The position numbers were made by a program, and so were the translations under genes. This document shows positions 1 to 64,000 of a stretch of DNA of 64,000 nucleotides, one piece after another. Position 1 is the first letter of the stretch; the number at the start of each line of letters is the position of its first letter. Origin of the DNA: an uncultured virus (IMG/VR IMGVR_UViG_3300022602_000089) (taxonomy: Duplodnaviria; Heunggongvirae; Uroviricota; Caudoviricetes); IMG/VR virus record IMGVR_UViG_3300022602_000089. One strand, given 5' to 3'. The notes under the pieces were generated by a model, which did not search any database, was not told where the DNA came from, and saw only the letters and a list, made by a program, of their open reading frames with translations.

Positions 1-82
1 CCCCATACCCCATGATCTAGACAAACAACTCCACTTTTTCCCCAAACACCTACCCTTCAACTTTACATATCTTATCTATATA

Positions 83-95
83 AATCAACAACTTA
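83..95 (+). promoter_or_regulatory. IHF-consensus site in the non-coding region upstream of the terminase genes
   Basis: AATCAACAACTTA matches WATCAANNNNTTR. Confidence 0.5.
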
Positions 96-405
96 ACTTA
101 AAAATTACCTCAAAATCGGCATTAAGTACACCCCTTCATAAATTTCCGCCAAAACGTACTTTTTTGCTTGTAACTTATTAATTTTAAACAATAAAAAGTG
201 CCAAACACCCCACCTAAAATGAACATGTTTGTAACTTTACATATTACTTTGACCCCACCCCCTACTAAAATATTTATTTGACCCCACCCCCTGACTTTTT
301 TGGATGAAGAGCCATGCGTTCGGCGCATAGAAAACACCCCCCGTAGGAGTCCCAAAACTAAAAAGTGGGGGTATAATATTTATAAATTCCTGTGAGAAGG
401 ACTTT

Positions 406-428
406 GGGGGCTTAGGCCCCCTTTTTTT
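406..428 (+). terminator. Rho-independent terminator upstream of the terminase operon
   Basis: GGGGGC-TTAG-GCCCCC followed by T7. Confidence 0.75.
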
Positions 429-473
429 AGTAAAAAAACTCTTTACACATAAAAAATATTATATAATTTGGAC

Positions 474-1046
474 ATGGACACGTATATTCCTGAAATTGAA
501 GCAGATATTGCCTTGCCGAAGAACGCGCAAGACGCATTCCCGTCCCTAACACCCCAAGAAGAACTCAACATGCGGGCCAATGTTGTTGCTTTAATGTCAG
601 AATTAACTGGACAGGCTATATCTCCTACCCAAGATAACGTAGAGGAAGCAAAAAATCTAGCCAGGCAGATGGCAGAGAACCCCAAGTTCCGCCCTGAGTT
701 CAATCAATATCCAAATGAGACGCTTGCAATGCTGGCTGGCATGGTTGCGCAGATGAATGTGTCTATCGTTGATGAACTTTCTGAGCTAAAGACATATGTA
801 GTGAACCAATTAATTCATTCTGTAGAAGCCGCTAAAGATGTAAAGACTAAAGTTACTGCACTTAGGACTCTAGGTGAGGTAGATGGAGTAGACGCATTCA
901 AAAAACGTACAGAAGTTACTCTCAAAATCCAAACTATTGAAGAAGTTGAGGCCGAACTCATAAATTTACTTGACCAAGTAGAGACTAAATATATAGATGT
1001 GGAAGCAAAAGAGGTGTTTGACGAGGTAAAAGACAACGATGAGTGA
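474..1046 (+). CDS. Probable terminase small subunit
   Basis: Helical ~190-aa ORF overlapping the terL start; ATG at 474 preferred to TTG at 468; assigned by position. Confidence 0.55.
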   Translation: MDTYIPEIEADIALPKNAQDAFPSLTPQEELNMRANVVALMSELTGQAISPTQDNVEEAKNLARQMAENPKFRPEFNQYPNETLAMLAGMVAQMNVSIVDELSELKTYVVNQLIHSVEAAKDVKTKVTALRTLGEVDGVDAFKKRTEVTLKIQTIEEVEAELINLLDQVETKYIDVEAKEVFDEVKDNDE

Positions 1047-2577
1047 GCTCAAACTCACCCAAGAGCAGCTATTTAAACTGCGAATAGTGGTAGAAAACCC
1101 TAAAACTCCACTTCAAATTAAGCGAAAAGCGAAGGATTTACTGGAGAAATATGATGAGTTTCTTACCCAAGCAAGAGGAAAACTATCCTTTTTGGACTTT
1201 GTTAAACATGTGTACCCAGGCTACAAAGTCGGGCCTCACCATCTCAAGCTGGCTCAGATTTTTGAAGACATTGCTGCGGGAAAGAAAAAACGCGTCATTG
1301 TTAATATTGCTCCACGACACGGTAAGTCTGAGCTCATATCCTACCTCGCGCCAGCATGGTTCCTCGGTAAGTACCCCCAGAAAAAAATTATTATGGCATC
1401 GCACACAGCGGATCTTGCTGTTAACTTTGGTCGTCGTGTTAGGAATCTGGTCGGTTCAGAACCGTATAAAAACATTTTTCCGCAAGTAGAATTGCAAGCC
1501 GATAGTAAATCAGCATCACGATGGGGAACTAATTTTAATGGTGAATATTTTGCTATTGGTGTGGGTGGCGCACTTGCTGGTCGTGGTGCCGACTTGTTTA
1601 TTATTGACGACCCTCATTCCGAGCAAGAAGCAAAAACTGGGAGAGCTGAAGTATTTTTGCCTGCTTGGGAATGGTTTCAGTCTGGGCCTATTCAGCGTCT
1701 TATGCCTGGCGGAGCAATTATTGTAGTGATGACAAGATGGTCAAAGCTAGATTTGACTGGTCAGATTGTAAAACAGATGGAGCAAAACGACACTCAGGGA
1801 GATATAGTTGAGCCATGGGAAGTAGTTGAGTTCCCCGCTATTAAAGATAACGGCGAATCTCTTTGGCCTGAGTTTTGGCCTGTTGAGGAGTTACTAGCTA
1901 AAAAAGCAGTATTAGATATTAGGTATTGGAATGCTCAGTTCATGCAGAACCCAGTATCAGAAGAAGGTGCGTTAATAAAAAGAGAGTGGTGGAATATATG
2001 GGATAAAGATACCCCGCCACAATGCGAACATATAATCATGTCGCTTGACGCAGCCCAAGAATCTAACAACCGTGCGGACTACAATGCGCTTACAACGTGG
2101 GGAGTATTCTTTAACGAGGAAGTTAATAACTACAATATTATTCTTCTCAACGCGATTAAAAAACGCTTAGAGTTTCCGGAGCTAAAGAAGCTTGTACTTG
2201 ATGAATATAAAGAGTGGCAACCGGATGCGTTCATGGTCGAGAAAAAGTCCAACGGGGCTGCGCTTTACCAAGAGCTCCGTCGTATGGGTATACCGGTCCA
2301 AGACTTTACACCAGGCAAGGGCCAAGATAAGATTGCGCGCGTTAATGCCATTTCAGATTTATTTTCAGGTGGGGTTGTCTGGGCTCCGAGTCATAGATGG
2401 GCGAAGGACGTTATAGAGGAATGTAATGACTTTCCGAGCGGAGTAAATGACGACTTAGTGGACTCAACTACCTTAGCTCTGTTAAGATTTAGGCAAGGTG
2501 GATTTATACGTCTACCAAACGACGAACCAGAAGACGATTTTCTGTACAAATACCGCAAAAAGGCAGCGTACTACTAA
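1039..2577 (+). CDS. terL: Terminase large subunit
   Basis: Walker A-like APRHGKS, Walker B FIIDDP, coupling motif MTRW, nuclease residues SLDAA and DDLVD. Confidence 0.95.
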   Translation: MSELKLTQEQLFKLRIVVENPKTPLQIKRKAKDLLEKYDEFLTQARGKLSFLDFVKHVYPGYKVGPHHLKLAQIFEDIAAGKKKRVIVNIAPRHGKSELISYLAPAWFLGKYPQKKIIMASHTADLAVNFGRRVRNLVGSEPYKNIFPQVELQADSKSASRWGTNFNGEYFAIGVGGALAGRGADLFIIDDPHSEQEAKTGRAEVFLPAWEWFQSGPIQRLMPGGAIIVVMTRWSKLDLTGQIVKQMEQNDTQGDIVEPWEVVEFPAIKDNGESLWPEFWPVEELLAKKAVLDIRYWNAQFMQNPVSEEGALIKREWWNIWDKDTPPQCEHIIMSLDAAQESNNRADYNALTTWGVFFNEEVNNYNIILLNAIKKRLEFPELKKLVLDEYKEWQPDAFMVEKKSNGAALYQELRRMGIPVQDFTPGKGQDKIARVNAISDLFSGGVVWAPSHRWAKDVIEECNDFPSGVNDDLVDSTTLALLRFRQGGFIRLPNDEPEDDFLYKYRKKAAYY

Positions 2578-2586
2578 GGACAAATT

Positions 2587-5136
2587 ATGGCAATAGATAA
2601 AGCACTATATCAAGCCCCTCAAGGTATTGACCAACTAAGTGAACAAGAACCACATGAGTTGGAGATTAGTATTGAGGATCCAGAAGCGGTAGAAATTGGC
2701 ATCGACGGTGAGCCTATTATGCGGATGGAGAAAGAAGAAGCTCCTCCTGGATTTGATGATAACTTAGCTGAACACCTTGATGATAACGTGTTAAATAGTT
2801 TAGCTAGTGAATTAATAGCAGATTTTGAGAGCGACGTTAATGCAAGAAAAGACTGGATCCAAACTTATGTAGATGGTTTAGAACTTTTAGGTATGAAGAT
2901 AGAAGAAAGAGCTGAACCATGGGAAGGCGCTTGTGGAGTCTATCACCCACTATTAGCAGAAGCAGTTGTTAAGTTCCAAGCTGAAATTATGATGGAGACG
3001 TTTCCCGCAGCGGGGCCAGTTAAGACTCAGATTATCGGCAAAGAAACTCCTGAGAAAAAAGCCGCAGCTGAACGTGTCCGAGACGACATGAACTACCAGA
3101 TTACTGACGTGATGAAAGAGTTTAGACCTGAACATGAAAGAATGTTATGGGGATTAGGACTTGCTGGTAATGCGTTTAAGAAAGTATATTTTGACCCATC
3201 GATGCAAAGACAGGTATCTATATATGTACCAGCAGAAGATGTAGTTGTGCCATACGGCGCTTCAAGTCTAGAAGATGCTGAACGTGTAACTCATGTAATG
3301 AGGAAGAAAGAAAATGATGTAGTAAGACTACAGCATGAAGGCTTCTATAGAGACGTTGATTTAGGTACACCTGTACAAGTCATGGATGAGATCGAGAAAA
3401 AGATCGCCGAAAAGATGGGGTTCCGCGCGACTACAGATGATAGATTTAAGTTATTAGAGATGCACGTCGATCTAGATTTGCCTGGGTTTGAACATGAAGG
3501 TGATGATGGAGAAGTAACAGGTATTGCACTTCCTTATGTAGTAACAATAGAGAAGGGTACTAGCACCATCCTTGCAATTCGTAGAAACTGGAGACCAGAA
3601 GATGAAACACATCGCAAACGCAATCACTTCGTACATTACCCATATATTCCAGGATTTGGGTTCTATGCTTTTGGTCTTATCCACCTTATCGGTGCTTTTG
3701 CCAAGTCTGGTACTTCTCTTATACGTCAATTGGTCGATGCTGGGACACTTTCTAACTTGCCCGGTGGTTTCAAAGCACGCGGTATGCGAGTTAAAGGAGA
3801 CGATACCCCAATCGCGCCTGGAGAATGGCGAGACGTGGATGTACCTTCCGGATCAATGCGCGATAACATGTTGCCGCTACCTTATAAAGAACCAAGTACA
3901 GTATTATTCCAACTGTTCCAGAACATAATTGAAGAGGCTCGCGTATTTGCCGGATCCGCAGATATTAGTGCTTCAGACATGAGCGCAAATGCTCCTGTTG
4001 GGACTACATTGGCTATTTTAGAAAGAACTCTTAAAACAATGAGTGCGATACAAGCTCGTATTCACTATTCAATGAAGCAAGAGTTTCAACTTCTAAAAGA
4101 TATTATTAGGGACTATGCCCCAGAAGAATATGAGTATGAGCCAGTTGAAGGTAGTAGGATGGCAAAACAGTCTGACTACGATATGGTTTTTGTTCTGCCT
4201 GTGTCTGACCCTAATGCCGCTACCATGGCGCAAAAAGTTGTACAGTATCAAGCAGCATTGCAGCTTGCTCAGACTGCCCCACAGTTGTATGACTTACCAA
4301 TACTACATCGCCAGATGCTTGATGTGATCGGCATTAAAAATTATCAGAAGCTTGTTCCGTTGCCAGAAGATATGAAGCCGCGTGATCCAGTAACTGAGAA
4401 TCAGAATATCTTGTCGCAAAAACCTGTTAAAGCGTTTGTTTATCAGGACCATCAGGCGCACATATTAAGTCACCAAGCTTTAATACAAGATCCACATATT
4501 GGCCAATTGTTGCAGTCAAACCCACAGTTAGGCCAACAGATCCAAGCAGCTTTAACTGCGCACGTATTTGAGCATTTAGGTATGGAGTACCGTAAGCAGA
4601 TCGAACAAAGAATGGGTCAGACTTTACCCCCAATACCTGATGATGCAGATGAAGAAGAAAAGGGAATGTCTCCAGAAATGGAGATACAAGTCTCCAGAAT
4701 GGCGGCTCAAGCAGCTCAACAGATGTTGCAGCAACACCAACAAGAAGCTCAACAGCAACAGAATCAGCAGACTGCCCAAGATCCAATCATTCAGTTACAG
4801 CAACAAGAGCTTCAGATAAAAGCCCAAGAGCAGCAAAGAAAAGCCCAGAAAGATCAGCAAGACTTCCAGCTTAAGCAGATGCAGCTTCAGATTGAAGAAA
4901 AACGGATTACGGTCCAGCAGGAAACTGAAGGGGCTAAGATGGCAATTCAAGCTCAGCTTGCTAAGAGTAAAGAGCGTACTTCACAAGAAGCTGAAGGTGC
5001 AAGAATGGCTATCGATGTAAGTAAAGCTCGTGAGCAACAAGCTCACCAAAAAGAAGTAACACGGATGCAAACAGATGCACAGAAAGAATTAGCAACAAAA
5101 CAAATGAACCAAGCACCTAAAAAGGAAACTAAATGA
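2587..5136 (+). CDS. Portal protein with long Gln-rich coiled-coil C-terminus (P22-like barrel)
   Basis: Follows terL; 849 aa; GNAFKKVYFD and PGFGFYAFGLIH segments typical of podoviral portals. Confidence 0.85.
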   Translation: MAIDKALYQAPQGIDQLSEQEPHELEISIEDPEAVEIGIDGEPIMRMEKEEAPPGFDDNLAEHLDDNVLNSLASELIADFESDVNARKDWIQTYVDGLELLGMKIEERAEPWEGACGVYHPLLAEAVVKFQAEIMMETFPAAGPVKTQIIGKETPEKKAAAERVRDDMNYQITDVMKEFRPEHERMLWGLGLAGNAFKKVYFDPSMQRQVSIYVPAEDVVVPYGASSLEDAERVTHVMRKKENDVVRLQHEGFYRDVDLGTPVQVMDEIEKKIAEKMGFRATTDDRFKLLEMHVDLDLPGFEHEGDDGEVTGIALPYVVTIEKGTSTILAIRRNWRPEDETHRKRNHFVHYPYIPGFGFYAFGLIHLIGAFAKSGTSLIRQLVDAGTLSNLPGGFKARGMRVKGDDTPIAPGEWRDVDVPSGSMRDNMLPLPYKEPSTVLFQLFQNIIEEARVFAGSADISASDMSANAPVGTTLAILERTLKTMSAIQARIHYSMKQEFQLLKDIIRDYAPEEYEYEPVEGSRMAKQSDYDMVFVLPVSDPNAATMAQKVVQYQAALQLAQTAPQLYDLPILHRQMLDVIGIKNYQKLVPLPEDMKPRDPVTENQNILSQKPVKAFVYQDHQAHILSHQALIQDPHIGQLLQSNPQLGQQIQAALTAHVFEHLGMEYRKQIEQRMGQTLPPIPDDADEEEKGMSPEMEIQVSRMAAQAAQQMLQQHQQEAQQQQNQQTAQDPIIQLQQQELQIKAQEQQRKAQKDQQDFQLKQMQLQIEEKRITVQQETEGAKMAIQAQLAKSKERTSQEAEGARMAIDVSKAREQQAHQKEVTRMQTDAQKELATKQMNQAPKKETK

Positions 5137-5333
5137 TCGACGGCGAGTCAGCATTAAACCATGTAGCGCGACAGCTAGATGAAAAAATTCTACAACTTCA
5201 AGAGGCTTTAGCAGACGGACGTGTTGAAACTTTTGATGAATATAGAAAAGTATGCGGAGAAGTTAAAGGTCTACTTACCGCACGAACATACATAACAGAC
5301 CTAAAACGGAATATGGAGCATGATGATGAATAA
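5133..5333 (+). CDS. Small head-module protein
   Basis: ATGA overlap with portal stop; EYRKVCGEVKGL helix. Confidence 0.7.
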   Translation: MIDGESALNHVARQLDEKILQLQEALADGRVETFDEYRKVCGEVKGLLTARTYITDLKRNMEHDDE

Positions 5334-5733
5334 TGTAATAGATATTAATAAGGCGATAGATTTACGCGCGATTATGAAAGATTCAGAAGATAAGGCTAAG
5401 CAATTACCTAATCCTATGGGGTATCGTATTTTATGCGCAATCCCTGAATCGGAAGAATCCTTTGAAAACGGTATTCTTAAATCTGATGAAACAAGACGAC
5501 ATGATGAATTATTAACAACAGTCCTTTTTGTAGTAAAGATGGGGCCTGACTGTTATAAAGATCCTGAGCGTTTCCCAAGTGGGGCGTATTGTAAGGAAGG
5601 AGATTTTGTTCTTACAAGACCTAATGCTGGCACACGTTTAGTTATTCATGGGCGTGAATTTCGTTTGATTAATGATGATTCTGTAGAGGCAGTCGTACAA
5701 GACCCTCGTGGAATCAGCCGTAAGTTCTATTAA
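5320..5733 (+). CDS. groES: Phage co-chaperonin (GroES/Cpn10-like)
   Basis: PMGYRIL, GIL, VVKMGPD, KEGDFV and LINDDSVEAVV follow the GroES pattern; lies between portal and scaffold. Confidence 0.85.
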   Translation: MMMNNVIDINKAIDLRAIMKDSEDKAKQLPNPMGYRILCAIPESEESFENGILKSDETRRHDELLTTVLFVVKMGPDCYKDPERFPSGAYCKEGDFVLTRPNAGTRLVIHGREFRLINDDSVEAVVQDPRGISRKFY

Positions 5734-5742
5734 GGAGGGTAT

Positions 5743-6711
5743 ATGGCAGAAAATTATAAATTTCCCGATGAAATCGAGGAAGATAACAACGTAAGTTTTG
5801 AAGTGGAGGGCGTTGACGAGATTGAAATTGATATCGTTGATGACACTCCTAAAGAAGACCGGAATAGAAAACCTTTAGATTCAGAAGCAAAAGACCAACT
5901 TGAAACTTTGGATGAGTCTGAAGAATATTCTAAGAATGTAAAAGAGAAATTTTCACAGTATAAGAAGGCTTGGCATGAAGAAAGACGCGCAAAAGAAGCT
6001 GCTTTACGTGAACAACAAGAGGCTTTAAGGGCTGCTCAAGCTATTTTAGATGAGAATAAACGCCTACAAAGTCAATTAAGAAGCGGTGAAAAAGAAATAA
6101 ACTCTAACTATAAATCAGCCGCAAAAGCTGAGTTAGAGAAAGCTAAGAAAGACTATAAAGACGCTTATGATTCTGGCGACTCTGATAGACTTTTAAAAGC
6201 CCAAGAAGACATGGTAAAAGCACAGATTAAACTAGATAAGTCAAAAAAGTTTAAAAATACTGTACAAAATGACCAAAACAATGTAAAAATACCTGTACAG
6301 CAGCAACAACCGCAGGTCCAACCACAAATGGACCCTAAGTTTGCTCAATGGGTGTCACGAAATCAGTGGTTTGTTAATCCGGAAAAAAGACGGATGAAAT
6401 TATACGCTGAGGCATACCATGAGGAGTTGCAAAGTCAATATGGCGCAGGTTTTATCGGTACAGATGAATACTATAAACGTATTGACGATGAAATGAAAAC
6501 TAGGTTCTCGGATGAACTTGGTGGGGCAGTAAGAAACGATGAGGATAAACCTCAACGTACGCAAAAACTAAGCACGGTAGTAGCCCCTGCTAAACGGAGT
6601 ACAGCGTCTAAAAGAATTGTGCTTACTAAATCAGCATTAGCTACAGCAAAAAAGCTTGGTGTAACACCAGAGCATTATGCCCGTGAATTTGTTAAATTGG
6701 AGAATCAATAA
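5743..6711 (+). CDS. Probable capsid scaffolding protein
   Basis: Acidic N-terminus, long coiled coil, C-terminal AKKLGVTPEHYA helix; position before capsid genes; SD AAGGAGG. Confidence 0.7.
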   Translation: MAENYKFPDEIEEDNNVSFEVEGVDEIEIDIVDDTPKEDRNRKPLDSEAKDQLETLDESEEYSKNVKEKFSQYKKAWHEERRAKEAALREQQEALRAAQAILDENKRLQSQLRSGEKEINSNYKSAAKAELEKAKKDYKDAYDSGDSDRLLKAQEDMVKAQIKLDKSKKFKNTVQNDQNNVKIPVQQQQPQVQPQMDPKFAQWVSRNQWFVNPEKRRMKLYAEAYHEELQSQYGAGFIGTDEYYKRIDDEMKTRFSDELGGAVRNDEDKPQRTQKLSTVVAPAKRSTASKRIVLTKSALATAKKLGVTPEHYAREFVKLENQ

Positions 6712-7160
6712 TGGCTACAAATAGATTACAACGTGAGATGGAAAATCGTGAATTAACAGAGCGTCCTAAACAGTGGACGCCTCCGGAACTTCTCCCTGAG
6801 CCTGACAAAGAGGCTGGTTTTGCATATCGCTGGATTCGTGTATCAATGTTAAACGCTTCTGATCCCCGCAATATTTCCGCGAAATTTCGTGAGGGTTGGG
6901 TACCGGTGCATGTAGACGAACAACCACAATATAAACTGTTAGCCTCTCGTGATGGTCAGTACAAAGACAATATCGAAATAGGCGGGTTATTACTCTGTAA
7001 GATTCCAGAAGAGATTGTAGCTCAGCGTATGGCTTATGAAAATGGTCAAACTGCTGCTCAAGCGGAAGCTGTAGATAATAATCTAATGCGCCAAAGTGAC
7101 TCAAGAATGCCAATCTTTATGGAGCGGAAATCTAGTGTTACATTTGGTAAAGGCGGTTAA
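6711..7160 (+). CDS. Head-module hypothetical protein
   Basis: GFAYRWIR, REGWVPV and IGGLLLCKIP motifs; coupled to the scaffold gene. Confidence 0.7.
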   Translation: MATNRLQREMENRELTERPKQWTPPELLPEPDKEAGFAYRWIRVSMLNASDPRNISAKFREGWVPVHVDEQPQYKLLASRDGQYKDNIEIGGLLLCKIPEEIVAQRMAYENGQTAAQAEAVDNNLMRQSDSRMPIFMERKSSVTFGKGG

Positions 7161-7185
7161 CTTTAATTAATTTTAGGAGATTTAA

Positions 7186-8064
7186 ATGGCTTATCCTACA
7201 GTATCGGCCCCTTACGGGCTAAAGCCAGTTAACCTGATTGGTGGTCGAGTATTTTCGGGTTCTACCCGTATGTTCCCAATCACCAACGGTTATAGTACTA
7301 GTATGTTCAACGGTGACGTTGTGCAGATTGGTACATCGGCTAATATCGGTAATATCATTGCTTCATCGCTTACATATAATGCTTCATCTGCTGTTGCTGG
7401 CACGATTGGTGTTTTTGTAGGTTGTGAGTACTCAACTACAGGTGGCCCTATCTACGGTAAAAACCGTTATCAATTTTGGAATGCTTCTACAAGTGCTCCT
7501 GATGCGATTGGTTATGTTGTAGATGATCCACAAGCAGTTTTCCAAGCAGTTTGCTTGTCTAACCCAGCTGGTACTGGTGGTTCTACAACCATTCAATACC
7601 TAAACCCAGCGTTTGTTGGTTCTAATGCTTATTACATTGGTGCCGCTGCTGGTAATACTGGTTCGACAACTACTGGCGATTCTTCTGCTGGTATTGCGAT
7701 TTCTGCTGCTGCCACAAGCACTTCAGCAATCACTCCGTTGACTACATCTGCACCTTTCCGTATTGTTCAGGTTGTCCCTGCTTCAGCTGTTACTGTGACA
7801 CAAAATGCTACTACATCTAGCACAACTGTTACTTTATCTTCTGCTAATAGCGCAATTCTGCCTGGTATGGTTATTTCTGGTCCTGGTATTAATCCTGGCT
7901 CGAATACATATGTAACAACAGTAAACGGCACGACTGTGACTATCAATACAGCAGTAACAACTGCTCAATCGACCAATGCACAGTTTTCATTCACCGGCTA
8001 TCCGGAAGCATTAGTGGCATGGAACTTCGGTTACCATAGTTACTTTAATGCGACTGGCGTTTAA
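7186..8064 (+). CDS. Probable capsid decoration/cement protein
   Basis: APYGLKPV N-terminus, S/T/A/G-rich, strong SD, directly before the MCP. Confidence 0.6.
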   Translation: MAYPTVSAPYGLKPVNLIGGRVFSGSTRMFPITNGYSTSMFNGDVVQIGTSANIGNIIASSLTYNASSAVAGTIGVFVGCEYSTTGGPIYGKNRYQFWNASTSAPDAIGYVVDDPQAVFQAVCLSNPAGTGGSTTIQYLNPAFVGSNAYYIGAAAGNTGSTTTGDSSAGIAISAAATSTSAITPLTTSAPFRIVQVVPASAVTVTQNATTSSTTVTLSSANSAILPGMVISGPGINPGSNTYVTTVNGTTVTINTAVTTAQSTNAQFSFTGYPEALVAWNFGYHSYFNATGV

Positions 8065-8079
8065 TTAAGGAGCATCTAA

Positions 8080-8982
8080 ATGGCTATTTCTCGTGCACAA
8101 CTATTAAAAGAGCTCCTACCCGGATTGAACGCTTTGTTTGGTTTGGAGTATGCTCGCTACGGCGAAGAACACAAAGAGATTTATGAAACTGAAGCCTCTG
8201 AGCGTTCTTTTGAAGAAGAAACAAAACTGTCTGGATTCTCTGCTGCGCCAGTCAAAAACGAAGGCCAAGCCATCGCGTATGACAATGCACAAGAAGCATG
8301 GACAGCCCGCTATAACCATGAGACTATCGCTCTTGGCTTCTCTCTAACAGAAGAAGCTATTGAAGATAACTTGTATGACTCTTTGTCTGCACGTTATACC
8401 AAGGGTCTGGCTCGTGCTATGGCATATACCAAGCAAGTTAAAGCTGCTGCGGTATTGAACAACGGTTTCAACAACCAAGTAACATATGGTGACGGACAAC
8501 CTTTATTCTCTACAGCACATCCTTTGATTTCTGGTGGTGTTAACGCCAATACTCCATCTACTCCTGCTGACTTGAACGAAACTGCGCTTGAAAACGCTGT
8601 TATTCAAATCGCTGCATGGACTGATGAGCGTGGGCTGTTAATCGCTGCGCGTCCTAAGAAATTGGTTGTTCCACCTGCATTGCAATTCGTTGCAACACGT
8701 TTGTTAGACACAGAATTACGTGTTGGTACAAACAACAACGACATCAATGCAATTAAGAACAACGGTTCTGTTCCAGAAGGCTATACAATCAACCACTTCT
8801 TGACCGCTACTAACGCATGGTTCTTAACCACTGACGTTCCAAACGGCTTGAAGCATTTTGAACGTATCCCTTTACAGAACTCGATGGATGGCGACTTTGA
8901 TACTGGTAACGTACGTTACAAGTCTCGTGAGCGTTATTCATTTGGTGTTTCTGATCCATTAGGTATCTACGCTTCGTACTAA
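8080..8982 (+). CDS. Major capsid protein (Mu gpT-like)
   Basis: MAISRAQLLKELLPGLNALFG, GDGQPLFSTAHP, RPKKLVVPPAL and RERYSFG; biased codons; followed by a terminator. Confidence 0.9.
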   Translation: MAISRAQLLKELLPGLNALFGLEYARYGEEHKEIYETEASERSFEEETKLSGFSAAPVKNEGQAIAYDNAQEAWTARYNHETIALGFSLTEEAIEDNLYDSLSARYTKGLARAMAYTKQVKAAAVLNNGFNNQVTYGDGQPLFSTAHPLISGGVNANTPSTPADLNETALENAVIQIAAWTDERGLLIAARPKKLVVPPALQFVATRLLDTELRVGTNNNDINAIKNNGSVPEGYTINHFLTATNAWFLTTDVPNGLKHFERIPLQNSMDGDFDTGNVRYKSRERYSFGVSDPLGIYASY

Positions 8983-8988
8983 GATGTT

Positions 8989-9015
8989 AAGGGGGCCTAA
9001 AAAGCCCCCTTTTTT
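8989..9015 (+). terminator. Rho-independent terminator after the MCP
   Basis: AAGGGGGC-CTAAAAA-GCCCCCTT followed by a T-run. Confidence 0.8.
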
Positions 9016-9016
9016 A

Positions 9017-9044
9017 TTGCATTATTTTTTATTTGTAGTATTAT
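9017..9044 (+). promoter_or_regulatory. Possible sigma70 promoter
   Basis: TTGCAT-16 nt-TATTAT just upstream of the structured RNA. Confidence 0.45.
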
Positions 9045-9050
9045 CTAAAT

Positions 9051-9126
9051 AACTGGGTGATCAACTATTCCACCACTGCCCCAGCAGACAATGCAATGAT
9101 CGGAATAGTTACTTTTGCATAAGGAG
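9051..9126 (+). ncRNA. Kissing-loop structured RNA downstream of the gpT-like capsid gene, probably the Mu-gpT-DE motif
   Basis: CTGGG(9053-57)/CCCAG(9080-84), ATGCAA(9091-96)/TTGCAT(9115-20) and a 9-bp loop-loop helix AACTATTCC(9063-71)/GGAATAGTT(9102-10); context fits the described motif. Confidence 0.7.
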
Positions 9127-9132
9127 CCTACC

Positions 9133-9843
9133 ATGGCTAGAAGTACGTTCGAAGGACCGATTTTATCGGGCGATAATCGTTTTGGACCTGTTCGTGACGT
9201 TGGTTACACAGATTTAGTTCAAACTGCACTTTTAGATTTCTCTGTAACATCAGCTGGAGCTAATTTTGGTGGTAGTTCGGGAAACTTTGTTGCCTCAAAC
9301 AATATTCCAAATAGTGTTGCAACTATTTATAAGCCACAAGCTGGTGTATATAGCACAAACGGACCAACGGCAGCGACAGCTCCTACCGCTGATGCAACAA
9401 CTCTTGTATATCGTGGCTGTGTATTTTATCTACCATACAGCTGTAATATCACTGATGTGATTCTTGATATTGGTACAGTACCTAAAGATTCCGCTGGTAC
9501 ACCTTTGGCGGTAACTGCAATCCAACCTTATGTTTCTAACAACTTTGCAACTTCTACTGGTGTTTACGCTACATTTGCTAACATCTCTAGCCCAGCTGCA
9601 CAGCGTTATACAGGAACATTTGTTGGTTCACAACTAACCAATAGCAATACGACATTGCAAGATTTCCAAAACTTACAGCCTGGTACACAGCCTTCATGGT
9701 TTAGCCAAGTTGTTGTAACTTTGGCAATGACTACATCTGTTGCTGGTTTATCTTCTGGTCAAGTTGAAGTAACAATTCGTTACAACCAGAATGATATGAA
9801 CATTGGTACAAGTACAACTTACCCATACGGTAACTTTGACTAA
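9133..9843 (+). CDS. Virion structural protein
   Basis: MARSTFEGPILSG start after SD AAGGAG; S/T-rich beta-type composition. Confidence 0.7.
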   Translation: MARSTFEGPILSGDNRFGPVRDVGYTDLVQTALLDFSVTSAGANFGGSSGNFVASNNIPNSVATIYKPQAGVYSTNGPTAATAPTADATTLVYRGCVFYLPYSCNITDVILDIGTVPKDSAGTPLAVTAIQPYVSNNFATSTGVYATFANISSPAAQRYTGTFVGSQLTNSNTTLQDFQNLQPGTQPSWFSQVVVTLAMTTSVAGLSSGQVEVTIRYNQNDMNIGTSTTYPYGNFD

Positions 9844-9850
9844 TTAATCC

Positions 9851-9871
9851 GAGGGGCTTCGGCCCCTTTTT
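9851..9871 (+). terminator. Rho-independent terminator
   Basis: GAGGGGC-TTCG-GCCCCTT followed by TTT. Confidence 0.8.
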
Positions 9872-9889
9872 AAAATTTAGGAGATTAAT

Positions 9890-10678
9890 ATGGCACAAAG
9901 CCCAAGTGGAATACCGAATACTAATAATTCGGTGCAATCGATTAGCCGTGAGTCTAGAACTGAGCCATTTGATTTACAGGTTTCTCGTAATCAGATTTAC
10001 GGTCATCAAACATTAAGTCTTTTTGGTTATCAATCTGCTGTCGGGAATACAAAAATTCCTGTTTGGGAAAATGCCACTACGTATACATACATTACAAGTG
10101 CATCTACATTAACATTAGCAAGTTCTTCAGCGTCAGACGATACTTTAGCAAACATATTAATTAACGGTCTTGATGCAAACTTTAAACCAATTTCTGAAAC
10201 ACTTACATTAAACGGTGTTACAGGAGTTACAACTATCAATAGTTATTTTCGTGTAAACAGTTTATTAATGGTTTCACCGGGTACAGGACAAACTACCAAC
10301 GTAGGAACTATTACTTTAAAGCAATCATCAAATATTGTTGCCCAAATTAATGCGGGTATTGGTAAATCACAAAGTACTGTATATACTGTGCCAGCAGGAT
10401 ATTCTTTTTACTTAGATTTTGCCGAAGTAAATACATCCAATAGTTATACATCGTCAAATATTGTTACTTATTCAGTTCAGGCAATTAATAACAATACGGG
10501 TGTAAAACTTCAAGTATTACAACAACCATTTGTGTCTATTTATACAGCGAATAGATCATCTGACCCATATCTTTATTCAGAAAAAACTGATGTCCAATGG
10601 CAATTAGTTACAAGTACAGCAACTACTATTGCGGCTGGCGTTATTATTGCTGGCAAACTTATTTCTAACGGATCGTAA
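9890..10678 (+). CDS. Virion structural protein
   Basis: SD AGGAG; S/T-rich; YTVPAG and EKTDV motifs. Confidence 0.65.
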   Translation: MAQSPSGIPNTNNSVQSISRESRTEPFDLQVSRNQIYGHQTLSLFGYQSAVGNTKIPVWENATTYTYITSASTLTLASSSASDDTLANILINGLDANFKPISETLTLNGVTGVTTINSYFRVNSLLMVSPGTGQTTNVGTITLKQSSNIVAQINAGIGKSQSTVYTVPAGYSFYLDFAEVNTSNSYTSSNIVTYSVQAINNNTGVKLQVLQQPFVSIYTANRSSDPYLYSEKTDVQWQLVTSTATTIAAGVIIAGKLISNGS

Positions 10679-10679
10679 T

Positions 10680-10940
10680 GTGGCTACCAAAAAGAAAACC
10701 CCTAGTTTAGCCATTGGTAGAGGTGAGAAATTACCTGCATCCAAGGGTGCAGGATTAACTGCTAAGGGTCGTGCAAAATACAATGCGGCTACAGGTTCGC
10801 ATTTAAAGGCACCACAACCCGAAGGTGGTCCACGTAAGAAATCTTTTTGTGCAAGAATGAGCGGTATGCCAGGACCGATGAAAGACGAGAATGGCAAACC
10901 AACACGTAAAGCAGCAAGTTTAAAGAGATGGAAATGTTAA
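10680..10940 (+). CDS. Small basic phage protein (DUF6321-like)
   Basis: GTG start right after the previous stop; GLTAKGR, RKKSFCARM and SLKRWKC motifs. Confidence 0.65.
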   Translation: MATKKKTPSLAIGRGEKLPASKGAGLTAKGRAKYNAATGSHLKAPQPEGGPRKKSFCARMSGMPGPMKDENGKPTRKAASLKRWKC

Positions 10941-10941
10941 T

Positions 10942-11133
10942 ATGAGTGAACATATAAATAACACGGCAAAAGCAGTAGGTGACATAGCTTCTATAGCAAC
11001 AGTAATTGGCACTTTGGTGAATATATTGCCGGCTATAGCTGCTTTATTTACAATAATTTGGACGGCTATTCGCATTTATGAAACCGTGACAGTACAAAAA
11101 ATGTTAGGTAATAAAGATGCCGAGCACAAGTAA
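10942..11133 (+). CDS. Small membrane protein (holin-like)
   Basis: 63 aa with a long hydrophobic segment ending IIWTAIRIYE. Confidence 0.55.
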   Translation: MSEHINNTAKAVGDIASIATVIGTLVNILPAIAALFTIIWTAIRIYETVTVQKMLGNKDAEHK

Positions 11134-11587
11134 AAAACAACATAATTTGATGGAAGCGGTTGCACATAGTCCGGCATTCGCTAAAAAGGTAGGGATACCA
11201 CAGTCAGTAGGTAAGGACTTTTCAACCGCCGATAAAGGCAAAAAATTTACGAAAGGTGGCAACACTATGGCAACAAATCCAGCGATGTTAAAACGTATGA
11301 TGATGGCTAAAAAAGCAGGGTCTATGGGTTCAGCCCCTGCCCCTGCCGCAGCCGCACCAGCAGCCCCAGGAATGGGAATGGAAATGAAAAAAGGAGGAAA
11401 GACCGTGAAGAAAATGGCAAGTGGTGGTATGGCGAAAGAAACTATGGGCTCTGTAAAAACTAATACTAAAGCTGCTCATGGCGACGGTATTGCCGAACGT
11501 GGTAAAACTCGTGCGATGATGCCTAAAATGGGTGGGTCTACAACTGGTATGAAAAAAGGCGGAATGGCTAAAAAAGGTAAATGTTAA
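11117..11587 (+). CDS. Lys/Met/Gly-rich basic protein with repeated xxxGG motifs
   Basis: FTKGG, MKKGG twice, MASGG; DGIAERGKTR. Confidence 0.75.
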   Translation: MPSTSKKQHNLMEAVAHSPAFAKKVGIPQSVGKDFSTADKGKKFTKGGNTMATNPAMLKRMMMAKKAGSMGSAPAPAAAAPAAPGMGMEMKKGGKTVKKMASGGMAKETMGSVKTNTKAAHGDGIAERGKTRAMMPKMGGSTTGMKKGGMAKKGKC

Positions 11588-11589
11588 TC

Positions 11590-11745
11590 ATGGAACATAA
11601 ACATAAAATAGAACACGATAAAAAACATGCAGCTGGATACCAGCATGAGCAAGAAAAAGTTACTAAACATAGCGCGGGCCATAAAATGCACCATGACCAC
11701 GTAAAAGCTATGTGTGGTGGGGGCATGTCTAAGGGTAAGAAGTGA
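11590..11745 (+). CDS. 51-aa His-rich protein (not in the ORF track)
   Basis: MEHKHKIEHDKKHAAGYQHEQEKVTKHSAGHKMHHDHVKAMCGGGMSKGKK; fills the gap exactly, with GTGA overlap to the next gene. Confidence 0.75.
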   Translation: MEHKHKIEHDKKHAAGYQHEQEKVTKHSAGHKMHHDHVKAMCGGGMSKGKK

Positions 11746-12002
11746 AAGCTTCTCGCGGAATGGGTGATATTAACCCATCTAAAATGCCTAAAGCTAAAAC
11801 GATTGTCCGTAAGGATGATCCGAATGACGTTACTATGTATAAAAAAGGTGGTAAGGTTTGGGATAAACCTAGACCTAAAGATTTAGGTAAACCCAAGAAG
11901 ATGAGCTCAGCTAAAAAATCTGAAGCTAAAGCATCGGCTAAAGCAGCTGGGAGACCTTACCCTAACTTAATCGATAATATGAAAGCGGCGAGAAAAAAAT
12001 GA
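11742..12002 (+). CDS. Small basic protein
   Basis: SRGMGDINPSK, YKKGG and AGRPYPNLIDNM; coupled at both ends. Confidence 0.7.
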   Translation: MKASRGMGDINPSKMPKAKTIVRKDDPNDVTMYKKGGKVWDKPRPKDLGKPKKMSSAKKSEAKASAKAAGRPYPNLIDNMKAARKK

Positions 12003-12298
12003 ACTTATTTGAAAAAGCAATTTATTTTGCAAAGAGCGTTGGTCATTCTATAGAGAGTGAAGAACATAAATTAATTAATGAGTTTATCTCTTACTTAGGA
12101 AGCGAAAAAGTAATTTCTGGGTTTTCAGATTCGCCGGTTATAAAACAATTTGCAGCTACAATTGCTCCACAACCAGATTCAACTCCCGCTCTTGTTGCTC
12201 CTCCGACTATTATCGTCCCTGTAGAAACACCTGCGCCTGTAGAAACACCTGAGCCTGTAGAAACACCTGCGCCTGTAGAAACACCTGCGGCGGGTTAA
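11999..12298 (+). CDS. Hypothetical protein with Pro-rich tail
   Basis: ATGA coupling; four PVETP(A/E) units. Confidence 0.65.
   Translation: MNLFEKAIYFAKSVGHSIESEEHKLINEFISYLGSEKVISGFSDSPVIKQFAATIAPQPDSTPALVAPPTIIVPVETPAPVETPEPVETPAPVETPAAG
12218..12289 (+). repeat. 18-bp tandem repeat, 4 copies (CCTGTAGAAACACCTGMG)
   Basis: Read directly; only one position varies. Confidence 0.95.
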
Positions 12299-12301
12299 TA
12301 G

Positions 12302-13249
12302 ATGAGTACTTCTGGGTTAACTACGTTTAACCTTGACATGGGCGACCTTGTTGAGGAAGCTTTTGAACGATGCGGTACGCAATCACGTTCTGGATATGAT
12401 TTTAGAACTGCTGCCCGTAGCGTTAACCTATTGACAATCGAATGGGCAAATCGCGGTATTAATCTTTGGACTATCGAACAGGGTCAAATCCCTATTAATA
12501 TTAATGCTGGGCAGATTAGTTATCCGATCCCAACTGACACAATAGATTTGTATGACCATGTAATCCGTCAAGGTGTAGGGCAACAACAAGTAGATATTAA
12601 CATCACCCGTATTTCAGCCGACGTATATCTTACAATACCTACTAAAAACGCTACTGGTAGACCTATTCAAGTCTGGATAGATAGGCAGTCAGGTAACGTA
12701 GATTCAACTGCTGTAACCACCTTATCGCAAGCCGCAAGTGCAACTGATACAACTTTGTACGTTACATCCACTGCTAATATGCGTAGTCAAGGCTATATCA
12801 ATATCGATGGTGAGACTATTCTCTATCAAAATATAGGTACAGCTAACGGTGGTAATGCTAATCAGCTACTTAATTGTTATCGTGGTATGAACAATACGAC
12901 TGCTACATCTCATACTTCCGGCGCGAGCCTGTACGTAAATTACCTACCAAACATTAATATTTGGCCTACTGGTGTGCCAGGGACTCAGTACAATTTTGTT
13001 TATTGGCGTATGCGTCGTTTGCAAGATGCAGGAACTGGTCTCATCAACCAAGATATTCCGTTTCGCTGGATTCCTGTTATGGTGGCTGGACTATCATTCT
13101 ATATATCTATGAAACTTATAGGCGTTGATCCGCAGCGTATTCCAATGCTAAAAAACGAATATGAACAACAGTTTCAATTTGCGCAAGATGAGGATAGGGA
13201 AAAAGCTTCGTGGCGTATTGTGCCTCGCAACATGAACTATTATAGGTAA
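12302..13249 (+). CDS. Head-tail adaptor/tubular tail protein
   Basis: TSGxTTFNLD, EEAFERCG, WANRGINLW, GRP and IWP motifs; internal inserted beta domain. Confidence 0.65.
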   Translation: MSTSGLTTFNLDMGDLVEEAFERCGTQSRSGYDFRTAARSVNLLTIEWANRGINLWTIEQGQIPININAGQISYPIPTDTIDLYDHVIRQGVGQQQVDINITRISADVYLTIPTKNATGRPIQVWIDRQSGNVDSTAVTTLSQAASATDTTLYVTSTANMRSQGYINIDGETILYQNIGTANGGNANQLLNCYRGMNNTTATSHTSGASLYVNYLPNINIWPTGVPGTQYNFVYWRMRRLQDAGTGLINQDIPFRWIPVMVAGLSFYISMKLIGVDPQRIPMLKNEYEQQFQFAQDEDREKASWRIVPRNMNYYR

Positions 13250-13252
13250 ACC

Positions 13253-13681
13253 ATGGCTAATAAGTTTGCTTCTGGTAAACACTCGATTGCCGAATGCGAC
13301 CGTTGTGGGGAGCGTTATAAATTACATATGTTGCGTACTGAGGTACTTAAAACACACCCATACAAGATAAAAGTATGTAAACAATGTTGGGATCCAGATC
13401 AACCGCAATTACAGTTGGGTATGTATCCAGTTTATGATCCACAAGGTGTACGTGAACCAAGACCAGATGTATCGTATTATTCGTCAGGCACTACTGGACT
13501 ATACATAAATCCAACGGCAAGTAACAATGTAAACAATGCCGGATATCCGTCTGATGGTAGTAGAAATACACAGTGGGGTTGGAATCCAGTAGGAGGAGCA
13601 AGAGGATTTGCCGATGCTTTTGTTCCAAATGACTTGAATTTAGTGATTACAATAGGTACAGTTACTGTATCAACAACTTAG
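13253..13681 (+). CDS. Zinc-ribbon neck-module protein
   Basis: CDRC...CKQCWD, then PQLQ and PRPD. Confidence 0.65.
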   Translation: MANKFASGKHSIAECDRCGERYKLHMLRTEVLKTHPYKIKVCKQCWDPDQPQLQLGMYPVYDPQGVREPRPDVSYYSSGTTGLYINPTASNNVNNAGYPSDGSRNTQWGWNPVGGARGFADAFVPNDLNLVITIGTVTVSTT

Positions 13682-13691
13682 GAGCATTAAA

Positions 13692-13925
13692 ATGGCTAAA
13701 GCAATGAGTGAAAAAGAAGATATCAAGCAAGATAAAGCTATCGTTAAAAAAGCTTTTAGTATGCACGATAAACAAGAACACGGCGGCAAACACACGGACT
13801 TATCTAAACTTAAAAAAGGTGGTAAAGTTAAGAAGATGGCTAAAGGCGGTGTGACAGGACAAGCTATGAAAGCTATGGGACGTAACCTTGCGCGCGCACG
13901 TAATCAAAAACCTGGGAGCAAATAA
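13692..13925 (+). CDS. Small basic protein with xxKGG motifs
   Basis: LKKGG, MAKGG, GRNLAR; SD AGGAG. Confidence 0.75.
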   Translation: MAKAMSEKEDIKQDKAIVKKAFSMHDKQEHGGKHTDLSKLKKGGKVKKMAKGGVTGQAMKAMGRNLARARNQKPGSK

Positions 13926-14236
13926 TGGCTACTAAAATTCCAGCAACTACTAAAAATAGCCCAGCTATTGCTAGACCAAGAGAAGTGCATAATAACGATG
14001 CAACGGCTTATGCTCCACCACACAAAATGACTGGGGAAAAAATTAGCCCTAAAACAGATTCTTTTGTAACTAAAGATCCTAATAAATTAACTGCTGGTGA
14101 GCTTGGATTTAAAGAAGGAACACCTCGCGTTAGCATGGGCGACCCTGGTAAAGATAATGTTAAACATGACGGCATTGAAATGCGTGGTGCTGGCGCAGCT
14201 ACTAAAGGGCGTATAAGTCGGGGACCGATGGCGTAA
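13925..14236 (+). CDS. Small basic protein
   Basis: C-terminal MRGAGAATKG...RGPMA; TAATG coupling. Confidence 0.7.
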   Translation: MATKIPATTKNSPAIARPREVHNNDATAYAPPHKMTGEKISPKTDSFVTKDPNKLTAGELGFKEGTPRVSMGDPGKDNVKHDGIEMRGAGAATKGRISRGPMA

Positions 14237-15201
14237 TGAACTACGAACAATTGTTTAACACTATTCAATCGTACGCTCAAAATACTGAGTCTACGTTTTT
14301 AGCTTACATTCCTACATTTATTCAGGAGTGTGAGGAGCGTGTTTATAATTCTGTTCAGTTTCCATCGCTACGGTCAAATAAGACGGGTACATTAACTGCG
14401 TCTAATCAATATCTGTCTCTACCTAATGATTATCTATCTACGTACTCTTTAGCTATCATCGATCCAATTACAGGTAACTACACATACCTTTTAAATAAAG
14501 ACGTTAACTTTATTCGTGAACTCTACCCAAATCCTACAGTAACTAGCCCGCCTAAATATTATGCGTTATTTGGTAATCAGTACTCAAATCCAAATGAACT
14601 TTCATTTATTTTAGGCCCTACACCAGATAAAAGTTATTCAGTAGAGATGCATTATTTTTATTATCCACCTTCTATTGTTCAAGGAATTATTACAACTATT
14701 AACTTAACCAATGTAGGGGCTAATTATATTCCAGGATTTTATCCAAACGTACCATTTCAATACGCTAGTACAAGCGGAAACCAATCAGGAGTTGGCGGGT
14801 ATGGGGATGTACTGGTTGGAAATACTGGAACTATTGTTTCTGTTAGTCTACAAAACGGGGGCAGCTTTTATCTATCTAATGATATTTTAAGTGTAAATAC
14901 TTCTTATTTAGGTGGTAGTTCTACAGCTTCTGGATTTAGCTTTACTGTAAACACTACAAATAACTCTAACGGTCAAAGCTGGTTAGGCGATAATTTTGAC
15001 CCGGTCCTTTTATATGGCTCAATGCGTGAAGCGATGATCTTTATGAAGGGTGAACAAGATATGGTCTCTTACTACGAAGATAAATACAAAGAGGCTCTTC
15101 AATTAGCTATTAGGCTTGGTAATGGTATGGAGCGCGGTGATGCGTACCGAGACGGCCAGACTAAACTTAATACTAATCTTAGAGGGAATGTTATAACATG
15201 A
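14236..15201 (+). CDS. Tail adaptor-type protein with inserted domain
   Basis: MNYxQL, IPTFI..EER, PKYYA, GPTPD, WLGDN and LLYGS motifs. Confidence 0.65.
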   Translation: MNYEQLFNTIQSYAQNTESTFLAYIPTFIQECEERVYNSVQFPSLRSNKTGTLTASNQYLSLPNDYLSTYSLAIIDPITGNYTYLLNKDVNFIRELYPNPTVTSPPKYYALFGNQYSNPNELSFILGPTPDKSYSVEMHYFYYPPSIVQGIITTINLTNVGANYIPGFYPNVPFQYASTSGNQSGVGGYGDVLVGNTGTIVSVSLQNGGSFYLSNDILSVNTSYLGGSSTASGFSFTVNTTNNSNGQSWLGDNFDPVLLYGSMREAMIFMKGEQDMVSYYEDKYKEALQLAIRLGNGMERGDAYRDGQTKLNTNLRGNVIT

Positions 15202-15653
15202 TTACCCAGACATCATGCACAGTATTTCAACAGAATTTATTGAACGGCAATGAAAACTTTACTACTGGGTCTTATAAGATTGCTTTATATACAGCACTGG
15301 CTAATTTAAACCAGCAAACCGCTGCCTATACAGCTACAAATGAAGTTGTAGGAACAGGGTATACGGCGGGCGGAAAAACATTAGTTATATCAAATACACC
15401 CACACAAAACACGCAATACAATGTAACTTATGTATCTTTTAATAATGTAGTTTGGAACCCCGCGAGCTTTACTGCAAGAGGCGCGTTAGTCTATAATGCA
15501 ACTACAGGTGCGGCATGTTTTATTTTAAATTTTGGATCAGATAAAATTTGTACGACTAGTTTTACCGTGCAATTCCCAACAGCAGCATATAACAGTGCGA
15601 TTTTAACTATTGGCACTAATACAAGCAGTATTAACTATAGCAGCCCAGATTAG
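15198..15653 (+). CDS. Tail/fibre-base protein
   Basis: YKIALYT, NEVxGTGYTAGG and FTARGALVYN motifs. Confidence 0.65.
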   Translation: MITQTSCTVFQQNLLNGNENFTTGSYKIALYTALANLNQQTAAYTATNEVVGTGYTAGGKTLVISNTPTQNTQYNVTYVSFNNVVWNPASFTARGALVYNATTGAACFILNFGSDKICTTSFTVQFPTAAYNSAILTIGTNTSSINYSSPD

Positions 15654-15661
15654 GAGAAATT

Positions 15662-16261
15662 ATGATTAATGAATTAGGAAGCTGTGGCGATAACGCTGTA
15701 GCAAATTGGGGAACAAGTGTTACTATTCCTGAAGGTATGGGCGTAGCAGGACACTATCATGTTGAGTGTCGCGATGCTCAAGGCAATTTAAAATGGGAAG
15801 AAAAGTTCCCTAACTTGGTAGTTGCCGTTGGTAAACAGTTAATGCTTGATACATTACTTAAAGGTTCTTCTTATTCAGTTGTTGGACCGTATTTAGGTTT
15901 AATTGGTAACTCAACTACATTCCTTGCCGCAGATACAATGGGTTCACATACTTGGACTGAGTTTGTTAACTATACAGTTGGCGGTTCAGCAGTTCGTGGG
16001 ACAGCGGTATTTGCCTCTTCTACATCATCTGGTTTAAGTCCTTCTAACGTAACTACCTCAACAGCCTCCTCGATTACTTATACGATTACTGGCGCAGGTG
16101 GTACGGTTTATGGATGTTTTTTGGTTACAGGTTCAGGCGCTGTTAATACACAAAGTTCTACTGCTGGTGTCTTATATTCAGAAGGTAACTTTGCAACTGC
16201 TAAAACAACAACCGCTGGCGATACTGTCGCTGTAACATATAGTACAACCGCAACAAGTTAA
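15662..16261 (+). CDS. Tail structural protein
   Basis: G.LKWEE..PNLVV..G N-terminus; T/S/G-rich. Confidence 0.65.
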   Translation: MINELGSCGDNAVANWGTSVTIPEGMGVAGHYHVECRDAQGNLKWEEKFPNLVVAVGKQLMLDTLLKGSSYSVVGPYLGLIGNSTTFLAADTMGSHTWTEFVNYTVGGSAVRGTAVFASSTSSGLSPSNVTTSTASSITYTITGAGGTVYGCFLVTGSGAVNTQSSTAGVLYSEGNFATAKTTTAGDTVAVTYSTTATS

Positions 16262-16271
16262 GGAGTCCTAA

Positions 16272-19055
16272 ATGGCTCTAGTAGTATATGACCGAGTACA
16301 AGAAACTACGGCTACCACAGGTACGGGTTCAGTAACCCTTGGTGGTGCTGTAGCAGGCTATCAATCTTTTGCCGTAATCGGTAATGGGAACTTGGTCTAC
16401 TACACCATTTTAAATGGTAATGCATGGGAAGTCGGTATTGGAACATACTCGACTACTGGTCCAACCCTAGCAAGAACCACGGTATTATCTAATTCAAATG
16501 GGAATACTTCCCCGATTTCATTGTCAGGATCATCTTTTGTCTGGTGTGATTACCCATCCGAAAAGGCAGTTTATTATGACAATAATGGCGTTTTAACCAT
16601 TGGCTCAACGATTGGTTATTCAGACACAGGGATTATTGCTTCGTTTGCATCGACTGTTGCAGGGTATAACCAAGTTATTTTCCAAAACAAAAGCAGTAAT
16701 TCAGGAGCATCTTCTAATTTAAACGTATCAAATGATGCCGCTACTGCAACTGCGGGGTATGCTGAGTTTGGTATTAACTCAAGTACATTTACAGGTTCAG
16801 GATCATTTAACCTTCCAGGTGCTTCTTATTTAGCCTCTGCATCTACAGACTTAGCCATTGGTACATATGGTGCGTATAACATCCACTTTGTAACCAATAG
16901 CAATACAACTGATGCGATGACTATCTTTAATGATGGTGGTGCGTCTCTTGGTGGTCTTGGCGACCCCGGCATAGGAAACGTGGCAGTTAATAACGCAGTT
17001 GTAGGGTTTACAGCAATTACATCATCTGCTACAGCAGTTTCATTATTGGCAAGTTCTACTCAAGTTCAAGCAGTGATAGGTTCAGTAGCCCAAATAATTA
17101 ACTTGCCACAAGCAACGACTTTACTTAAGGGAACTTTTTATACCATATCAAATGCATCAAGTGCAAACGTAACGGTATATGACAATTCGGGAACATTACT
17201 TGAAACAATTACACCGGGTGGTGCGGCACAGTTCTTATGCACATCAAATGCGACAAGTGCAGGTACATTCGGTATTCGTGTGTTTGCCGCATCTAACGTG
17301 CAGTGGGGTAATACCGCTTTAAATTACACAGGAAATATTACAGGTGCGACTTGGAATGGTGTAACAATTGGTACAGGTTATGGTGGCACAGGTCTTACTG
17401 CATTTAGTTCAGGAACAAATGCTTTATATTCAACATCAACAACTAACTTAAGTTCGGGAACATTGCCTCCTGCGGCAGGTGGAACAGGCGTAACAACCAC
17501 CCCATCAAACGGTCAATTGTTAATTGGTAATGGCTCTAACTATACCGTAGCAACATTAGGGACAAGTACAGGTATTAGCACTACAACAGGTTCAGGTACT
17601 TTAATAATAAATAATACAGGTGTTACATCAGCCGTAGCAGGTACAGGTATTTCAGTTTCAGGTGCAACGGGCGCAGTTACCATTACTAATGCATCACCAA
17701 TGATTTATCCAAGCGCAGGTATTCCTAATTCAACAGGTTCTGCATGGGGCACATCATATTCAACAACAGGCTCAGGTTCTGTAGTATTAAGTACATCTCC
17801 TACATTAACCACTCCAAACTTAGGAACACCTAGTGCCGTAGTTTTAACCAACGCCACTTCTGTTCCAGTAAACCAAGCAACGGGTACCTTAGCATATGGT
17901 AATGGCGGTACAGGTTTAACATCTACGCCTACTAGCGGTCAACTTGATATTGGTAATGGCTCAGGATTTACGAGAACTACTTTAACTCAAGGTACGGGAA
18001 TAGGCATTGTAAACGGTGCGGGTTCTATTACTATTAACAATGCTGGAGTAACATCAGCAGTCGCAGGTACAGGTATTAGCGTTTCAGGCTCAACAGGTGC
18101 GGTTACTATAACCAACGCAGGTGTTACCTCAATTACAGGAACGGCATCTCAAATTACAGCCTCTGCATCAACAGGTGGCGTTACACTTAGTTTGCCAAGC
18201 ACCATTAACGTAAATACATCAGGTAATGCTGCAAATGTTACAGGAACAGTTGCAGCGGCTAATGGTGGAACAGGCGCAACAACCACACCATCAAATGGTC
18301 AGTTATTAATAGGTAATGGCACAAATTATACTGTAGCAACATTAGGTACAGGTACAGGTATTAGTACAACCACAGGTTCAGGTACTTTAACAATTAATAA
18401 CACAGGCGTGACCTCTTTTACATCAAGTTCAGGTTTATCTACCAATACAAGCGCAACAGGTGCTGTATCAGTTACCAATACAGGAGTTACATCTGCGGTA
18501 GCAGGAACAGGAATAAGCGTTTCGGGTTCAACAGGTGCTGTCACAATTACCAATTCAGGTGTTACCGCTTTAACAGGAACAACAAATCAAATAACCGTTT
18601 CTGCGTCTACAGGTTCCGTCACTTTATCAACACCGCAAGCAATTGGTACAGCATCAAGTGTACAGTTTGGTTCGTTTGGTGTAGGTACAGCGGCATCAGG
18701 TACAACAGGTGAAATTCGGGCAACGAATAACATTACTGCGTACTACTCATCTGATAGAAAGTTTAAAGAAAACATTCAACCGATCCCTAATGCATTAGAT
18801 TCCGTAATGGCAATTGGCGGTAAATTGTATGATTGGACAGATGATTATTTAAATGACCGTGGCGGTGCAGATGGTTATTTCTATCAAAAACAAGATTTTG
18901 GTATGATTGCCCAAGATGTAGAAAAATCCTTCCCACGTGCGGTAAGAAAACGCCCTGATGGTTCTTTGGCATTGGATTATGAAAAAATGTGTGCCTTGGC
19001 TTTCCAAGCAATCATTGAATTAAAGGCAGAAATTGAATTATTAAAGGCTAAATAA
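16272..19055 (+). CDS. Long tail fibre with C-terminal intramolecular chaperone (peptidase S74) domain
   Basis: DRVQETT N-terminus; GGTG and GTGISVSG repeats; C-terminal SSDRKFKENI, GMIAQDV, LDYEK and coiled coil. Confidence 0.85.
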   Translation: MALVVYDRVQETTATTGTGSVTLGGAVAGYQSFAVIGNGNLVYYTILNGNAWEVGIGTYSTTGPTLARTTVLSNSNGNTSPISLSGSSFVWCDYPSEKAVYYDNNGVLTIGSTIGYSDTGIIASFASTVAGYNQVIFQNKSSNSGASSNLNVSNDAATATAGYAEFGINSSTFTGSGSFNLPGASYLASASTDLAIGTYGAYNIHFVTNSNTTDAMTIFNDGGASLGGLGDPGIGNVAVNNAVVGFTAITSSATAVSLLASSTQVQAVIGSVAQIINLPQATTLLKGTFYTISNASSANVTVYDNSGTLLETITPGGAAQFLCTSNATSAGTFGIRVFAASNVQWGNTALNYTGNITGATWNGVTIGTGYGGTGLTAFSSGTNALYSTSTTNLSSGTLPPAAGGTGVTTTPSNGQLLIGNGSNYTVATLGTSTGISTTTGSGTLIINNTGVTSAVAGTGISVSGATGAVTITNASPMIYPSAGIPNSTGSAWGTSYSTTGSGSVVLSTSPTLTTPNLGTPSAVVLTNATSVPVNQATGTLAYGNGGTGLTSTPTSGQLDIGNGSGFTRTTLTQGTGIGIVNGAGSITINNAGVTSAVAGTGISVSGSTGAVTITNAGVTSITGTASQITASASTGGVTLSLPSTINVNTSGNAANVTGTVAAANGGTGATTTPSNGQLLIGNGTNYTVATLGTGTGISTTTGSGTLTINNTGVTSFTSSSGLSTNTSATGAVSVTNTGVTSAVAGTGISVSGSTGAVTITNSGVTALTGTTNQITVSASTGSVTLSTPQAIGTASSVQFGSFGVGTAASGTTGEIRATNNITAYYSSDRKFKENIQPIPNALDSVMAIGGKLYDWTDDYLNDRGGADGYFYQKQDFGMIAQDVEKSFPRAVRKRPDGSLALDYEKMCALAFQAIIELKAEIELLKAK
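17470..18570 (+). repeat. Internal repeats of the tail fibre shaft
   Basis: GGTG..TPSNGQLLIGNG..TL..GTGI occurs three times and GVTSAVAGTGISVSG.TGAVTITN three times. Confidence 0.85.
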
Positions 19056-19957
19056 TGTTTGGTCTTACCACCTTTGCTCAACGCCCATTTAATGCATTAG
19101 GTGGCGGTGCCGCATACGCTTTATCTATTTCTGAAGATTCAGGTCTTGCCGACTCAAGTAGTCAACTAAGTACATTCTTAGAAAGCATTTCCGAAAATAT
19201 TGTAATGAACAACGGCGATGCAGAACAACAGAATTTATATGCAAACGTATCTGAAAACGTGAGTATGGCGGATTCTAACTCACAGCTGTTTGCATTTTTA
19301 CAATCCATATCAGAAAATTTAAACGCCGCAGAGTCTGAATCAATCGCCGCACAATTTGCGGTAAACGATACGGAACAAATAACAGTTAACGACACATTCT
19401 CGTCTTATTTTGCTGCTTTAGAATCCGATACTGAAAATGTTAATATGGCAGATAGTAGTAATCAGCAATCAAACTTTGCGCAAAACATTAATGAAAACAG
19501 TAACTTAAATGATACTAGAAATATTACTGCGCAGTTTTTAGTAAGTATTGCCGAAAATCTTGCACCAGCGGAATTAGAAACAATAACTGCTCAGTTTAAA
19601 TCAAGCGTTGCTGAAGCTATAACAATAGCTGACGTAGAAATAGTTATCCAACAATTTAATTTAAGTTTTTCTGAAAATTTTGGGGTATCAAGCGCACAGT
19701 CAATTACAGCGCAGTTTGTGCAATCGGTGGCAGAAGCAGTAACAATGAACGATTTAAGCACTCAACAGTCAAATTTCTTAGATTCAATCGTGGAAAATTT
19801 TAATATTTTAGATTCGCAATTTGTTACTGGATGGATTAAAATTAATGATAATCAAACAACTACTTGGACTTCGGTATATAACCAAAACTCAATAAGTTGG
19901 AGTAGTATTACAAATAATCAAATACCAAATTGGACAATTATAAATAACCAGCAATAA
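19055..19957 (+). CDS. Tail-fibre-associated acidic repetitive protein
   Basis: MFG..FA..PF start; recurring S.SEN...D and AQF units; W-repeat C-terminus. Confidence 0.6.
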   Translation: MFGLTTFAQRPFNALGGGAAYALSISEDSGLADSSSQLSTFLESISENIVMNNGDAEQQNLYANVSENVSMADSNSQLFAFLQSISENLNAAESESIAAQFAVNDTEQITVNDTFSSYFAALESDTENVNMADSSNQQSNFAQNINENSNLNDTRNITAQFLVSIAENLAPAELETITAQFKSSVAEAITIADVEIVIQQFNLSFSENFGVSSAQSITAQFVQSVAEAVTMNDLSTQQSNFLDSIVENFNILDSQFVTGWIKINDNQTTTWTSVYNQNSISWSSITNNQIPNWTIINNQQ

Positions 19958-19966
19958 GGATAAATT

Positions 19967-20770
19967 ATGGCAGAAAGTTATTCAACCTCATTAAAACTAA
20001 CCATAATAGGCGCTGGTGATCTTGCTGGTACTTGGGGTAATGTTACTAATACGAATCTTGGGTCTTTACTTGAACAAGCAATTACTGGTGTGCAAACCAT
20101 TAATATTTCTGGGCTTAGTTCTTATACATTAACTAATATTAATGGATCATTGGATGATGCAAGAAATGCTGTTCTTATATTTCAAAACGCGACTCAAGCA
20201 TGTACGATTGTCTGCCCAGGCGGTTCAGCAAATAAAGTGTATGCGATTGTTAATCAAGGTTCTTATAACATAGTAATGTCCGCATCTGGAGGTAGCCAAA
20301 CATTAACTATTCCAGCTGGTATGACAGCGCAAGTTTATTTAGATGGTACGAATCAAACAGGTAGTGGAATTGGTGTATATTCATTATTAAATGGGGTTCC
20401 TGGGGCTTTTATTGTAGGTGGAAGCTTAACAGCTAATGGGGTTTCTGACTTAGGAGCTTTATCTGCAACAACAGGTACGTTTAGTGGGGCTGTATCAGGT
20501 ACCTCAACAATTACAGCAGGAACTAATTTTATTGGTCCTGGCACAGGATTAACAGGCACAGCAACAAGCCTTTCTATTGGTGGCAATGCCGCCACCGCAA
20601 CAAGCGCAACAACTGCAACAAGTGCAACGCAAGTAGTTATGACAGACTTTTCAATTAAAGAAGTTAGCGGTAAAATTTATTTTTATTATGGGGCTACACA
20701 AATAGCATCTATTGATTCATCAGGAAACTTTACCTCTCTCGCTAACGTAACTGGATATGGAACACCATAA
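19967..20770 (+). CDS. Tail fibre/spike protein
   Basis: YSTSLKL..GTWG..TNTNL..LLEQAI N-terminus; GNAATATSA repeats. Confidence 0.7.
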   Translation: MAESYSTSLKLTIIGAGDLAGTWGNVTNTNLGSLLEQAITGVQTINISGLSSYTLTNINGSLDDARNAVLIFQNATQACTIVCPGGSANKVYAIVNQGSYNIVMSASGGSQTLTIPAGMTAQVYLDGTNQTGSGIGVYSLLNGVPGAFIVGGSLTANGVSDLGALSATTGTFSGAVSGTSTITAGTNFIGPGTGLTGTATSLSIGGNAATATSATTATSATQVVMTDFSIKEVSGKIYFYYGATQIASIDSSGNFTSLANVTGYGTP

Positions 20771-21843
20771 TGGCTACATATTTACAAACATCTGGCGCAA
20801 TTTCACTTAATGATATTAATACTGTGTTCGGTCGTGGGACAGCAATAAGCAATTACACAGGTACGACGTATTACACATCCACTACAGGACCAAACACGTT
20901 CCCTTCAACTAATCTGTCATTTAATAATTTTTATGGTACTGGACCTACTGCTAACCGAGCAACATTAGCATATACGTTTAGTTCAAATACTGCAAATGCA
21001 TCATTAAATGTAACTTCAATTAGCGGATATGTTGCAGGTAAATCTGATATTACAATCACAGTAAATAGTGGAATTTATTTATACGCAACAACTACATCTA
21101 ATGCAGGGTTAACACTTTCAGGTGGAACATCAGGCGATACAATCACTCTTGTAAATAACGGATACATAGCAGGTCAAGGTGGTGGTGGTGGTTTTGTTGG
21201 CGCAGGTGGTAACGGTGGCGTTGGACTATCTTTAGGATTTAATACCACAGTAAACAATACAAACGGTTCCGCATATATTGGTGGTGGTGGTGGTGGTGGT
21301 GGTGGTGGTTCCAACGGTGTCAATACTGGTTCAGGTGGAGGTGGTGGAGCGGGAGGTGGGAATGGAGGTACTGGCGATTCAGGATCAGGCGGTAGCGGAG
21401 CATATGCGGGAGGAACAGGGTCTTCGGGTAGTTCCAATTCTGGCGGCGGTGGTGGAGGCGTTTTCCCTGGAACGGGAGGATCGGGCGGTAGTTCCAATAC
21501 TAGTGGTTATCAAAGAGAACCCGGTTCTGGTGGAAGTGCAGGTGGTGGGGGAGGGTCAGCATCTCTCGCACTTAAAGGTACTGAAGCAGAATATAATAGT
21601 GGAGGCGGAGGTGGATGGGGTGCTTCAGGAGGAACAGGATACGGTACTGGTGGTACAAATTCCATATCTGGCTATGGCGGAAGTGGCGGTTCATCAAACG
21701 GTGTAGGGGGTAACGGCTCTGTTCCAAACTATAATCAAGTTACTAATTCAGGAGGATCGGGAGGTAATGCAGTTGCATTAAATGGACATACAGTAACTTG
21801 GGTAAGTGGTAATACAACTAGAGTATATGGGGCGGTAGCATGA
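20770..21843 (+). CDS. Glycine-rich receptor-binding adhesin (gp38-like)
   Basis: SGAISL.DI N-terminus, NNGYIAGQGG, many poly-Gly segments, GGGGGWGASGG, C-terminal TW...RVYGAV. Confidence 0.75.
   Translation: MATYLQTSGAISLNDINTVFGRGTAISNYTGTTYYTSTTGPNTFPSTNLSFNNFYGTGPTANRATLAYTFSSNTANASLNVTSISGYVAGKSDITITVNSGIYLYATTTSNAGLTLSGGTSGDTITLVNNGYIAGQGGGGGFVGAGGNGGVGLSLGFNTTVNNTNGSAYIGGGGGGGGGGSNGVNTGSGGGGGAGGGNGGTGDSGSGGSGAYAGGTGSSGSSNSGGGGGGVFPGTGGSGGSSNTSGYQREPGSGGSAGGGGGSASLALKGTEAEYNSGGGGGWGASGGTGYGTGGTNSISGYGGSGGSSNGVGGNGSVPNYNQVTNSGGSGGNAVALNGHTVTWVSGNTTRVYGAVA
21280..21309 (+). repeat. (GGT)10 in-frame trinucleotide repeat
   Basis: Read directly; encodes Gly10. Confidence 0.95.
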
Positions 21844-22496
21844 GGATGATTATTGACCAAACTGTTTGTGACGGAACAGGTATGTGCGGCGAAGGCTATG
21901 ACTTAATACATGAATACCGAATGATTCATAATTTACCATTGTTTAATTTTGATGAAGTTCTTGATATATTAAAGAAAAATAATAGAAGAGATTTTGCTAT
22001 TTGGATGTTGGAAAAACGTAATTTGTATATTCAAGCAGGTAACTATACAACTACAGCAGAAGAAGATGCAACAGATGCACATGAATTGCAATTAGCCACA
22101 ACCCTTGATGGCACTATTTCTGGGTACTCTTTTTTAAACACAACGTATGCAACGATTGGTGATGCACAAAATGCAAAACAAGCATGGGTAAACCAAAATA
22201 CAGTTTTAGTAAAAGAAACAATTTCTGCATCAGAAGAAATATTTAACGAGAATGGCGATGCAACGTGGATACCAATAAACATGGACACCATAACAGAATT
22301 GCCAAGCGGTTCTTTTATTCAATTGTTTAATCCTGTTACAGGAGCACACACCCAATACTCAACATTGACGGAAGCCAAAACTGCATATAATCAAATTTTA
22401 GAGAACACATTAATGCAACGGTTTGGGAACCCTGCGATTTTTAAAGTGATGATACATTCTGTCTACGGTGATACATATTTAGGAGATGCTGTGTGA
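21840..22496 (+). CDS. Hypothetical protein next to the adhesin
   Basis: ATGA coupling; 218-aa ORF. Confidence 0.65.
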   Translation: MRMIIDQTVCDGTGMCGEGYDLIHEYRMIHNLPLFNFDEVLDILKKNNRRDFAIWMLEKRNLYIQAGNYTTTAEEDATDAHELQLATTLDGTISGYSFLNTTYATIGDAQNAKQAWVNQNTVLVKETISASEEIFNENGDATWIPINMDTITELPSGSFIQLFNPVTGAHTQYSTLTEAKTAYNQILENTLMQRFGNPAIFKVMIHSVYGDTYLGDAV

Positions 22497-23053
22497 ACGA
22501 GTTTTTTAAAAAATTAAACATTAAATTTGACATTGAAAATTTATCTTTAGACACAGAAAATAAAAAGCATGATTACACATATTCTGCATTTCAAAAATAT
22601 GGCGTGGCATTATTAAAAAAACAAAAATTTATACCTACGCCAATAGATAGCCATTACGCAGATGATGTTGCCAAACAAAAAATATTAAACCAACTTCCAT
22701 TGTCGGTTTTTGAAATTGAAACACCCGATATTGGGATTGTTGAATTGTTTGCGAGAGATGGGGATGGCAGTGGAACTCCAATATTAGCACCCCCACATAT
22801 TGATCCTGGCAGAATATGCTGTATTAATATTTATGAAAACATTAACGGTGAAGAAACAAGTTTTTATGAGTATGAAAGAGGCGGTAAAATAAATAAAGTA
22901 ACAAGTTTTACAGCACAAAATGGTGACGCATATTTACTTAACGTAACCAAACCTCATTCCGTAGAAATGATACCGGGAAAATCTAGAAAATTTTTTACTG
23001 TTACATTTAGAAAAACACCTTTTGAAAAACTTTTGGAGTGTTTAAACAAGTGA
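22493..23053 (+). CDS. Putative 2OG-Fe(II) oxygenase/cupin-fold protein
   Basis: PHID...PHSV (HxD...H) followed by a conserved-type Arg. Confidence 0.6.
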   Translation: MNEFFKKLNIKFDIENLSLDTENKKHDYTYSAFQKYGVALLKKQKFIPTPIDSHYADDVAKQKILNQLPLSVFEIETPDIGIVELFARDGDGSGTPILAPPHIDPGRICCINIYENINGEETSFYEYERGGKINKVTSFTAQNGDAYLLNVTKPHSVEMIPGKSRKFFTVTFRKTPFEKLLECLNK

Positions 23054-23506
23054 ATGCCAAACGTCAATCCAATTGCCGAAGGAGCAAAATCTCTTAGTGA
23101 AGGATTAAATCAGGCTCGTGAAGCAGGGAAAGGTCTTACCAAAACAATTGAAGATATACAGCGTGATGGTAAAGACGTAGCAAAAAAAGATTTAGAAGAT
23201 CACCAACGCCAACGTATACATGCAGAAGCAATGGAAAACTCGGTAATCTACCGAGCGATTCAGGAGTACAAAAACCAAAGCGAAATTATTCAAGCCGAGA
23301 ACAAAGCGGAAAAAGATTTTAAAGACAAGTACGGTGAGAAAGAGTGGGCAAAGGTGCTTGAGTTAAAAGTGGTGGTTGAACGAGAACGCAAGGAAAATCA
23401 AACGCATTATGGACATAAATTAAAGGATGTTCAAAGGGTTCAAATGTATTGTTGGATTGCTGCTTTTATTGTTACCTGTCTTTTGTATTACTTTCACCTT
23501 GTATGA
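23054..23506 (+). CDS. Coiled-coil protein with C-terminal membrane anchor
   Basis: Charged helical body and hydrophobic C-terminus. Confidence 0.65.
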   Translation: MPNVNPIAEGAKSLSEGLNQAREAGKGLTKTIEDIQRDGKDVAKKDLEDHQRQRIHAEAMENSVIYRAIQEYKNQSEIIQAENKAEKDFKDKYGEKEWAKVLELKVVVERERKENQTHYGHKLKDVQRVQMYCWIAAFIVTCLLYYFHLV

Positions 23507-23673
23507 CGCTCTATTGGTTCGTGGTGTTCTTAATAGAACTTGGCTTATGGAGTCAAATTGCATTTTTACATTGGGAAATCAAGCAATTACAGCAGACAAA
23601 AAAGCCAATTCGATTTAAAATTACTAGGACTATTACCGAAGAACGAACCAAAAAGGACATTGTGCGTGGATGA
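23503..23673 (+). CDS. Small membrane protein
   Basis: ATGA coupling; MTLYWFVVFLIELGLW hydrophobic N-terminus. Confidence 0.5.
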   Translation: MTLYWFVVFLIELGLWSQIAFLHWEIKQLQQTKKPIRFKITRTITEERTKKDIVRG

Positions 23674-23743
23674 TGAAGTGTTTAAACTGTGGACAGTCTT
23701 TGCATTAGTTTGTATGATGATAATTATTCTTCTAAAGGATTGA
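23666..23743 (+). CDS. Possible 25-aa membrane peptide
   Basis: GTG start; MDDEVFKLWTVFALVCMMIIILLKD; ends just before the holin start. Confidence 0.35.
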   Translation: MDDEVFKLWTVFALVCMMIIILLKD

Positions 23744-23744
23744 T

Positions 23745-24236
23745 ATGGATTGGTTAGCTCAAATCGCACCTGGCATTGCTACTGCTCTAGGTGGACCACT
23801 AGCAGGTCTTGCTGTTACTGCTGTATCAAAAGCACTTGGTATTGATGAAAAAGATGTGCAGTCTACAATTGAATCAGGCAAACTTACTTCAGATCAACTG
23901 ACATCTATAAAGCAAGCTGAATTAGAATTGCAAAAACAAGCTAATGAACTGGGTTTAGACTTTGAAAAACTTGCGGTAGATGATCGTAAATCTGCAAGAG
24001 ATATGCAAACAGCAACGCATTCATGGATTCCACCATTACTTTCTATTTTAATTACAGCTGGATTTTTTGGGATTTTATTTGCTTTGATGATGGGATATGC
24101 TACAAAGTCTGATGAATTAATGATTATGTTAGGTTCATTATCAACTGCTTGGGTTGGTATCGTCTCTTTTTACTTTGGTTCATCTGCTGGTAGTCAAAAG
24201 AAAGATGAGCTATTACATCAAAGTACACCGGCATGA
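23745..24236 (+). CDS. Holin-like membrane protein
   Basis: APGIATALGGPLAG, DRKSAR, two TM segments, FYFGSS; directly before the endolysin. Confidence 0.7.
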   Translation: MDWLAQIAPGIATALGGPLAGLAVTAVSKALGIDEKDVQSTIESGKLTSDQLTSIKQAELELQKQANELGLDFEKLAVDDRKSARDMQTATHSWIPPLLSILITAGFFGILFALMMGYATKSDELMIMLGSLSTAWVGIVSFYFGSSAGSQKKDELLHQSTPA

Positions 24237-24748
24237 AAGAAAATTACTACGCATCATTAGCTCAAGTATTAAAGAGCGAAGGACTTTGGAGTGACAACCC
24301 TGCCGACCCTGGAGGAGCCACTATGAAAGGAATTACGTTAGAAGTATACCGTGCGTGGAAACGAAATCCATATATTACAAAAGAAGAATTAAAGGCTATT
24401 TCAGATGCTGATGTACATGATCTTTACAAACAAAAATATTGGGATGTATGTCATTGTGACGATCTTCCAGCTGGTATTGATTATGCAGTCTTTGACGCTT
24501 CAGTTAATATGGGAGTTGGTCGAGCCGCTAAATTAATTCAAGAAGCTACTAATTGCGCGCCAGATGGAATTATCGGACAGGGAACTTTAAATGCAATTAA
24601 GATGCAGGATAGTAAATCGATTCTTGATAAGTTTGCTACCCTAAAAGAAAACTTTTATAGATCACTAAGTACTTTTCCTACTTTTGGTAATGGGTGGTTA
24701 AATAGAGTTGCATCAGTTAAAACAATTTCAGAAGAGATGTTAGGGTAA
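24233..24748 (+). CDS. Endolysin, glycoside hydrolase family 108 with peptidoglycan-binding domain
   Basis: EG....P.DPGGAT..GIT, FD..VN.G, DGIIG..T and FG.GW.NRV motifs. Confidence 0.9.
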   Translation: MKENYYASLAQVLKSEGLWSDNPADPGGATMKGITLEVYRAWKRNPYITKEELKAISDADVHDLYKQKYWDVCHCDDLPAGIDYAVFDASVNMGVGRAAKLIQEATNCAPDGIIGQGTLNAIKMQDSKSILDKFATLKENFYRSLSTFPTFGNGWLNRVASVKTISEEMLG

Positions 24749-24753
24749 TACCT

Positions 24754-27195
24754 ATGCCGTTACGTAAATTAACTTTAAAGCCAGGTCTATATCGAGAAGG
24801 TACTGATTATTCTAATTCAGGTGGTTGGTACGACGGGGATAAAGTTCGTTTTCGTTCTGGCCTTCCTGAAAAAATTGGCGGTTGGACCCAAGTAAGTGCA
24901 AATACATTTAATGGTATTGCCCGTTCAATCTGGGTATGGTCAAGTGCCACTACAGGTATCAGTAACAATTATATTGGCGTTGGAACAAGTACTAACTATT
25001 ATATTTATTATGGTGGTATTTATAATGACATTACCCCCATTGTTCAAACAGATACTTCTGTTACTTTAACAACTAACGGTACATTTACTGTAACCCTTAC
25101 CGATGCTTCTTATAGCCCAAACGTGGGCGACTATATTAATTTTAGTACTCCGTACACAGTAGGCGGGTATACGTTTATTGGAAATTATTTAGTACTTTCA
25201 ACACCTACTTCTACAACATATACGATTTCAGCACTAACTGCTCCATCTACGGCAAGTGGCACGGTAACTGTTAATTATTTATACCCTAGTGGATCAAGTA
25301 CTTATACAACTGGTACTGGTTGGGGTGCGGGGCCTTGGGGCGGGACAACGGGTTTTTCTACATTTAGTTTAACTAATCCTTTTACAACAACAGCGAGTAG
25401 TTATGTTGTTTCAGTTACACAAACAGCGCACGGATTAACTACTGGTAATTCTGTATCTTTCTTAAGTGTTGCTTCCGCAGTAGGCGGTATACCTAAAGGA
25501 GTATTACAACAATCTTACGCGGTTACGGTTACTGGGGCGAATACTTACACAATTAATGTATCAGCTGCTTATTCTGGTTCAGTTACATCCGCAACTGGGG
25601 GTGGGGCTGTTACTGTATTTATACCTGCTACATCATCAACGTCAACTCCAGCAGCTACAGGTTGGGGTAGTGCGGCAGCTTCAGGAAATGCGTCGTCTGG
25701 TACACAATTACGTTTATGGAGCCAAGATAACTTTGGAGCTGATCTTGTTTTTGCTCCTCGCGGTGGACCTATTTATTACTGGCAAAACGCACAAGGCTTA
25801 AATGTTCGAGCACAGTCTTTGCAAAGTCTTGCAAATTCAACAACGCTTTTAACCGATGCAACTACATTTAGTTCTGGATCCACCAGTATTACGGTAACTT
25901 CAGCTAATGCCCCTTACGTCTACCCCTACATGTACATTAGTGGTACCGGCATCCCAGCAGGTACTTATATAACTGCAATAAATAATGTTACAGGTGTTGG
26001 CACAATTAGTAATATGACAACAGCTAGTTCTAGTGGCAGTTACACGGTAACTTATGCAGGTGCATTTATACCTAACTCAACTTATCAAGTTTTAGCTTCT
26101 GACGTTCAAGAATTTATTATTTGTTTTGGGGCTAATCCATATAGCCCAGGCGCTCCAACAACATCATTTAACCCTTTACTTGTACGTTGGTCAGATCAAG
26201 GTAATCCTTATCAATGGATACCAGAAATTACAAATCAGTCTGGTGAATATGCGCTCGGCAATGGTTCATATATTGTAGGTGCTCGTTCAACCCGTCAAGA
26301 GATTTTAGTTTGGACTGACTCAGCAATTTATTCTATGCAGTATATTGGTACACCATATGTTTGGGGATTTCAGCTTTTGATGGATAACATATCCGTTATG
26401 GGGCCCAACTCAATGATTACAGTAAATAATACAACTTACTGGATGGGGCGTGATCGATTTTACATGTATAACGGTACGGTACAAACTTTGCCTTGTACGT
26501 TAAAACAATATATTTACGCTGACATTAACCAGAACCAAAACTTCCAAGTATTTTGCGGAACTAACGAAGGGTTTAATGAAATCTGGTGGTTTTATGTTTC
26601 TATTGATGGAAACAATGGGTCTAATACGCAACCGAATACAATCATCGATAAATACGTCATATACAACTACTTAGATAACAATTGGTCTTACGGGACAATG
26701 GCTAGGTCTGCCTGGTTCCAAACTGGCATTAATCAATTCCCAATTGCAGCTGATTACAATAGCCGACTGCTGTATCACGAAAATGGCTGTGACGATGTAT
26801 CAACTGGTACTCCTCAACCAATTACATCGTATATTCAATCTTCTGATTTTGAAGTTAGTCCAGATGATGCGGGGCAACATTTTGGGTTTGTATGGCGTAT
26901 GTTCCCTGACGTTAACTTTAACGGCTCTACTTCTAATGCGCCATCAGTTACTATTCAAATTTTACCTAGAAACAGTTCAGGTTCTGCTTATGGATCCGCA
27001 GCTAATCCGACTGTAACGAGCGCGCAGAATTATACACAAATACCTGAATATACAATCCAACAATTTACTGGTGAAGTATTTACAAGACTTCGTGGTAGGC
27101 AAATGGCATTTATAATAAAGTCAACGGGGCAAAATGGCGTGGCTTGGCAGTTGGGAACGCCTCGTTTTGATACTAGACCTGATGGGCGTAGATAA
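24754..27195 (+). CDS. Tail nozzle/head-closure protein (P22 gp10-like)
   Basis: GGWYD.DKVRFR.G.PEKIGGW, VRWSDQ, EIWWFY, RLRGRQ and DGRR motifs. Confidence 0.7.
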   Translation: MPLRKLTLKPGLYREGTDYSNSGGWYDGDKVRFRSGLPEKIGGWTQVSANTFNGIARSIWVWSSATTGISNNYIGVGTSTNYYIYYGGIYNDITPIVQTDTSVTLTTNGTFTVTLTDASYSPNVGDYINFSTPYTVGGYTFIGNYLVLSTPTSTTYTISALTAPSTASGTVTVNYLYPSGSSTYTTGTGWGAGPWGGTTGFSTFSLTNPFTTTASSYVVSVTQTAHGLTTGNSVSFLSVASAVGGIPKGVLQQSYAVTVTGANTYTINVSAAYSGSVTSATGGGAVTVFIPATSSTSTPAATGWGSAAASGNASSGTQLRLWSQDNFGADLVFAPRGGPIYYWQNAQGLNVRAQSLQSLANSTTLLTDATTFSSGSTSITVTSANAPYVYPYMYISGTGIPAGTYITAINNVTGVGTISNMTTASSSGSYTVTYAGAFIPNSTYQVLASDVQEFIICFGANPYSPGAPTTSFNPLLVRWSDQGNPYQWIPEITNQSGEYALGNGSYIVGARSTRQEILVWTDSAIYSMQYIGTPYVWGFQLLMDNISVMGPNSMITVNNTTYWMGRDRFYMYNGTVQTLPCTLKQYIYADINQNQNFQVFCGTNEGFNEIWWFYVSIDGNNGSNTQPNTIIDKYVIYNYLDNNWSYGTMARSAWFQTGINQFPIAADYNSRLLYHENGCDDVSTGTPQPITSYIQSSDFEVSPDDAGQHFGFVWRMFPDVNFNGSTSNAPSVTIQILPRNSSGSAYGSAANPTVTSAQNYTQIPEYTIQQFTGEVFTRLRGRQMAFIIKSTGQNGVAWQLGTPRFDTRPDGRR

Positions 27196-27497
27196 TGGCT
27201 AACGTCGATATCCAGAATTACAATGGCACCCCACTAGCCCCAACGCCGCCTAATTTACCTAATGCTCCTACAACATATGACCAGGCTACTGAAAGTAGAA
27301 TATTAAACGTATTAAGACTTTACTTTAACCAATTGAATAACTATATTCAAGCGCTTGGGACACCAAAATACGGTTTAAAAAGCCAACGACCCCTAACAAA
27401 CCAACAAATTGGACAGTTTTACTTTGATACAACTTTAGGGTATCCTGTATGGTGGAACGGTAGTAAATGGGTCAACTATAATGGAACGGCAGTCTAA
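27195..27497 (+). CDS. Small tail protein
   Basis: PNLP..P..YD, LRLYFNQL and GQFYFDTTLG.PVWWNG motifs. Confidence 0.65.
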   Translation: MANVDIQNYNGTPLAPTPPNLPNAPTTYDQATESRILNVLRLYFNQLNNYIQALGTPKYGLKSQRPLTNQQIGQFYFDTTLGYPVWWNGSKWVNYNGTAV

Positions 27498-27884
27498 ATG
27501 TTATCATTAATTGAACAGAAAAAGTTAGAAGCATTGCTACCTGAGCTTAGAGCTTTACCGCAAGCGGATTGTAAAGAAAAACATTATTTTGCGCCGGGTT
27601 TATACGTGAAAGAAGTAACAATGCCAACCGGTGCGATAGTTGTTGGTAAACCCCATAAAACAGAACATTTATGCGTCATGCTTCAAGGGCGTATGAGAGT
27701 AAAAAACGAAGCTGGTGAAGTTGTAGAGTTAGTTGCTCCAACTACGTTTGTTGGTAAACCAGGCCGAAAAATAGCTTATATTTTAGAGACTGTTGTGTTT
27801 CAGAATATATTTGCTACAGAGGAAACTGATATAGAAAAATTAGAACTTATGTTTATAGATACTTTAGCATTGGAAGGAAAATAA
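27498..27884 (+). CDS. Cupin-like protein
   Basis: HYFAPGLYVKE...G..HKTEH. Confidence 0.65.
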   Translation: MLSLIEQKKLEALLPELRALPQADCKEKHYFAPGLYVKEVTMPTGAIVVGKPHKTEHLCVMLQGRMRVKNEAGEVVELVAPTTFVGKPGRKIAYILETVVFQNIFATEETDIEKLELMFIDTLALEGK

Positions 27885-27885
27885 T

Positions 27886-29247
27886 ATGGCATTCGTTGAC
27901 GTTGCTTTAGCTGTTGGTTCAGCGGTTGGGGCCGATGCTCTTGGCGCTACTGCTGCTACGGTTATTGGCGGGGGGTTACTAGGCGCGGGTGTTGGTGGTC
28001 TTTACGGCGGATTAACAGGCGGCAATATCGGGCAAGATATGCTGATGGGTGCTGGAATAGGGGCTGGAGGCGCTGGGCTAGGTACAGCTTTTGGAGCTGG
28101 CGCTGCTGGTGAAACCGCTGCTACTACTGCTGGGGGAACTGCTGCTACTACCGCTGGACCTGCCGCTACTGCATTTGCTCCTACATCGATGGCTAATATG
28201 CCACTATCAACAGATGTTGCCACAAACCCTTTGTTTACAAATACTGCGGGGGCTAATGCCGTTAATGGTACAGATATAGCTAGTGCGGCAAATACTGCAA
28301 GCTCTAGTTCTGGTCTTGATTCTGGTTTTAGTAAAGCCCTTAATTGGATGGATAATAATAGGGCTTTAACTGCTGGCGGCGTAATGCTAGGCGCTAATCT
28401 ATTGGGGCTAAATAAACCAACCACGTTTAATACTCCGACTACGGGTAGTGGGGTTAATACAAATTATTTTGCGCCTTTTACACCGCAAAATTTTCAGTCA
28501 TCGCGTATGCCAGTAACTACTAATCCAGTTAAACCTTCATACCAAAATTATGTTCAAAATCCTTATTCTCCGCCTCAACAAATGGCATCAGGCGGTATTG
28601 CTGGTTATGCGGATAGTAATTATGAAGATTTACAAAAATATGAAGACATGATATCGCCGCGAGCAGCTAGTAACCAAGACCCAAGCTGGATAACTAACCC
28701 AACTATACCCGCTGATAATCAAATACTAGATCAAAATACTAAAAGCATGTCCCCAGTTGAAGCAGCTAAATATCGCTTAGCGCAAGCTATGGCGCAAGCA
28801 GGTATGCCAACAAGTTCAGGTATCGGTCTATCTCAACAAACACATCCATATGGGGCTATTAATACTGATCCTGCTATGGTTCAACAAGCCCAAGCTCAAC
28901 AAGCTCAACAAGCTCAACAAGCTCAACAAACACAGAACGCCGCTAGTGGGGGCATTATGGGGTACAGTTTAGGCAATTACGCTTCAGGTGGTAATCCTCG
29001 TTTACTTAGCGGCCCAGGCGACGGTATGAGCGATGATATTCCTGCAACAATCGGCGAAAAACAACCAGCTAGATTAGCTGATGGTGAGTTTGTTGTACCT
29101 GCTGATGTGGTTAGTCATCTAGGTAATGGGTCTACTAAAGCCGGCGCAGATAAGTTGCATAACATGATGAACAAAATTAGAATGGATAAAACAGGTACAA
29201 AAAAACAAGCTCCTCAATTAAAAACGGATAAATATTTACCGAAATGA
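27886..29247 (+). CDS. Internal virion/ejection protein
   Basis: Gly/Ala hydrophobic N-terminus; xASGG motifs; GPGDGMSDDIPA...LADGEFVVPADVVS. Confidence 0.7.
   Translation: MAFVDVALAVGSAVGADALGATAATVIGGGLLGAGVGGLYGGLTGGNIGQDMLMGAGIGAGGAGLGTAFGAGAAGETAATTAGGTAATTAGPAATAFAPTSMANMPLSTDVATNPLFTNTAGANAVNGTDIASAANTASSSSGLDSGFSKALNWMDNNRALTAGGVMLGANLLGLNKPTTFNTPTTGSGVNTNYFAPFTPQNFQSSRMPVTTNPVKPSYQNYVQNPYSPPQQMASGGIAGYADSNYEDLQKYEDMISPRAASNQDPSWITNPTIPADNQILDQNTKSMSPVEAAKYRLAQAMAQAGMPTSSGIGLSQQTHPYGAINTDPAMVQQAQAQQAQQAQQAQQTQNAASGGIMGYSLGNYASGGNPRLLSGPGDGMSDDIPATIGEKQPARLADGEFVVPADVVSHLGNGSTKAGADKLHNMMNKIRMDKTGTKKQAPQLKTDKYLPK
28891..28929 (+). repeat. 9-bp tandem repeat CAAGCTCAA, 4 copies
   Basis: Read directly; encodes QAQ repeats. 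Confidence 0.9.
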
Positions 29248-29606
29248 ACTGGTGGGAAGAAGAATTTGAACGCCTTAAGCCACAAATAGAAGGCGCATTA
29301 TTTTATAATGCTGGTACACAAAGTTTAGAAGATGTTAAAGCTAGACTAGAAGATGGGCGATTTAGTTTGTGGAGTAATAAAGATTCAGTATTAATAATTG
29401 AAAACATAGAACTAAATAATAAACGGTACATAAATATTGCTTTAGGTGGCGGGGATTTAGAACAGGTTAAAGATTTAGTAAATCAAGTTGAAGCAACAGC
29501 TAAGACACTTGGATTTTATGGAGTTATGATTATCGGTAGACGTGGCTGGGGTAAGGTGTTACCTGAATATAAAGAAAAAGCTACTGTATTTATTAAGGAG
29601 ATTTAA
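29244..29606 (+). CDS. Small GNAT-like protein in the ejection module
   Basis: LGGGDL...IIGRRGW.KVL; position between ejection proteins. Confidence 0.45.
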   Translation: MNWWEEEFERLKPQIEGALFYNAGTQSLEDVKARLEDGRFSLWSNKDSVLIIENIELNNKRYINIALGGGDLEQVKDLVNQVEATAKTLGFYGVMIIGRRGWGKVLPEYKEKATVFIKEI

Positions 29607-32258
29607 ATGAGTTTTTTATTCGGTGGCAGCGGCGGTTCACAACAAGCAGCACCACAACAAACAACAAGTAATGTATATCAGACGAATATACCTGACTACG
29701 CGCAACCGTATGTACAGAACATGCTTAATGCGACTCAGGCGCAATTATTTACGACTGATCCTACAACAGGTCAATATACTTTTAATCAGTACCAGCCTTA
29801 TTCTGGTATGGACCAAACTGCTTATAATAATGCTTCTCAAGCGGTAGCTGGGTTTAGTCCAGAGCAACAACAAGCATTTAGTTCCGCTGCTAATATGCAG
29901 ACTCCAGGTCAGTATGGACAAGCGTCAAGAATGACTAACCAAGGCATTATGGGGTCTAACGCTTTAGCTGGGCAAAACTATCAATTAGGACAACAAGCCA
30001 ATCCACAAAACTTCCAGCAACAAGTTGGCGGTTACATGAGTCCTTATATTCAACAAGCACTTGCTCCAGGGCTACAACAACTAGCGCAACAAACTGGTAT
30101 TAATTCTGCTGGTGAACAAGCTGCTGCTACATCAAAAGGTGCGTTTGGGGGATCTCGTGAAGCATTAGCTAATTCGTTGAATCAACAGCAAGGTAATATG
30201 GCTGCGTCTAATATGATCGGCCAAGGATACCAAAACGCGTTTAATGCAGCGCAAAATCAATACAATCAAAATGGTGCGTTTCAATTACAAGCTAATCAAG
30301 CTGCGCTCGGTGCATTGGGTCAGGGTATGCAAGGCGCTAATCAGTTAGCTGGTATTGGCGGGCAACAACTTGGGGCGCAACAAAGTATTGCCAATATGCA
30401 GAATCAGTTCGGTGGACAGCAACAAGCTAACGCTCAACAGATTATTAATCAAGGTATTCAGAACTATGCTACTGCGCAACAGTATCCGCTTATGCAGTTG
30501 GGTACTATGTCTAACATGTTGCGTGGCCTACCAATGCAGTCTGCTACTACTCAACAATATCAAGCTGCGCCTAGTGCGTTAACCCAAACTATTGGTGCTG
30601 CGGGCGCTATAAGTCAGTTAGGTCATGCTAAAGGCGGTTTAACAAAAGGTATTAAAGGTTATTTGGGTGGAGGCATTATTGATTCTACTGAAGCCGATTT
30701 AAATGATATGCCTAGCGATGCGTTAAATAAAGAACTAGCTTCAACTCAAAGCCCAACAATTAAAAATCAAATTAAACAGATTCTTCAAGCGCGCGCCGGC
30801 GCTCAATACGCTGGTGGTGGGATTATTGCATTTAGTGATTCTACAGATGCTAACAATCAAAGTTTAGTTAAAGAAAACCCAGATGCAGTTCGCCAAGCTT
30901 ATATCGATGCAGCTAATATGCAACAACCACAAATACCACAAATACCTACTGCCGCACCAGCTATTGCAGCTGACGCAGCTATGAGTAATAATCCGCCTTC
31001 TAATACAGCATCAAGCGGTATTAAATTTCCTTCTGGTTCTCTAATAGGGGGCATTCAAAATTATATAGCCCAAAATCCTAATGCAGATATTATAAAAGCT
31101 AATGTTAATTATATTCCGCCAGAATTAAGAGCTCCTGATTATAGACCAAATTTAAGCTCTAAAACTCAAGATATGATTGATAAAGCTAACAGCGAATATG
31201 CGCAGCTTCATCCTTCTACTCCACAAGCCGGTCCACAACCTGGTCCACAACCTGGTCCACAAGCTGCTCCACAAGCTGCTCCACCACAACCTGGCCCACA
31301 AGCTGCTCCACCACAAGGCGGTATTAAACAACCTGCGGCAGCGCCAAGACCAAAAGTTGACCCTCATGTAGCTGTTGCTAAAGCTGCTGAAATCGAAACT
31401 ATTAAAAATGGTAGTGACCCTACTGTTCCTGGATTTTTAAGACAGATTACGGAAAAAGAAAAAGATGCGATGTTTGATGAACACCACCAAAAATTATTAT
31501 CTCTTTTAGGTCCTAATGATACTCAAGCACAACTTGATAAACTAGATAAACGTCAAGAACGTAGTATGAAAGGGCTTGACGATAACCAAAAATTAATATA
31601 TATGGGTATGTTTGCAAAAATGGCTACAACTCCTGGGTCATTTATAACAGCTGCTATGACAGGTATACAAAGCGGTATCCCACAATTGATGGCTAATAAT
31701 GATAAACGTAACCAAATTCTAGATAATATCGAAGACGCTAAATCTTCTATAGCTAAAGCTGATCGTGCTGAAAGGCTCGGTTTAATCGATACATCATATA
31801 AACACATAGATAATGCTGTTAAAAGTATTATGGACGGACAAAAAATATACGCTGATTATGCTGGACATGAAATGACATATAAGGCTGCCATGTATGGGCA
31901 TGATGTTCAAAAACAAGTTGGGTTAGCTAATGCCACAGCTCATACTAAGTCTAATGAAATTAATGAACAACTCCGTAGAGATAATAATATAAATACTGCG
32001 GCTACTGCATTAGAAGGAAGATTAGCAGCGTTGCCTAAATCATATCCAACTCTTTATGAAACTGCTAATATGCCATTACCACCTAATGCGGATAAAAGTA
32101 TGAAAAAAATGGTAGCTGTTGCTAAAGAACAAGTTGCTAATCTTGAAGCACCTATTAGAAATAAAAAAGCAATTTTTGATGAACAGATTATTAATAGAGC
32201 GAACCCTAACTCTGCAACTAAAAATACAAATGATCCATTTAATCTAAGAAAGCCGTAA
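29607..32258 (+). CDS. Internal virion/ejection protein
   Basis: GGSGG N-terminus, Q/G/A-rich, YMSPY, GAFGGSR, xxxGG motifs. Confidence 0.7.
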   Translation: MSFLFGGSGGSQQAAPQQTTSNVYQTNIPDYAQPYVQNMLNATQAQLFTTDPTTGQYTFNQYQPYSGMDQTAYNNASQAVAGFSPEQQQAFSSAANMQTPGQYGQASRMTNQGIMGSNALAGQNYQLGQQANPQNFQQQVGGYMSPYIQQALAPGLQQLAQQTGINSAGEQAAATSKGAFGGSREALANSLNQQQGNMAASNMIGQGYQNAFNAAQNQYNQNGAFQLQANQAALGALGQGMQGANQLAGIGGQQLGAQQSIANMQNQFGGQQQANAQQIINQGIQNYATAQQYPLMQLGTMSNMLRGLPMQSATTQQYQAAPSALTQTIGAAGAISQLGHAKGGLTKGIKGYLGGGIIDSTEADLNDMPSDALNKELASTQSPTIKNQIKQILQARAGAQYAGGGIIAFSDSTDANNQSLVKENPDAVRQAYIDAANMQQPQIPQIPTAAPAIAADAAMSNNPPSNTASSGIKFPSGSLIGGIQNYIAQNPNADIIKANVNYIPPELRAPDYRPNLSSKTQDMIDKANSEYAQLHPSTPQAGPQPGPQPGPQAAPQAAPPQPGPQAAPPQGGIKQPAAAPRPKVDPHVAVAKAAEIETIKNGSDPTVPGFLRQITEKEKDAMFDEHHQKLLSLLGPNDTQAQLDKLDKRQERSMKGLDDNQKLIYMGMFAKMATTPGSFITAAMTGIQSGIPQLMANNDKRNQILDNIEDAKSSIAKADRAERLGLIDTSYKHIDNAVKSIMDGQKIYADYAGHEMTYKAAMYGHDVQKQVGLANATAHTKSNEINEQLRRDNNINTAATALEGRLAALPKSYPTLYETANMPLPPNADKSMKKMVAVAKEQVANLEAPIRNKKAIFDEQIINRANPNSATKNTNDPFNLRKP
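31221..31316 (+). repeat. Degenerate 12-bp tandem repeats (PQPG/PQAA linker)
   Basis: CCACAACCTGGT and CCACAAGCTGCT units. Confidence 0.85.
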
Positions 32259-32261
32259 GTA

Positions 32262-35200
32262 ATGAACTTACAAGAATTTAGGCAGCAGTACCCCCAATAT
32301 GATGATATGTCAGATAATGACTTAGCTAAAGGGCTGCATGAAAAATATTATTCTGATATGCCTTTTGAAGATTTTAGTAAGCAGATTGGACATACTTCAC
32401 AACCAATAAAACCTGCGCCTACTGGCCCAGAAGTTTTGCCTGAAGATGATAAGTCTAGTGATTTTATGCGGGGACTCTCAAACACACTGCCTGGCATTAG
32501 TAGCACTGGCAACGCCGCAAAAGTACTAGCGGGTAAAGCTGTTGGTAGTAAAGAAATGATGGAAAGCGGCGTTCAAGGCATGAATGAAGCCGAGGCGCAA
32601 CAAAGAGTTAAAGCATCTGACGACCTTACTGAAGCATGGAAAAAAGGTATTGGTACTGTATTAACAGACTGGCTTCCGTATCAAATGGGTTCTGGTCTTG
32701 GTAATCTTGCTGAAACCGCAGCTTTTGCTGGTGTTGGGGCTCTTGCTGGTGCGGCTACTGGAATGGGGGTTGGCGCACTACCTGGCGCTATTGAAGGTGC
32801 AATAAGTAAAACGCTTATTAGAAAAGGTATTCAAGCTGAAGCTGAAAAATTAATTAAAGACGGCGCTAAAGATAAAGCTGAAAAATTAATTCAAACTGAA
32901 GCTAAATCAGTACTTAAAAGTATGGGCGTTAATGCTGGCATGGCTGGTCAAGCTGTTATGCACGGCGCTGGTGAAACTACAAATAGAGCTTTAGGCGAGT
33001 TACAACAACAAGGTAAAACTGCGGAAGATTTAGATTTAGGCAGAGTATTACCCGCCGCGGCAATACACTCGATTGCTGACTTTGCTGCTGAAAAGTTTAT
33101 GGCTCAAGGAGCTAAAGGCCTTAACTTAAAAGGGCTAGATGCAGAATCTACTGGCAAATTATTTTATGACGTTACTAAAGCTATCGGTACAACTAGCTTA
33201 AAAGAAATACTACCAGAAGAAATTCAAACTATGGCTGAGCGCTATGGCGCTAAGTTATCTTTATACGATGCCGATGCTATCAAAGATTATATTAATACGG
33301 CAGGTGCTTCTATAGGTATGTCTTTAATACCTGGCTCTATGGGCGGTGTTAAAACTTATTTAACTGGTTCACATGAAACATCACCTGGGAATGAAACTAA
33401 AGGTAAGGACTCATTTACTGGGATCGATAAAAATATAGAAACAAAAGTAGATACATTAACGCCTGAAGAAGCCGCAATGTTAAATCCTGCTACTGATGAT
33501 AAAGGTGCCCCATTAGCTGAGTCCGCTACGCTTGTTCAAAATATTGCTAAAGTTGAAGATAAAGATACTATACCGGATTCAGTAACACAAGTAACCCCGC
33601 AAGATACCATAGAAGCAGCTAATTATTTAGCACAAATAGATTCTGGTGAAAAGAAACCAAAGTTTCCTACACTACAAAAACATATTAAAGCTTTAGGGCT
33701 TGAAATTCCTGAAGGCGGCCCGAACCGTAATCAAAGAGCAATAGAATTATTAAGAAATCATCTAGCAAAATTAGGAGAACAAAATGTTGCAACTGACGCT
33801 GGAACAAGTGGAATTAGCACTACAGTATCTAGTGGAGTGGAGACAAACAACACTGCCACCACAGTTGCAGGAGCTGAGACAACAGGATTGGGAGCAAATA
33901 ATAATGCTCAAAACCAGCCTGGAGCAGGAGAGGGACAGCAGCTCAATCCATTAACGAGAGCTATTCAAACTGCGCCTACACCAGAACAAATAGCGCAACA
34001 ACAAGCTGCTATACAACAAACCAACCAACAACAAACTACTCAATTACAAACGGCGTTTGAAAAAGATCAACAAGAAAAAGCTGCTATAGAAGCACAACGT
34101 CAAGCTGACTTACAAGAAGTAGCTGGTAAAACTATCCCTCAAACTAAAACTGATGCTGAGTTAAGAGATGAATATGAATTATCACGTCAGGCTTTAACTG
34201 AAAAAGATATACAAGTACCAGCATGGGAAGATTTAACAGCTGACGAAAAAGATAAATATTTAAGTGAATTAAAAACTGGTGAAACTGGACAAGGCATTGA
34301 ACAATATCTTGCAGCGCAAGGTAAATCATTAGCAGACATAAAATCTAAAGAAGAATTAGAAGCAATTAAAAAAGAATATAGGCAACAAGCTCCTACAGTT
34401 ATCCCAGCGGCTAGTGCTTTTGATAACGCAGCTAAAGCATTAGCTGATTATATTGAACAAAAAAGTGATACGGGTGAAAGCGCTGTATCTACTAACCAAC
34501 AGAAAGTTATTAATGGTTATGAAGATAGCCGTAAAGCATACCAACGTGAATTAGGTATAGACTTACCTGCATGGGGTGGCTTATCTTCTGAAGCTAAAAA
34601 TGTTTATATGGGCTCTGTTAAAAATAATACAGTCGTAGAACAAAAAGCTGGATTTACTGCTGTTGCTGAACAATTAGAAAAAGAAGGTAAAGGTATACGC
34701 GGCGTAACTCGTGCCGGCATCGAGCAACTAAAACTTAAAGGTACTGAAAAACAATCTAAAACTGTAGCGCAAACACGCATAGAACAAGAAAGAAAACAAG
34801 AAGCTGAGGCTGTAGGTAAAGGTAAGTTAGTATCTGAACAAGTACGTAGTTCATTAGAAAATAGTGATATTAACGGTGCCTTACTCGGTTTAATTGATAC
34901 TGCTGAAGGGGCTAAAATAACTTTAGAAAGAGGCGAGCTTGATAAAGGTAAAGCAGCTGTTAAAACTTTAATAGAACGTCAGTCTAAACTTACCAAACTC
35001 GTTAATAGATTTTTAGCCAGAGCGCTTAGTGAAATAACATTTAACTCTACAGTAATTACAGATGCTAATAATGAAATTATTCAACGCTTAGAACGCGAAG
35101 GAAAGTTAGCTGAATACGATCCTAAGACTGATACATTTTACTTTACTAAAAATGGGTTTGATGAGTCTACTGTATTGCATGAAATTACCCACGCTGGAAC

Positions 35201-38200
35201 TGTTAAGTTAATTAATAAATTTTTAACTGACCCTACTTCTTTAACAGATACGCAACGTGAAGCGATGGAGCATTTACAGAAGATTTTTAATTTTGCTAAA
35301 AGTAAGTTAAACGGTAAATACCCAAACGCATTTGAAAATCTTTATGAATTTGTAACGTATGCTTTAACTGATAGTAAATTCCAAAATGAGTTAGCTAATA
35401 CCCAAGTACGCCCTTTGGCTAAATACACTATAGGCATAGTTAAAAATTTATGGGATAACATAACTAGCGCGTTTGCAAAACTATATAACTTAGCTACAGC
35501 CAGCGCAACTAAAATTCAAGTAAGACCAGAATTGTTTGACGCGATGTCTAAAAGTTTATCTCCTATGGACAAAGAGAGTCTTTATGAAGAGACGGGCGAA
35601 GAAGGTGTTACTACGACTGATGTAGGCGATATGAAATTTGGTAATGAAACGCCTATTAAAGAGACTAAACAAAAATACAAACCGGGTAAAGTATTTTTAG
35701 GTTTACAGCCAGGCTACGAAGGTAATCTTTTATTAGAAGTATCTGAAATATTAGGGGAGATTCTTGAATCGCCTGAAGCTGGTATTGAAGTTGCCCCATT
35801 AGCTGCCGCTGCAAAAGGCGCTGCCGGTAAACCAAAAGTTACTAAACTTCATGGTAAAGAAGGCGATTTATTTGTTAATGATGAAAAAAATGACCCCTAC
35901 GCTTTATCGTCAAAAGAAAAACCTAAAAAAATTACGAGCATTACTAAATACTTTACTACAGCGCCAGGAAGAAGAAGGTTAGTAAATTTATTTCAAAATA
36001 TTAGTGTTGAAGCTAAAGCTGTCCAAAATGCAATGGAGCTTGCTGAACTTTCTAATTGGGAAGACCAAGATAAAATTAATACCCCTTGGACTTTTATAAC
36101 GCTTAGCAATACTATAGCTAAAAATTTATTTAGTAGGTTTGTTGCAACCCCTCGTGAGCGCTTAGAAAAAAATATTGCTGGGTTGGCTAAAGAAATGGGA
36201 ACTGATACAGATGGGGCGCTAAAAACAATCCATAGATTAATAGAAGCCTTGCATGAGGGAGAGCGCCGTGCCGTTAAATATATTTTAACTGTGCCACTTG
36301 ACGAGAATAAAATTTTAAATAATGGGACATTAAGCCCAGCTACAAGACGTACACAAATTATTAAATTGCTAGATACTAAACGCTTAACTAAAGACCAAGC
36401 TAAAGCTTTACGTAATGAATTAAATACTATGGCTTCACGCTATGCTTCTTCAATTAGCAATACTCTATCTAAAAAACAACAAGGCAATAACGACTTACTA
36501 GACATTAACCATGAACGGTATAACGTACTTGGTGTAGATAGAAAAATTATAGACGGGCGTTTAAAAGCATATAAAGAAAATACAAAGCTTAAACCAATAT
36601 TAGATACTATTCTTGCTAACTTAAAAGAACTTAATGATGTAACTACAATGCTTAATAAAGAAGCTAATTACTGGTCTGCTTATGTAGATAACAGAGTTAA
36701 TTTTTATGGGTACGAGCATTATGCGCCATTTAGAGGTAAAGCTGAATTTAATAAATCCACTAATGTAGATGAAGATTTAGATTTTGATAGTCCACGTCTA
36801 GGTAAAGAAATGCAAGACGTAGCGTATGGGTTCGACGGTCGTTTTACTGTTTCTGATAATCCAGTCCTACAAACTATGTCGGATGCTATCCGTGCCGCTA
36901 CTCGTGCTGGGCGTAAAGGGCTAACGCTTTCAATTAGAAACTTATTAGCCAAAGACGCAAAAAATCCAAATGGGCAGAATGTTATTGCCGGAAATGTAAT
37001 AGATCACATACCGTTTAATGAGCGTGATACTGACAGGTTAAATAAAATTCCTAAACTAAAAACGCTTTTGCATTATAACGAAGATGGTAGCATTGACGTT
37101 TTGCAAATCGATGATGAAAAAATGCTAGATAGTTTACGCCGTACTTATCAACAGACTAGTACGCTAACTGAATATGCTAATAATATAACTAGCTTTTTTG
37201 GGCAGTTGCATACTCGCTATAACTATAATTTTGCGCCGTTGAACTATGTACGGGATACATTAACTAACGCTTGGGCTATTGGTGCTGACTTAGGCCCAGT
37301 TAAATCTGCACAACTTATTGGACAGATTAGTGCGCAAGTTGCTAAAGGTGGGTTACAAAAAGCTGGTAAGGTAGCTTACCTAATGGAGACTCGTCAATTT
37401 GATAAGTTAGAAGCCTTTGTTAAAAACGATGCTTATGCTACAAACGTGATGGAATACATACGTCGGGGTGGCCCAACATCATACTTACAAGGCATTAGTT
37501 TAAAAGCAAACTGGGATAACCTAGATAAAGAATTAGGTAAGTCAAGAATTATTAAAGGTAAAGAACAGCTAGATAAGTTTATGGACATATACAACAATAT
37601 GTTTGAATTATCTAGCCGTGCCGCAGCATACGGGCTAATGAAAAGTAATTATAAAACACAGGGCGCATCTGAAAATGTAGCTCAAATACGTGCCGCAGCT
37701 TACGCTAAAAACTTAGCTAACTTTGAACAAGTCGGTGAGTTAGGTAAAGCTATGGGAGCATTTTATATGTTCTTCCGTCCATCTGCTACGGGTGCTGTTC
37801 GTGCTATTGAAGCAGTTGCTCCAGCATTTAGAAGCGTAGATAAAGCATTAAAAGATGCAATAGGTGTTGTACCAGGCCTTGCAGATAATGCAGAAGCCCA
37901 AGAAAAATTCCGTAGTAACTACGCAGCTAAAAGAAAAAATGCGCAGCAAATGGTTGGGGTTTTACTCGGCATGGGTATGGCTATATACGGCATGGCGGCG
38001 CTTGGTGCTGATGACGATGATATGGGTCGCAACGATGTGCTCAATGATAATATGGACCAGTGGACTCGTTTTGCTAGGTTTCATTTACCACGTTGGTTAA
38101 GTGAGGATAGAACGCCTATACAGATTCCTTGGGGTTTTGGGCTTGGTGCTTTTGCTGCGGCTGGCGCTCAATTCGCTTCAGTTGTTTCTGGGTCCCAGTC

Positions 38201-38987
38201 ACTAAAAGGTGCATTGTCTAATATATTCTTAGGTATCTCTTTAGACTCGTTTGTCCCAATCCCAGTATCACACATGAATGCGGTAGATGATCCATTAGCA
38301 TTTGCTGTTGATTCTATAATGCCAAGCACAGTACGTCCTTTGGTTGAGTTTGTTATGAACAAAAACGGTCTTGGACAAAGTATTTATAATGACTCAAACC
38401 GTAAAATGGGCGACGCTTATATTGGCGGCGATAAAGTCCCGCAAGTATGGAAAGATTTAGCAGTCTATATGGCAAACGAATCTATGGGCGGGTTTGATAT
38501 AAGCCCTAACACTATGTATTTTTTTGCTAATAGTTATGCTGACGGTATTACCCGTGTTGGGGAACTGGCTTACGGTCTATCTAATTTGGTTGATGGCAAA
38601 AAAGAATTTAGTGCTAAAAATGATGTGCCTTTATTTGGTTCGTTCTTTGGTTCTAAGTCTAGTGTAGATAGCCGTCAATTTTCTAAAATGGAAACTGATA
38701 TAAAAGAAACGCAACGCATTATCAATGAGTTTAAAACTAACCCATATCAGATGGCACGTTTTAGAGCTGAAAGACCAATGGATGAATTAATAGTTGACTA
38801 CTACAATAAAGCTGTTAACCATGACTTAAAAAATTTAAGAGCACAAGCAAATAAATACAGGGAGAATACTAATTACGATCCCGCTATGAAAAGCCAGCTA
38901 TTAAAAATTAACCAATATCAACAGAATTTAGTTAAGTATCAGATGATGAATATGTTTGAAGCTTATGGCATGAAACGCCCACGCTAA
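32262..38987 (+). CDS. Giant polyvalent virion protein with zincin-like metallopeptidase motif and LPD38-like C-terminus
   Basis: 2241 aa; FRQQYPQYDDMSD N-terminus; VLHEITH (35178-35192) with downstream EF; YMFF, IPWGFG and NKNGLGQSI in the C-terminal region. Confidence 0.75.
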   Translation: MNLQEFRQQYPQYDDMSDNDLAKGLHEKYYSDMPFEDFSKQIGHTSQPIKPAPTGPEVLPEDDKSSDFMRGLSNTLPGISSTGNAAKVLAGKAVGSKEMMESGVQGMNEAEAQQRVKASDDLTEAWKKGIGTVLTDWLPYQMGSGLGNLAETAAFAGVGALAGAATGMGVGALPGAIEGAISKTLIRKGIQAEAEKLIKDGAKDKAEKLIQTEAKSVLKSMGVNAGMAGQAVMHGAGETTNRALGELQQQGKTAEDLDLGRVLPAAAIHSIADFAAEKFMAQGAKGLNLKGLDAESTGKLFYDVTKAIGTTSLKEILPEEIQTMAERYGAKLSLYDADAIKDYINTAGASIGMSLIPGSMGGVKTYLTGSHETSPGNETKGKDSFTGIDKNIETKVDTLTPEEAAMLNPATDDKGAPLAESATLVQNIAKVEDKDTIPDSVTQVTPQDTIEAANYLAQIDSGEKKPKFPTLQKHIKALGLEIPEGGPNRNQRAIELLRNHLAKLGEQNVATDAGTSGISTTVSSGVETNNTATTVAGAETTGLGANNNAQNQPGAGEGQQLNPLTRAIQTAPTPEQIAQQQAAIQQTNQQQTTQLQTAFEKDQQEKAAIEAQRQADLQEVAGKTIPQTKTDAELRDEYELSRQALTEKDIQVPAWEDLTADEKDKYLSELKTGETGQGIEQYLAAQGKSLADIKSKEELEAIKKEYRQQAPTVIPAASAFDNAAKALADYIEQKSDTGESAVSTNQQKVINGYEDSRKAYQRELGIDLPAWGGLSSEAKNVYMGSVKNNTVVEQKAGFTAVAEQLEKEGKGIRGVTRAGIEQLKLKGTEKQSKTVAQTRIEQERKQEAEAVGKGKLVSEQVRSSLENSDINGALLGLIDTAEGAKITLERGELDKGKAAVKTLIERQSKLTKLVNRFLARALSEITFNSTVITDANNEIIQRLEREGKLAEYDPKTDTFYFTKNGFDESTVLHEITHAGTVKLINKFLTDPTSLTDTQREAMEHLQKIFNFAKSKLNGKYPNAFENLYEFVTYALTDSKFQNELANTQVRPLAKYTIGIVKNLWDNITSAFAKLYNLATASATKIQVRPELFDAMSKSLSPMDKESLYEETGEEGVTTTDVGDMKFGNETPIKETKQKYKPGKVFLGLQPGYEGNLLLEVSEILGEILESPEAGIEVAPLAAAAKGAAGKPKVTKLHGKEGDLFVNDEKNDPYALSSKEKPKKITSITKYFTTAPGRRRLVNLFQNISVEAKAVQNAMELAELSNWEDQDKINTPWTFITLSNTIAKNLFSRFVATPRERLEKNIAGLAKEMGTDTDGALKTIHRLIEALHEGERRAVKYILTVPLDENKILNNGTLSPATRRTQIIKLLDTKRLTKDQAKALRNELNTMASRYASSISNTLSKKQQGNNDLLDINHERYNVLGVDRKIIDGRLKAYKENTKLKPILDTILANLKELNDVTTMLNKEANYWSAYVDNRVNFYGYEHYAPFRGKAEFNKSTNVDEDLDFDSPRLGKEMQDVAYGFDGRFTVSDNPVLQTMSDAIRAATRAGRKGLTLSIRNLLAKDAKNPNGQNVIAGNVIDHIPFNERDTDRLNKIPKLKTLLHYNEDGSIDVLQIDDEKMLDSLRRTYQQTSTLTEYANNITSFFGQLHTRYNYNFAPLNYVRDTLTNAWAIGADLGPVKSAQLIGQISAQVAKGGLQKAGKVAYLMETRQFDKLEAFVKNDAYATNVMEYIRRGGPTSYLQGISLKANWDNLDKELGKSRIIKGKEQLDKFMDIYNNMFELSSRAAAYGLMKSNYKTQGASENVAQIRAAAYAKNLANFEQVGELGKAMGAFYMFFRPSATGAVRAIEAVAPAFRSVDKALKDAIGVVPGLADNAEAQEKFRSNYAAKRKNAQQMVGVLLGMGMAIYGMAALGADDDDMGRNDVLNDNMDQWTRFARFHLPRWLSEDRTPIQIPWGFGLGAFAAAGAQFASVVSGSQSLKGALSNIFLGISLDSFVPIPVSHMNAVDDPLAFAVDSIMPSTVRPLVEFVMNKNGLGQSIYNDSNRKMGDAYIGGDKVPQVWKDLAVYMANESMGGFDISPNTMYFFANSYADGITRVGELAYGLSNLVDGKKEFSAKNDVPLFGSFFGSKSSVDSRQFSKMETDIKETQRIINEFKTNPYQMARFRAERPMDELIVDYYNKAVNHDLKNLRAQANKYRENTNYDPAMKSQLLKINQYQQNLVKYQMMNMFEAYGMKRPR
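33784..33954 (+). CDS. 56-aa overprinted gene in the +1 frame of the giant protein gene
   Basis: SD AGGAG (33773-77) 6 nt before ATG; MLQLTLEQVELALQYLVEWRQTTLPPQLQELRQQDWEQIIMLKTSLEQERDSSSIH. Confidence 0.6.
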   Translation: MLQLTLEQVELALQYLVEWRQTTLPPQLQELRQQDWEQIIMLKTSLEQERDSSSIH

Positions 38988-39193
38988 GCGATGCGCCAAC
39001 AACGCACTCCTAAGTATTCTTCTTTGCGTGTAACAAATGTTTTTACCCTTATGCCAGCACGTTTTGCGCCGCAATCAATAGAGTAAATTAATTCTGCTGG
39101 TCTAAGGGTAGGGATAAAAAAACTATCCCCAATCCCCATGCCTTCAAATGGCAATAGCCATTCTGGTTCAATTATCTGATTCGGTTGTAACAT
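38984..39193 (-). CDS. Small hypothetical protein
   Basis: PFEGM.IGDSFFIP...GVRCWR motif; converges on the giant gene. Confidence 0.65.
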   Translation of the reverse strand: MLQPNQIIEPEWLLPFEGMGIGDSFFIPTLRPAELIYSIDCGAKRAGIRVKTFVTRKEEYLGVRCWRIA

Positions 39194-42038
39194 CTAGAGT
39201 ATTCTTAAACAGATAAACATAACCTGCTTTGTTAGTAGTAGTCGGTTTCCATCCAGTTTCCAAATGCTTTTTAACAGCCTTCTCAGTTATCATTTCACCA
39301 GACTCAAACATTGCTTTTTCAAATTCTCGTGGTGAGATTTTCTTTTTAGTGAGATATTCCTTAAGCGCTTCTTTAGACACACGAGTTGGCTCATCAGTTG
39401 CTACCCTTGCCACTAACTTACCACGAGGCTCATCAGTTACCTTACTATCCCTAATGCGTAAGATGTTACCCATGTTCTCATTCATAAAGTCATTTAAAAT
39501 CGCTGAGTAGTCTGTGTTATTAAGTTTAGATACATTGAGCTTAATATGGTTTAACTCTTTGATTACTCTTTTGTAAATACGTTCTAAATCATAATTAATA
39601 ATACCAGCATCAATCGCAAGCTCTCCAGCGGTAAACACAGCAGCTACAAAGTTTTGATGGAAACGATATGCTGAGTCGCCACCTGTATCACTTAAGTATC
39701 TATTAACCCAATGACCAATACGCATCTGAATATGTGCGTCACCTACTGCATAAACCTTCTCAATAAATATTGGTCCTGCATGACCGTAGTTATAATTAAA
39801 CGCATCGAATATATCTACGCCTAGCTTTGCGCCTTCTGCCCCTTTTAAATCATCTGGATGATCCATCAAGAACTCAATTAAACGCGCGGCTTCTCCGTCT
39901 GGGCTCCCCTTAAGAATCTCAAACTTATTGTAAACAGATTCGTTTGTAGTTAATACAGCTATCAATGCCGCCATCATCTCTGTAACCCGCTCAGCGTTAA
40001 CTGATGCTTGCATACGAATCTTAGCTTTACCATTTGAGACGTTATGAACTAGTTGAGATAATGGCTTAGGGTCTTTGTTACCTACCTCATCTACCCCAAA
40101 CATTAGATTCTTTAATGCCAGCATACGACCAGTCAAACCATTGTCTGTACTTTCAAAAACGCTAAGTGCTTTGGGATCGCCAAAAGTACTAATCCCTGCA
40201 TTCATCGCACCTGTCTTAGCGCTACCTGACCGGCCAAGTAAAGATATAACAACGCCTGGCGTAGACGTGTAACTCATAAGTGTTGTGCCAAAACCTGCAA
40301 GGCAAGTCATGGCATGTAATTCAAACCCTAAACGGTTTAGCTGATTAGCTGATTGTTGCCAGCGCTCGTATGTGCCAACCTTTTTAAAATGTTTAGCTAT
40401 GCCTCTAATGTATGGTGAAATAGCGGCTTCAATCGTTTCGCCCTTAGAATTAACTTCTGTCTCACCTACAACAAACCCACGCTTATCCCATCTGTCTGAA
40501 GTTCTTTCTTCTGTCCAACCTAACTGCATACGCATCTCATGCGCTTTTCCTACATTAATCATATATTGACTCCATTTCACAAGGTATTCTTGTATGTTTA
40601 AAATATATTTCGGTGTGTAAATCACTTGATGGAACGCTAATACTTTCTTTAATTCCATTTCAATAAATACTGACTTCATCGGTAATAAAAACTCTTTTAA
40701 CCCATCATTCGGCAATACTAAGTGCATCGTCATACATTCACCATCCAGTTGACTAAATAATCTACGGGTCGGATATAAGACGTGGGCAAGAATTTCTACG
40801 GGGTCTTTATGTTTTATGTTACCTTTCTTATCTACGTCTGGGGGTGGTTGGTAATAAACTCCGCCGTTCTCACCACGAAAAAATGGTTTTAAGTATTTTG
40901 GGAAGACCGGAATAGTTTTGGTACTCTGTGTCTCCCGTACTGATTCCGTCTGATTACTTTCTTGGCTGTTAGGTATTGGGGTTTCTTCTGTGGCTTCTCT
41001 AATGGTTCTACCGAGAACGATGGGGGTGTTAATTTTTCCTCGATACTTACATCCCGTGCAATGCTCTGGGAAGTTTTCTCCAAACCATTCGCAAGTCCTC
41101 GGCCCACCAAAAGAGCGGGCAGTTTTTTCTGTTTCATCATAATCATATTTATCATACTCGTTGGACATATCATGGATAGCAGTTGCGCCATCTACACAAT
41201 GAATTGCTATTGTTAAACCCCCAGCCCATTGATCTCTAGGGGCGTTCTGCTGGTCTTCTAGTAATACTTTAATCTGTTGGCATCCATCACCTTCCAATGA
41301 ACGTATAGCAATCTTCTCGAAACTCCAATCCACGTTATCCAACTTCTTCATGGCTAACGTATCTTCATCTAACCCCTTCTTAACATTAGCCAGCACATTA
41401 TTTTCTGATGTGGTTATAGCCGGGCCCGCTACGTCTTGCGTCGCTAGAAAATCTTTAAACTCATCTAGGTCATAAACGTGTATAGTGTCGCTTGTCACCG
41501 CCGCCATGCGTGGTGGGTCGTATCTATAATTTAAAGTATCGGGGCAACGCATCAATCGTGCGGCATCCGAAGTAACCGCTGGATCGATTAGGATGTGTTT
41601 TTGGCATAGGCTTTTAAACTTCTCAGCCAAAGGTTTCCATTCATCGTAGGGTATATCCCTATCCATGATCCAATAAGCGTGAATACCACCACCGGAGTCT
41701 ATATAAACTGGCTCAGGTAAACCCGTGGCTTCTAGTAAATCATGTAATGCTTGAAAAGTTTCTTCTTTAGTACCGTAAGACTTTTTACCGTGTGTATCTA
41801 TGTCTAGGAAAAATGTCCGAACAAACAAACAATTATCAGCCTTCCTACTCCATCCTTCGTATGATGCTGGCGTAACATATATGTTATCTTTTCTACTTTT
41901 AAGTGATTCAATATTCTTGTATACATCGTCAAGCGTTTCAGCAAATCGGCTCGTTACTTTACCTGTTGTTGGGTCAATGCCGCAAATGCAATAAACTCCT
42001 TGTGATGGCAATGCTTTCTCATAAAATTGTTTTAACAT
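39168..42038 (-). CDS. Primase-helicase fusion (primase-type N-terminus, Cys cluster, DUF927-type ATPase)
   Basis: LDID, SGGGIHAYW and RLMRCP.T.N; TC...C..C; G.SGSAKT and VDE Walker motifs. Confidence 0.85.
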   Translation of the reverse strand: MLKQFYEKALPSQGVYCICGIDPTTGKVTSRFAETLDDVYKNIESLKSRKDNIYVTPASYEGWSRKADNCLFVRTFFLDIDTHGKKSYGTKEETFQALHDLLEATGLPEPVYIDSGGGIHAYWIMDRDIPYDEWKPLAEKFKSLCQKHILIDPAVTSDAARLMRCPDTLNYRYDPPRMAAVTSDTIHVYDLDEFKDFLATQDVAGPAITTSENNVLANVKKGLDEDTLAMKKLDNVDWSFEKIAIRSLEGDGCQQIKVLLEDQQNAPRDQWAGGLTIAIHCVDGATAIHDMSNEYDKYDYDETEKTARSFGGPRTCEWFGENFPEHCTGCKYRGKINTPIVLGRTIREATEETPIPNSQESNQTESVRETQSTKTIPVFPKYLKPFFRGENGGVYYQPPPDVDKKGNIKHKDPVEILAHVLYPTRRLFSQLDGECMTMHLVLPNDGLKEFLLPMKSVFIEMELKKVLAFHQVIYTPKYILNIQEYLVKWSQYMINVGKAHEMRMQLGWTEERTSDRWDKRGFVVGETEVNSKGETIEAAISPYIRGIAKHFKKVGTYERWQQSANQLNRLGFELHAMTCLAGFGTTLMSYTSTPGVVISLLGRSGSAKTGAMNAGISTFGDPKALSVFESTDNGLTGRMLALKNLMFGVDEVGNKDPKPLSQLVHNVSNGKAKIRMQASVNAERVTEMMAALIAVLTTNESVYNKFEILKGSPDGEAARLIEFLMDHPDDLKGAEGAKLGVDIFDAFNYNYGHAGPIFIEKVYAVGDAHIQMRIGHWVNRYLSDTGGDSAYRFHQNFVAAVFTAGELAIDAGIINYDLERIYKRVIKELNHIKLNVSKLNNTDYSAILNDFMNENMGNILRIRDSKVTDEPRGKLVARVATDEPTRVSKEALKEYLTKKKISPREFEKAMFESGEMITEKAVKKHLETGWKPTTTNKAGYVYLFKNTLDVTTESDN

Positions 42039-42051
42039 ATGCGCAGAGTCT

Positions 42052-42074
42052 AAAAAACCGAGTTGCCTCGGTTT
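42052..42074 (-). terminator. Terminator-like hairpin just upstream of the primase gene
   Basis: Minus strand AAACCGAG-GCAA-CTCGGTTTTTT. Confidence 0.65.
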
Positions 42075-42103
42075 GGTTATTGGGTGGGGTATGACCCCGT
42101 TAT

Positions 42104-42373
42104 TTAAATACGATCACTTATATAAGGCGTAACATAACTAGCGTAAACTACTTGATGTTTTGCATTAATACTATCTTTGGGCTTATGAAAAAAGGCTCTT
42201 GTATGTAGATCGTTTTCAGTTAAAAAATCGTAAGGGTTCTCCTCTTTTATTTGTGCTATAACATCATTTAACAACGGGTTATCTGTGCCAAACAACGGGT
42301 TATCTCTACCATCAACGTATCTTGGTCTTGCTGCGGCTTTTAACTTCTTAATTTGTCTTTCCGTTAACATCAA
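42104..42373 (-). CDS. Hypothetical protein
   Basis: SD AGGAG; 89-aa ORF. Confidence 0.65.
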   Translation of the reverse strand: MMLTERQIKKLKAAARPRYVDGRDNPLFGTDNPLLNDVIAQIKEENPYDFLTENDLHTRAFFHKPKDSINAKHQVVYASYVTPYISDRI

Positions 42374-42383
42374 TCTCTCCTAA

Positions 42384-42698
42384 TTAAATTCGTCTTCCGA
42401 CCATATCCTCTATATACTTCCTTGCATGAGCAGTGCTTTTAGCGGGTAATACTCCGTTATCTAAATCTTCCTCAACCAATGCAGTAAATACAGCTACCAT
42501 TCGGCGTTTCTTGTCACGGATAGGGTTGCCACGAAACCAGCTATGAATCGTCATACGAGTAACATCTAACGCATTAGCAACGTATAGCGCCGGGATGTTT
42601 GCCCTTATACACGCTTTTGCTAATTGAATACCTGTCGTGTCAAAAGGCTTCAGCGTTCCTAACGTCTTAATAAATTCTTTACTGTATGTCCGTGGCAT
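42384..42698 (-). CDS. HTH DNA-binding protein
   Basis: YVANALDVTRMTIHSWFRG helix-turn-helix pattern. Confidence 0.75.
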   Translation of the reverse strand: MPRTYSKEFIKTLGTLKPFDTTGIQLAKACIRANIPALYVANALDVTRMTIHSWFRGNPIRDKKRRMVAVFTALVEEDLDNGVLPAKSTAHARKYIEDMVGRRI

Positions 42699-42706
42699 TT
42701 CTATCC

Positions 42707-43561
42707 TTATTTCTTAGACCATTTTTTAACGATATCTGATACGTCAGATGCCTTTTCACCAACGGGAGTTTTTGACTCACGCTTAACTGGCTCTGCTACT
42801 TCATCGACTGTCTCAGGTTGTGCTACTTCATTATCACCACCACTATCAACTTGATACACGTTTAACTTAACTGCCTTCTCAGCTTCAGCACTTTTAGCTT
42901 GACGTTGAACAATCTCTAAATCTGCATCAGGTACAGCACCGACTGGTGAAAACAATACCTTTGGCGTTGGCGCTTTTGTATCAAATGCCATCCTAGTAAT
43001 CACACGTCCTGCTGAAACATTATGTGATGCCAAGTGCTGAATGTACGGTCTAAAAGGCCATCTTCCATTATCTTCTTTACCGAAAGCAGAGGTTGCTGGC
43101 AATACTAACTGCATAACATCACCTGCTGGGTCGTTCGGTAAAACGACGGCAGTACGCCATGACAGTCTGCACTTTGCGCCTTGTCCATTATCACTAGAAC
43201 CTTTGGCACTATTTGGGCAACTAATACAAGTTGTTGCGATAGGTGTTTTTACTTCTGCGTCTGGTGTTTCAGAGTCGGTTGACCAGCAAGCAGGGCTTAC
43301 TTTTTCGCCTTCTTTGTATGCGCCTTCGTAATACATACGAGATGCTTTATGTGCCATCTTAACAATAATGACATTCATAAATCGATCTTCAATAGCGCCA
43401 ATCTCTTTACCACCAGCGTACTTGCGGAATACTCCACCTTTAATAGAAATACGTTTATTACCGTCACGCTTACCACCAGCAACGGCTAATGTATCTTCGT
43501 CTAATTCACCTGCTACGGACAACGCACCAAGTGCGCTTAAATCTAATAATTCTGTTGACAT
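42707..43561 (-). CDS. Putative ssDNA-binding/recombination protein with Cys cluster
   Basis: RISIKG..F, P.CWS.D, C..CP and C motifs; acidic tail; in the replication module. Confidence 0.5.
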   Translation of the reverse strand: MSTELLDLSALGALSVAGELDEDTLAVAGGKRDGNKRISIKGGVFRKYAGGKEIGAIEDRFMNVIIVKMAHKASRMYYEGAYKEGEKVSPACWSTDSETPDAEVKTPIATTCISCPNSAKGSSDNGQGAKCRLSWRTAVVLPNDPAGDVMQLVLPATSAFGKEDNGRWPFRPYIQHLASHNVSAGRVITRMAFDTKAPTPKVLFSPVGAVPDADLEIVQRQAKSAEAEKAVKLNVYQVDSGGDNEVAQPETVDEVAEPVKRESKTPVGEKASDVSDIVKKWSKK

Positions 43562-43589
43562 TTTTACTACTCCTTTTAACTTGATTAAA

Positions 43590-43982
43590 CTAATTTGAGG
43601 TTGGTTTACGAACTACGATTGTAAACTCTCTCATAACACTTACCCCTGGCGGTAAACCTTCATCTGTCCGCTCAGAAATAAATTCTTTAAAATTGCCCTG
43701 ATGAATACGCGCCTCATACAACTCGATGGCATCATGCTCACGGACAAACGCATCAAACCCACTTCTATCCGACAATGTAAATCTTTCATTCAACTTCTTA
43801 ATTACAGTACCTTGAACCGTTTTAATGCTTGATGCGTTTGCTTCGTTGCATATAGATAACATCTTTTGGGCAACTGCATCTAAATCATTCTTTAGTTCTT
43901 TGTCTTGTAACTCTAGTTTTTCACGTTCACTTCTTATTGTCAAGTAAATTTTTACTAATTCATCTAAATTATTTTCACTCAT
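43590..43982 (-). CDS. Replication-module hypothetical protein
   Basis: Coiled N-terminus, SIKT..GT, LPPGV. Confidence 0.7.
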   Translation of the reverse strand: MSENNLDELVKIYLTIRSEREKLELQDKELKNDLDAVAQKMLSICNEANASSIKTVQGTVIKKLNERFTLSDRSGFDAFVREHDAIELYEARIHQGNFKEFISERTDEGLPPGVSVMREFTIVVRKPTSN

Positions 43983-45543
43983 TTTCTATCCCTAACTCCT
44001 GTTTATATAAATCGACTAATTTTTCGTGGCTACTAACTTTGCCTTGTAGCATTGAGTACATTTTTCTTTCGACTTCAGAACCCTGCAAATGAACTACTGT
44101 CATATTATTGACCTGACCTACACGATCAATACGAGCAATACATTGTAAATATGTCTCAACGCTCATAACGGGAGACCAAAAAACGACTGTATTGGCGGCA
44201 GTTAAAGTAACACCATGCGATGCGGCTTGTGGCTGAATAACTAGTACTCTTGGTAACTCTGCTGTTTGGAAACGGTTAATAATATTAGACCGTTCTGTTG
44301 CACTTACACTTCCTTGAATAATTTCATTGCTGATTCCCTCCTTTGTTAAATGTTTAGAAACTAAATCGATGGTATGACTATAAGGGACAAATATAATTAC
44401 TTTATGCTCTGTCTCGTCAAGCACTTCCATCAAGGCACTTAGTCGTGGCGATACATCGAACTCCACGATATCACGGGTATCTGTGTAGACTGCCCCACCC
44501 GAAATCTGTAATAACTTTGTTAACTTGGCTGCGGCGTTAACGGCGCTGATCTTTTCACCTGCCGCCTCAACTAACATCTGCCCTTTAATTGCTCTGTAGT
44601 ACTTTAATACCTGCGTTGTAAGTGGTACTTCACGAGTCTGATACATGACAGGTGGTAAATCTAAACACTGCGCTTTCTCAAACCTTATAGCTGGTTGGAG
44701 AGCATTATAAACATCTTGCTGTGCGGTAGGTTTAGGTACATATTTAAACCGTGTAATCTGATACATCACCTTATCCTTCCATGCCGTAACGTATTTAGGC
44801 ACGTTAGCGGGCGAGACAAGTTTCGCTAGACCGTAAGCATCGACTGGGGATTGAGATGCTGGCGTACCTGTTAGCATCCATAGTCTTGTGTTGGGGGTAA
44901 TTAATTTCGCCAACGTCTTCCAGCGCTTTGTCGTAGGGGTTTTATAAGCATTGGCTTCATCGATGACAACTAAATCAAACCCTGCTTTATCTATATCTTC
45001 ACGGACAATATTCACTCCATCATAGTTAATGATGACAAACTCATAAATGCCATTAATAATTTTCTTGCGTTTGTTCGCATCTCCGTACGCCACAGCAACG
45101 GTGCGGTGCATAGCGGTTTTAAATATATCGGCTTGCCATGCTGAATACATAATTGATAAAGGACAAATTACTAATACCCGTTTTACCAAGCCCTGCGTCA
45201 TTAAATAATCTATCGCCCATATCACTGAAGATGTTTTACCTGTACCCGCTTCGTTAAAACAAAACGCGCGTTGATGTAAAGAAAGGAAAGATGCTGTAAT
45301 TTTTTGATGAGAGAATGGCGTGTACATACCAGGCCATGAATAATCTTTTTCTATCGGTGAAGGAACTTTTCCATCAAGTATTTTGGTTAGGTGTTGCATC
45401 TCCTCGATGCCCCAATAGACTAACACTTCAGCGTGGTCGCCGTTATCAGTTAATACTTCACTTTTATCTAAGTGGTCTGTAATTAATTTAACTTTACTTG
45501 ACTGAACGATAACTTTTACTGCTTCGTTTTGTACTATTTCCAC
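43975..45543 (-). CDS. SNF2-family (SF2) helicase
   Basis: GTGKT, VIDEA, LTGTP, HGVTLT and Q..ARI.R.GQ motifs. Confidence 0.9.
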   Translation of the reverse strand: MEIVQNEAVKVIVQSSKVKLITDHLDKSEVLTDNGDHAEVLVYWGIEEMQHLTKILDGKVPSPIEKDYSWPGMYTPFSHQKITASFLSLHQRAFCFNEAGTGKTSSVIWAIDYLMTQGLVKRVLVICPLSIMYSAWQADIFKTAMHRTVAVAYGDANKRKKIINGIYEFVIINYDGVNIVREDIDKAGFDLVVIDEANAYKTPTTKRWKTLAKLITPNTRLWMLTGTPASQSPVDAYGLAKLVSPANVPKYVTAWKDKVMYQITRFKYVPKPTAQQDVYNALQPAIRFEKAQCLDLPPVMYQTREVPLTTQVLKYYRAIKGQMLVEAAGEKISAVNAAAKLTKLLQISGGAVYTDTRDIVEFDVSPRLSALMEVLDETEHKVIIFVPYSHTIDLVSKHLTKEGISNEIIQGSVSATERSNIINRFQTAELPRVLVIQPQAASHGVTLTAANTVVFWSPVMSVETYLQCIARIDRVGQVNNMTVVHLQGSEVERKMYSMLQGKVSSHEKLVDLYKQELGIENE

Positions 45544-45566
45544 AAATATCCTTTAACTAAATTAAC

Positions 45567-45700
45567 AACCCCTTACGGGGGTTAATCGGTTGAACCGAGT
45601 GCAAGGAAAAGTGCCAGCAGGATTAAAGCTAGTCTTAGGGTACACTGTCCAACTGACATGGTTATTTAGAGTCCGCCCACTCATGCCTTACGACGGTTAT
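45567..45700 (-). ncRNA. Candidate structured RNA (pseudoknot plus two hairpins) upstream of the SNF2 gene
   Basis: CCGTC/GGCGG stem whose loop GGCATG pairs with downstream CATGTC; GTTGGAC-AGTGTA/TGCACT-GTTCAAC hairpin; AACCCC/GGGGTT hairpin. Confidence 0.45.
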
Positions 45701-45707
45701 ACCAGCC

Positions 45708-46055
45708 TTACTTTTTCATCTTTATAATCTTGCTCAGTTTCTTCTCTCCGCCTTTTTCTTTCTTAGCGTGTTCAGAAACTAAGTTACCTTTTGAATCTCT
45801 TTTAAATGATCTATTGCCGTGTGCTGATTGAATAAATACACCTGCTTTATTTGAGCCGCCTTTATCTAATGCTTTAACGTGCGCTACGTCTTTGCCTTCA
45901 CGAATATCAGCTTTACCGTTTTTGTTTTTATCTGCAAACTTTTTATCGATCTCACGTCTAGCACGTTGACGTTCTGCACGGCGTGGTTCTTCACCTCTAG
46001 CTTTTTCCTGTTGGTATTCTTTTGCGTATGGTCGGGGTTTATTAACGTATGGCAT
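45708..46055 (-). CDS. Small basic HNH-like protein
   Basis: GKDVAH...L.KGGSN...NRS. Confidence 0.6.
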   Translation of the reverse strand: MPYVNKPRPYAKEYQQEKARGEEPRRAERQRARREIDKKFADKNKNGKADIREGKDVAHVKALDKGGSNKAGVFIQSAHGNRSFKRDSKGNLVSEHAKKEKGGEKKLSKIIKMKK

Positions 46056-46708
46056 TATCTCTCCTTATGAAATTCGCAAGACTTGACTGGACACCAGCCA
46101 CATAACCCAGTAGGGTTTGCTTGCCAAACATCATTTTCGTATGAAAGTGTTAATCTTTCAAGGTGGGGATCAAAAGTTTCCCACAGTTTATCAATATCCT
46201 CACGCCTGTAAACTTCTGTAACAAAAGCATTATTAACAATAAACAACAGCCCAGCTTTGATATTATCTACTTCGGGGAAATGAGCGAACGTCATAAGCGC
46301 CATTAGGGTTAACTGCTTCACGTCAGGGTACTTTGAACTACCCGTTTTGTAGTCGACAATAAATGCTTCTTTACCATCCACGATTAGCAAGTCTACAATC
46401 CCTCGTACCCAATAACCTTTACCGTACGCACATGGTTCTTTCGCTGATGAGAGTGCCATCTGATGCTCAGGGTACTTGACCCCAGGAATAGCCCGTAGAA
46501 TATCGAGCGTATCTTGAAACCTCTCATAGTTTTTTGCAAGAGGTATATCTCTACCGACATAATCTTCGCAAGCCTTATGCACTTCCGTTCCATAGCGCAT
46601 TTGCTCCGTCGGAAACTTGACGTGACGCTTAAGAACCTTAACTTCCTGATACTGCTTAGGACAGTTAATGTAGTCTTTGAGAGAGGAGAATGACCATGTA
46701 AAGTTCAT
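46055..46708 (-). CDS. PD-(D/E)XK exonuclease (Cas4/RecB-like)
   Basis: SFSSL..Y..CP, G.EVH, RGIVDL, DYKTG and C.WCP...C motifs. Confidence 0.9.
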   Translation of the reverse strand: MNFTWSFSSLKDYINCPKQYQEVKVLKRHVKFPTEQMRYGTEVHKACEDYVGRDIPLAKNYERFQDTLDILRAIPGVKYPEHQMALSSAKEPCAYGKGYWVRGIVDLLIVDGKEAFIVDYKTGSSKYPDVKQLTLMALMTFAHFPEVDNIKAGLLFIVNNAFVTEVYRREDIDKLWETFDPHLERLTLSYENDVWQANPTGLCGWCPVKSCEFHKER

Positions 46709-46714
46709 CTATAC

Positions 46715-46742
46715 ATATTACACTAAAATAAATCTTTTACAA
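46715..46742 (-). promoter_or_regulatory. Possible promoter giving a leaderless nuclease mRNA
   Basis: TTGTAA-16 nt-TAATAT, then 6 nt to the ATG; no SD. Confidence 0.4.
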
Positions 46743-47174
46743 ATCTTTTTTGGTAATTTTTTTAATCCGTGCGGCTTTACGCAAGTCATGGCTATGAAGT
46801 TTTTTACCCACAGACTTAGGTACTTCACCAGCTTTCTCAGCAACTTTCGCCGCTTTTTTGCGGCTAACCACTTCACCGTTTGTCAACTCAAACTCATGCT
46901 TCGAACCTTTAGCTTTCTTGCCCTCTTTAGCAATCAATTCATCATGTGACCATGCCTTGCTAGGTGCTTTAACAATTTTGCCTGACTTCTCTTTAATTGC
47001 AGGGACTTTAACTTCTAGTTTCTTAACCATCTTCTTACCTTTCTTGATTAGTTTTTCATCAGTATATATCGGTATATCATATCCGTCACGCTTGCGCCTA
47101 CTGAACCAAAAGAACTTCATCTTCTTAGTATGCAGTCCGCCCCACGATATCCAACCTATGCGTTTATATTTCAT
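46737..47174 (-). CDS. Lys-rich hypothetical protein (start uncertain, may begin at MVKK)
   Basis: F...NG.VVSR..A...A and L.S.DL motifs. Confidence 0.55.
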   Translation of the reverse strand: MKYKRIGWISWGGLHTKKMKFFWFSRRKRDGYDIPIYTDEKLIKKGKKMVKKLEVKVPAIKEKSGKIVKAPSKAWSHDELIAKEGKKAKGSKHEFELTNGEVVSRKKAAKVAEKAGEVPKSVGKKLHSHDLRKAARIKKITKKDL

Positions 47175-47175
47175 A

Positions 47176-47460
47176 TCATTCTTTTAAAAATGGATTGTCC
47201 TGCTCCATAACTTCCATATGATGTTTTATTCTTTCTATCTCACCACCATATTCTGCATATTTACGTTCGATCATTCTTTGATGGACTAAACTCATGGCAT
47301 GACGCTCAACTCTAAGTTTAGAATACTCAATCTCGTTACGTTCTTCGGCGGTAACAGTAGAATCTGTAAACCCTCTATGTGCTATCAATAGGTGCTTTAA
47401 TCCTCGTTCTAATTCTTTAACTTGTTCTTCAAGTGTTTCTATCCTTTGTTCGGCTTCCAT
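47176..47460 (-). CDS. Hypothetical coiled-coil protein
   Basis: Overlaps the polA end; 94 aa. Confidence 0.6.
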   Translation of the reverse strand: MEAEQRIETLEEQVKELERGLKHLLIAHRGFTDSTVTAEERNEIEYSKLRVERHAMSLVHQRMIERKYAEYGGEIERIKHHMEVMEQDNPFLKE

Positions 47461-49331
47461 TCTTCCATTTCTCCATAGTTGTATCCATAGTGGGCTTCAC
47501 AAGCGACAGGTAGTCCATTAGCCCATTTAGGTGGTGTTGACATGATCTCGACGATCCATGCACAAGCCTCGTCTACGTCATCCTCGGGAACAATACACAC
47601 CGCCGCATCATGCACCGTAAGGACAGGGCGATATCTCTCGTTCAGTTTTAACATCTGCTCACCAACAATAATCCTAGCGAGTGCTTGCACTACGTTTTCT
47701 ACAATCGATCCGCCCCACAAACTTATTGGGCCCTTGCGTGATCTATATTGGTATCCGCTAGTAGTTTCATCAGTATTAAGCTTAAGTTCGGGGTAACGGA
47801 TATATAACCCGTTTGGTAGCTGTATACCATCGCTATACACTTTCACACATCTATTTTTGCCGTAGTAAAAAGGCTTAGTGTTTTTATCCCAATCAGCCAA
47901 AGTCTTCAGCATCCTATCGCCTTCACGCCATAGCTTCACAATCATGTCGTTAGTTTCTCTGTATAGACTAACTATTTCCACACACTTATCTTCTGTGAGG
48001 TCAGCCCCAGGGGGACTTGTCTTTAGCGTGTGCTGTAACTTTAATGCGCCAGTCCCATAACCTAATCCTAAAATGCAAGTTTTACCTACGAACCTTTCAA
48101 CAGGATTTTTCTTAGTGATGTGCTGGTCATATATTTTTGATGCAAACTCTGAGTAAACATCTTCGCCTTTGGCAAATGACTCAACCAAATCATCTTGCCC
48201 TGATAGCCATGCAAGCACCCTAGCTTCAATCTGTGATGAGTCGCAGTTAATAACAACATAACCTTCAGGCGCACATATTGCGTTCTTTAAAGTCTTTTTC
48301 TTTTTGTCACGGCTAGGTAAATTTTGAAAATTAACTTTGTCTGAACCCGCCCATCTACCTGTGTGCGTACCATAATACTTAAGCGGGATGGGTAGTTCAT
48401 GTCTATTCCTAGCACCAATATCTATGAACCTTTGAATCCTACTTTCTTCAATCGTTGACTTCGTTCCCAAACGCACCGCCGCCAGTTGTTGAACAAAAGG
48501 GTCTTCATGCTCTACTAACGCTATAAACCCTTCATCGTTTTTAGCCAGCGCATATGTGGGTTTACCCGTAGTTTTACTTATCTTCATCGGTGTTTCAACA
48601 TTAAACTCTTTGAGGATGCCAGCAAACTGTTTATTACTAGCCAAGCGTTTACGCACCGCTTCTTCATTATCGCAGTCTAGTTTTTCTTTGAGTGTGCCTA
48701 ATAACTGTAACTTCTCATGCTTAAGTTCTTCTAATCTTTCTTCCAATAAATCGTAGTTGGCTCTTAGGATAGGATGAATAAACATTCTTAGTGTCATATC
48801 GATCAGATTTAATTCTTCTTCAGGGAACGCACTAGACAATACTTGGAAAAGTTTAAAAGTTAACTCCACATCGTTTTTGCAATACTCGCCATATTGGGCT
48901 AACTCAGTAGGATTGAAACCAGTTATTTGCTTGCCTTTAGCATCAACTACCTCTGTGCCTTTCTTCCCTAAAGAATATCTTTCTGCAAGGTAAGCTAGTG
49001 ATCCGCCCACATCAACACCATTAGTAGCCCGACCCATACACAAAGTATCAAGGTACATCTTAGGAGTAATACCAAATTTCCATTTAAGGATTGCACCATC
49101 AAACATTGTGTTGTGGCAAAGTAATGCACTGTCATTCCACGGGAACGTGGAAAGGTAATTACGGACTTCGATGTGTGAACCAGAAAACCATTCAACAATA
49201 CCGTCATTAACTTTAACCGCAACTCCGATTACCTCAAAGCGTTTGTCCCTGATATATTCTTCAGTAGTGAGTTTTGTTAATGAGTAGTCTTTAGAATAAT
49301 AGGTCTCAAAGTCCAACGTAATTAGATTCAT
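47439..49331 (-). CDS. polA: Family A DNA polymerase with 3'-5' exonuclease
   Basis: Exonuclease LDFET, HN..FD and YC.ND; TGRW; motif A DSSQIEAR; motif B RFVGKTCILGLGYG; motif C VHD. Confidence 0.95.
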   Translation of the reverse strand: MNLITLDFETYYSKDYSLTKLTTEEYIRDKRFEVIGVAVKVNDGIVEWFSGSHIEVRNYLSTFPWNDSALLCHNTMFDGAILKWKFGITPKMYLDTLCMGRATNGVDVGGSLAYLAERYSLGKKGTEVVDAKGKQITGFNPTELAQYGEYCKNDVELTFKLFQVLSSAFPEEELNLIDMTLRMFIHPILRANYDLLEERLEELKHEKLQLLGTLKEKLDCDNEEAVRKRLASNKQFAGILKEFNVETPMKISKTTGKPTYALAKNDEGFIALVEHEDPFVQQLAAVRLGTKSTIEESRIQRFIDIGARNRHELPIPLKYYGTHTGRWAGSDKVNFQNLPSRDKKKKTLKNAICAPEGYVVINCDSSQIEARVLAWLSGQDDLVESFAKGEDVYSEFASKIYDQHITKKNPVERFVGKTCILGLGYGTGALKLQHTLKTSPPGADLTEDKCVEIVSLYRETNDMIVKLWREGDRMLKTLADWDKNTKPFYYGKNRCVKVYSDGIQLPNGLYIRYPELKLNTDETTSGYQYRSRKGPISLWGGSIVENVVQALARIIVGEQMLKLNERYRPVLTVHDAAVCIVPEDDVDEACAWIVEIMSTPPKWANGLPVACEAHYGYNYGEMEEWKPNKG

Positions 49332-49729
49332 TTAAAAATCATTCCTTTTAATGCTCGTAATGCTTCCGCATGTGCATAAATATGCCGACCTGTATTGGCT
49401 AGATCGTTATTGGCTATCGACGAGCGAAGGGGGTACTGTCCACCCATATCCATACCGATCGCTTGATTTAAAAACAACTTTCCCTGCGCACCCGTCGGTT
49501 CGTCCTCTCCTGCTAAATGTTGCATCACACGACCAGTAAAATTCTCTCGGTTTGCTTCACGAATAGCTATAAGAACCGCCTCTTTTTCCGCTTCATTAAA
49601 GTATTCAGCATCTATTATCTCCCTAAGAAAACTTCCCCATTTACTATCGTAAGAGATCGGTGACCCTATTACAAACTCGTCAGGGTGCGTCTTCATACGC
49701 TCTAATATTATTTCTACTCCACCGTTCAT
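49328..49729 (-). CDS. Hypothetical protein, paralog of 51411-51743
   Basis: NGGVEIILERMKTHPDEF versus SNGVNIVLARMDTHPEEF. Confidence 0.7.
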   Translation of the reverse strand: MNGGVEIILERMKTHPDEFVIGSPISYDSKWGSFLREIIDAEYFNEAEKEAVLIAIREANRENFTGRVMQHLAGEDEPTGAQGKLFLNQAIGMDMGGQYPLRSSIANNDLANTGRHIYAHAEALRALKGMIFK

Positions 49730-50007
49730 TTCTCACTTGCCTTTCTTAGTATTGCTCTAGCAAAATCAAACAAATCACCTGTTTCGTAATAAATTGTTTT
49801 TATTTCCTCATTGGTTAATGTCTTTGCTGGATGGGTGTAGAGTGGTACAACACTTCCAACAGGCTCAGTATTTTTTAAAAATATTGGCACATCTTCTTGC
49901 TTAAATAAAAAAGTAGCAGGTTTACCTTCGTAGTACCCAATCCAACCAGCGGGATTTGCGGACTGCTCTATCATTTCTTTCAGCATATCTATGCGTTCTT
50001 GACTCAT
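49726..50007 (-). CDS. Small modular-family protein
   Basis: PLYTHP, LTNEEI and FARAILRKASEK. Confidence 0.7.
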   Translation of the reverse strand: MSQERIDMLKEMIEQSANPAGWIGYYEGKPATFLFKQEDVPIFLKNTEPVGSVVPLYTHPAKTLTNEEIKTIYYETGDLFDFARAILRKASEK

Positions 50008-50282
50008 TTCTCTTGTGCCTTTCTTAGTATTGCCAAGTCTCTTGCAACCAAAAACTCATTTAAACGGTCTTGTAATTGTTCTATTTCAGCTTCTAATGCT
50101 ACGGCTCTTCGATGTTGTTCTTCCGCAAAGTTTTGAATAAATCTATTTGCGTTTTTTAAATCTTCTATTTCTTGGGCTTGTTGACGTAGCAAAGGTGCTA
50201 CAAATTGTAGTGTTTCCCAACCAATTGATGTATGGTTTTGGTTCATTTGCTCAAGCCTGTTAATTAGGTCATTTAAAGTCAT
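50004..50282 (-). CDS. Small modular-family protein
   Basis: MTLNDL, LRQQAQEIE and AILRKAQEK. Confidence 0.7.
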   Translation of the reverse strand: MTLNDLINRLEQMNQNHTSIGWETLQFVAPLLRQQAQEIEDLKNANRFIQNFAEEQHRRAVALEAEIEQLQDRLNEFLVARDLAILRKAQEK

Positions 50283-50896
50283 TCCCCCCTCGCTTTCTTT
50301 ATTTCACGATATTGTTTTAGTTTTACTTTTACATTTAAAATTCTAAGGATTGCTCTTTCAATTGTGTCATTCCATTGCGATGGGTCATAATCAGGTTCAG
50401 CAGGTGCAATTAACTCTTGAACTTCTTTTATACATAAATCAATTATTTCCTCATCAGTAAGTTCACGCATTGGGTGGTCATACAATGCAGTATAGTTAGG
50501 ATGTTTTAGTGCATCAGAACTACAGGTTGTAGTAAACTCAGGTTTATCAAAACCATCAATTTTTACCATCATGGCAACAGGCTTTTGATTAAAGAATGGC
50601 TTGGTGTAAAGAAACTCTCCCTTCTCTCTCGTTTGCCAATCGCTCCCTGAGCCTGAGTCAATATACATATATCCATATCCATCAAAGTCATAACGCATTG
50701 CCACTGGTTCAATTGGGTGTGATTGGGTGTCAGAATGGGTGATGGCTAATTGCTTTAAATACAACTGACGAGTTTCTTCTAAGCGTTCTTTTAACTCTTC
50801 AATTTCTTTGGCTTGTTGACGTAGCATGGCAGAAACTTGTTTACTTTGAGCACAACAAGACCATTCATTTAAATCTGCTAGTTCATTTGCGGTCAT
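50279..50896 (-). CDS. Modular-family protein
   Basis: MTANELAD, MLRQQAKEIE, two PVAM..LY modules, LTDEEI. Confidence 0.7.
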   Translation of the reverse strand: MTANELADLNEWSCCAQSKQVSAMLRQQAKEIEELKERLEETRQLYLKQLAITHSDTQSHPIEPVAMRYDFDGYGYMYIDSGSGSDWQTREKGEFLYTKPFFNQKPVAMMVKIDGFDKPEFTTTCSSDALKHPNYTALYDHPMRELTDEEIIDLCIKEVQELIAPAEPDYDPSQWNDTIERAILRILNVKVKLKQYREIKKARGE

Positions 50897-51210
50897 TTCT
50901 CACTCGCTTTCTTTATAAGGTCTTTAACCTCACCCATTGATTTTTTAATATGGGCATCGTAGGCTCGTTCCATCATTTCAATCTTTTCTTTATATGGTTT
51001 CAACACTTCTATTTCTTCTTTCAACAAACTAATTTCTTCTCGTAATACACCAATCATATGTCCTGCTTCAGTCAATTCAGCTTCTTGTTGGCGTAGCATA
51101 ATGGCTGATTCTCGGTAAAGAATAATAGCCCTACCTGCTTGCTCAGTTTCTTTACCCAATAATCTAATACTTACACTTTCTAACTTATCTATTAATTCAT
51201 TTGCTGTCAT
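50893..51210 (-). CDS. Small modular-family protein
   Basis: MTANELID, MLRQQEAE and IKKASEK. Confidence 0.7.
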   Translation of the reverse strand: MTANELIDKLESVSIRLLGKETEQAGRAIILYRESAIMLRQQEAELTEAGHMIGVLREEISLLKEEIEVLKPYKEKIEMMERAYDAHIKKSMGEVKDLIKKASEK

Positions 51211-51374
51211 TTCTCAATCCCCTTCTTGCCTTCATAAGCACGTTGGCTCTGTCTGTTTAAACAATGTATGCACTTCCAAATCCTTACCTTTCTGTTCGAT
51301 GTATTCACCAATGAAACTTCACTTGCTGGTCGATATTGTGTACACGCAGAACAGTATTTTTTATCCTCACTCAT
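51207..51374 (-). CDS. 55-aa zinc-finger protein (not in the ORF track)
   Basis: MSEDKKYCSACTQYR...WKCIHCLNR...GIEK; two CxxC; ATGA coupling. Confidence 0.7.
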   Translation of the reverse strand: MSEDKKYCSACTQYRPASEVSLVNTSNRKVRIWKCIHCLNRQSQRAYEGKKGIEK

Positions 51375-51410
51375 TTCTTTACCTTCAACCTAGTGTTATA
51401 TTTAACTGAA

Positions 51411-51743
51411 CTACCATTTGATTAAATTTTTACGTTTTATTGGCGCACTTCCAAAAGGTAAATTATCTTCCTCGTCATCGTCGTCCTCGTCCTCGTCCTC
51501 GTCCTCATCTTCTTTTTCGATCAGCGTTCGGAATACCATGTTATTAAATTCTTCCATGCGAATCTGTTTAATCTTCTCAAAAATCTGCCCCTTCTGCACT
51601 TCAGTCATGGCATCTCTAAAATATTCTTTATAGATGAATCGCCACTTCTCGCTATCGCCCCAAAATTCTTCGGGGTGCGTATCCATCCTAGCCAATACAA
51701 TGTTTACTCCGTTGCTAATATCGATTTGTTTTTCTTCGCTCAT
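51411..51743 (-). CDS. Hypothetical protein with acidic tract
   Basis: EDEDEDEDEDDDDEED; paralog of 49328-49729. Confidence 0.7.
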   Translation of the reverse strand: MSEEKQIDISNGVNIVLARMDTHPEEFWGDSEKWRFIYKEYFRDAMTEVQKGQIFEKIKQIRMEEFNNMVFRTLIEKEDEDEDEDEDDDDEEDNLPFGSAPIKRKNLIKW

Positions 51744-51777
51744 TTTAAAATCCTTAAATAGTGTGGTGTATAGTTAC

Positions 51778-51812
51778 AAAAAAGGGGAGCGAGGCATAGC
51801 CTTACCCCCCCC
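51778..51812 (-). terminator. Possible terminator
   Basis: Interrupted GC hairpin (GGGG..AGGC-TAT-GCCT..CCCC) followed by T-run on the minus strand. Confidence 0.45.
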
Positions 51813-51818
51813 TATAAA

Positions 51819-52151
51819 TTAATTACGCTTTAACTGAGAATAAAAACTACGCAGATTAGATGGTAAGCGGTCTTCATCGTAAACACTAAAACGATGTAAA
51901 ATAATAGCCCTTAATGCTTGCTTGTGTTCTACATCTGCATTGACATACTCCATCTGTAAGTTTTCTAAATCACGAACCATTCCATCGTTGTATTGCTCGC
52001 TCTCTTTGAATACTTTATTTTCTACTGCTCGGTACTTTGGCGCAAAGAAGTTATAGCTTGCTAAGTCAAATAAATTTAGCCCTGTGCTAAGTGCAAGTAA
52101 TAAAAACAAAGAAACGATTAGAGTAATAAGTCCTATAAAAAACTCTTTCAT
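51819..52151 (-). CDS. N-terminally membrane-anchored protein
   Basis: Hydrophobic N-terminus; FFAPKY and VF.ES.QY..G motifs; SD AGGAGG. Confidence 0.7.
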   Translation of the reverse strand: MKEFFIGLITLIVSLFLLLALSTGLNLFDLASYNFFAPKYRAVENKVFKESEQYNDGMVRDLENLQMEYVNADVEHKQALRAIILHRFSVYDEDRLPSNLRSFYSQLKRN

Positions 52152-52152
52152 G

Positions 52153-52641
52153 TTAACCTCCTAATGGAATTGGTGAAACAATGATGCGTGGCTCGATATA
52201 AACGACTCTCGCTTTACCACTCTTAGGGTCTACACATTGAACCCATGTGCCTTCGGCATTCGCTGGAGAATAAAGTCCATTAGGGTCTGCTTGTGGCAAA
52301 AGACTCCAATGCCCTACTTCGTCGTTTTGCATCGCTTGTGGATTAGTGTATTGAGTCGCATAAGGTAAGCCGTAACCCACCGAATTACATAACTTATGAA
52401 GTTCTCCATTCATACCAACAATGTAAGTAGTCGTAGCAACGTCTTGGTCTCGTATCTCAAGAATATCCTTCATCATGCGTTTCTCAGCGAAGTTCACAAT
52501 CGAAGGCATACCTACTTGTTGCACTGCTTGTAGACTTAATTCTTCTTGTTTACGACGCTCGATTTTTGCTGAAGACTCAGGCATTGGTTGACAAGCAGTA
52601 AGGACACCACTCGCTATCATTAATGCGATAATCTTTTTCAT
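52153..52641 (-). CDS. Lipoprotein
   Basis: Signal peptide MKKIIALMIASGV with lipobox LTAC; GYGLPYATQYTNP and QADPNGLY. Confidence 0.75.
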   Translation of the reverse strand: MKKIIALMIASGVLTACQPMPESSAKIERRKQEELSLQAVQQVGMPSIVNFAEKRMMKDILEIRDQDVATTTYIVGMNGELHKLCNSVGYGLPYATQYTNPQAMQNDEVGHWSLLPQADPNGLYSPANAEGTWVQCVDPKSGKARVVYIEPRIIVSPIPLGG

Positions 52642-52642
52642 A

Positions 52643-53071
52643 TTACTTCTCCAAGTTAAAAACTGCACGATTTAAATACCATTGGGCTTTCTTTAGGTTC
52701 TCTAATCTATCCCCTTTATGGTCTGCCCTAGTAATATATTTGACGACGTTACCGAGATGGTAGTCTAACTGTTTCGCTTCGATGAAGTCGATAGTCTCAA
52801 TGCCACCTGTTGTATAGTGCGGTGGGTGGTTGATGTTATCGTTTGTAAAAACTTCATGCAAATGAATCTCGCCATTATCACGAATTTGTATGAGGGGCAT
52901 TTCATTTAAAGTTCCACTACGTTGTGGAGTCTTGTTTAAGTTTCTTATCTTAGACATAATCGTATAGACATAACCAATTTCAATCTTCAACTTCTTAGCT
53001 ATCTCAGGGGCTTTTATATTAGGTCGTTCTTGCATTAACTTCTTTACTGCTTCGGTTTTACTAACTTTCAT
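52643..53071 (-). CDS. HTH plus DUF3310 (SaV-like) protein
   Basis: EIAKKL...YVY HTH; INHPPHY..GGIE.ID, GNVVKY..R and LKKA.WYL motifs. Confidence 0.85.
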   Translation of the reverse strand: MKVSKTEAVKKLMQERPNIKAPEIAKKLKIEIGYVYTIMSKIRNLNKTPQRSGTLNEMPLIQIRDNGEIHLHEVFTNDNINHPPHYTTGGIETIDFIEAKQLDYHLGNVVKYITRADHKGDRLENLKKAQWYLNRAVFNLEK

Positions 53072-53273
53072 TTACTTCTCCTTTAAGGGTTACTGCGGTT
53101 ATGCCCATATTGGGCGGTTCTTTTTCGTCACGCACTTTTAGCATCATGTCAGCCAACTCGTAAGAAGCAACTGCTAGTCCTCTCTCACTAAATTGTTTTT
53201 TACCTGACATATAGCCGTTCATAGCAAAGCACGCAATCAAATCTCTTAAATACTCTTTATCTTTATTTTCCAT
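53061..53273 (-). CDS. Small phage protein
   Basis: LRD..A..AM.G and SY.LAD.ML..R motifs. Confidence 0.7.
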   Translation of the reverse strand: MENKDKEYLRDLIACFAMNGYMSGKKQFSERGLAVASYELADMMLKVRDEKEPPNMGITAVTLKGEVNES

Positions 53274-53288
53274 ATTGAAGCCAGTTAT

Positions 53289-53594
53289 TTAGCATCTCCC
53301 ATCATCTATATCATTAAATAAACCATCTAGCATCGTGTCAATATTATTCTCATCGACCACAACTGCCGTTCCACCATTACGTTGAATGTTCTTCATGTGT
53401 TCAGCCTGTAATGCCGTAGGCTTATTCCCATTAGATTTACACTCTATGCCGTAAAACTTTCCTTGATAACAAACAAGTATGTCAGGCACACCATTCGCAC
53501 CATATCCAGCGGTAAACGGCATTGTGTAATAGATTCCTCTAGCGGCTAAATAGTCTTTAACTTTCTTCTTTACTTTAGCTTCAGGTGTTGCCAT
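53289..53594 (-). CDS. VRR-NUC nuclease
   Basis: PE..VK, GVPD, IECK and PT.LQ motifs. Confidence 0.9.
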   Translation of the reverse strand: MATPEAKVKKKVKDYLAARGIYYTMPFTAGYGANGVPDILVCYQGKFYGIECKSNGNKPTALQAEHMKNIQRNGGTAVVVDENNIDTMLDGLFNDIDDGRC

Positions 53595-54000
53595 TATCTT
53601 CTCCTCTTAGTTTCATTAGTAATGAATATGGCAACACGACAACGAACCAACTATCGCTCGCTTGCCAGCCAACATTTGCCAACTCATTATTCCTCATTAA
53701 CATAAGATTTAAATGTGATATCTCGTCATCACGAACTAACTCATGGTCACTTGCAAGTATCATAGCCATCTTACTTTTAACTTCATCAGGCAAAGTCTTT
53801 TCATCGAACTCTCTGGTATAACCGTCAGCGACATACATCGTGTAATGATCTTTTTCTTTACGCAAAGGTACACGATATAAGTCCCATTTATATGGGTGAA
53901 CAATCGGGCTAAGATTATTTATTACCAAGTTAATTCGATGAGGGACTGGACTGATGTTAAGTATTTTCATAGTGTTGGCAAACATGGAACGAATGTCCAA
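53581..54000 (-). CDS. Hypothetical protein (start uncertain)
   Basis: In-operon ORF. Confidence 0.6.
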   Translation of the reverse strand: MDIRSMFANTMKILNISPVPHRINLVINNLSPIVHPYKWDLYRVPLRKEKDHYTMYVADGYTREFDEKTLPDEVKSKMAMILASDHELVRDDEISHLNLMLMRNNELANVGWQASDSWFVVVLPYSLLMKLRGEDNGNT

Positions 54001-54908
54001 ACAAAGTCATACACGCTTGGGTGGGCATTATTTATTTGGATGATATCAAGGTCATTTAACAGTCCACTATGGGGTGGAATTAAATTTGCGTGGTATATAG
54101 TATGTCGCCCTTGTTGCTCGTGATATACCTTCTGCATAAGCATGATGGGTTGTAAGTGTTCGTGTTTGTATAAGTTTTTAACTCTAACAAACGGTTCAAC
54201 TATATTAAATTTAAACCCCGACACATCATCTCCAATATGTTTAATTTTACCTACAACTAATTGTCCAAACCCATCAGCACCAATAGCATAAAAGCCACCA
54301 CCAAAAAATCTTTTTATGTCTGCTTTTGCAGTTTCTTTTATTTTATCTAGTTTATTATATTTGTCAAGTATTGTTTTACATTCAGCTAAAATATTTAACT
54401 CAGTAGTTTCCCCTAGTGCATACTTTAATAAGGTGTGTACTTTGTCTACACTTAACGCATCGTCCTTATAAGAACGACCGTGTGAACTTTCTAATGTATG
54501 TACTGCACTAAAAAATGATGCTCTGTAAAAGTGTAAAATTTGTTCTTCATTAGGTATGATGCTATTACGCTTGATTGTTGCTATCAATGTAGATAACTTC
54601 TTACTAAAGAAAGTTTCTTTATCTTCTCTGCTATGCCCTCTATCCTTAATGAAGTAAGGCGAACGAAAATAATATGTTAGGTTTTTACCTGTATCCTCAG
54701 TCCACGCTCTCGCCACCACAAATGTGCCTGTTGCATCGGTAAGAACAATCTCCTGTGGTCGTCGGGTATACATCTCGCCTTTCTGTTCTAACGCTAATAC
54801 TTTTAGCCCAAACTTAAAATTTAGTTCGTATATTAATTTCTTTACTGGTGTGCTTTCAATAGCGTCTATAACATATTGCTCAGTTAATCCATCGATTGCG
54901 TATTTCAT
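53967..54908 (-). CDS. Hypothetical protein
   Basis: 313 aa; SD AAGGAG. Confidence 0.75.
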   Translation of the reverse strand: MKYAIDGLTEQYVIDAIESTPVKKLIYELNFKFGLKVLALEQKGEMYTRRPQEIVLTDATGTFVVARAWTEDTGKNLTYYFRSPYFIKDRGHSREDKETFFSKKLSTLIATIKRNSIIPNEEQILHFYRASFFSAVHTLESSHGRSYKDDALSVDKVHTLLKYALGETTELNILAECKTILDKYNKLDKIKETAKADIKRFFGGGFYAIGADGFGQLVVGKIKHIGDDVSGFKFNIVEPFVRVKNLYKHEHLQPIMLMQKVYHEQQGRHTIYHANLIPPHSGLLNDLDIIQINNAHPSVYDFVWTFVPCLPTL

Positions 54909-54909
54909 T

Positions 54910-55251
54910 TCACTTCTCCTTCATTAAAATTTTCGTTAATAAAATATATAACTCTTCATCGTTGAGATACCCATACACGTCCTTGTTGAGATACCCATAC
55001 ACGTCCTTGTTGTTAGAGTCTACTAATTCATACCACAACTTATTATCTTTCATGGGACAAACTTCATATAAACCTGAGTCCTCATTAGAATAAAACAAAT
55101 TACCCATAACTACACTAGCACCGTATCCATTAGGAAACTTATACCTAACACGTCGAGCAATATAGTCAGTAATACGTATTAGGCTTTTGTCTACCTTGTC
55201 CGAAATAATGTATTCCTTGTAGGGCATATCTACTTTTTCTATCTCGATCAT
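54910..55251 (-). CDS. Hypothetical phage protein
   Basis: F.NGYGASVV, LYEV and DV.GYL motifs; SD AGGAG. Confidence 0.75.
   Translation of the reverse strand: MIEIEKVDMPYKEYIISDKVDKSLIRITDYIARRVRYKFPNGYGASVVMGNLFYSNEDSGLYEVCPMKDNKLWYELVDSNNKDVYGYLNKDVYGYLNDEELYILLTKILMKEK
54961..55012. repeat. Perfect 24-bp tandem duplication
   Basis: GTTGAGATACCCATACACGTCCTT twice; NKDVYGYL twice in the protein. Confidence 0.95.
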
Positions 55252-55259
55252 AATTCTCC

Positions 55260-56303
55260 TTAATATTGTTCAACTTCTTTGCCGTCAACTGTGATAGTCA
55301 AACCCCACTCGCTTTGAGGGAAACGCTTACCCATCGTATACTCTACAGGTTTCATCACCTCGTCATGCCGTTTGTATAATTCTTTATTCAGCTTACGTTT
55401 AATACTAGAGTAAATATACATCGGGTCAATCTCCGCATTTCCATACGCACTTGCATACCCATTATCTAAGGTAGATGATCTTACACGACGATACATATTG
55501 CCAATATCATGTGCGACTGCAAATGCCAACGCTGAGTCTAGTGGTGCTACGTTGATATTCTTGTCTGCCCATGCGATCATATTATCTTTAGTTTCTTTAC
55601 TCAGATAAAAGTTAATTAGTTCATCTTGGTTTGCTAATGACTTTACAGTATCTACCGCAGTATCCATTAGCGTTTTCCAATCTATTGTTTTAAACATTAC
55701 CTCGTTGATTTTATAAAAATCTGCATACTTACTAAGAAACTGCTTCGCATCTTTACGATTGACACGCTTACCAGTTACCTTATAGATAGAAGATTCATGG
55801 GGCATCATAGTATCTAAGTTAACCCGCATACCTTTGAAGATTGGGTGAAAAATATCATTCATTCCTTCCTTATATACCATTCCACCATAACGTGAACTGC
55901 GAAAGAACCATCCTCTACTCCATCTACTCATCAATATATTATCTCCTTGCCCATAGTATTCGCTTGTAAATTCAAACGTGTTGTCTGAACGAATAATACC
56001 TAATTCACGAGGAAAATGAATATAGCTTACATACTTTTTGGTTTCATCTTTTTCCCAATCACGCAGAAAAATATTTTGTTTTTTATTGTTTTGGTCTTTT
56101 TTATATTCTTCCTCTGTGCGGAAAACTTCTTGGTATCTGTAACCATACGTCACAACATAAACAGTTTCATCACCTCGTTCTTCAACATAAAAACATTTAG
56201 TATTATGTTTCCTATCCGCAATTGGATATCTATTTGTTGTGCCACGATACGGCATTTGAGTATTTTTAATCTCGGTAAGTCTATCCCAATGTAATGCTCT
56301 CAT
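55260..56303 (-). CDS. Hypothetical protein
   Basis: 347 aa; SD AAGGAG. Confidence 0.75.
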   Translation of the reverse strand: MRALHWDRLTEIKNTQMPYRGTTNRYPIADRKHNTKCFYVEERGDETVYVVTYGYRYQEVFRTEEEYKKDQNNKKQNIFLRDWEKDETKKYVSYIHFPRELGIIRSDNTFEFTSEYYGQGDNILMSRWSRGWFFRSSRYGGMVYKEGMNDIFHPIFKGMRVNLDTMMPHESSIYKVTGKRVNRKDAKQFLSKYADFYKINEVMFKTIDWKTLMDTAVDTVKSLANQDELINFYLSKETKDNMIAWADKNINVAPLDSALAFAVAHDIGNMYRRVRSSTLDNGYASAYGNAEIDPMYIYSSIKRKLNKELYKRHDEVMKPVEYTMGKRFPQSEWGLTITVDGKEVEQY

Positions 56304-56304
56304 T

Positions 56305-56517
56305 TCACTTCTCCTTGTCTAATAAAGTTAATACTGCTTTCCATAGGTTTACTTCTTCTTTACTACTATTCTCGTTAACTACTCTCTCCAACGCATAGAT
56401 GTGTGCCATGTCCCCATGCGTTTGTATCAACAACTCTGCTATGTCGTGCGAAAATTTAGGATTACTCGCATCAGTGCTATACCATTTTTCATACCGTTTT
56501 TCTTTTTCATCAGTCAT
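56305..56517 (-). CDS. Hypothetical protein
   Basis: Overlaps the VWA gene end. Confidence 0.6.
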   Translation of the reverse strand: MTDEKEKRYEKWYSTDASNPKFSHDIAELLIQTHGDMAHIYALERVVNENSSKEEVNLWKAVLTLLDKEK

Positions 56518-57793
56518 CCTTTACCATGACTTTCTTACCTGATGGGACTTGTAATGATTTATTCTCAGTAATCATCCACAGGGTAGGGGAAGCGATTGTC
56601 CACTCGATATCATTTTCCACATATCCGTCAGTAAACACGATGACACATTCTGCGTTAATCTTCTTCTGATTGATGTACTTGTTTACACATGAGACCCTAG
56701 TACCGCCACCGCCTAATGGTTTCAATAGCGATGCAATATCTTGGTAATGTTCAGGTTTAAAGTATTGTTCACCATGCACATCGTAATCCCACCATATAAC
56801 TCTTACCGCTTCGGGCGACACCACTTCTACAATCGAAGCCAGTTCCGTAGCAAATTCAGTCAATTCTTTGATACCGATTGAACCTGATGTATCTATCGCA
56901 ACTACTACCTCACCGATTGATTCGTTCTCCATGCTTGGTAAGTAAATGTCATTAGCCATGTGACGCTTATTCATCTTGCGCCATGTGTATTCATCGTTCC
57001 CCTTAGTAGTGGAAGCAACAAATTCTCGCAACACTTCTCGCCAATCTATCTTCGGCTCAAGCAAGTCACTAATCTGTCTAGGCATCTTGCCACCCATGCG
57101 ACCAGCCAACATACCGCCTTCACGCAAAGCCCTATCGATCTTGTCACCCAGCTCTTTACGTTCGTCATCGCTTAGACCTTCAACATACGATTCCCAGTCA
57201 TGCTCATCGAACCCATCGCCACTCATGTCATACTCTTTGCCATTGGCTTTGATCTTGCCATCTCCCGTTCCACCCCCCTGTGGATTGTTAGGCTTACCAC
57301 TTGATCCACTTGGTTGTTTTTGTCGTTGAGGGTTCTCCTTACGGATATAGTTATAGACCTCACGCATCGACCAATTATGAAAGAACGGATCGTACAATGC
57401 ACCATCAGGTAGTTCAACGATAGCCTCGTTACTGTTTGCTATTCTTCCTTTAATATTCTTTATAATGTCATTCACTACAAAGTCCGCCGCCATGTTGGAT
57501 ATCTGCTTATCTTCCTTAAACATATCCTTCCCTCTTGGAATCTGTTTTAATGCAACGTGCAAATTCTCATGCAATACTAAGCCACGCAACTTTGCTTCTT
57601 CTTTGATTTCCTCTATGAATGGTTTAGAATATCTCTTGTTCATGCCATCGGTATAAGCCGTAAACTCTTTATCGATTACTTCGGACTTACCCATCAACAT
57701 CACACCGCTATACAACGCAGTATCGTTGTGTTTCATTAAAGCGATATGTGCTTTCTTCAACCGTATTTCTTGTTTGTGCATCGTCATATCCAT
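56510..57793 (-). CDS. Metallopeptidase-VWA protein (DUF2201-like)
   Basis: TAYTDG, LHENLH, N.AAD..VN, MIDAS DTSGS, GGGGT and FTDG; ATG at 57793 follows SD AGGAG. Confidence 0.85.
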   Translation of the reverse strand: MDMTMHKQEIRLKKAHIALMKHNDTALYSGVMLMGKSEVIDKEFTAYTDGMNKRYSKPFIEEIKEEAKLRGLVLHENLHVALKQIPRGKDMFKEDKQISNMAADFVVNDIIKNIKGRIANSNEAIVELPDGALYDPFFHNWSMREVYNYIRKENPQRQKQPSGSSGKPNNPQGGGTGDGKIKANGKEYDMSGDGFDEHDWESYVEGLSDDERKELGDKIDRALREGGMLAGRMGGKMPRQISDLLEPKIDWREVLREFVASTTKGNDEYTWRKMNKRHMANDIYLPSMENESIGEVVVAIDTSGSIGIKELTEFATELASIVEVVSPEAVRVIWWDYDVHGEQYFKPEHYQDIASLLKPLGGGGTRVSCVNKYINQKKINAECVIVFTDGYVENDIEWTIASPTLWMITENKSLQVPSGKKVMVKDD

Positions 57794-57794
57794 G

Positions 57795-57989
57795 TCACTT
57801 CTCCTGTACAATGATTTCAATAGAGTCGCCGTTGTCAACGACTCTTGCCCTACCGTCTGCTACTTGTTTCAGCCTGAATACTGTAAACTGTTTGAACTCC
57901 TCTGCCTTGTATAATGCCCTTTGCCATAAGACAGTCATAACTATCCCCCATATTATTAAAACTATTTCGCTTGGTGTTATCGTAATCAT
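57795..57989 (-). CDS. Small membrane protein
   Basis: SD AAGGAG; single hydrophobic segment. Confidence 0.6.
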   Translation of the reverse strand: MITITPSEIVLIIWGIVMTVLWQRALYKAEEFKQFTVFRLKQVADGRARVVDNGDSIEIIVQEK

Positions 57990-58000
57990 TCTTCTTCTCC

Positions 58001-59074
58001 TTAAAATAATTCATGGTTGTTCTTAGCCCACTCTGCGATAGTCGCATTGTTTCTAGCCAGCTTAATTGCCTTCGCATTACGCATCATCATAGTAAAGAAT
58101 ACGGCTTGGACTTCTGAACTAGGAATCTTATTAACGAACTGCATAAATTTAGTCAACTCGTCTTGCGTATCCAACACATCTACTGCTTGAAACATAATCA
58201 TTAACTGTGCAGATATCTCGTCAGGTATTTTTACTGACTCTGGAGCTTTGATAATGTCTTTCACATCGATTAGTGTTTTCTCTAGTGATAAGAAAGCCGA
58301 CATATCAGCAGATGCAGATTGACCGATAGTGCCAGCCAATGCGACCATCGTAGCGTTCTCACCTAAGATATCTCTATGCTTCACAATCACATCGCACTTT
58401 GCTAAGGAACGAGGAGAGCAGAATGATAATGAAGTCATGTTAGGTTTAAAAATGTATGGGTTATCATCTTGATTACCTTCTCTGTATGATGCAAGGACTC
58501 TTGGGAACAACGCAACGAAAGCACGAACAACACGAGAAACACCATTAGCCGATGCCCATTGAAGCCAGTCATTTGCATTTGGTTTACTCATTTCAATCTT
58601 ACATACACGATTACCAGCATGGGCTAACATCGAATCGCCTACACCGTCTGACGCATTGTTTGATGTAGCGAAAACCATGCTTCCACTAGGTAGTGGACGA
58701 TCACCTACCATTCTTTCCAACATCAAGCGAGTAAAGATTACTTGCAATAACTTTGGTGCTTTCATAAACTCATCGAGTAGAATAACTTTAGGTCTTGGAT
58801 CATTGAGGCAGAACAGCGAGGACACATAATATTCTAATGTCTGAGTAGCATGGTTCGGGATTGTCATACCTATGTCTGACATATCTTTTACGGGACAGTC
58901 AACATAGATGTATTGGTAGGCATCGCCAAGATCAGATTCAATCATTTTTAATAGGCTAGTCTTACCGCAACCTGGCTCGCTTGTTATAACAACTGTCAGG
59001 TCTTTACTTACTACGGGAATTAATGTTCTTAGTTCATTGATAGATACTGTTGGGATAAAATTCAGCTTACTCAT
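58001..59074 (-). CDS. MoxR-like AAA+ ATPase
   Basis: PGCGKT, LLDEF, ATSN, NR and SPRS motifs; next to the VWA gene. Confidence 0.85.
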   Translation of the reverse strand: MSKLNFIPTVSINELRTLIPVVSKDLTVVITSEPGCGKTSLLKMIESDLGDAYQYIYVDCPVKDMSDIGMTIPNHATQTLEYYVSSLFCLNDPRPKVILLDEFMKAPKLLQVIFTRLMLERMVGDRPLPSGSMVFATSNNASDGVGDSMLAHAGNRVCKIEMSKPNANDWLQWASANGVSRVVRAFVALFPRVLASYREGNQDDNPYIFKPNMTSLSFCSPRSLAKCDVIVKHRDILGENATMVALAGTIGQSASADMSAFLSLEKTLIDVKDIIKAPESVKIPDEISAQLMIMFQAVDVLDTQDELTKFMQFVNKIPSSEVQAVFFTMMMRNAKAIKLARNNATIAEWAKNNHELF

Positions 59075-59142
59075 TTACTTCTCCTTGTGTATAAAAAATT
59101 AAAAAACTTATGTACGTCACCATGACGTGTATAAAAACTGCA

Positions 59143-60120
59143 TTACTGCATACAACTAAACCCACCAAACCTCGATAAAATATCATCGATCCCTTCCTTG
59201 ACGTTCGACCGCACAGCATCGCTGTCTCGGATGTCCTCTGCACTTACACCGTCTAGGACTTTCTCTAGCGATGCCCTTGCTTGTTCTAGCTCGCTATCAT
59301 GTTTGAGATTAAACACTTTGAAACTGTCACACATATCTAATGCTTTCTGTACAGTCGTGTCGTATATCTTCCTACGCTTGGTTTTCATCTGACCTGTTTT
59401 ATCTAAGCCAATATCGTCAGCACCGCAACAATGAGAGATACTCTGCATTACATCGATAAGCCTTCTACTCTGTTCTTTTGCGATGCTCTCGATAATGTCG
59501 GAACTTTGCTTACTCAATGTCGTAAATAAATCCTCAGCGATATCCTTCGCTATGCCACAACGAAAGTCATTTGTAGGAACTTCTGACACATACAACTGCA
59601 CGTTGAACTTCGATGCAATCTGTTCTCTCGGTGGATAGTCCGCACGGTTAAACATAGTACCTTGCTTGAAAGCCATGTCCGATACGATTGAGTCATAGTC
59701 CATGACTAATGAATCCACTAATTGATGGAACGCTAACTCATGCTCGTGATACTCTTGTTTGAACTTCGGCACATCGATTGATGGTAATAACTGCTGTGAT
59801 TGATTCCACTTGTAAGTCCTACGTTGAAGCCAGTTATAGATAGTCTGCCTGTAATTCACCACCGCTTTGTGCTTGGGATGATTAGCCAATAGATTCTTAA
59901 CATACCTACCCGCACTTTTGTCTGCATTGTGTGACATAGTAACTTCATCGCTGATACCACGATCTTGTTTAGTAGCTGACCATACGCTGATATCCACGCT
60001 GACCAACACCGCACTACTCGCCAATGAGATTAAATGCTCAGGCATCTCTAGGTTTAATTTAGTTTGCTCTACTTCTTCTTGATCGGCAAGGTCTTGCCAT
60101 TCTTCTAAATGTCTGCTCAT
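59143..60120 (-). CDS. DUF3150-like protein
   Basis: W.A.K.D, K.L and F...DYP motifs; ATG at 60120 after GGGAG; precedes the AAA-VWA pair. Confidence 0.55.
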   Translation of the reverse strand: MSRHLEEWQDLADQEEVEQTKLNLEMPEHLISLASSAVLVSVDISVWSATKQDRGISDEVTMSHNADKSAGRYVKNLLANHPKHKAVVNYRQTIYNWLQRRTYKWNQSQQLLPSIDVPKFKQEYHEHELAFHQLVDSLVMDYDSIVSDMAFKQGTMFNRADYPPREQIASKFNVQLYVSEVPTNDFRCGIAKDIAEDLFTTLSKQSSDIIESIAKEQSRRLIDVMQSISHCCGADDIGLDKTGQMKTKRRKIYDTTVQKALDMCDSFKVFNLKHDSELEQARASLEKVLDGVSAEDIRDSDAVRSNVKEGIDDILSRFGGFSCMQ

Positions 60121-60255
60121 GCTACTCTCCCTATAAATAAATCCACTATGACGTGGAACGCTATATAAAAAATACTTAATACTAAAAACAGCCATATAAA
60201 CCACTCTGACTTTTTCATCATTACCCCCCTGTTAAATTTGTTTCCCTACTAATCA

Positions 60256-60303
60256 TTAGTATAACATAACTTTACATTTAAACATAGTGTCTGCGTAAAG
60301 TAT
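60256..60303 (-). promoter_or_regulatory. Early promoter element, copy 1
   Basis: Extended -10 TGtTATACT; ~48-bp similarity to 61901-61948. Confidence 0.65.
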
Positions 60304-60316
60304 TTTATGTAAGAAC

Positions 60317-60496
60317 TCATAGGGAATACTCATGTGCTTGGATTACGACCTCATAGCCTAATTGTTTAATTGTGTATATATCCGTTTTAGTTAGCGTAGT
60401 GTGTCTTGCTAACTCTGCTAACAGCTTTGCCGTTTCGCACTTCGGATAGATCATCTCGTTACCATAGACGTTGCGTCTCTCAACTATGATCTTCAT
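60317..60496 (-). CDS. Small phage protein
   Basis: MKIIVERRNVYGNEMIYP.C...IKQLGY; ATGA coupling. Confidence 0.65.
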   Translation of the reverse strand: MKIIVERRNVYGNEMIYPKCETAKLLAELARHTTLTKTDIYTIKQLGYEVVIQAHEYSL

Positions 60497-60975
60497 AGCC
60501 AGTCCGTTACTATCTGACGAGATGTATATGCCCAGTCCCAATCACCAGTCCCTATTCGCATTTCATCGACATCGTCTAAGTTCTCGCCTAGCCTCACAAA
60601 GACAGCACCTATGTATGGATTAGGATTATCCTTATTGTTAGCCCACTCATCTGCTAGGCTAAATAAACTGTTATGGCACTTAACGTCAAGGAAGTCGGGA
60701 TACCATTTCACATAATCGGCATAGAAGTTAATCTGTAAGTTCTCCTCGTCTATCCGCAGTCCTTCAACCCTCGATCTAAATTCCGATTCCACTAACTCGT
60801 TGAAGCATGGTCGGGTTTCTTCCTTCATTTTCGCTTCCGCTAAGAATGTATAGAATGACTCTCTGCACTTAGCTAGATCAGCTTCTTCTGCATCGCCTTG
60901 TTTCTCGCCACTTGCAACTTGGCTTGCTGTAATAAAGCGTATTGTGTACGCAACCTCAGAACGGTATCCCATCAT
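60493..60975 (-). CDS. Hypothetical phage protein
   Basis: MGYRSEV, VKWY and FVRLGE..DD motifs. Confidence 0.75.
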   Translation of the reverse strand: MMGYRSEVAYTIRFITASQVASGEKQGDAEEADLAKCRESFYTFLAEAKMKEETRPCFNELVESEFRSRVEGLRIDEENLQINFYADYVKWYPDFLDVKCHNSLFSLADEWANNKDNPNPYIGAVFVRLGENLDDVDEMRIGTGDWDWAYTSRQIVTDWL

Positions 60976-61202
60976 TCACCCCCTAAATATTTTTTAACTA
61001 GATCGATAGCATCGATTGGACACTCGGCACTTAGAACCATTGTCCGTTCAACTCCATTCACAACGTAATTAACTTCATGCAATACTCGTGGCTTAGAATC
61101 ATCCTTCTCTATAGCCCTCGCTTGGAAGTATTCAGCTTTCATTTGTGCATCCTTTCTCTCCTCAATCTCATGCTTCAGGTGTTGTGCAAATGTTTTACTC
61201 AT
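60972..61202 (-). CDS. Hypothetical protein
   Basis: SD AAGGAG; ATGA coupling. Confidence 0.65.
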   Translation of the reverse strand: MSKTFAQHLKHEIEERKDAQMKAEYFQARAIEKDDSKPRVLHEVNYVVNGVERTMVLSAECPIDAIDLVKKYLGGE

Positions 61203-61353
61203 GGTGCTTCTCCTTTTTCGGTTGTGGTGTTAATAAATAGAAATACGGATTGCTTGACCTGACTGCCTCGATCTTATCCTTGAACGGTTTATCGCTTAGG
61301 ATTACATTAAGCAACGAGAAGTCATCTTGTTTTTTGATTTTAGTTGTTCGCAT
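61195..61353 (-). CDS. 52-aa hypothetical protein (not in the ORF track)
   Basis: MRTTKIKKQDDFSLLNVILSD...KEKHHE fills the gap in the operon. Confidence 0.5.
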   Translation of the reverse strand: MRTTKIKKQDDFSLLNVILSDKPFKDKIEAVRSSNPYFYLLTPQPKKEKHHE

Positions 61354-61382
61354 TTATTTCCCTTTCTTTTCTAGTTCGCTTA

Positions 61383-61604
61383 TCATGTTGTCCTCTTAGG
61401 GTTAAGTTGTTTTAGCTGAGTCAGGTCTGTAATCAGCATATAGTTTGATTTGTTGATAGGTGCAATAGTGTACTTTTTTGACTTGAGATGTGCAACCTCA
61501 TCACCGCAATCTAAGCATAATAAGATTCCTATGCGATAGCGTTGTTCACTATATGTATCACCACACAATTTGCATTGTGGCATAAAAGTTTCATCAACCA
61601 TCAC
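61383..61604 (-). CDS. Zinc-finger protein
   Basis: CKLC...CLDC; P.NKSNY and LNPK. Confidence 0.75.
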   Translation of the reverse strand: MMVDETFMPQCKLCGDTYSEQRYRIGILLCLDCGDEVAHLKSKKYTIAPINKSNYMLITDLTQLKQLNPKRTT

Positions 61605-61801
61605 TCACCCCTCCCGTATTTGTTCTCAAAGAAATCCAACCAGTCCTCGAACTCTTTTTCATACTGCTGTATTGCTTGCTCTGTGTTTTCGAGTCCACTA
61701 AGATGTGGATTGAGATGTGGATTGGACAATTTAAATTCAGAATCTAATTGCTCCCATGCTTGCTCTTGTTCTTCCATTAACATAGCTTTAACTCTACCCA
61801 T
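61601..61801 (-). CDS. Small acidic protein
   Basis: SD AGGAG; MGRVK start; NPHL twice. Confidence 0.65.
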   Translation of the reverse strand: MGRVKAMLMEEQEQAWEQLDSEFKLSNPHLNPHLSGLENTEQAIQQYEKEFEDWLDFFENKYGRGE

Positions 61802-61900
61802 GATTACTCTCCTAATTGATAAGTGATTCCACGTTTGCGTGGATTGTTAAATAAGTTTTACTGCTGGACAACAACGAAAAACGACTGCCTTACTACACTA

Positions 61901-61948
61901 TTAGTATAACATAACTTGACATATAAACAAAGTGTTTCAGTAAAGTAG
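61901..61948 (-). promoter_or_regulatory. Early promoter element, copy 2
   Basis: TTGTTT-16 nt-TATACT with extended TG; near-identical to 60256-60303. Confidence 0.65.
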
Positions 61949-62013
61949 TTAATAGCTAACAAGCGTAATACGGCAGTCGAGGGGTAAGGGTTGGATTGGT
62001 GGGGTAGGTCGGC

Positions 62014-62352
62014 TTATCTCTGTTTGTGGAAACTCTTACGTCTGAACAGGACTTCATCTCTGTCACCGTTTGCATAGCGTAGGGCTAAAGACTCTTTGCT
62101 GATGCCAGTTATTTCTGCCCATTCTTTTAGTGTATGAGTTTCGGGTTTGGCTTTGGCTTCGAGTTTGTACTCTACGAATATGTTGTAGCTGACTGGTATT
62201 TTATTAGGGATTGGTTTCTCTAGTAATGCTTTACCACGCAATCCTTTTTTCCAACGATGGGATAGGACTTGTATGCTGATGCCACTCTTTTCAGCCCATT
62301 CCTTCATTGTGTGTGATTCGTTTCTAAATCTGTATATCTGCTTCGTAAACAT
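62014..62352 (-). CDS. DNA-binding protein with two tandem HTH-like repeats
   Basis: HTMKEWAEKSGIS..L..R...G and HTLKEWAEITGIS..L..R...G. Confidence 0.7.
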   Translation of the reverse strand: MFTKQIYRFRNESHTMKEWAEKSGISIQVLSHRWKKGLRGKALLEKPIPNKIPVSYNIFVEYKLEAKAKPETHTLKEWAEITGISKESLALRYANGDRDEVLFRRKSFHKQR

Positions 62353-62359
62353 GGATTTT

Positions 62360-62760
62360 CCTCTTTGGTTATGTTCTAGAAAAAATTCTAGTTATTCCAT
62401 TGTATCTTAAAATCTAAGAAGTTTCTAGAATTTTTTTGAGGGGTATTTTAGAGGGGTTAAGTTATTGATTTTATTGTATTATTATTATTATTATTTAATA
62501 GATAGTAGTAGTAGTAGTAAGAAAATTCTAAATTCTACGGTTTTTAAAAAGGATATACCTTATGGCGATGTTTTTTTATTGACGATATTACACTCTCTGC
62601 CACATTGTCGTTCTGTGCAAAAAACGCAATTTAGTAGGTATCCCCCTAAAATCGTTTAGAATTTTAGAACTTTTTTACAGAGTTTAATTAAATCAACAAG
62701 TTACAAGCGAAAAAAATTCTTCAGTTTTCAGGAAATTCTAAATCGTTTTTGGAATTTTTC
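62360..62760. other. AT-rich non-coding region, candidate replication origin
   Basis: Repeated AATTCTA/TAGAA motifs in both orientations, (TAT)n and (TAG)n tracts, IHF-consensus sites at 62458-62470 (-) and 62691-62703 (+). Confidence 0.5.
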
Positions 62761-62801
62761 AATTCCACTAGTAAGTGGATCGTTATTTAAGGTCTTGTCT
62801 G

Positions 62802-62868
62802 TCATTTAGAATAAAATTAAATGATGCAACGTATAAATCTGGCTATCATTTAGAATAAAATTAAATGA
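62802..62868. repeat. 23-bp direct repeat, 2 copies, each a palindrome
   Basis: TCATTTAGAATAAAATTAAATGA at 62802-62824 and 62846-62868. Confidence 0.9.
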
Positions 62869-62916
62869 CACACTCACGCACTCAAGGATATGTAACTGGT
62901 TTCAATTTGACAGGCG

Positions 62917-62949
62917 AAAAAAAACCTGATATGCTATCGCATATCAGGT
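62917..62949 (-). terminator. Rho-independent terminator
   Basis: 11-bp stem ACCTGATATGC/GCATATCAGGT followed by T-run, just after the 62959 stop. Confidence 0.85.
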
Positions 62950-62958
62950 CTAAAAATA

Positions 62959-63600
62959 TTACTTAAGCCATACTAGATTAAACGCTTTGATCGATTGTTT
63001 TAACTTATCAAGATCAGCAGTTATATCGTCACGTTTTTTGGCACTTCCGCAACGTGCGATCAAACCCGTTTTGCCGTCATTGAATACAGCGTCAACGACT
63101 TCTGTAAAATCTTTTACAGCAGTTCTAGCATTTTCCTTCCCTTCGTTTTGAATCCGTCTTGCTTCCCGCTTGAGATCGTTAATGCGATTACTGCAATACG
63201 TTTGGACTTCCTTCCTGATCTGTTTGACAATCGGGTACATATACGGTTCAGTTTCTTTTAACTTACCAAACACTTGCTGATTAAAGCTAAAGGCAAAATC
63301 AACGCCTATTAGTTTCTTATTACTTGCTTCCTTTAGGTTATTACTATCATTAACCAACAAGTACTTATCATCAATTACAGCGTATTGCTTCGGCGGATTA
63401 TTCTCACTAAAACGTAAACGATAGCCCTCGTTTAACTGCTCAAGAGCTTCTTTCGGTATATCTTCGGGGAAGCCTACTACATTGGATAAACAATATCGAG
63501 CAACCGATTTGACAGTATCTCCTGCCCGAGCTTGTTTATATGCACCATCTTTTAATGATGTAATTACTTCGTTTTGTGTTGCAATATTTTTTGTAGCCAT
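62959..63600 (-). CDS. Hypothetical early protein
   Basis: 213 aa, SD AAGGA, own terminator. Confidence 0.8.
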   Translation of the reverse strand: MATKNIATQNEVITSLKDGAYKQARAGDTVKSVARYCLSNVVGFPEDIPKEALEQLNEGYRLRFSENNPPKQYAVIDDKYLLVNDSNNLKEASNKKLIGVDFAFSFNQQVFGKLKETEPYMYPIVKQIRKEVQTYCSNRINDLKREARRIQNEGKENARTAVKDFTEVVDAVFNDGKTGLIARCGSAKKRDDITADLDKLKQSIKAFNLVWLK

Positions 63601-63801
63601 GATGTTAAATCCTTTATGAAAAGTTAAACTGCTGAAATATGACTAATGAGAATCACTAGCCATGTGTTATATATACCCGATTTCCTAATTAAAAAGCAAG
63701 ATTCCACTAGGTAGTGGATCGTTATTTAAGGTTTTGTGACGCACTATTGCATATCCGCCATGCACACGCACCACACACTCGGCGATGAGTAACTGGTTTC
63801 A

Positions 63802-63819
63802 AACCGGCTTGCGCCGGTT
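63802..63819 (-). terminator. GNRA-loop hairpin after the truncated ORF
   Basis: AACCGGC-GCAA-GCCGGTT on the minus strand; weak U-tract. Confidence 0.45.
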
Positions 63820-63823
63820 GATG

Positions 63824-64000
63824 TTATCGATACACCACTTCTATCATCGAGTTGCGCTTCAGTATGAACACGCCTACTTTGAAAGCATCAAGCGCTAGGC
63901 TTAAGTTATCAAACCGTTTAATCTTACGGCATATTACATCACCGTCTTTTACAACCGTCTCAGTTACTTTGTAACACTTGGTTACAGGAAATAGTTCTAG
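63824..64000 (-). CDS. Partial ORF running off the window end
   Basis: Open frame ...KVTETVVKDGDVICRKIKRF...EVVYR then stop. Confidence 0.5.
   Translation of the reverse strand, partial: LELFPVTKCYKVTETVVKDGDVICRKIKRFDNLSLALDAFKVGVFILKRNSMIEVVYR

Follow-up and report, generated by a model that had tools for sequence, protein, structure and literature searches.

Overprinted phage genes include phiX174 B in A, E in D, and K, as well as T7 4.1/4.2 and 19.2/19.3, and these are read from the same strand, out of frame and from a start of their own. A second group of small, acidic phage proteins, the dedicated tail assembly chaperones gpG and gpGT, serves the tape measure, which is a very large virion protein. 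In phage lambda, the +1 frame of Rz contains Rz1, which is positioned over a stretch of Rz that is mutationally silent, and the two proteins bind each other (PMC5295617). Very large proteins of another kind are the polyvalent proteins, some of which carry a zincin-like HExxH...E peptidase, and autoprocessing of the polyprotein has been proposed for them (Iyer et al. 2017, PMC5512222). In a term search of that paper the word "overlapping" occurs 0 times, and no mention of nested genes was seen.

Here, we describe a small gene that is nested within a gene for a giant protein of the polyvalent type. The window, that is, the whole stretch of 64,000 nt that was analyzed, is one strand of the IMG/VR record IMGVR_UViG_3300022602_000089 from an uncultured Caudoviricetes virus. 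As in Rz/Rz1, the small gene sits wholly inside a larger phage gene on the same strand and is read in the +1 frame, with its functional part over a linker-like, mutationally silent segment of the host, and for Rz/Rz1 the published account has the two products as partners (PMC5295617). In contrast to Rz1, which the same account presents as a secreted outer-membrane lipoprotein of the lysis cassette, the nested product is acidic and has neither a Cys nor a signal sequence. The host is also different, being a 2241-aa LPD38/peptidase virion protein instead of an i-spanin in a lysis cassette, and there is no sequence relation between the two systems. An embedded, Rz1-like o-spanin was considered and rejected, as the acidic product lacks both a lipobox Cys and a hydrophobic N-terminal segment, and the endolysin gene of the window lies away from the locus, 7.5 kb upstream of the host gene.

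With the classical overprinted genes the locus shares same-strand, out-of-frame nested coding from its own start site, in a phage genome that is compact. Those genes occur in small genomes or within genes of ordinary size, whereas here the nested gene outconserves its host and persists across mosaic giant genes. Like the polyvalent proteins, the host is giant and multi-domain, is encoded among virion structural genes, and carries both an HExxH...E peptidase and the phage-only LPD38 domain; its peptidase domain reaches no Pfam model at significance. The likeness to gpG/gpGT is one of working only: the nested product would be small, acidic and helical, would share its late operon with a huge virion protein that is prone to aggregate, and might be missing from the virion. 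Unlike gpG/gpGT, it is not half of a frameshift pair, and its gene lies inside the large gene instead of next to it. Membership in the Pfam family Phage_TAC_7 was rejected, as 0 of 74 members of the nested family reach the cutoff (one scores 23.3 bits vs 25) and the window protein has no match.

The account favored here, which we hold at a probability of roughly 85%, is that the nested ORF truly codes for a protein from a ribosome-binding site and an ATG of its own, and that it lies in the +1 frame over a disordered spacer (aa 508–565) of the giant gene.

The nested frame and its host gene

Table 1. Positions of the nested gene, its signals and the surrounding features in the window.
Feature	Position	Strand	Details
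Endolysin gene	24233-24748		
Host gene, 2241-aa giant polyvalent virion (internal/ejection-type) protein	32262..38987	+	Final gene of the structural block; Pfam LPD38
TAG stop, nested frame	33772..33774	+	Three codons before the ATG; bounds the nested ORF
Shine-Dalgarno (SD) AGGAG of nested gene	33773..33777	+	6 nt before the ATG; host codons Leu-Gly-Glu
Host-frame linker, aa 508-565	33783..33956	+	T/G/N/A-rich, read across the nested gene
Nested gene	33784..33954	+	ATG (33784-33786), 56 codons, TAA; +1 frame relative to the 2241-codon host gene
Zincin-like metallopeptidase domain of giant protein	34968..35636	+	HExxH 35178-35192, Glu-Phe 35346-35351
Longer +1 ATG ORF in the host gene, 70 aa	37888..38100		
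LPD38 domain (Pfam PF18857)	38046..38567, aa 1929-2102	+	E = 1.3e-13, 51.9 bits vs cutoff 27

The features of the locus are listed in Table 1. The first-pass annotation had reported an AGGAG at a 6-nt spacing from an ATG that opens a 56-aa ORF in the +1 frame, and the sequence is exactly as it was described, with AACAAA as the spacer and a translation that is identical to the reported peptide. The TAG that precedes the ATG leaves almost no room for read-in to the nested frame from upstream. The same annotation had called the overlapping host frame a low-complexity T/G/N/A linker, and the residue counts agree (T 11, G 9, N 8 and A 8 of 61 residues). In 57 unique loci, the host-frame residues at the overlap are G (17.5%), T (14.1%), A (14.0%), P (10.6%) and V (10.4%).

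Taken by itself, the window sequence proves nothing about the nested ORF, because the same gene holds the longer, 70-codon +1 ORF of Table 1. In addition, the host gene has +1 stop-free runs of 78, 59, 59 and 54 codons, and elsewhere in related host genes the +1 frame is stop-free in 7.05% of 76,566 windows of 53 codons. The length of the ORF is not unusual within this one sequence, and the case for a gene rests on comparison with relatives.

The giant protein has a weak sequence match (E = 0.0035) to a solved "internal virion protein", 9sfn_G. Downstream of the nested gene, which corresponds to host aa 508–565, the HExxH motif noted in the first-pass annotation is present at aa 973–977. In 23 aligned sequences of the peptidase domain, G, H, E, H and E-F are invariant (H77, E78, H81, E133-F134). 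An AlphaFold2 model of the domain (pLDDT 67) has three strands, followed by motif-bearing helices 72–93 and 131–140, so that HExxH is on a helix and the downstream Glu is on the next conserved helix, in agreement with the motif as defined in PMC5512222. When this model was used in a Foldseek search, the top rows were zincins (PPEP-3, the lethal-factor family and ArdC) and phage ejection proteins, as weak matches with E >= 0.15 and TM ~0.3.

Conservation and selection in relatives

The first-pass annotation had proposed that the idea would fail if homologs lacked the SD/ATG or had stops in this frame. This comparison was run, and the SD, ATG, frame and stop are kept in every full-length homologue. 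The three full-length homologues found via the giant protein are L001 (80% identity) and L002/L003 (46–47%), and in each of these the SD, the ATG, the open +1 frame and the stop are all retained.

Wider comparisons used two sets of loci. One was found by the peptide; the other, made to avoid ascertainment by the peptide, consists of 80 giant genes that were picked by the peptidase domain alone. In the latter, the nested family is present upstream and on the same strand in 73 of 80, and in 72 of these 73 it is in the +1 frame inside the host ORF. The 7 loci with no match are all cut at the contig end, although L118 has 914 aa upstream and still none. At least 297 relatives of the peptidase domain are present in one viral collection, and the loci that were compared indicate that the nested family is found in most of this peptidase clade. 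Across the giant genes of many uncultured phages, the nested gene is 174–647 aa upstream of the zincin-like domain, and the longest contigs that carry it are about 60–66 kb. The nested gene is missing from all 7 records whose resemblance to the giant protein is confined to its N-terminal motif.

The start signals are conserved as well. An SD-like motif followed by a start codon (ATG/GTG/TTG) is present at the homologous place in 54/57 unique peptide-found loci and in 62/64 unique peptidase-found loci, with an SD spacing of mostly 6–7 nt in both sets. A strict pattern, AGGAG or GGAGG at 5–8 nt from an ATG, is present in 28/57 loci as against 4 occurrences in the remaining 257.6 kb of the host genes, and two of these 4 are accounted for by the start of a host gene and by an upstream start of the nested gene. 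A long open frame encloses each of the 58 peptide-found loci, with the same offset throughout, and across the core 57/57 unique loci have an open host frame compared to 3/57 for the third frame, counts that are partly circular because these loci were ascertained for an open frame. As controls, four other +1 ORFs of the host gene were followed, including that of 70 aa, and each is cut by stops in some relatives; the 70-aa ORF has 6 stops in the closest relative.

These data bear on the simplest alternative, a chance +1 ORF in a G/A/T-rich linker with no gene at all. The 70-aa ORF and the long open runs of the same gene favor chance, as does the roughly 7% of 53-codon windows in related host genes that are open in +1. 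This explanation is nonetheless extremely improbable, as lineages with otherwise unalignable giant proteins retain the frame, start, SD and stop, substitutions track the nested frame (see below) and the control ORFs are not conserved.

An SD-like sequence within a gene can stimulate frameshifting, as in prfB/dnaX, and the AGGAG could be counted in favor of a programmed frameshift from the giant gene. The outcome would be a truncated N-terminal fragment that is tailed by the peptide, with no free small protein, and such a product would end just past the N-terminal module. Against this, the nested frame has a stop 0–9 codons ahead of the start in many loci, this being the TAG three codons before the ATG in the window and a stop directly before the ATG in L084. 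In addition, there is no conserved slippery motif among the start regions, and a start codon at SD spacing is kept in nearly all unique loci of both sets, as given above. A frameshift origin is consequently considered improbable.

Divergence in the two frames was measured with six lineages aligned by their host proteins. At the third position of host codons it is 0.281 in the overlap vs 0.54 in the rest of the gene, and no other 57-codon window of the host gene falls below 0.42 at this position in these lineages. In the nested frame, the divergence at positions 1, 2 and 3 is 0.39, 0.28 and 0.45, which is a coding signature. Changes that are silent in the nested frame and replacing in the host (SN) were compared to the reverse class (NS). 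For 24 disjoint pairs there are 319 SN changes per 784 sites and 115 NS changes per 1000 (rates of 0.41 vs 0.115; Fisher p = 1.7e-46), and for 25 disjoint pairs of the peptidase-picked set the values are 358 per 796 and 93 per 1071 (0.45 vs 0.087; p = 5e-75). The per-site excess of nested-silent over host-silent changes is thus about four- to five-fold, and the amino-acid replacements that occur in the nested frame are conservative. In the closest pair alone (window vs L001), the SN and NS values are 12 per 30 and 9 per 38, which is in the expected direction but not significant (p = 0.19).

In 57 unique loci, pairwise identity of the host frame at the overlap is 25.7%, compared to 26.9% for the untranslated third frame. 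The peptide is much more conserved than any adjacent segment of the giant protein. BLAST detects no similarity in either flank of the giant protein for 449 of 1128 locus pairs, yet the peptides of these pairs are 42.6% identical. The substitution patterns indicate that selection acts on the small protein and that the giant gene need only remain open over it, with the host frame drifting near-neutrally, about as freely as an untranslated frame.

A conserved non-coding element, such as an RNA structure or an internal regulatory site, could also conserve synonymous sites and leave the open frame as a by-product. In support of this, a 221-nt stretch folds somewhat better than its shuffles (z = -2.43; 3 of 200 shuffles are as good). 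Such an element does not predict a divergence of position 2 < 1 < 3 in one frame, nor the excess of nested-silent changes, the SD/ATG, the fixed stop or the conservative replacements. Further, there is no promoter-like excess, as 7 sites are found vs 6.8 expected; for the same reason, an internal promoter is unsupported. The non-coding explanation is therefore regarded as very improbable.

The overprinted gene of the first-pass annotation, with its own SD/ATG over a low-complexity linker, is thus supported by every comparative test of conservation and selection. Since the small protein is preserved in scores of related uncultured phages while the spacer drifts, the window DNA very probably codes for two proteins over the overlap, and by these comparisons the nested ORF is very likely a real, translated gene.

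The small protein and its family

Members of the family are about 56–72 aa in length, acidic (median pI 4.6, median net charge -5) and three-helical, with a free C-terminal tail that ends in S-x-[LIV]-[H/Q]. The family profile (alignment A4) matches the window ORF from end to end with E = 3.8e-22, a score that is not independent as the ORF is in the seed of the profile, and the next best six-frame match in the window is at 0.074. A search of 1.84 billion proteins with the profile returned 97 proteins of 48–135 aa at E <= 1e-3, nearly all of them matched to the C-terminus. The family is not in Pfam, PHROGs or NCBIfam.

The AlphaFold2 model of the 56-aa product (pLDDT 80.3) has helices at residues 6–17, 26–29 and 33–52, with PP at a turn. 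The first-pass annotation had read the peptide as two amphipathic helices joined by a PP turn; the helical character and the position of the PP are borne out by the model, and the number of helices is three instead of two. With the peptide model, Foldseek found nothing in the PDB at E <= 0.001, and the family profile found no PDB sequence below E = 0.18. A wide VIA-align search gave a best Z of 4.7 to generic three-helix arrangements (homeodomain, Myb), which is uninformative, and a DNA-binding reading is unlikely because of the net charge of about -5. The best score in the ESM Atlas is 0.81, to unnamed viral clusters.

Searches for the family beyond these giant genes were negative. A word-index protein search with the 56-aa product gave zero candidates, and the DNA of the giant gene and the overlap had no match, near or distant, in 50,697 cultured-phage records. 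In tblastn, the giant protein has only 24.6%-identity matches to cultured phages, over aa 1484–1853, in 118 Vibrio and Shewanella phage records; in one of these, MW824390.1, both the nested family and the peptidase domain are missing from the 19 kb that were examined. Two family members gave no tblastn match to cultured phages at E <= 0.1. The sole match in a scan of a genome collection, L095, is in a TruB-like gene of a Ktedonobacteraceae MAG and was rejected as a false positive, like L034. In all, the protein profile search, the peptide- and peptidase-found loci and the genome collection yielded no homologue outside such giant genes.

What the small protein may do

In the proposed mechanism, the late structural mRNA would be entered by ribosomes at the internal SD/ATG, giving a protein of ~6.6 kDa. 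This would serve the giant protein in trans as its dedicated partner, in the way that Rz1 serves Rz, and would chaperone the giant protein and/or restrain its autoprocessing peptidase until packaging. With the peptidase segment lying 3' of the small gene, the small protein could be the first to be made. The role of chaperone or inhibitor that would keep the HExxH-bearing giant protein inactive, which the first-pass annotation had put forward, is a plausible proposal. From the combined analysis, a partnership of some form is tentatively suggested, at somewhat less than even odds, and the narrower role of a peptidase inhibitor is unlikely.

Several observations concern the link to the peptidase. 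In favor of a link, the nested gene precedes the zincin-like HExxH...E domain in 73 of the 80 giant genes picked by that domain, and in four loci it precedes a second HExxH clade. The giant genes share one ancestral architecture, and thus the co-occurrence of the small gene and the peptidase is not independent evidence of interaction. Against a link, the peptides of one subgroup precede two different peptidase clades (L051 vs L048-L050), and the L043/L046 lineage has no HExxH within 1050 aa downstream. The idea that an invariant C-terminal His of the peptide is a zinc ligand was rejected: in the unbiased set of 61 unique sequences, 31 end in H and 30 in Q, and this near-equality weakens the zinc-binding proposal. 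Complex prediction for the peptide with the peptidase domain scored 0.00 in two runs, which speaks neither for nor against binding.

The gene may also be real and its product not a partner of the giant protein. Here, the product would be a separate small acidic effector (for example, packaged or late anti-defence, or host takeover) or a virion or assembly component that binds another conserved phage or host protein, with the gene lodged in a tolerant linker. The small size and acidity of the product favor this possibility, as does the identity that the peptide retains in pairs whose giant proteins show no detectable similarity on either side; the peptide is also more widely conserved than the adjacent host segments. 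Indeed, conservation above that of the neighboring segments would fit a conserved partner elsewhere just as well as the giant protein. Against it are the strong purifying selection on the family, as arms-race effectors usually evolve fast, the constant place of the gene in the giant gene, upstream of the peptidase domain, and the lack of any homologue outside such giant genes in the searches above. Overall, we consider a product of this kind doubtful, albeit a serious contender.

A bolder extension of the partner reading is that the linkers of giant polyvalent genes are a general, unannotated coding layer, of which this family is the most conserved member. The small protein would then be a trans-acting "safety catch", translated before the zincin segment, that holds the polyprotein intact (uncleaved and soluble) until it is packaged and injected. 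This is speculative and, on present evidence, unlikely. As a corollary, if it were true, the small gene may predate the giant one, which would have been welded together when the small gene came to be read through in a different frame.

ORFs nested within longer genes are passed over by gene finders. The locus appears, from the comparisons above, to be an unusually clean case of dual coding, where a nested protein is under strong purifying selection and outlasts recognizable similarity of the giant gene that surrounds it. A systematic screen of giant phage genes for nested genes is suggested. Should polyvalent, injected proteins have the small protein as their partner or regulator, this would provide a handle on how huge multi-enzyme proteins stay intact, get packaged and are later processed.

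The nested frame and its host gene

By its gene content, the window appears to be the genome of a tailed phage. Its plus strand has genes for the terminase, portal and major head protein, tail fibre-like genes and an endolysin gene, with genes of 813, 128, 453, 120, 883 and 2241 codons downstream of them; replication genes occupy the minus strand. The product of the 2241-codon gene, a giant polyvalent virion protein, contains a Pfam LPD38 domain and a region with an invariant HExxH and a downstream Glu-Phe, which is modeled with three strands ahead of the motif helices. This region matches the zincin-like peptidase described in polyvalent proteins, for which autoprocessing of such proteins is proposed in the describing paper (PMC5512222). 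The giant protein also has weak similarity to the solved internal-virion/ejection protein 9sfn_G (E = 0.0035) and to 8vb2_A and zincins (E of at least 0.15).

Coordinates of the nested gene and associated features in the window
Feature	Position	Strand	Remarks
Shine-Dalgarno AGGAG	33773-33777	+	followed by AACAAA spacer, then ATG at 33784
Nested ORF	33784..33954	+	56 residues; offset +1 relative to the 2241-codon ORF 32262..38987
Endolysin-family gene	24233-24748	+	phrog_315, E = 2e-46; mid structural block; the gene of the 813-aa virion protein comes next

The first-pass annotation had proposed an overprinted gene inside this giant gene, under a T/G/N/A-rich stretch of host protein and ahead of an HExxH. 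Its reading of the sequence is accurate: the ORF translates to exactly the 56 residues described, the AGGAG, spacer and ATG are all present, host residues 508-565 have the claimed composition and the HExxH is found downstream at residues 973-977. In the nested frame a TAG lies three codons 5' of the ATG. A family-profile search of the window found this single copy and no second one.

Judged from the window sequence alone, the evidence for the nested ORF is weak, because the host gene has a longer +1 ORF starting with ATG (70 aa, 37888..38100) and several long +1 stop-free runs (78, 59, 59 and 54 codons). Across related giant genes, the +1 frame is stop-free in 7.05% of 76,566 windows of 53 codons. 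RNA of the overlap (33740-33960) folds slightly better than shuffles (z = -2.43), and the nested Shine-Dalgarno is partly within a weak 5-bp stem of the predicted fold.

Elsewhere in the window, a 142-aa ORF with a TTG start (21278-21706, plus strand) lies inside a same-strand gene (20770-21843), and a 140-aa ORF with a GTG start (28002-28424, minus strand) is antisense inside the gene at 27886-29247.

Relatives of the nested gene

Scanning viral contigs with the giant protein returned 12 loci, three full-length and nine sharing the first 40-80 residues only. Conservation in homologues had been set as the check on the nested gene, and all three full-length homologues (L001, 80% identity; L002 and L003, 46-47%) keep it at the homologous place, with AGGAG or AAGGAG ahead of an ATG, a +1 frame that stays open for 57-59 codons and the same stop position. 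The peptides of L001 and L002 are 64% and 44% identical to that of the window, and the host frame over the nested gene is a variable linker with many indels. In the nine partial matches (L004-L012), on otherwise unrelated viral contigs, the N-terminal 40-60 residues of the giant protein (window 32262-32440) are 52-61% identical (37% in L009). Most of the remaining protein is conserved far less than this N-terminal motif, which may serve to target the capsid or portal or as a packaging signal. The nested gene was found in two of the nine motif-only records (L035 and L036), which are more distant and have the same nested arrangement, and in none of the other seven.

Scans with the peptide alignment gave 6 viral and 16 metagenome loci; 14 of the latter have an intact nested ORF, two being identical to that of the window. 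Another of the 16, L033 (1361-1669), has an indel that runs the nested frame into the host frame within the small gene, and at L140 (5260-6666), from the peptidase-domain set described below, the host ORF is interrupted; both breaks may be either misassemblies or genuine frameshift variants. The last of the 16, L034 (2988-3896), was rejected as a false positive, and so was L095: these pattern-scan hits fall in a TruB-like pseudouridine synthase gene (Ktedonobacteraceae MAG) that has a short word in common with family helix 1. Further viral scans using sub-alignments returned 11 and 47 loci. In all 58, the small ORF lies at the same +1 offset within a long open host frame (534 to >1800 codons, the extent being limited by locus ends).

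Searched with the family profile, 1.84 billion representative proteins yielded 97 at E <= 1e-3, of which two reach E <= 1e-10. Their lengths are 48-135 aa, and in nearly all the match runs up to the last residue; the few longer ones have N-terminal extensions resembling off-frame translation. Ten entries checked individually are singletons or members of pairs, either without a name or labeled 'hypothetical protein'. No recurrent Pfam, PHROGs or NCBIfam family was found among the members, Phage_TAC_7 matching 1 of 74, below cutoff. In the 74-sequence alignment, conservation is seen in a helix, L-[ST]-x-E-Q-[ILV]-E-x-A, a proline-containing loop with P-x-E-L, an invariant-like Trp, a long Leu-rich helix with E-[KR], and the terminal S-x-[LIV]-H.

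When 71 loci were collapsed to 57 unique core peptides, 54 had, no more than 20 codons from the core, a start codon (47 ATG, 5 GTG, 2 TTG) with an SD-like motif 3-11 nt upstream; two of the other three are cut by the locus end. The core-to-stop distance is 51-55 codons (53 in 39 of 57). In 28 of the 57, the core is closely preceded by the strict pattern of AGGAG or GGAGG, 5-8 nt and ATG; the remaining 257.6 kb of these host genes contain it 4 times, one of them a host-gene start and another a start of the nested gene located further upstream. Across the core, all 57 loci have an open host frame and 3 have an open third frame. All relatives are on uncultured contigs; the nested gene was not found in searches of cultured phages or in a scan of a bacterial genome collection.

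Codon signature and selection

Six lineages (the window, L001, L002, L014, L015 and L032) were aligned by host protein. Outside the overlap, divergence at host codon positions 1/2/3 is 0.401/0.313/0.540 (25,784 codon comparisons) versus 0.434/0.367/0.281 inside it (851 comparisons). Read in the nested frame, the overlap returns to the usual coding pattern (0.392/0.284/0.452). Among 119 sliding windows of 57 codons, the only deep dip at position 3 is over the nested ORF (0.30-0.33; minimum elsewhere in the host gene, 0.42). Position 3 diverges less than position 1 in twelve windows: nine are contiguous at or around the overlap and three are marginal, in a poorly aligned stretch (position 3 at 0.47-0.51). 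Mean pairwise amino acid identity over the same columns of the 57 loci is 42.6% for the nested, 25.7% for the host and 26.9% for the third frame, with the nested frame most identical in 99.4% of 1596 pairs, in an alignment built on the nested peptides.

Single-base differences were then classed as silent (S) or replacing (N), nested frame first and host frame second, in 24 phylogenetically disjoint pairs.

Substitution classes in 24 disjoint pairs
Class	Observed	Sites	Rate
SN	319	784	0.41
NS	115	1000	0.115
NN	216	1682	0.128
SS	12	18	0.67

The SN rate far exceeds the NS rate (Fisher p = 1.7e-46), which shows clear purifying selection on the predicted nested protein and a host frame close to unconstrained. 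The same excess is seen in homologues found through the host protein (window/L002, p = 1.2e-5; L001/L002, p = 6e-6); the window and L001 differ in the same direction, not significantly (SN 12/30 vs NS 9/38, p = 0.19).

A peptide-independent set was obtained by fetching giant genes through the metallopeptidase domain alone and searching the best 80 of 297 relatives in six frames with the family profile. The family matched in 73 of these 80, always on the strand of the giant gene and 174-647 aa ahead of the peptidase match, and in 72 of the 73 in the +1 frame of the same open frame, the exception being L140 with its broken host ORF. In all seven without a match, the host ORF is cut by the contig end, with 95-914 aa left upstream; the longest of these, L118 (914 aa), may truly lack the gene. 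Here, 25 disjoint pairs gave SN 358/796 vs NS 93/1071 (p = 5e-75). An SD and start are present in 62 of 64 unique loci (54 ATG, 7 GTG, 1 TTG), and the predicted products are 56-72 aa long (median 58). Stops break the control +1 ORFs of the host gene (37888..38100, 35851..35982, 38536..38667 and 36826..36924) in relatives, and the closest of these, L001, has 6 within the 70-aa one. The comparisons show that two frames are maintained and that the nested one evolves as a protein.

The small protein and the giant protein

AlphaFold2, given the 74-sequence alignment, predicts helices at residues 6-17, 26-29 and 33-52 with a free C-terminal tail (pLDDT 80.3, pTM 0.60). The family is acidic, with a median core pI of 4.6 and net charge of -5. 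The last residue is H in 46, Q in 9 and N in 2 of the peptide-ascertained loci, and H in 31 and Q in 30 of the peptidase-ascertained ones. Fold and feature searches of the small protein gave nothing specific.

Nested same-strand genes are a known kind of gene; as far as the searches show, this family, its breadth and its conservation above its host are new. Full-text literature searches, judged by titles and abstract starts, found no paper on nesting within the gene of a giant or polyvalent phage protein. Term searches find no 'overlapping' in the polyvalent-protein paper (PMC5512222) and no 'overlap' or 'reading frame' in an ejection-protein review; in the phage A4 paper, an M23 peptidase and a transglycosylase are all that is named for its ejection protein. 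Among embedded phage genes, Rz1, within Rz, has been studied best. It overlies a part of Rz that is mutationally silent, and the Rz1 and Rz products bind each other (PMC5295617).

A comparable relation may hold here. Ribosomes would start at the internal SD and ATG on late mRNA, no internal promoter being indicated, and the product would act in trans on the giant protein. The peptidase domain is detected 3' of the nested gene in 43 of the 57 unique loci. In five more, an HExxH precedes an acidic helix, and four of these (L048, L049, L050 and L078; HExxH at locus-ORF residues 925, 864, 989 and 1235) form a visibly different clade, with HEAxHA and then an EEA-x-AEAF helix, which the profile of the giant protein's peptidase domain does not detect. 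One locus has a degenerate copy, six have too little downstream sequence to show a peptidase, and L043 and L046, whose near-identical peptides suggest a single lineage, have none within 1050 aa downstream. Iterative profiles recover other segments of the giant protein in 5 to 37 of the 57 loci, a far narrower conservation. Of 1128 locus pairs, 449 lack BLAST-detectable similarity in both giant-protein flanks, although the peptides average 42.6% identity; those of L068 and L069 are 89% identical with no detectable similarity in the upstream flank.

One peptide subgroup precedes two peptidase clades, one lineage has no detectable peptidase nearby, and the peptide is more conserved than all its surroundings, each of which argues against a specific peptide-peptidase pair. 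On these grounds, a dedicated peptidase inhibitor seems improbable. Conservation above every neighboring segment suits a conserved partner elsewhere just as well. By analogy with Rz1, the nested product is tentatively viewed as a partner of the giant protein, with a probability of roughly 0.4; a role unrelated to the giant protein is rated between this and the inhibitor. The nested gene is always 5' of the peptidase-coding segment, so its product could be there before the peptidase folds, and an early-made product would be compatible with a chaperone role or with the inhibitor acting until assembly that the first-pass annotation had suggested.

Follow-up and report, generated by a model that had tools for sequence, protein, structure and literature searches.

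The parS/ParB, matS/MatP and SBS/SlmA systems consist of 14-18-bp palindromes that recur across a single chromosomal domain, where dimers bind them; ParABS pairs parS with genes for a ParA ATPase and a ParB CTPase, and MatP acts on matS as a builder of a nucleoprotein domain. Among phages, the c repressor of phiC31 binds conserved inverted repeats, and the nut/boxB antitermination signals and the N4-type hairpin promoters are elements based on hairpins, the latter with a fixed short loop and a virion RNA polymerase. The immunity repressor of Cluster A mycobacteriophages combines an HTH with a stoperator domain, stops elongating transcription and makes lysogens immune to superinfection, in temperate genomes that carry an integrase or parABS. 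The stoperators of these phages (L5 gp71 type) are described as asymmetric sites of 13-14 bp, located on both arms of the genome and recognised by a monomeric protein that has an HTH domain (PMC6550527, PMC9283540). Cluster O mycobacteriophages carry 17-bp dyad repeats of one motif in more than 30 copies genome-wide, with a binder given as unknown; as far as that account goes, its authors judged a transcriptional role unlikely and proposed sites for a dimeric protein (PMC4351075). The PeSLs of T4-type phages are presented as cassettes of promoter and terminator stem-loop that mediate shuffling (PMC2839356).

The window, the whole stretch of DNA analysed here, represents an uncultured aquatic phage (~64 kb) in which TCCAC-N6-GTGGA is repeated across the early genes. 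The array is confirmed as real. Our motif scan reproduces every one of the 10 exact and 6 one-mismatch starts listed in an earlier sequence-only reading, and 100 dinucleotide shuffles give a mean of 0.02 exact copies (maximum 1) versus 10 observed, and of 0.92 copies with at most one mismatch, exact ones included (maximum 4), versus 16; none of the shuffles attains either count. Six exact copies are located within coding sequence, as had been claimed, and these far exceed a codon-preserving control, with 6 exact copies versus 0.09 (maximum 2) and 12 near copies versus 0.97 (maximum 6) in 1000 synonymous-codon shuffles of 29 early genes. The inverted pair appears only at spacer 6 when spacers of 0-20 are scanned, and the sites are evenly spaced, about one per kb. 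They are restricted to the last ~15 kb of the window, the scan finding no copy with up to one mismatch 5' of 49136. The array ends ~190 nt into PolA, and the replication block on the same strand (38984-49100) is free of sites. The features are listed below, gp1 being the product of the first gene behind the first site.

63791..63802, minus strand: TTGAAACCAGTT box ahead of site 1, with a second copy ahead of site 2 at 62894-62905.
63723-63728: upstream box of site 1, TAAATA.
63703..63718: exact site 1, intergenic, 102 nt upstream of the gp1 start codon and 3 nt ahead of the -35-like TTGCTT.
63670..63699, minus strand: putative sigma-70-type gp1 promoter, TTGCTT-18 nt-TATATA, read by eye and under the threshold of the consensus scan.
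62959..63600, minus strand: gp1, 213 aa, candidate site-specific homodimeric DNA-binding protein of an unnamed family (sequence comparison and model).
gp1 residues 122-151: proposed reading helix with R129, K130, T134, Y135, N138 and R139 (co-variation and model).
62922..62951, minus strand: hairpin resembling an intrinsic terminator, 3' of gp1.
62764..62779: exact site 2, intergenic, 3' of gp1, upstream box TAAATA.
62762-62735: TTGAAA-16-TAGAAT, 1 nt behind site 2.
61828..61843: exact intergenic site, 26 nt upstream of the start codon of the 66-aa gene, before its ribosome-binding site, upstream box TATTTA.
61694..61709: exact site within the 66-aa acidic gene.
60788..60803: one-mismatch site within the 160-aa gene, absent from relatives.
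60142..60157: exact intergenic site, ~21 nt upstream of the DUF3150-like ATG, upstream box TATATA; many lineages have a site here.
59714..59729: one-mismatch site within the DUF3150-like gene, at most one mismatch in 8/8 distinct same-motif haplotypes.
58682..58697: exact site at codon 126 of the AAA ATPase gene; 7/7 distinct haplotypes of the same motif have no more than one mismatch, and in other lineages the site is rewritten to their own motif.
57269..57284: exact site, falling in the metallopeptidase/VWA low-complexity linker, where relatives also have a site at a shifting position.
56998..57013: copy with one mismatch inside the VWA gene, conserved in part and lacking a flank box.
56575..56590: copy with one mismatch close to the 3' end of VWA, mostly accounted for by a conserved PTLW peptide and likewise lacking a flank box.
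56510..60120, minus strand: conserved core of the marked block, made up of the genes for the DUF3150-like protein, the AAA ATPase and the metallopeptidase/VWA protein.
55881..55896: one-mismatch site within the 347-aa gene, one mismatch in 5/5 distinct same-motif haplotypes.
54063..54078: exact site close to the 3' end of the 313-aa gene, with both flank boxes; 8/10 distinct haplotypes retain the arms, with varying spacer and amino acids.
53370..53385: site with one mismatch within the VRR-NUC gene, retained by 4/9 distinct haplotypes.
52913..52928: exact site, falling in the DUF3310 linker, where relatives also have a site at a shifting position.
49136..49151: exact site, the last of the array, at PolA codon 61, encoding STxPW in this motif class and KIDW or others elsewhere, upstream box TAATTA.

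The site extends beyond its 16-bp core. A TAnnTA box is located 4 nt away, bringing the whole site to ~36 bp. In the window, the box (scored as nAnnTn) is found upstream of 10/16 sites and downstream of 5/16; across relatives it occurs upstream in 87/133 and downstream in 52/133, against a background of 7.5%. The orientation of the upstream box follows transcription, and the flank box is the only polar part of the site, the core being dyad-symmetric. Spacers vary among copies, and identity is restricted to 10-16 bp. The near copies at 56998 and 56575 may be incidental, since neither has a flank box and their conservation among relatives is partial.

Relatives have palindromes of their own, 14-18 bp long, at corresponding positions, and in five sister lineages the positions are homologous while the cores are rewritten. 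In 22 genomes, 152/152 exact copies lie between the start of the small terminase gene and the first 330 nt of PolA, the pattern of a lineage's own arm-restricted palindrome that the earlier reading had proposed to look for. The suggested selection on in-gene copies at the DNA level is also borne out, as their arms are kept while spacer and amino acids change. A site is found 70-169 nt upstream of the gp1 ATG in 55/75 related loci, followed by a -35-like hexamer at 2-3 nt in 38 of these 55, and the gp1 promoter region of relatives reads TTGACA-17-TAGAAT/TATAAC. The first site is located between a terminator-like hairpin and a promoter. In most lineages, sites cluster directly before ribosome-binding sites and at the promoter; sites also occur at gene junctions of the variable region. 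A CCAGYT core is present 60-330 nt upstream of gp1 in 67/75 related loci, a count made without a chance control. The only early ATPase belongs to the MoxR-like AAA family and adjoins the VWA gene. The linked DUF3150-like gene is on 458 viral contigs, and no relatives of it are found in GTDB genomes; its product gives a weak fold match to phage Dylan (E 0.013), and one sequence comparison with Corndog gp95 gave no support.

Several products had been proposed as the binder, among which the 62959-63600 product, gp1, tracks the motif, while the 62014-62352, 42384-42698 and 52643-53071 products and the giant virion protein do not. Sequence comparison makes gp1 the best candidate on that list. Two phages with different motifs, G054 and G055, are 98% identical in PolA, 98% in AAA, 96% in the helicase and 95% in the 104-aa HTH protein, yet their two gp1 paralogues share only 27/28% identity, compared with 94/94% between G054 and G053, which have the same motif. 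At 80-90% DUF3150-like identity, gp1 identity is 59% in 172 same-core pairs versus 27% in 20 pairs with different cores, and 9/10 control proteins are without such a drop; nearly all pairs that differ in core above 80% come from one clade of five lineages. Moreover, both gp1 paralogues change jointly in the five non-CAC loci that have two. Nevertheless, a first gene that evolves fast could follow lineage on other grounds. All considered, gp1 probably binds DNA.

The other products behave as follows. The 104-aa HTH protein (42384-42698) keeps RM[T/A] in its recognition helix in 18/19 sequences across motif classes, and phages that differ in motif share 95-97% identity in it. The 112-aa protein (62014-62352), which falls in an HNH-associated PHROG, is found in 4/25 records and is missing from three complete same-motif genomes, and the DUF3310 protein retains 87-89% identity where the motif switches. 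The giant virion protein has LPD38 as its sole match and no PDB match.

Residues 130/134/138/139 of gp1, all on one helix, follow arm bases 1/2/4/5. Among 2417 columns in 11 proteins, N138 ranks 1 for arm bases 3-5 (adjusted MI 0.73, 32 lineages), K130 ranks 1 for base 1 and T134 ranks 3 for base 2. N138 is present in 63/67 A4 loci, R139 in 56/63 C5 loci and 0/17 others, K134 in 13/19 T2 loci and 0/58 C2, and E130 in 22/28 C1 loci and 0/48 T1. The rules largely hold in held-out loci too; among held-out gp1 sequences that share less than 85% identity with those used for training, the residue-138 rule holds in 9/9 where applicable, and failures concern the 130/134 rules in L409 and the 130 rule in L429. 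Exceptions are GTCAC arms with G138 (L344), TTCGA with N138 K139 (L252/L255) and N138 R139 without a clear array (L040). Independent motif switches are few, and the tree-aware pairs agree in 2/3, 3/4 and ~5/5 and are never opposite, with no test at p<0.05. In a branch test, single-base columns are led by other proteins, and gp1 leads only for bases 3-5 and 4-5 combined. Part of the residue signal could reflect dimer packing, since residues 138-139 and 142-143 also contact the partner subunit in the model.

The gp1 homodimer is modelled with an ipSAE of 0.80 (best control 0.00), pLDDT of at least 85 and at least 96% of contacts shared between runs; the same ipSAE mark is reached by 20/30 solved pairs and 1/23 solved single chains. 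The earlier idea of region-wide sites for a dimeric protein is supported. The gp1 sequence has no match in Pfam, PHROG or PDB, and its predicted fold has no significant match in three fold searches, although absence from fold lists does not exclude an HTH. No homology is detected between gp1 and phiC31 c (hhalign probability 0.2%), nor a PF25746 match in 5 records; the nearest named Atlas cluster is the phiC31 c family, at a lead-level score of 0.75. The first gene in the CTGAC and GTCG lineages has no significant E-value to the gp1 family. This family comprises 336 clusters at 50% identity, with no cultured member found in the phage collection. The joint change of motif and gp1 residues suggests that these proteins are DNA-binding regulators of a kind not yet described, with a lock-and-key code that can be read.

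The locus resembles Cluster A stoperators in that numerous sites, a few at promoters and most elsewhere, genes included, are assigned to a single phage protein, and in the joint divergence of motif and protein between relatives, both judged here by co-variation; unlike them, as these are described, it has a dyad-symmetric core, a homodimer model without HTH match and sites confined to the pre-replication block, and integrase and par genes are not annotated (PMC6550527, PMC9283540). Cluster O shares the dispersed palindromes with free spacer between and inside genes, its copies being enriched in the non-structural leftward operon (PMC4351075); here, the motif differs from its 17-bp repeat and varies from lineage to lineage, the block limits are strict, the sites have flank boxes, and the candidate binder shows a residue-base pattern. 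Similar to phiC31, whose c protein (683 aa) is annotated in its record as 'repressor of lytic genes' and for which we count 15 exact TACTCA-N2 copies from 1225 to 41033, there are ~15 palindromic sites of a putative phage repressor, some in genes. Unlike phiC31, which integrates and has sites on both arms, the sites are in one block and gp1 is not homologous to c. In contrast to the parS/ParB, matS/MatP and SBS/SlmA systems, the sites favour promoter and ribosome-binding-site positions, ParA/ParB are not annotated, and gp1 matches none of these folds in the three fold searches, which is weak evidence.

We favour, by a small measure, a reading based on sequence and model in which the palindromes are operators of gp1 in an autoregulated multi-operator repressor network, stoperator- or phiC31-like and with an unrelated protein. 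Each gp1 subunit would align its long helix (122-151) with one arm of 5 bp, so that the inner bases are read by residues 138/139 and the outer ones by 134/130, and the dimer would additionally prefer the TAnnTA flanks, covering ~36 bp in total. Expressed first, from a host sigma-70-type promoter, accumulating gp1 would cover the -35/upstream region of its own promoter and then fill 10-15 more sites, directly before ribosome-binding sites and in genes. The pre-replication block would be damped as one unit through promoter occlusion and stoperator-like roadblocks, sparing the replication and virion genes. Among silencing, coating and DNA handling, silencing is the best fit to the layout, and the effect of gp1 is slightly more likely than not to be repressive. 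The RNA data consist solely of short contigs. A need for lysogenic silencing is not evident, since integrase, ParA and CI are not annotated among 82 ORFs compared with PHROGs and 42 with Pfam (~435 nt of the genome lie beyond the window). Protein and sites would diverge together, so that close kin would not share control.

The fixed gap of 2-3 nt to the -35 hexamer (38/55 loci) fits activation as well; gp1 would then sit in a class II-like position at its own promoter, recruit the RNA polymerase of the host and drive delayed-early transcription from the other sites. The transcription-oriented upstream box and the oriented imperfect palindromes of some lineages (L433, L173) speak for this reading, which we consider unlikely, as many intergenic sites end 16-45 nt upstream of a start codon, without room for -35, -10 and leader, many conserved sites are mid-gene, and the T of the box is one position off the sigma-70 TAnnnT and mirrored on the downstream side. 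About equally improbable is a nucleoprotein domain built by gp1 on the presumed first-entering 13-15 kb (for DNA pull-in, anchoring, compaction or shielding), with secondary effects on transcription. Even spacing, in-gene copies, the sharp block boundary adjoining the small terminase and a footprint suggestive of bending or wrapping would suit such a domain, but the gathering of sites before ribosome-binding sites and at the promoter in most lineages would be superfluous for a coat, and the giant virion protein shows no link with the motif. Some loci break the residue rules and the protein comparison covered only part of the small variable ORFs, which leaves a rather slim chance that a host factor or an uncompared phage protein reads the sites and gp1 is merely a fast-diverging host-interaction gene; different palindromes in phages 98% identical in PolA and AAA are hard to fit to one host factor, and the co-varying residues occupy one helix face in base order, with both paralogues changing jointly.

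A constant upstream box, a lineage-specific stem and a first-gene product recall boxA/boxB/N, and 41/89 spacers lengthen the stem by one pair, the loop being otherwise free. An element acting as RNA or single-strand hairpin (nut/boxB-like antitermination, a processing site or an N4-type hairpin promoter), read by gp1 or a polymerase, is nonetheless very unlikely: sense-strand G-U-compatible changes do not exceed their mirror images in intergenic one-mismatch copies (27 versus 40; 52 versus 33 in genes), the arm sequence is fixed beyond pairing alone while the loop is free, the first site lies between terminator-like hairpin and promoter, the box is mirrored on both sides, and profile and PDB sequence matches reveal no RNA polymerase in the giant virion protein. 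Recombination or cassette shuffling at the repeats, with their spread a by-product of gene exchange, hardly seems credible. Sites do occur at gene junctions of the variable region, published accounts of Cluster O and of PeSLs describe recombination at repeats, and PeSLs are likewise repeated regulatory elements between variable early genes, albeit presented, as far as that account goes, without a dedicated sequence-specific binder or in-gene copies (PMC4351075, PMC2839356). Here, however, spacers differ and identity spans only 10-16 bp, conserved mid-gene copies cost amino-acid changes, and no recombinase is annotated in the same PHROG and Pfam comparisons, which also give no ParB.

Dispersed early-region palindromes are known from Cluster O, described without a binder (PMC4351075), and our analysis names a candidate binder, a helix face and residue-to-base predictions, which make the question testable with one protein and a few oligonucleotides. 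We tentatively envisage, as a joint and rather less than even proposition, that gp1 has a DNA-binding fold of a new kind, in which one long helix reads a half-site of 5 bp through a near-linear code (130, 134, 138, 139 to bases 1, 2, 4, 5), and that an abundant, apparently non-integrating aquatic phage clade claims a 13-15-kb domain in this way. Lineages would re-key the protein and all sites together, which may allow co-infecting phages to tell kin apart or exclude one another without lysogeny and may amount to a natural library of orthogonal protein-DNA pairs. If the operator reading is true, gp1 would represent a new class of phage regulator and a source of orthogonal repressor-operator pairs, and its family would preserve a natural record of a protein and a dozen scattered sites switching specificity together.

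The palindrome array is real, under selection and clade-wide, and is carried by a protein family without a name. In the window, a motif scan recovers ten exact copies of TCCAC-N6-GTGGA and 16 copies at ≤1 mismatch, at every position that the sequence-only reading had given for its ten exact and six one-mismatch copies, against means of 0.02 exact and 0.92 near copies in 100 dinucleotide shuffles. Coding sequences hold six exact copies, as that reading had counted, and 12 near copies, where 1000 synonymous-codon shuffles give 0.09 and 0.97. The TCCAC/GTGGA inverted pair arises only at a spacer of 6 nt, and no other 5-bp gapped palindrome exceeds four copies in the window. At 31220-31320, 12-nt tandem repeats starting TCCAC encode PQPG/PQAA repeats in the 883-aa virion gene; these have no GTGGA partner and are unrelated to the array.

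The window covers most of a tailed phage of ~64 kb, and the nearest record, which spans the junction, implies an end-to-start gap of ~435 nt. Its main features are as follows.

468-38987, plus strand: terminase, portal, head, tail and large virion proteins
62959-63600, minus strand: gp1, the 213-aa product of the first early gene
59143-60120, minus strand: DUF3150-like early protein (353-aa; fold match E 1.8e-16)
Minus strand, early order: small early genes, DUF3150-like gene, MoxR-like AAA ATPase, metallopeptidase/VWA gene, VRR-NUC, DUF3310
Minus strand after DUF3310, in transcription order: PolA, exonuclease, helicase, 104-aa HTH protein (HTH-104), primase

No integrase, ParA/B or CI is annotated in the window. 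Cultured phages match it only distantly (AAA ≤28% identity), with no match for gp1 or the DUF3150-like protein, and a prophage search of GTDB genomes found no relative of the latter, which gives only generic helical-bundle matches in the PDB. The DUF3150-like, AAA ATPase and VWA genes form the most stable unit of the marked block. The 2241-aa protein encoded at 32262-38987 has an LPD38 domain and is a probable ejected protein, whose middle and N-terminal parts are swapped among relatives independently of the motif. After gp1, ~550 nt at 62353-62900 contain no convincing gene; this AT-rich stretch has TAT/AGT runs and repeats the words TTCTAGAA/AAAATTCTAAA. Relatives likewise have a long non-coding gap at the matching place, and the window's segment is possibly an origin. 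Between the early-arm start and the small terminase gene, past the window end, lie hairpins and C-rich tracts made of ACCCCACCCCC repeats (L102:14330-14800, record G001). GGGGG-N7-CCCCC hairpins recur there in relatives, and the tracts and hairpins of that record are possibly genome-end or packaging signals.

Related phages carry palindromes of their own in the same arm, the outcome that the sequence-only reading had proposed to look for. Among 80 loci collected by the AAA protein, 66 have at least two exact copies of one gapped palindrome and fall into 12 motifs (TCCAC-N6, CCCAC-N6, GTCGW-N6, CTGAC-N5, GGACA-N2, ATCGG-N6, CCTAG-N6, TCCGT-N6, CTGTC-N5, GTACA-N4, GGACT-N4 and GTGTG-N5); the other 14 lie outside this rule, several of them having weaker arrays on re-inspection. 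Across 22 genomes that are long or complete, the local motif has 152 exact copies, every one of them in the 303 kb that run from the small terminase start to 330 nt into PolA, and the remaining 954 kb contain none; only this zero is an independent result, because for about half of these genomes the early region itself served to define the motif. In most lineages the sites are intergenic, commonly 16-45 nt ahead of a start codon, and one site precedes the first long early gene. Moreover, five sister lineages have sites at matching places with the core rewritten. Seven loci (L433, L445, L173, L474, L409, L265 and L271) have imperfect palindromes with the same sense-strand asymmetry at most sites (TCCAC..ATGGA; AAGTG..CAATT), so that the array can be polar. 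A higher-GC relative (L040/L506), whose gp1 has N138 and R139, has no clear array and a single TCAG-N6-CTGA-like site before the promoter. No array was found within the 46.3 kb of Rollin examined.

Judged from same-motif relatives, the in-gene copies are kept at the level of DNA, as had been suspected. The site stays within one mismatch in all distinct haplotypes for the AAA (7/7), PolA (6/6), DUF3150-like (8/8) and 347-aa (5/5) genes, and in 8 of 10 for the 313-aa gene, where the arms are constant while the spacer and its amino acids vary. Other lineages show 2-8 mismatches at the AAA and PolA positions, and PolA reads STxPW at the site in this motif class and KIDW or similar in others. The copies at 60788, 56998, 56575, 53370 and 52913 are only partially retained at the exact position. 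In addition, the base preferences around the arms indicate that the site is longer than its palindromic core. Across 89 TCCAC sites read in the sense orientation, the core has a TAnnTA box 4 nt upstream of it (key positions A 82%, T 81%), with a weaker mirror image on the downstream side. Scored as nAnnTn (background 7.5%), the box is present upstream in 87 and downstream in 52 of 133 sites of the CAC class, including 28 and 22 of its 44 in-gene sites. It is weaker in other 16-bp lineages (27/62 upstream, 21/62 downstream), and weak or absent at that register in 17-18-bp lineages.

Among the candidate binders that had been put forward, gp1 follows the motif, whereas HTH-104, the 112-aa HNH-associated protein, DUF3310 and the giant virion protein do not; nor do a 69-aa protein, a zinc-finger protein and the 883-aa virion protein. 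A gene of 190-320 aa stands behind the first site in every lineage inspected. A gp1 profile joins most of these first genes, reaching the TGTGTG, CCTAG and GTGGGA lineages; those of the CTGAC and GTCG lineages are not joined to the family at a significant E-value. Particularly, genomes G054 and G055, which differ in motif, share 95-98% identity in PolA (98%), AAA (98%), helicase (96%) and HTH-104 (95%) and only 27-28% in their gp1 paralogues, while G054 and G053, with the same motif, share 94% in gp1. At 80-90% DUF3150-like identity, in pairs that stem mostly from one clade, gp1 identity falls from 59% where the two share a core to 27% where they do not, and VRR-NUC is the only one of ten control proteins to drop (61 vs 52). 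This co-variation with one protein, which the sequence-only reading had proposed to check, was counted over 81 of 89 non-redundant loci, leaving aside L040, L173, L174, L224, L265, L271 and L344 (weak automatic motif calls) and L077 (odd length) and retaining, with hand labels, the weak calls L157, L296 and L336 as well as L162. The window has one gp1 copy; 32 related loci (e.g. L005, L075, L144, L315) have two tandem paralogues, far apart in sequence and with residues 138/139 in common, which could form heterodimers or divide the labour.

The co-variation shows a residue-base pattern on the predicted long helix 122-151 of gp1 (pLDDT 87 overall). Among 2417 columns in 11 proteins, the top rank goes to N138 for arm bases 3-5 and to K130 for base 1, and T134 comes third for base 2; at base 5 a VWA column outranks N138 and R139. 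N138 is found in 63 of 67 loci with A4 and 2 of 13 others, R139 in 56 of 63 with C5 and 0 of 17 others, K134 in 13 of 19 with T2 and 0 of 58 with C2, and E130 in 22 of 28 with C1 and 0 of 48 with T1. D138 occurs with G4 and E138 with T4, and in CAG arms G5 is accompanied by C or A at 139; wherever a non-CAC locus has two copies (five loci), both paralogues switch together. These directions fit the textbook contacts of Asn with adenine, Arg with guanine and Asp with cytosine. R129, Y135 and R159 are near-invariant across 150 homologues, as would be expected of backbone or minor-groove contacts. Tree-aware independent pairs, few in number (best p 0.0625), agree in direction in 2/3, 3/4 and ~5/5 cases with none opposite. 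In a branch test over 2173 columns, the eight highest-ranked for bases 3-5 all belong to gp1, which is not in the lead for single bases. Exceptions to the residue rules are L344, L252/L255 and L040. Eleven held-out gp1 sets have <85% identity to the training set, and nine of them (L400, L401, L409, L419, L429, L433, L445, L452 and L504) obey the residue-138 rule; L474 has a residue pair without a usable rule and L440 no scorable array. The 130 rule fails in L409 and L429, and the 134 rule in L409. L429, with 25% identity to its nearest training protein, combines T138 K139 with a TGT core, as does the unrelated L305.

Structure prediction supports, at the level of a model, binding of gp1 as a dimer. 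Modelled together, two copies give a symmetric dimer (ipSAE 0.80, best control 0.00; pLDDT ≥85, contact agreement ≥96%), a mark that 20 of 30 solved pairs reach, against 1 of 23 solved single chains. In this model the interface includes residues 138-139 and 142-143, with 130/134 away from it, which agrees with reading inner and outer bases respectively; packing could explain part of the co-variation. gp1 has no significant match in Pfam, PHROG, PDB sequences or by fold (best E 0.77 in Foldseek PDB and 0.35 in BFVD; best VIA Z 6.0, over 76 residues), in searches with the model undivided into domains, which are therefore not proof of a new fold.

The gp1 ATG has a site 70-169 nt ahead of it in 55 of 75 loci, and in 38 of these 55 a -35-like hexamer begins 2-3 nt past it; single promoter calls are weak because a sigma-70 consensus scan is no higher than chance (46 found vs 56.6 in shuffles). 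Two lake metatranscriptomes gave small shares and short contigs only, uninformative on starts, ends and levels. A TTGA[A/T]ACCAGTT box at 62894-62905 and 63791-63802 stands after terminator-like hairpins and ahead of both a GCGTG-rich tract and the first palindrome; it is constant in many relatives while the palindrome changes, and CCAGYT occurs 60-330 nt before gp1 in 67 of 75 loci (raw count, chance level not set). Two identical extended -10-like elements (TTATGTTATACT, minus strand; 60258-60269 and 61903-61914) each lie 60-100 nt upstream of a palindrome, and similar text precedes the DUF3150-like gene in relatives.

We favour, at somewhat better than even probability, gp1 as an autoregulated repressor. 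Its 36-bp footprint would cover the -35-like hexamer of its own promoter, and gp1 on further sites would damp the pre-replication block by occlusion and roadblock. This reading is preferred because of that coverage, because the other intergenic sites are too near start codons to be activator sites of downstream promoters, and because many conserved sites lie mid-gene. The last two points count against activation by gp1, which is unlikely, about as much so as a nucleoprotein domain serving DNA entry, anchoring or protection. That a protein other than gp1 binds the sites is rather less probable. An RNA or hairpin signal is very improbable; sense-strand G-U pairs are not in excess among the one-mismatch copies between genes (27 vs 40), which points to duplex DNA. 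Least probable of all are recombination sites.

Beside known systems, the array parallels the dyad sites of phiC31, which are bound by the c repressor; we counted 15 of them, spread over both arms. The literature searched, with most subscription papers outside its scope, held nothing relevant on phiC31 operators and no published description of a system such as the present one. gp1 as a phiC31 c homologue (Atlas score 0.75) failed in a homology comparison. The array may work like the Cluster A stoperators, 20-30 oriented asymmetric sites for a monomeric repressor (PMC6550527; PMC9283540), and looks like the Cluster O dyad repeats, described there without a known binder (PMC4351075). By the features tested, it belongs to none of the three. 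The DUF3150-like protein has a weak fold match to a protein of Cluster O phage Dylan (E 0.013); one sequence comparison gave no support for a Cluster O link through it.

The cultured Rhizobium phage RHph_TM27A (L082, MN988461.1 11000-60894) has AAA and metallopeptidase genes and 22 exact copies of TTACC-N6-GGTAA, structural genes included; no gp1-like ORF was found in the 49.9 kb examined. It offers a cultured system where such arrays could be studied. The swap of gp1 together with all sites between near-identical phages resembles the divergence of immunity types. Lysogeny is not evident, and the selective force is therefore put forward tentatively: it may be kin exclusion or, in co-infection or a carrier state, a way to escape the repressors of kin.
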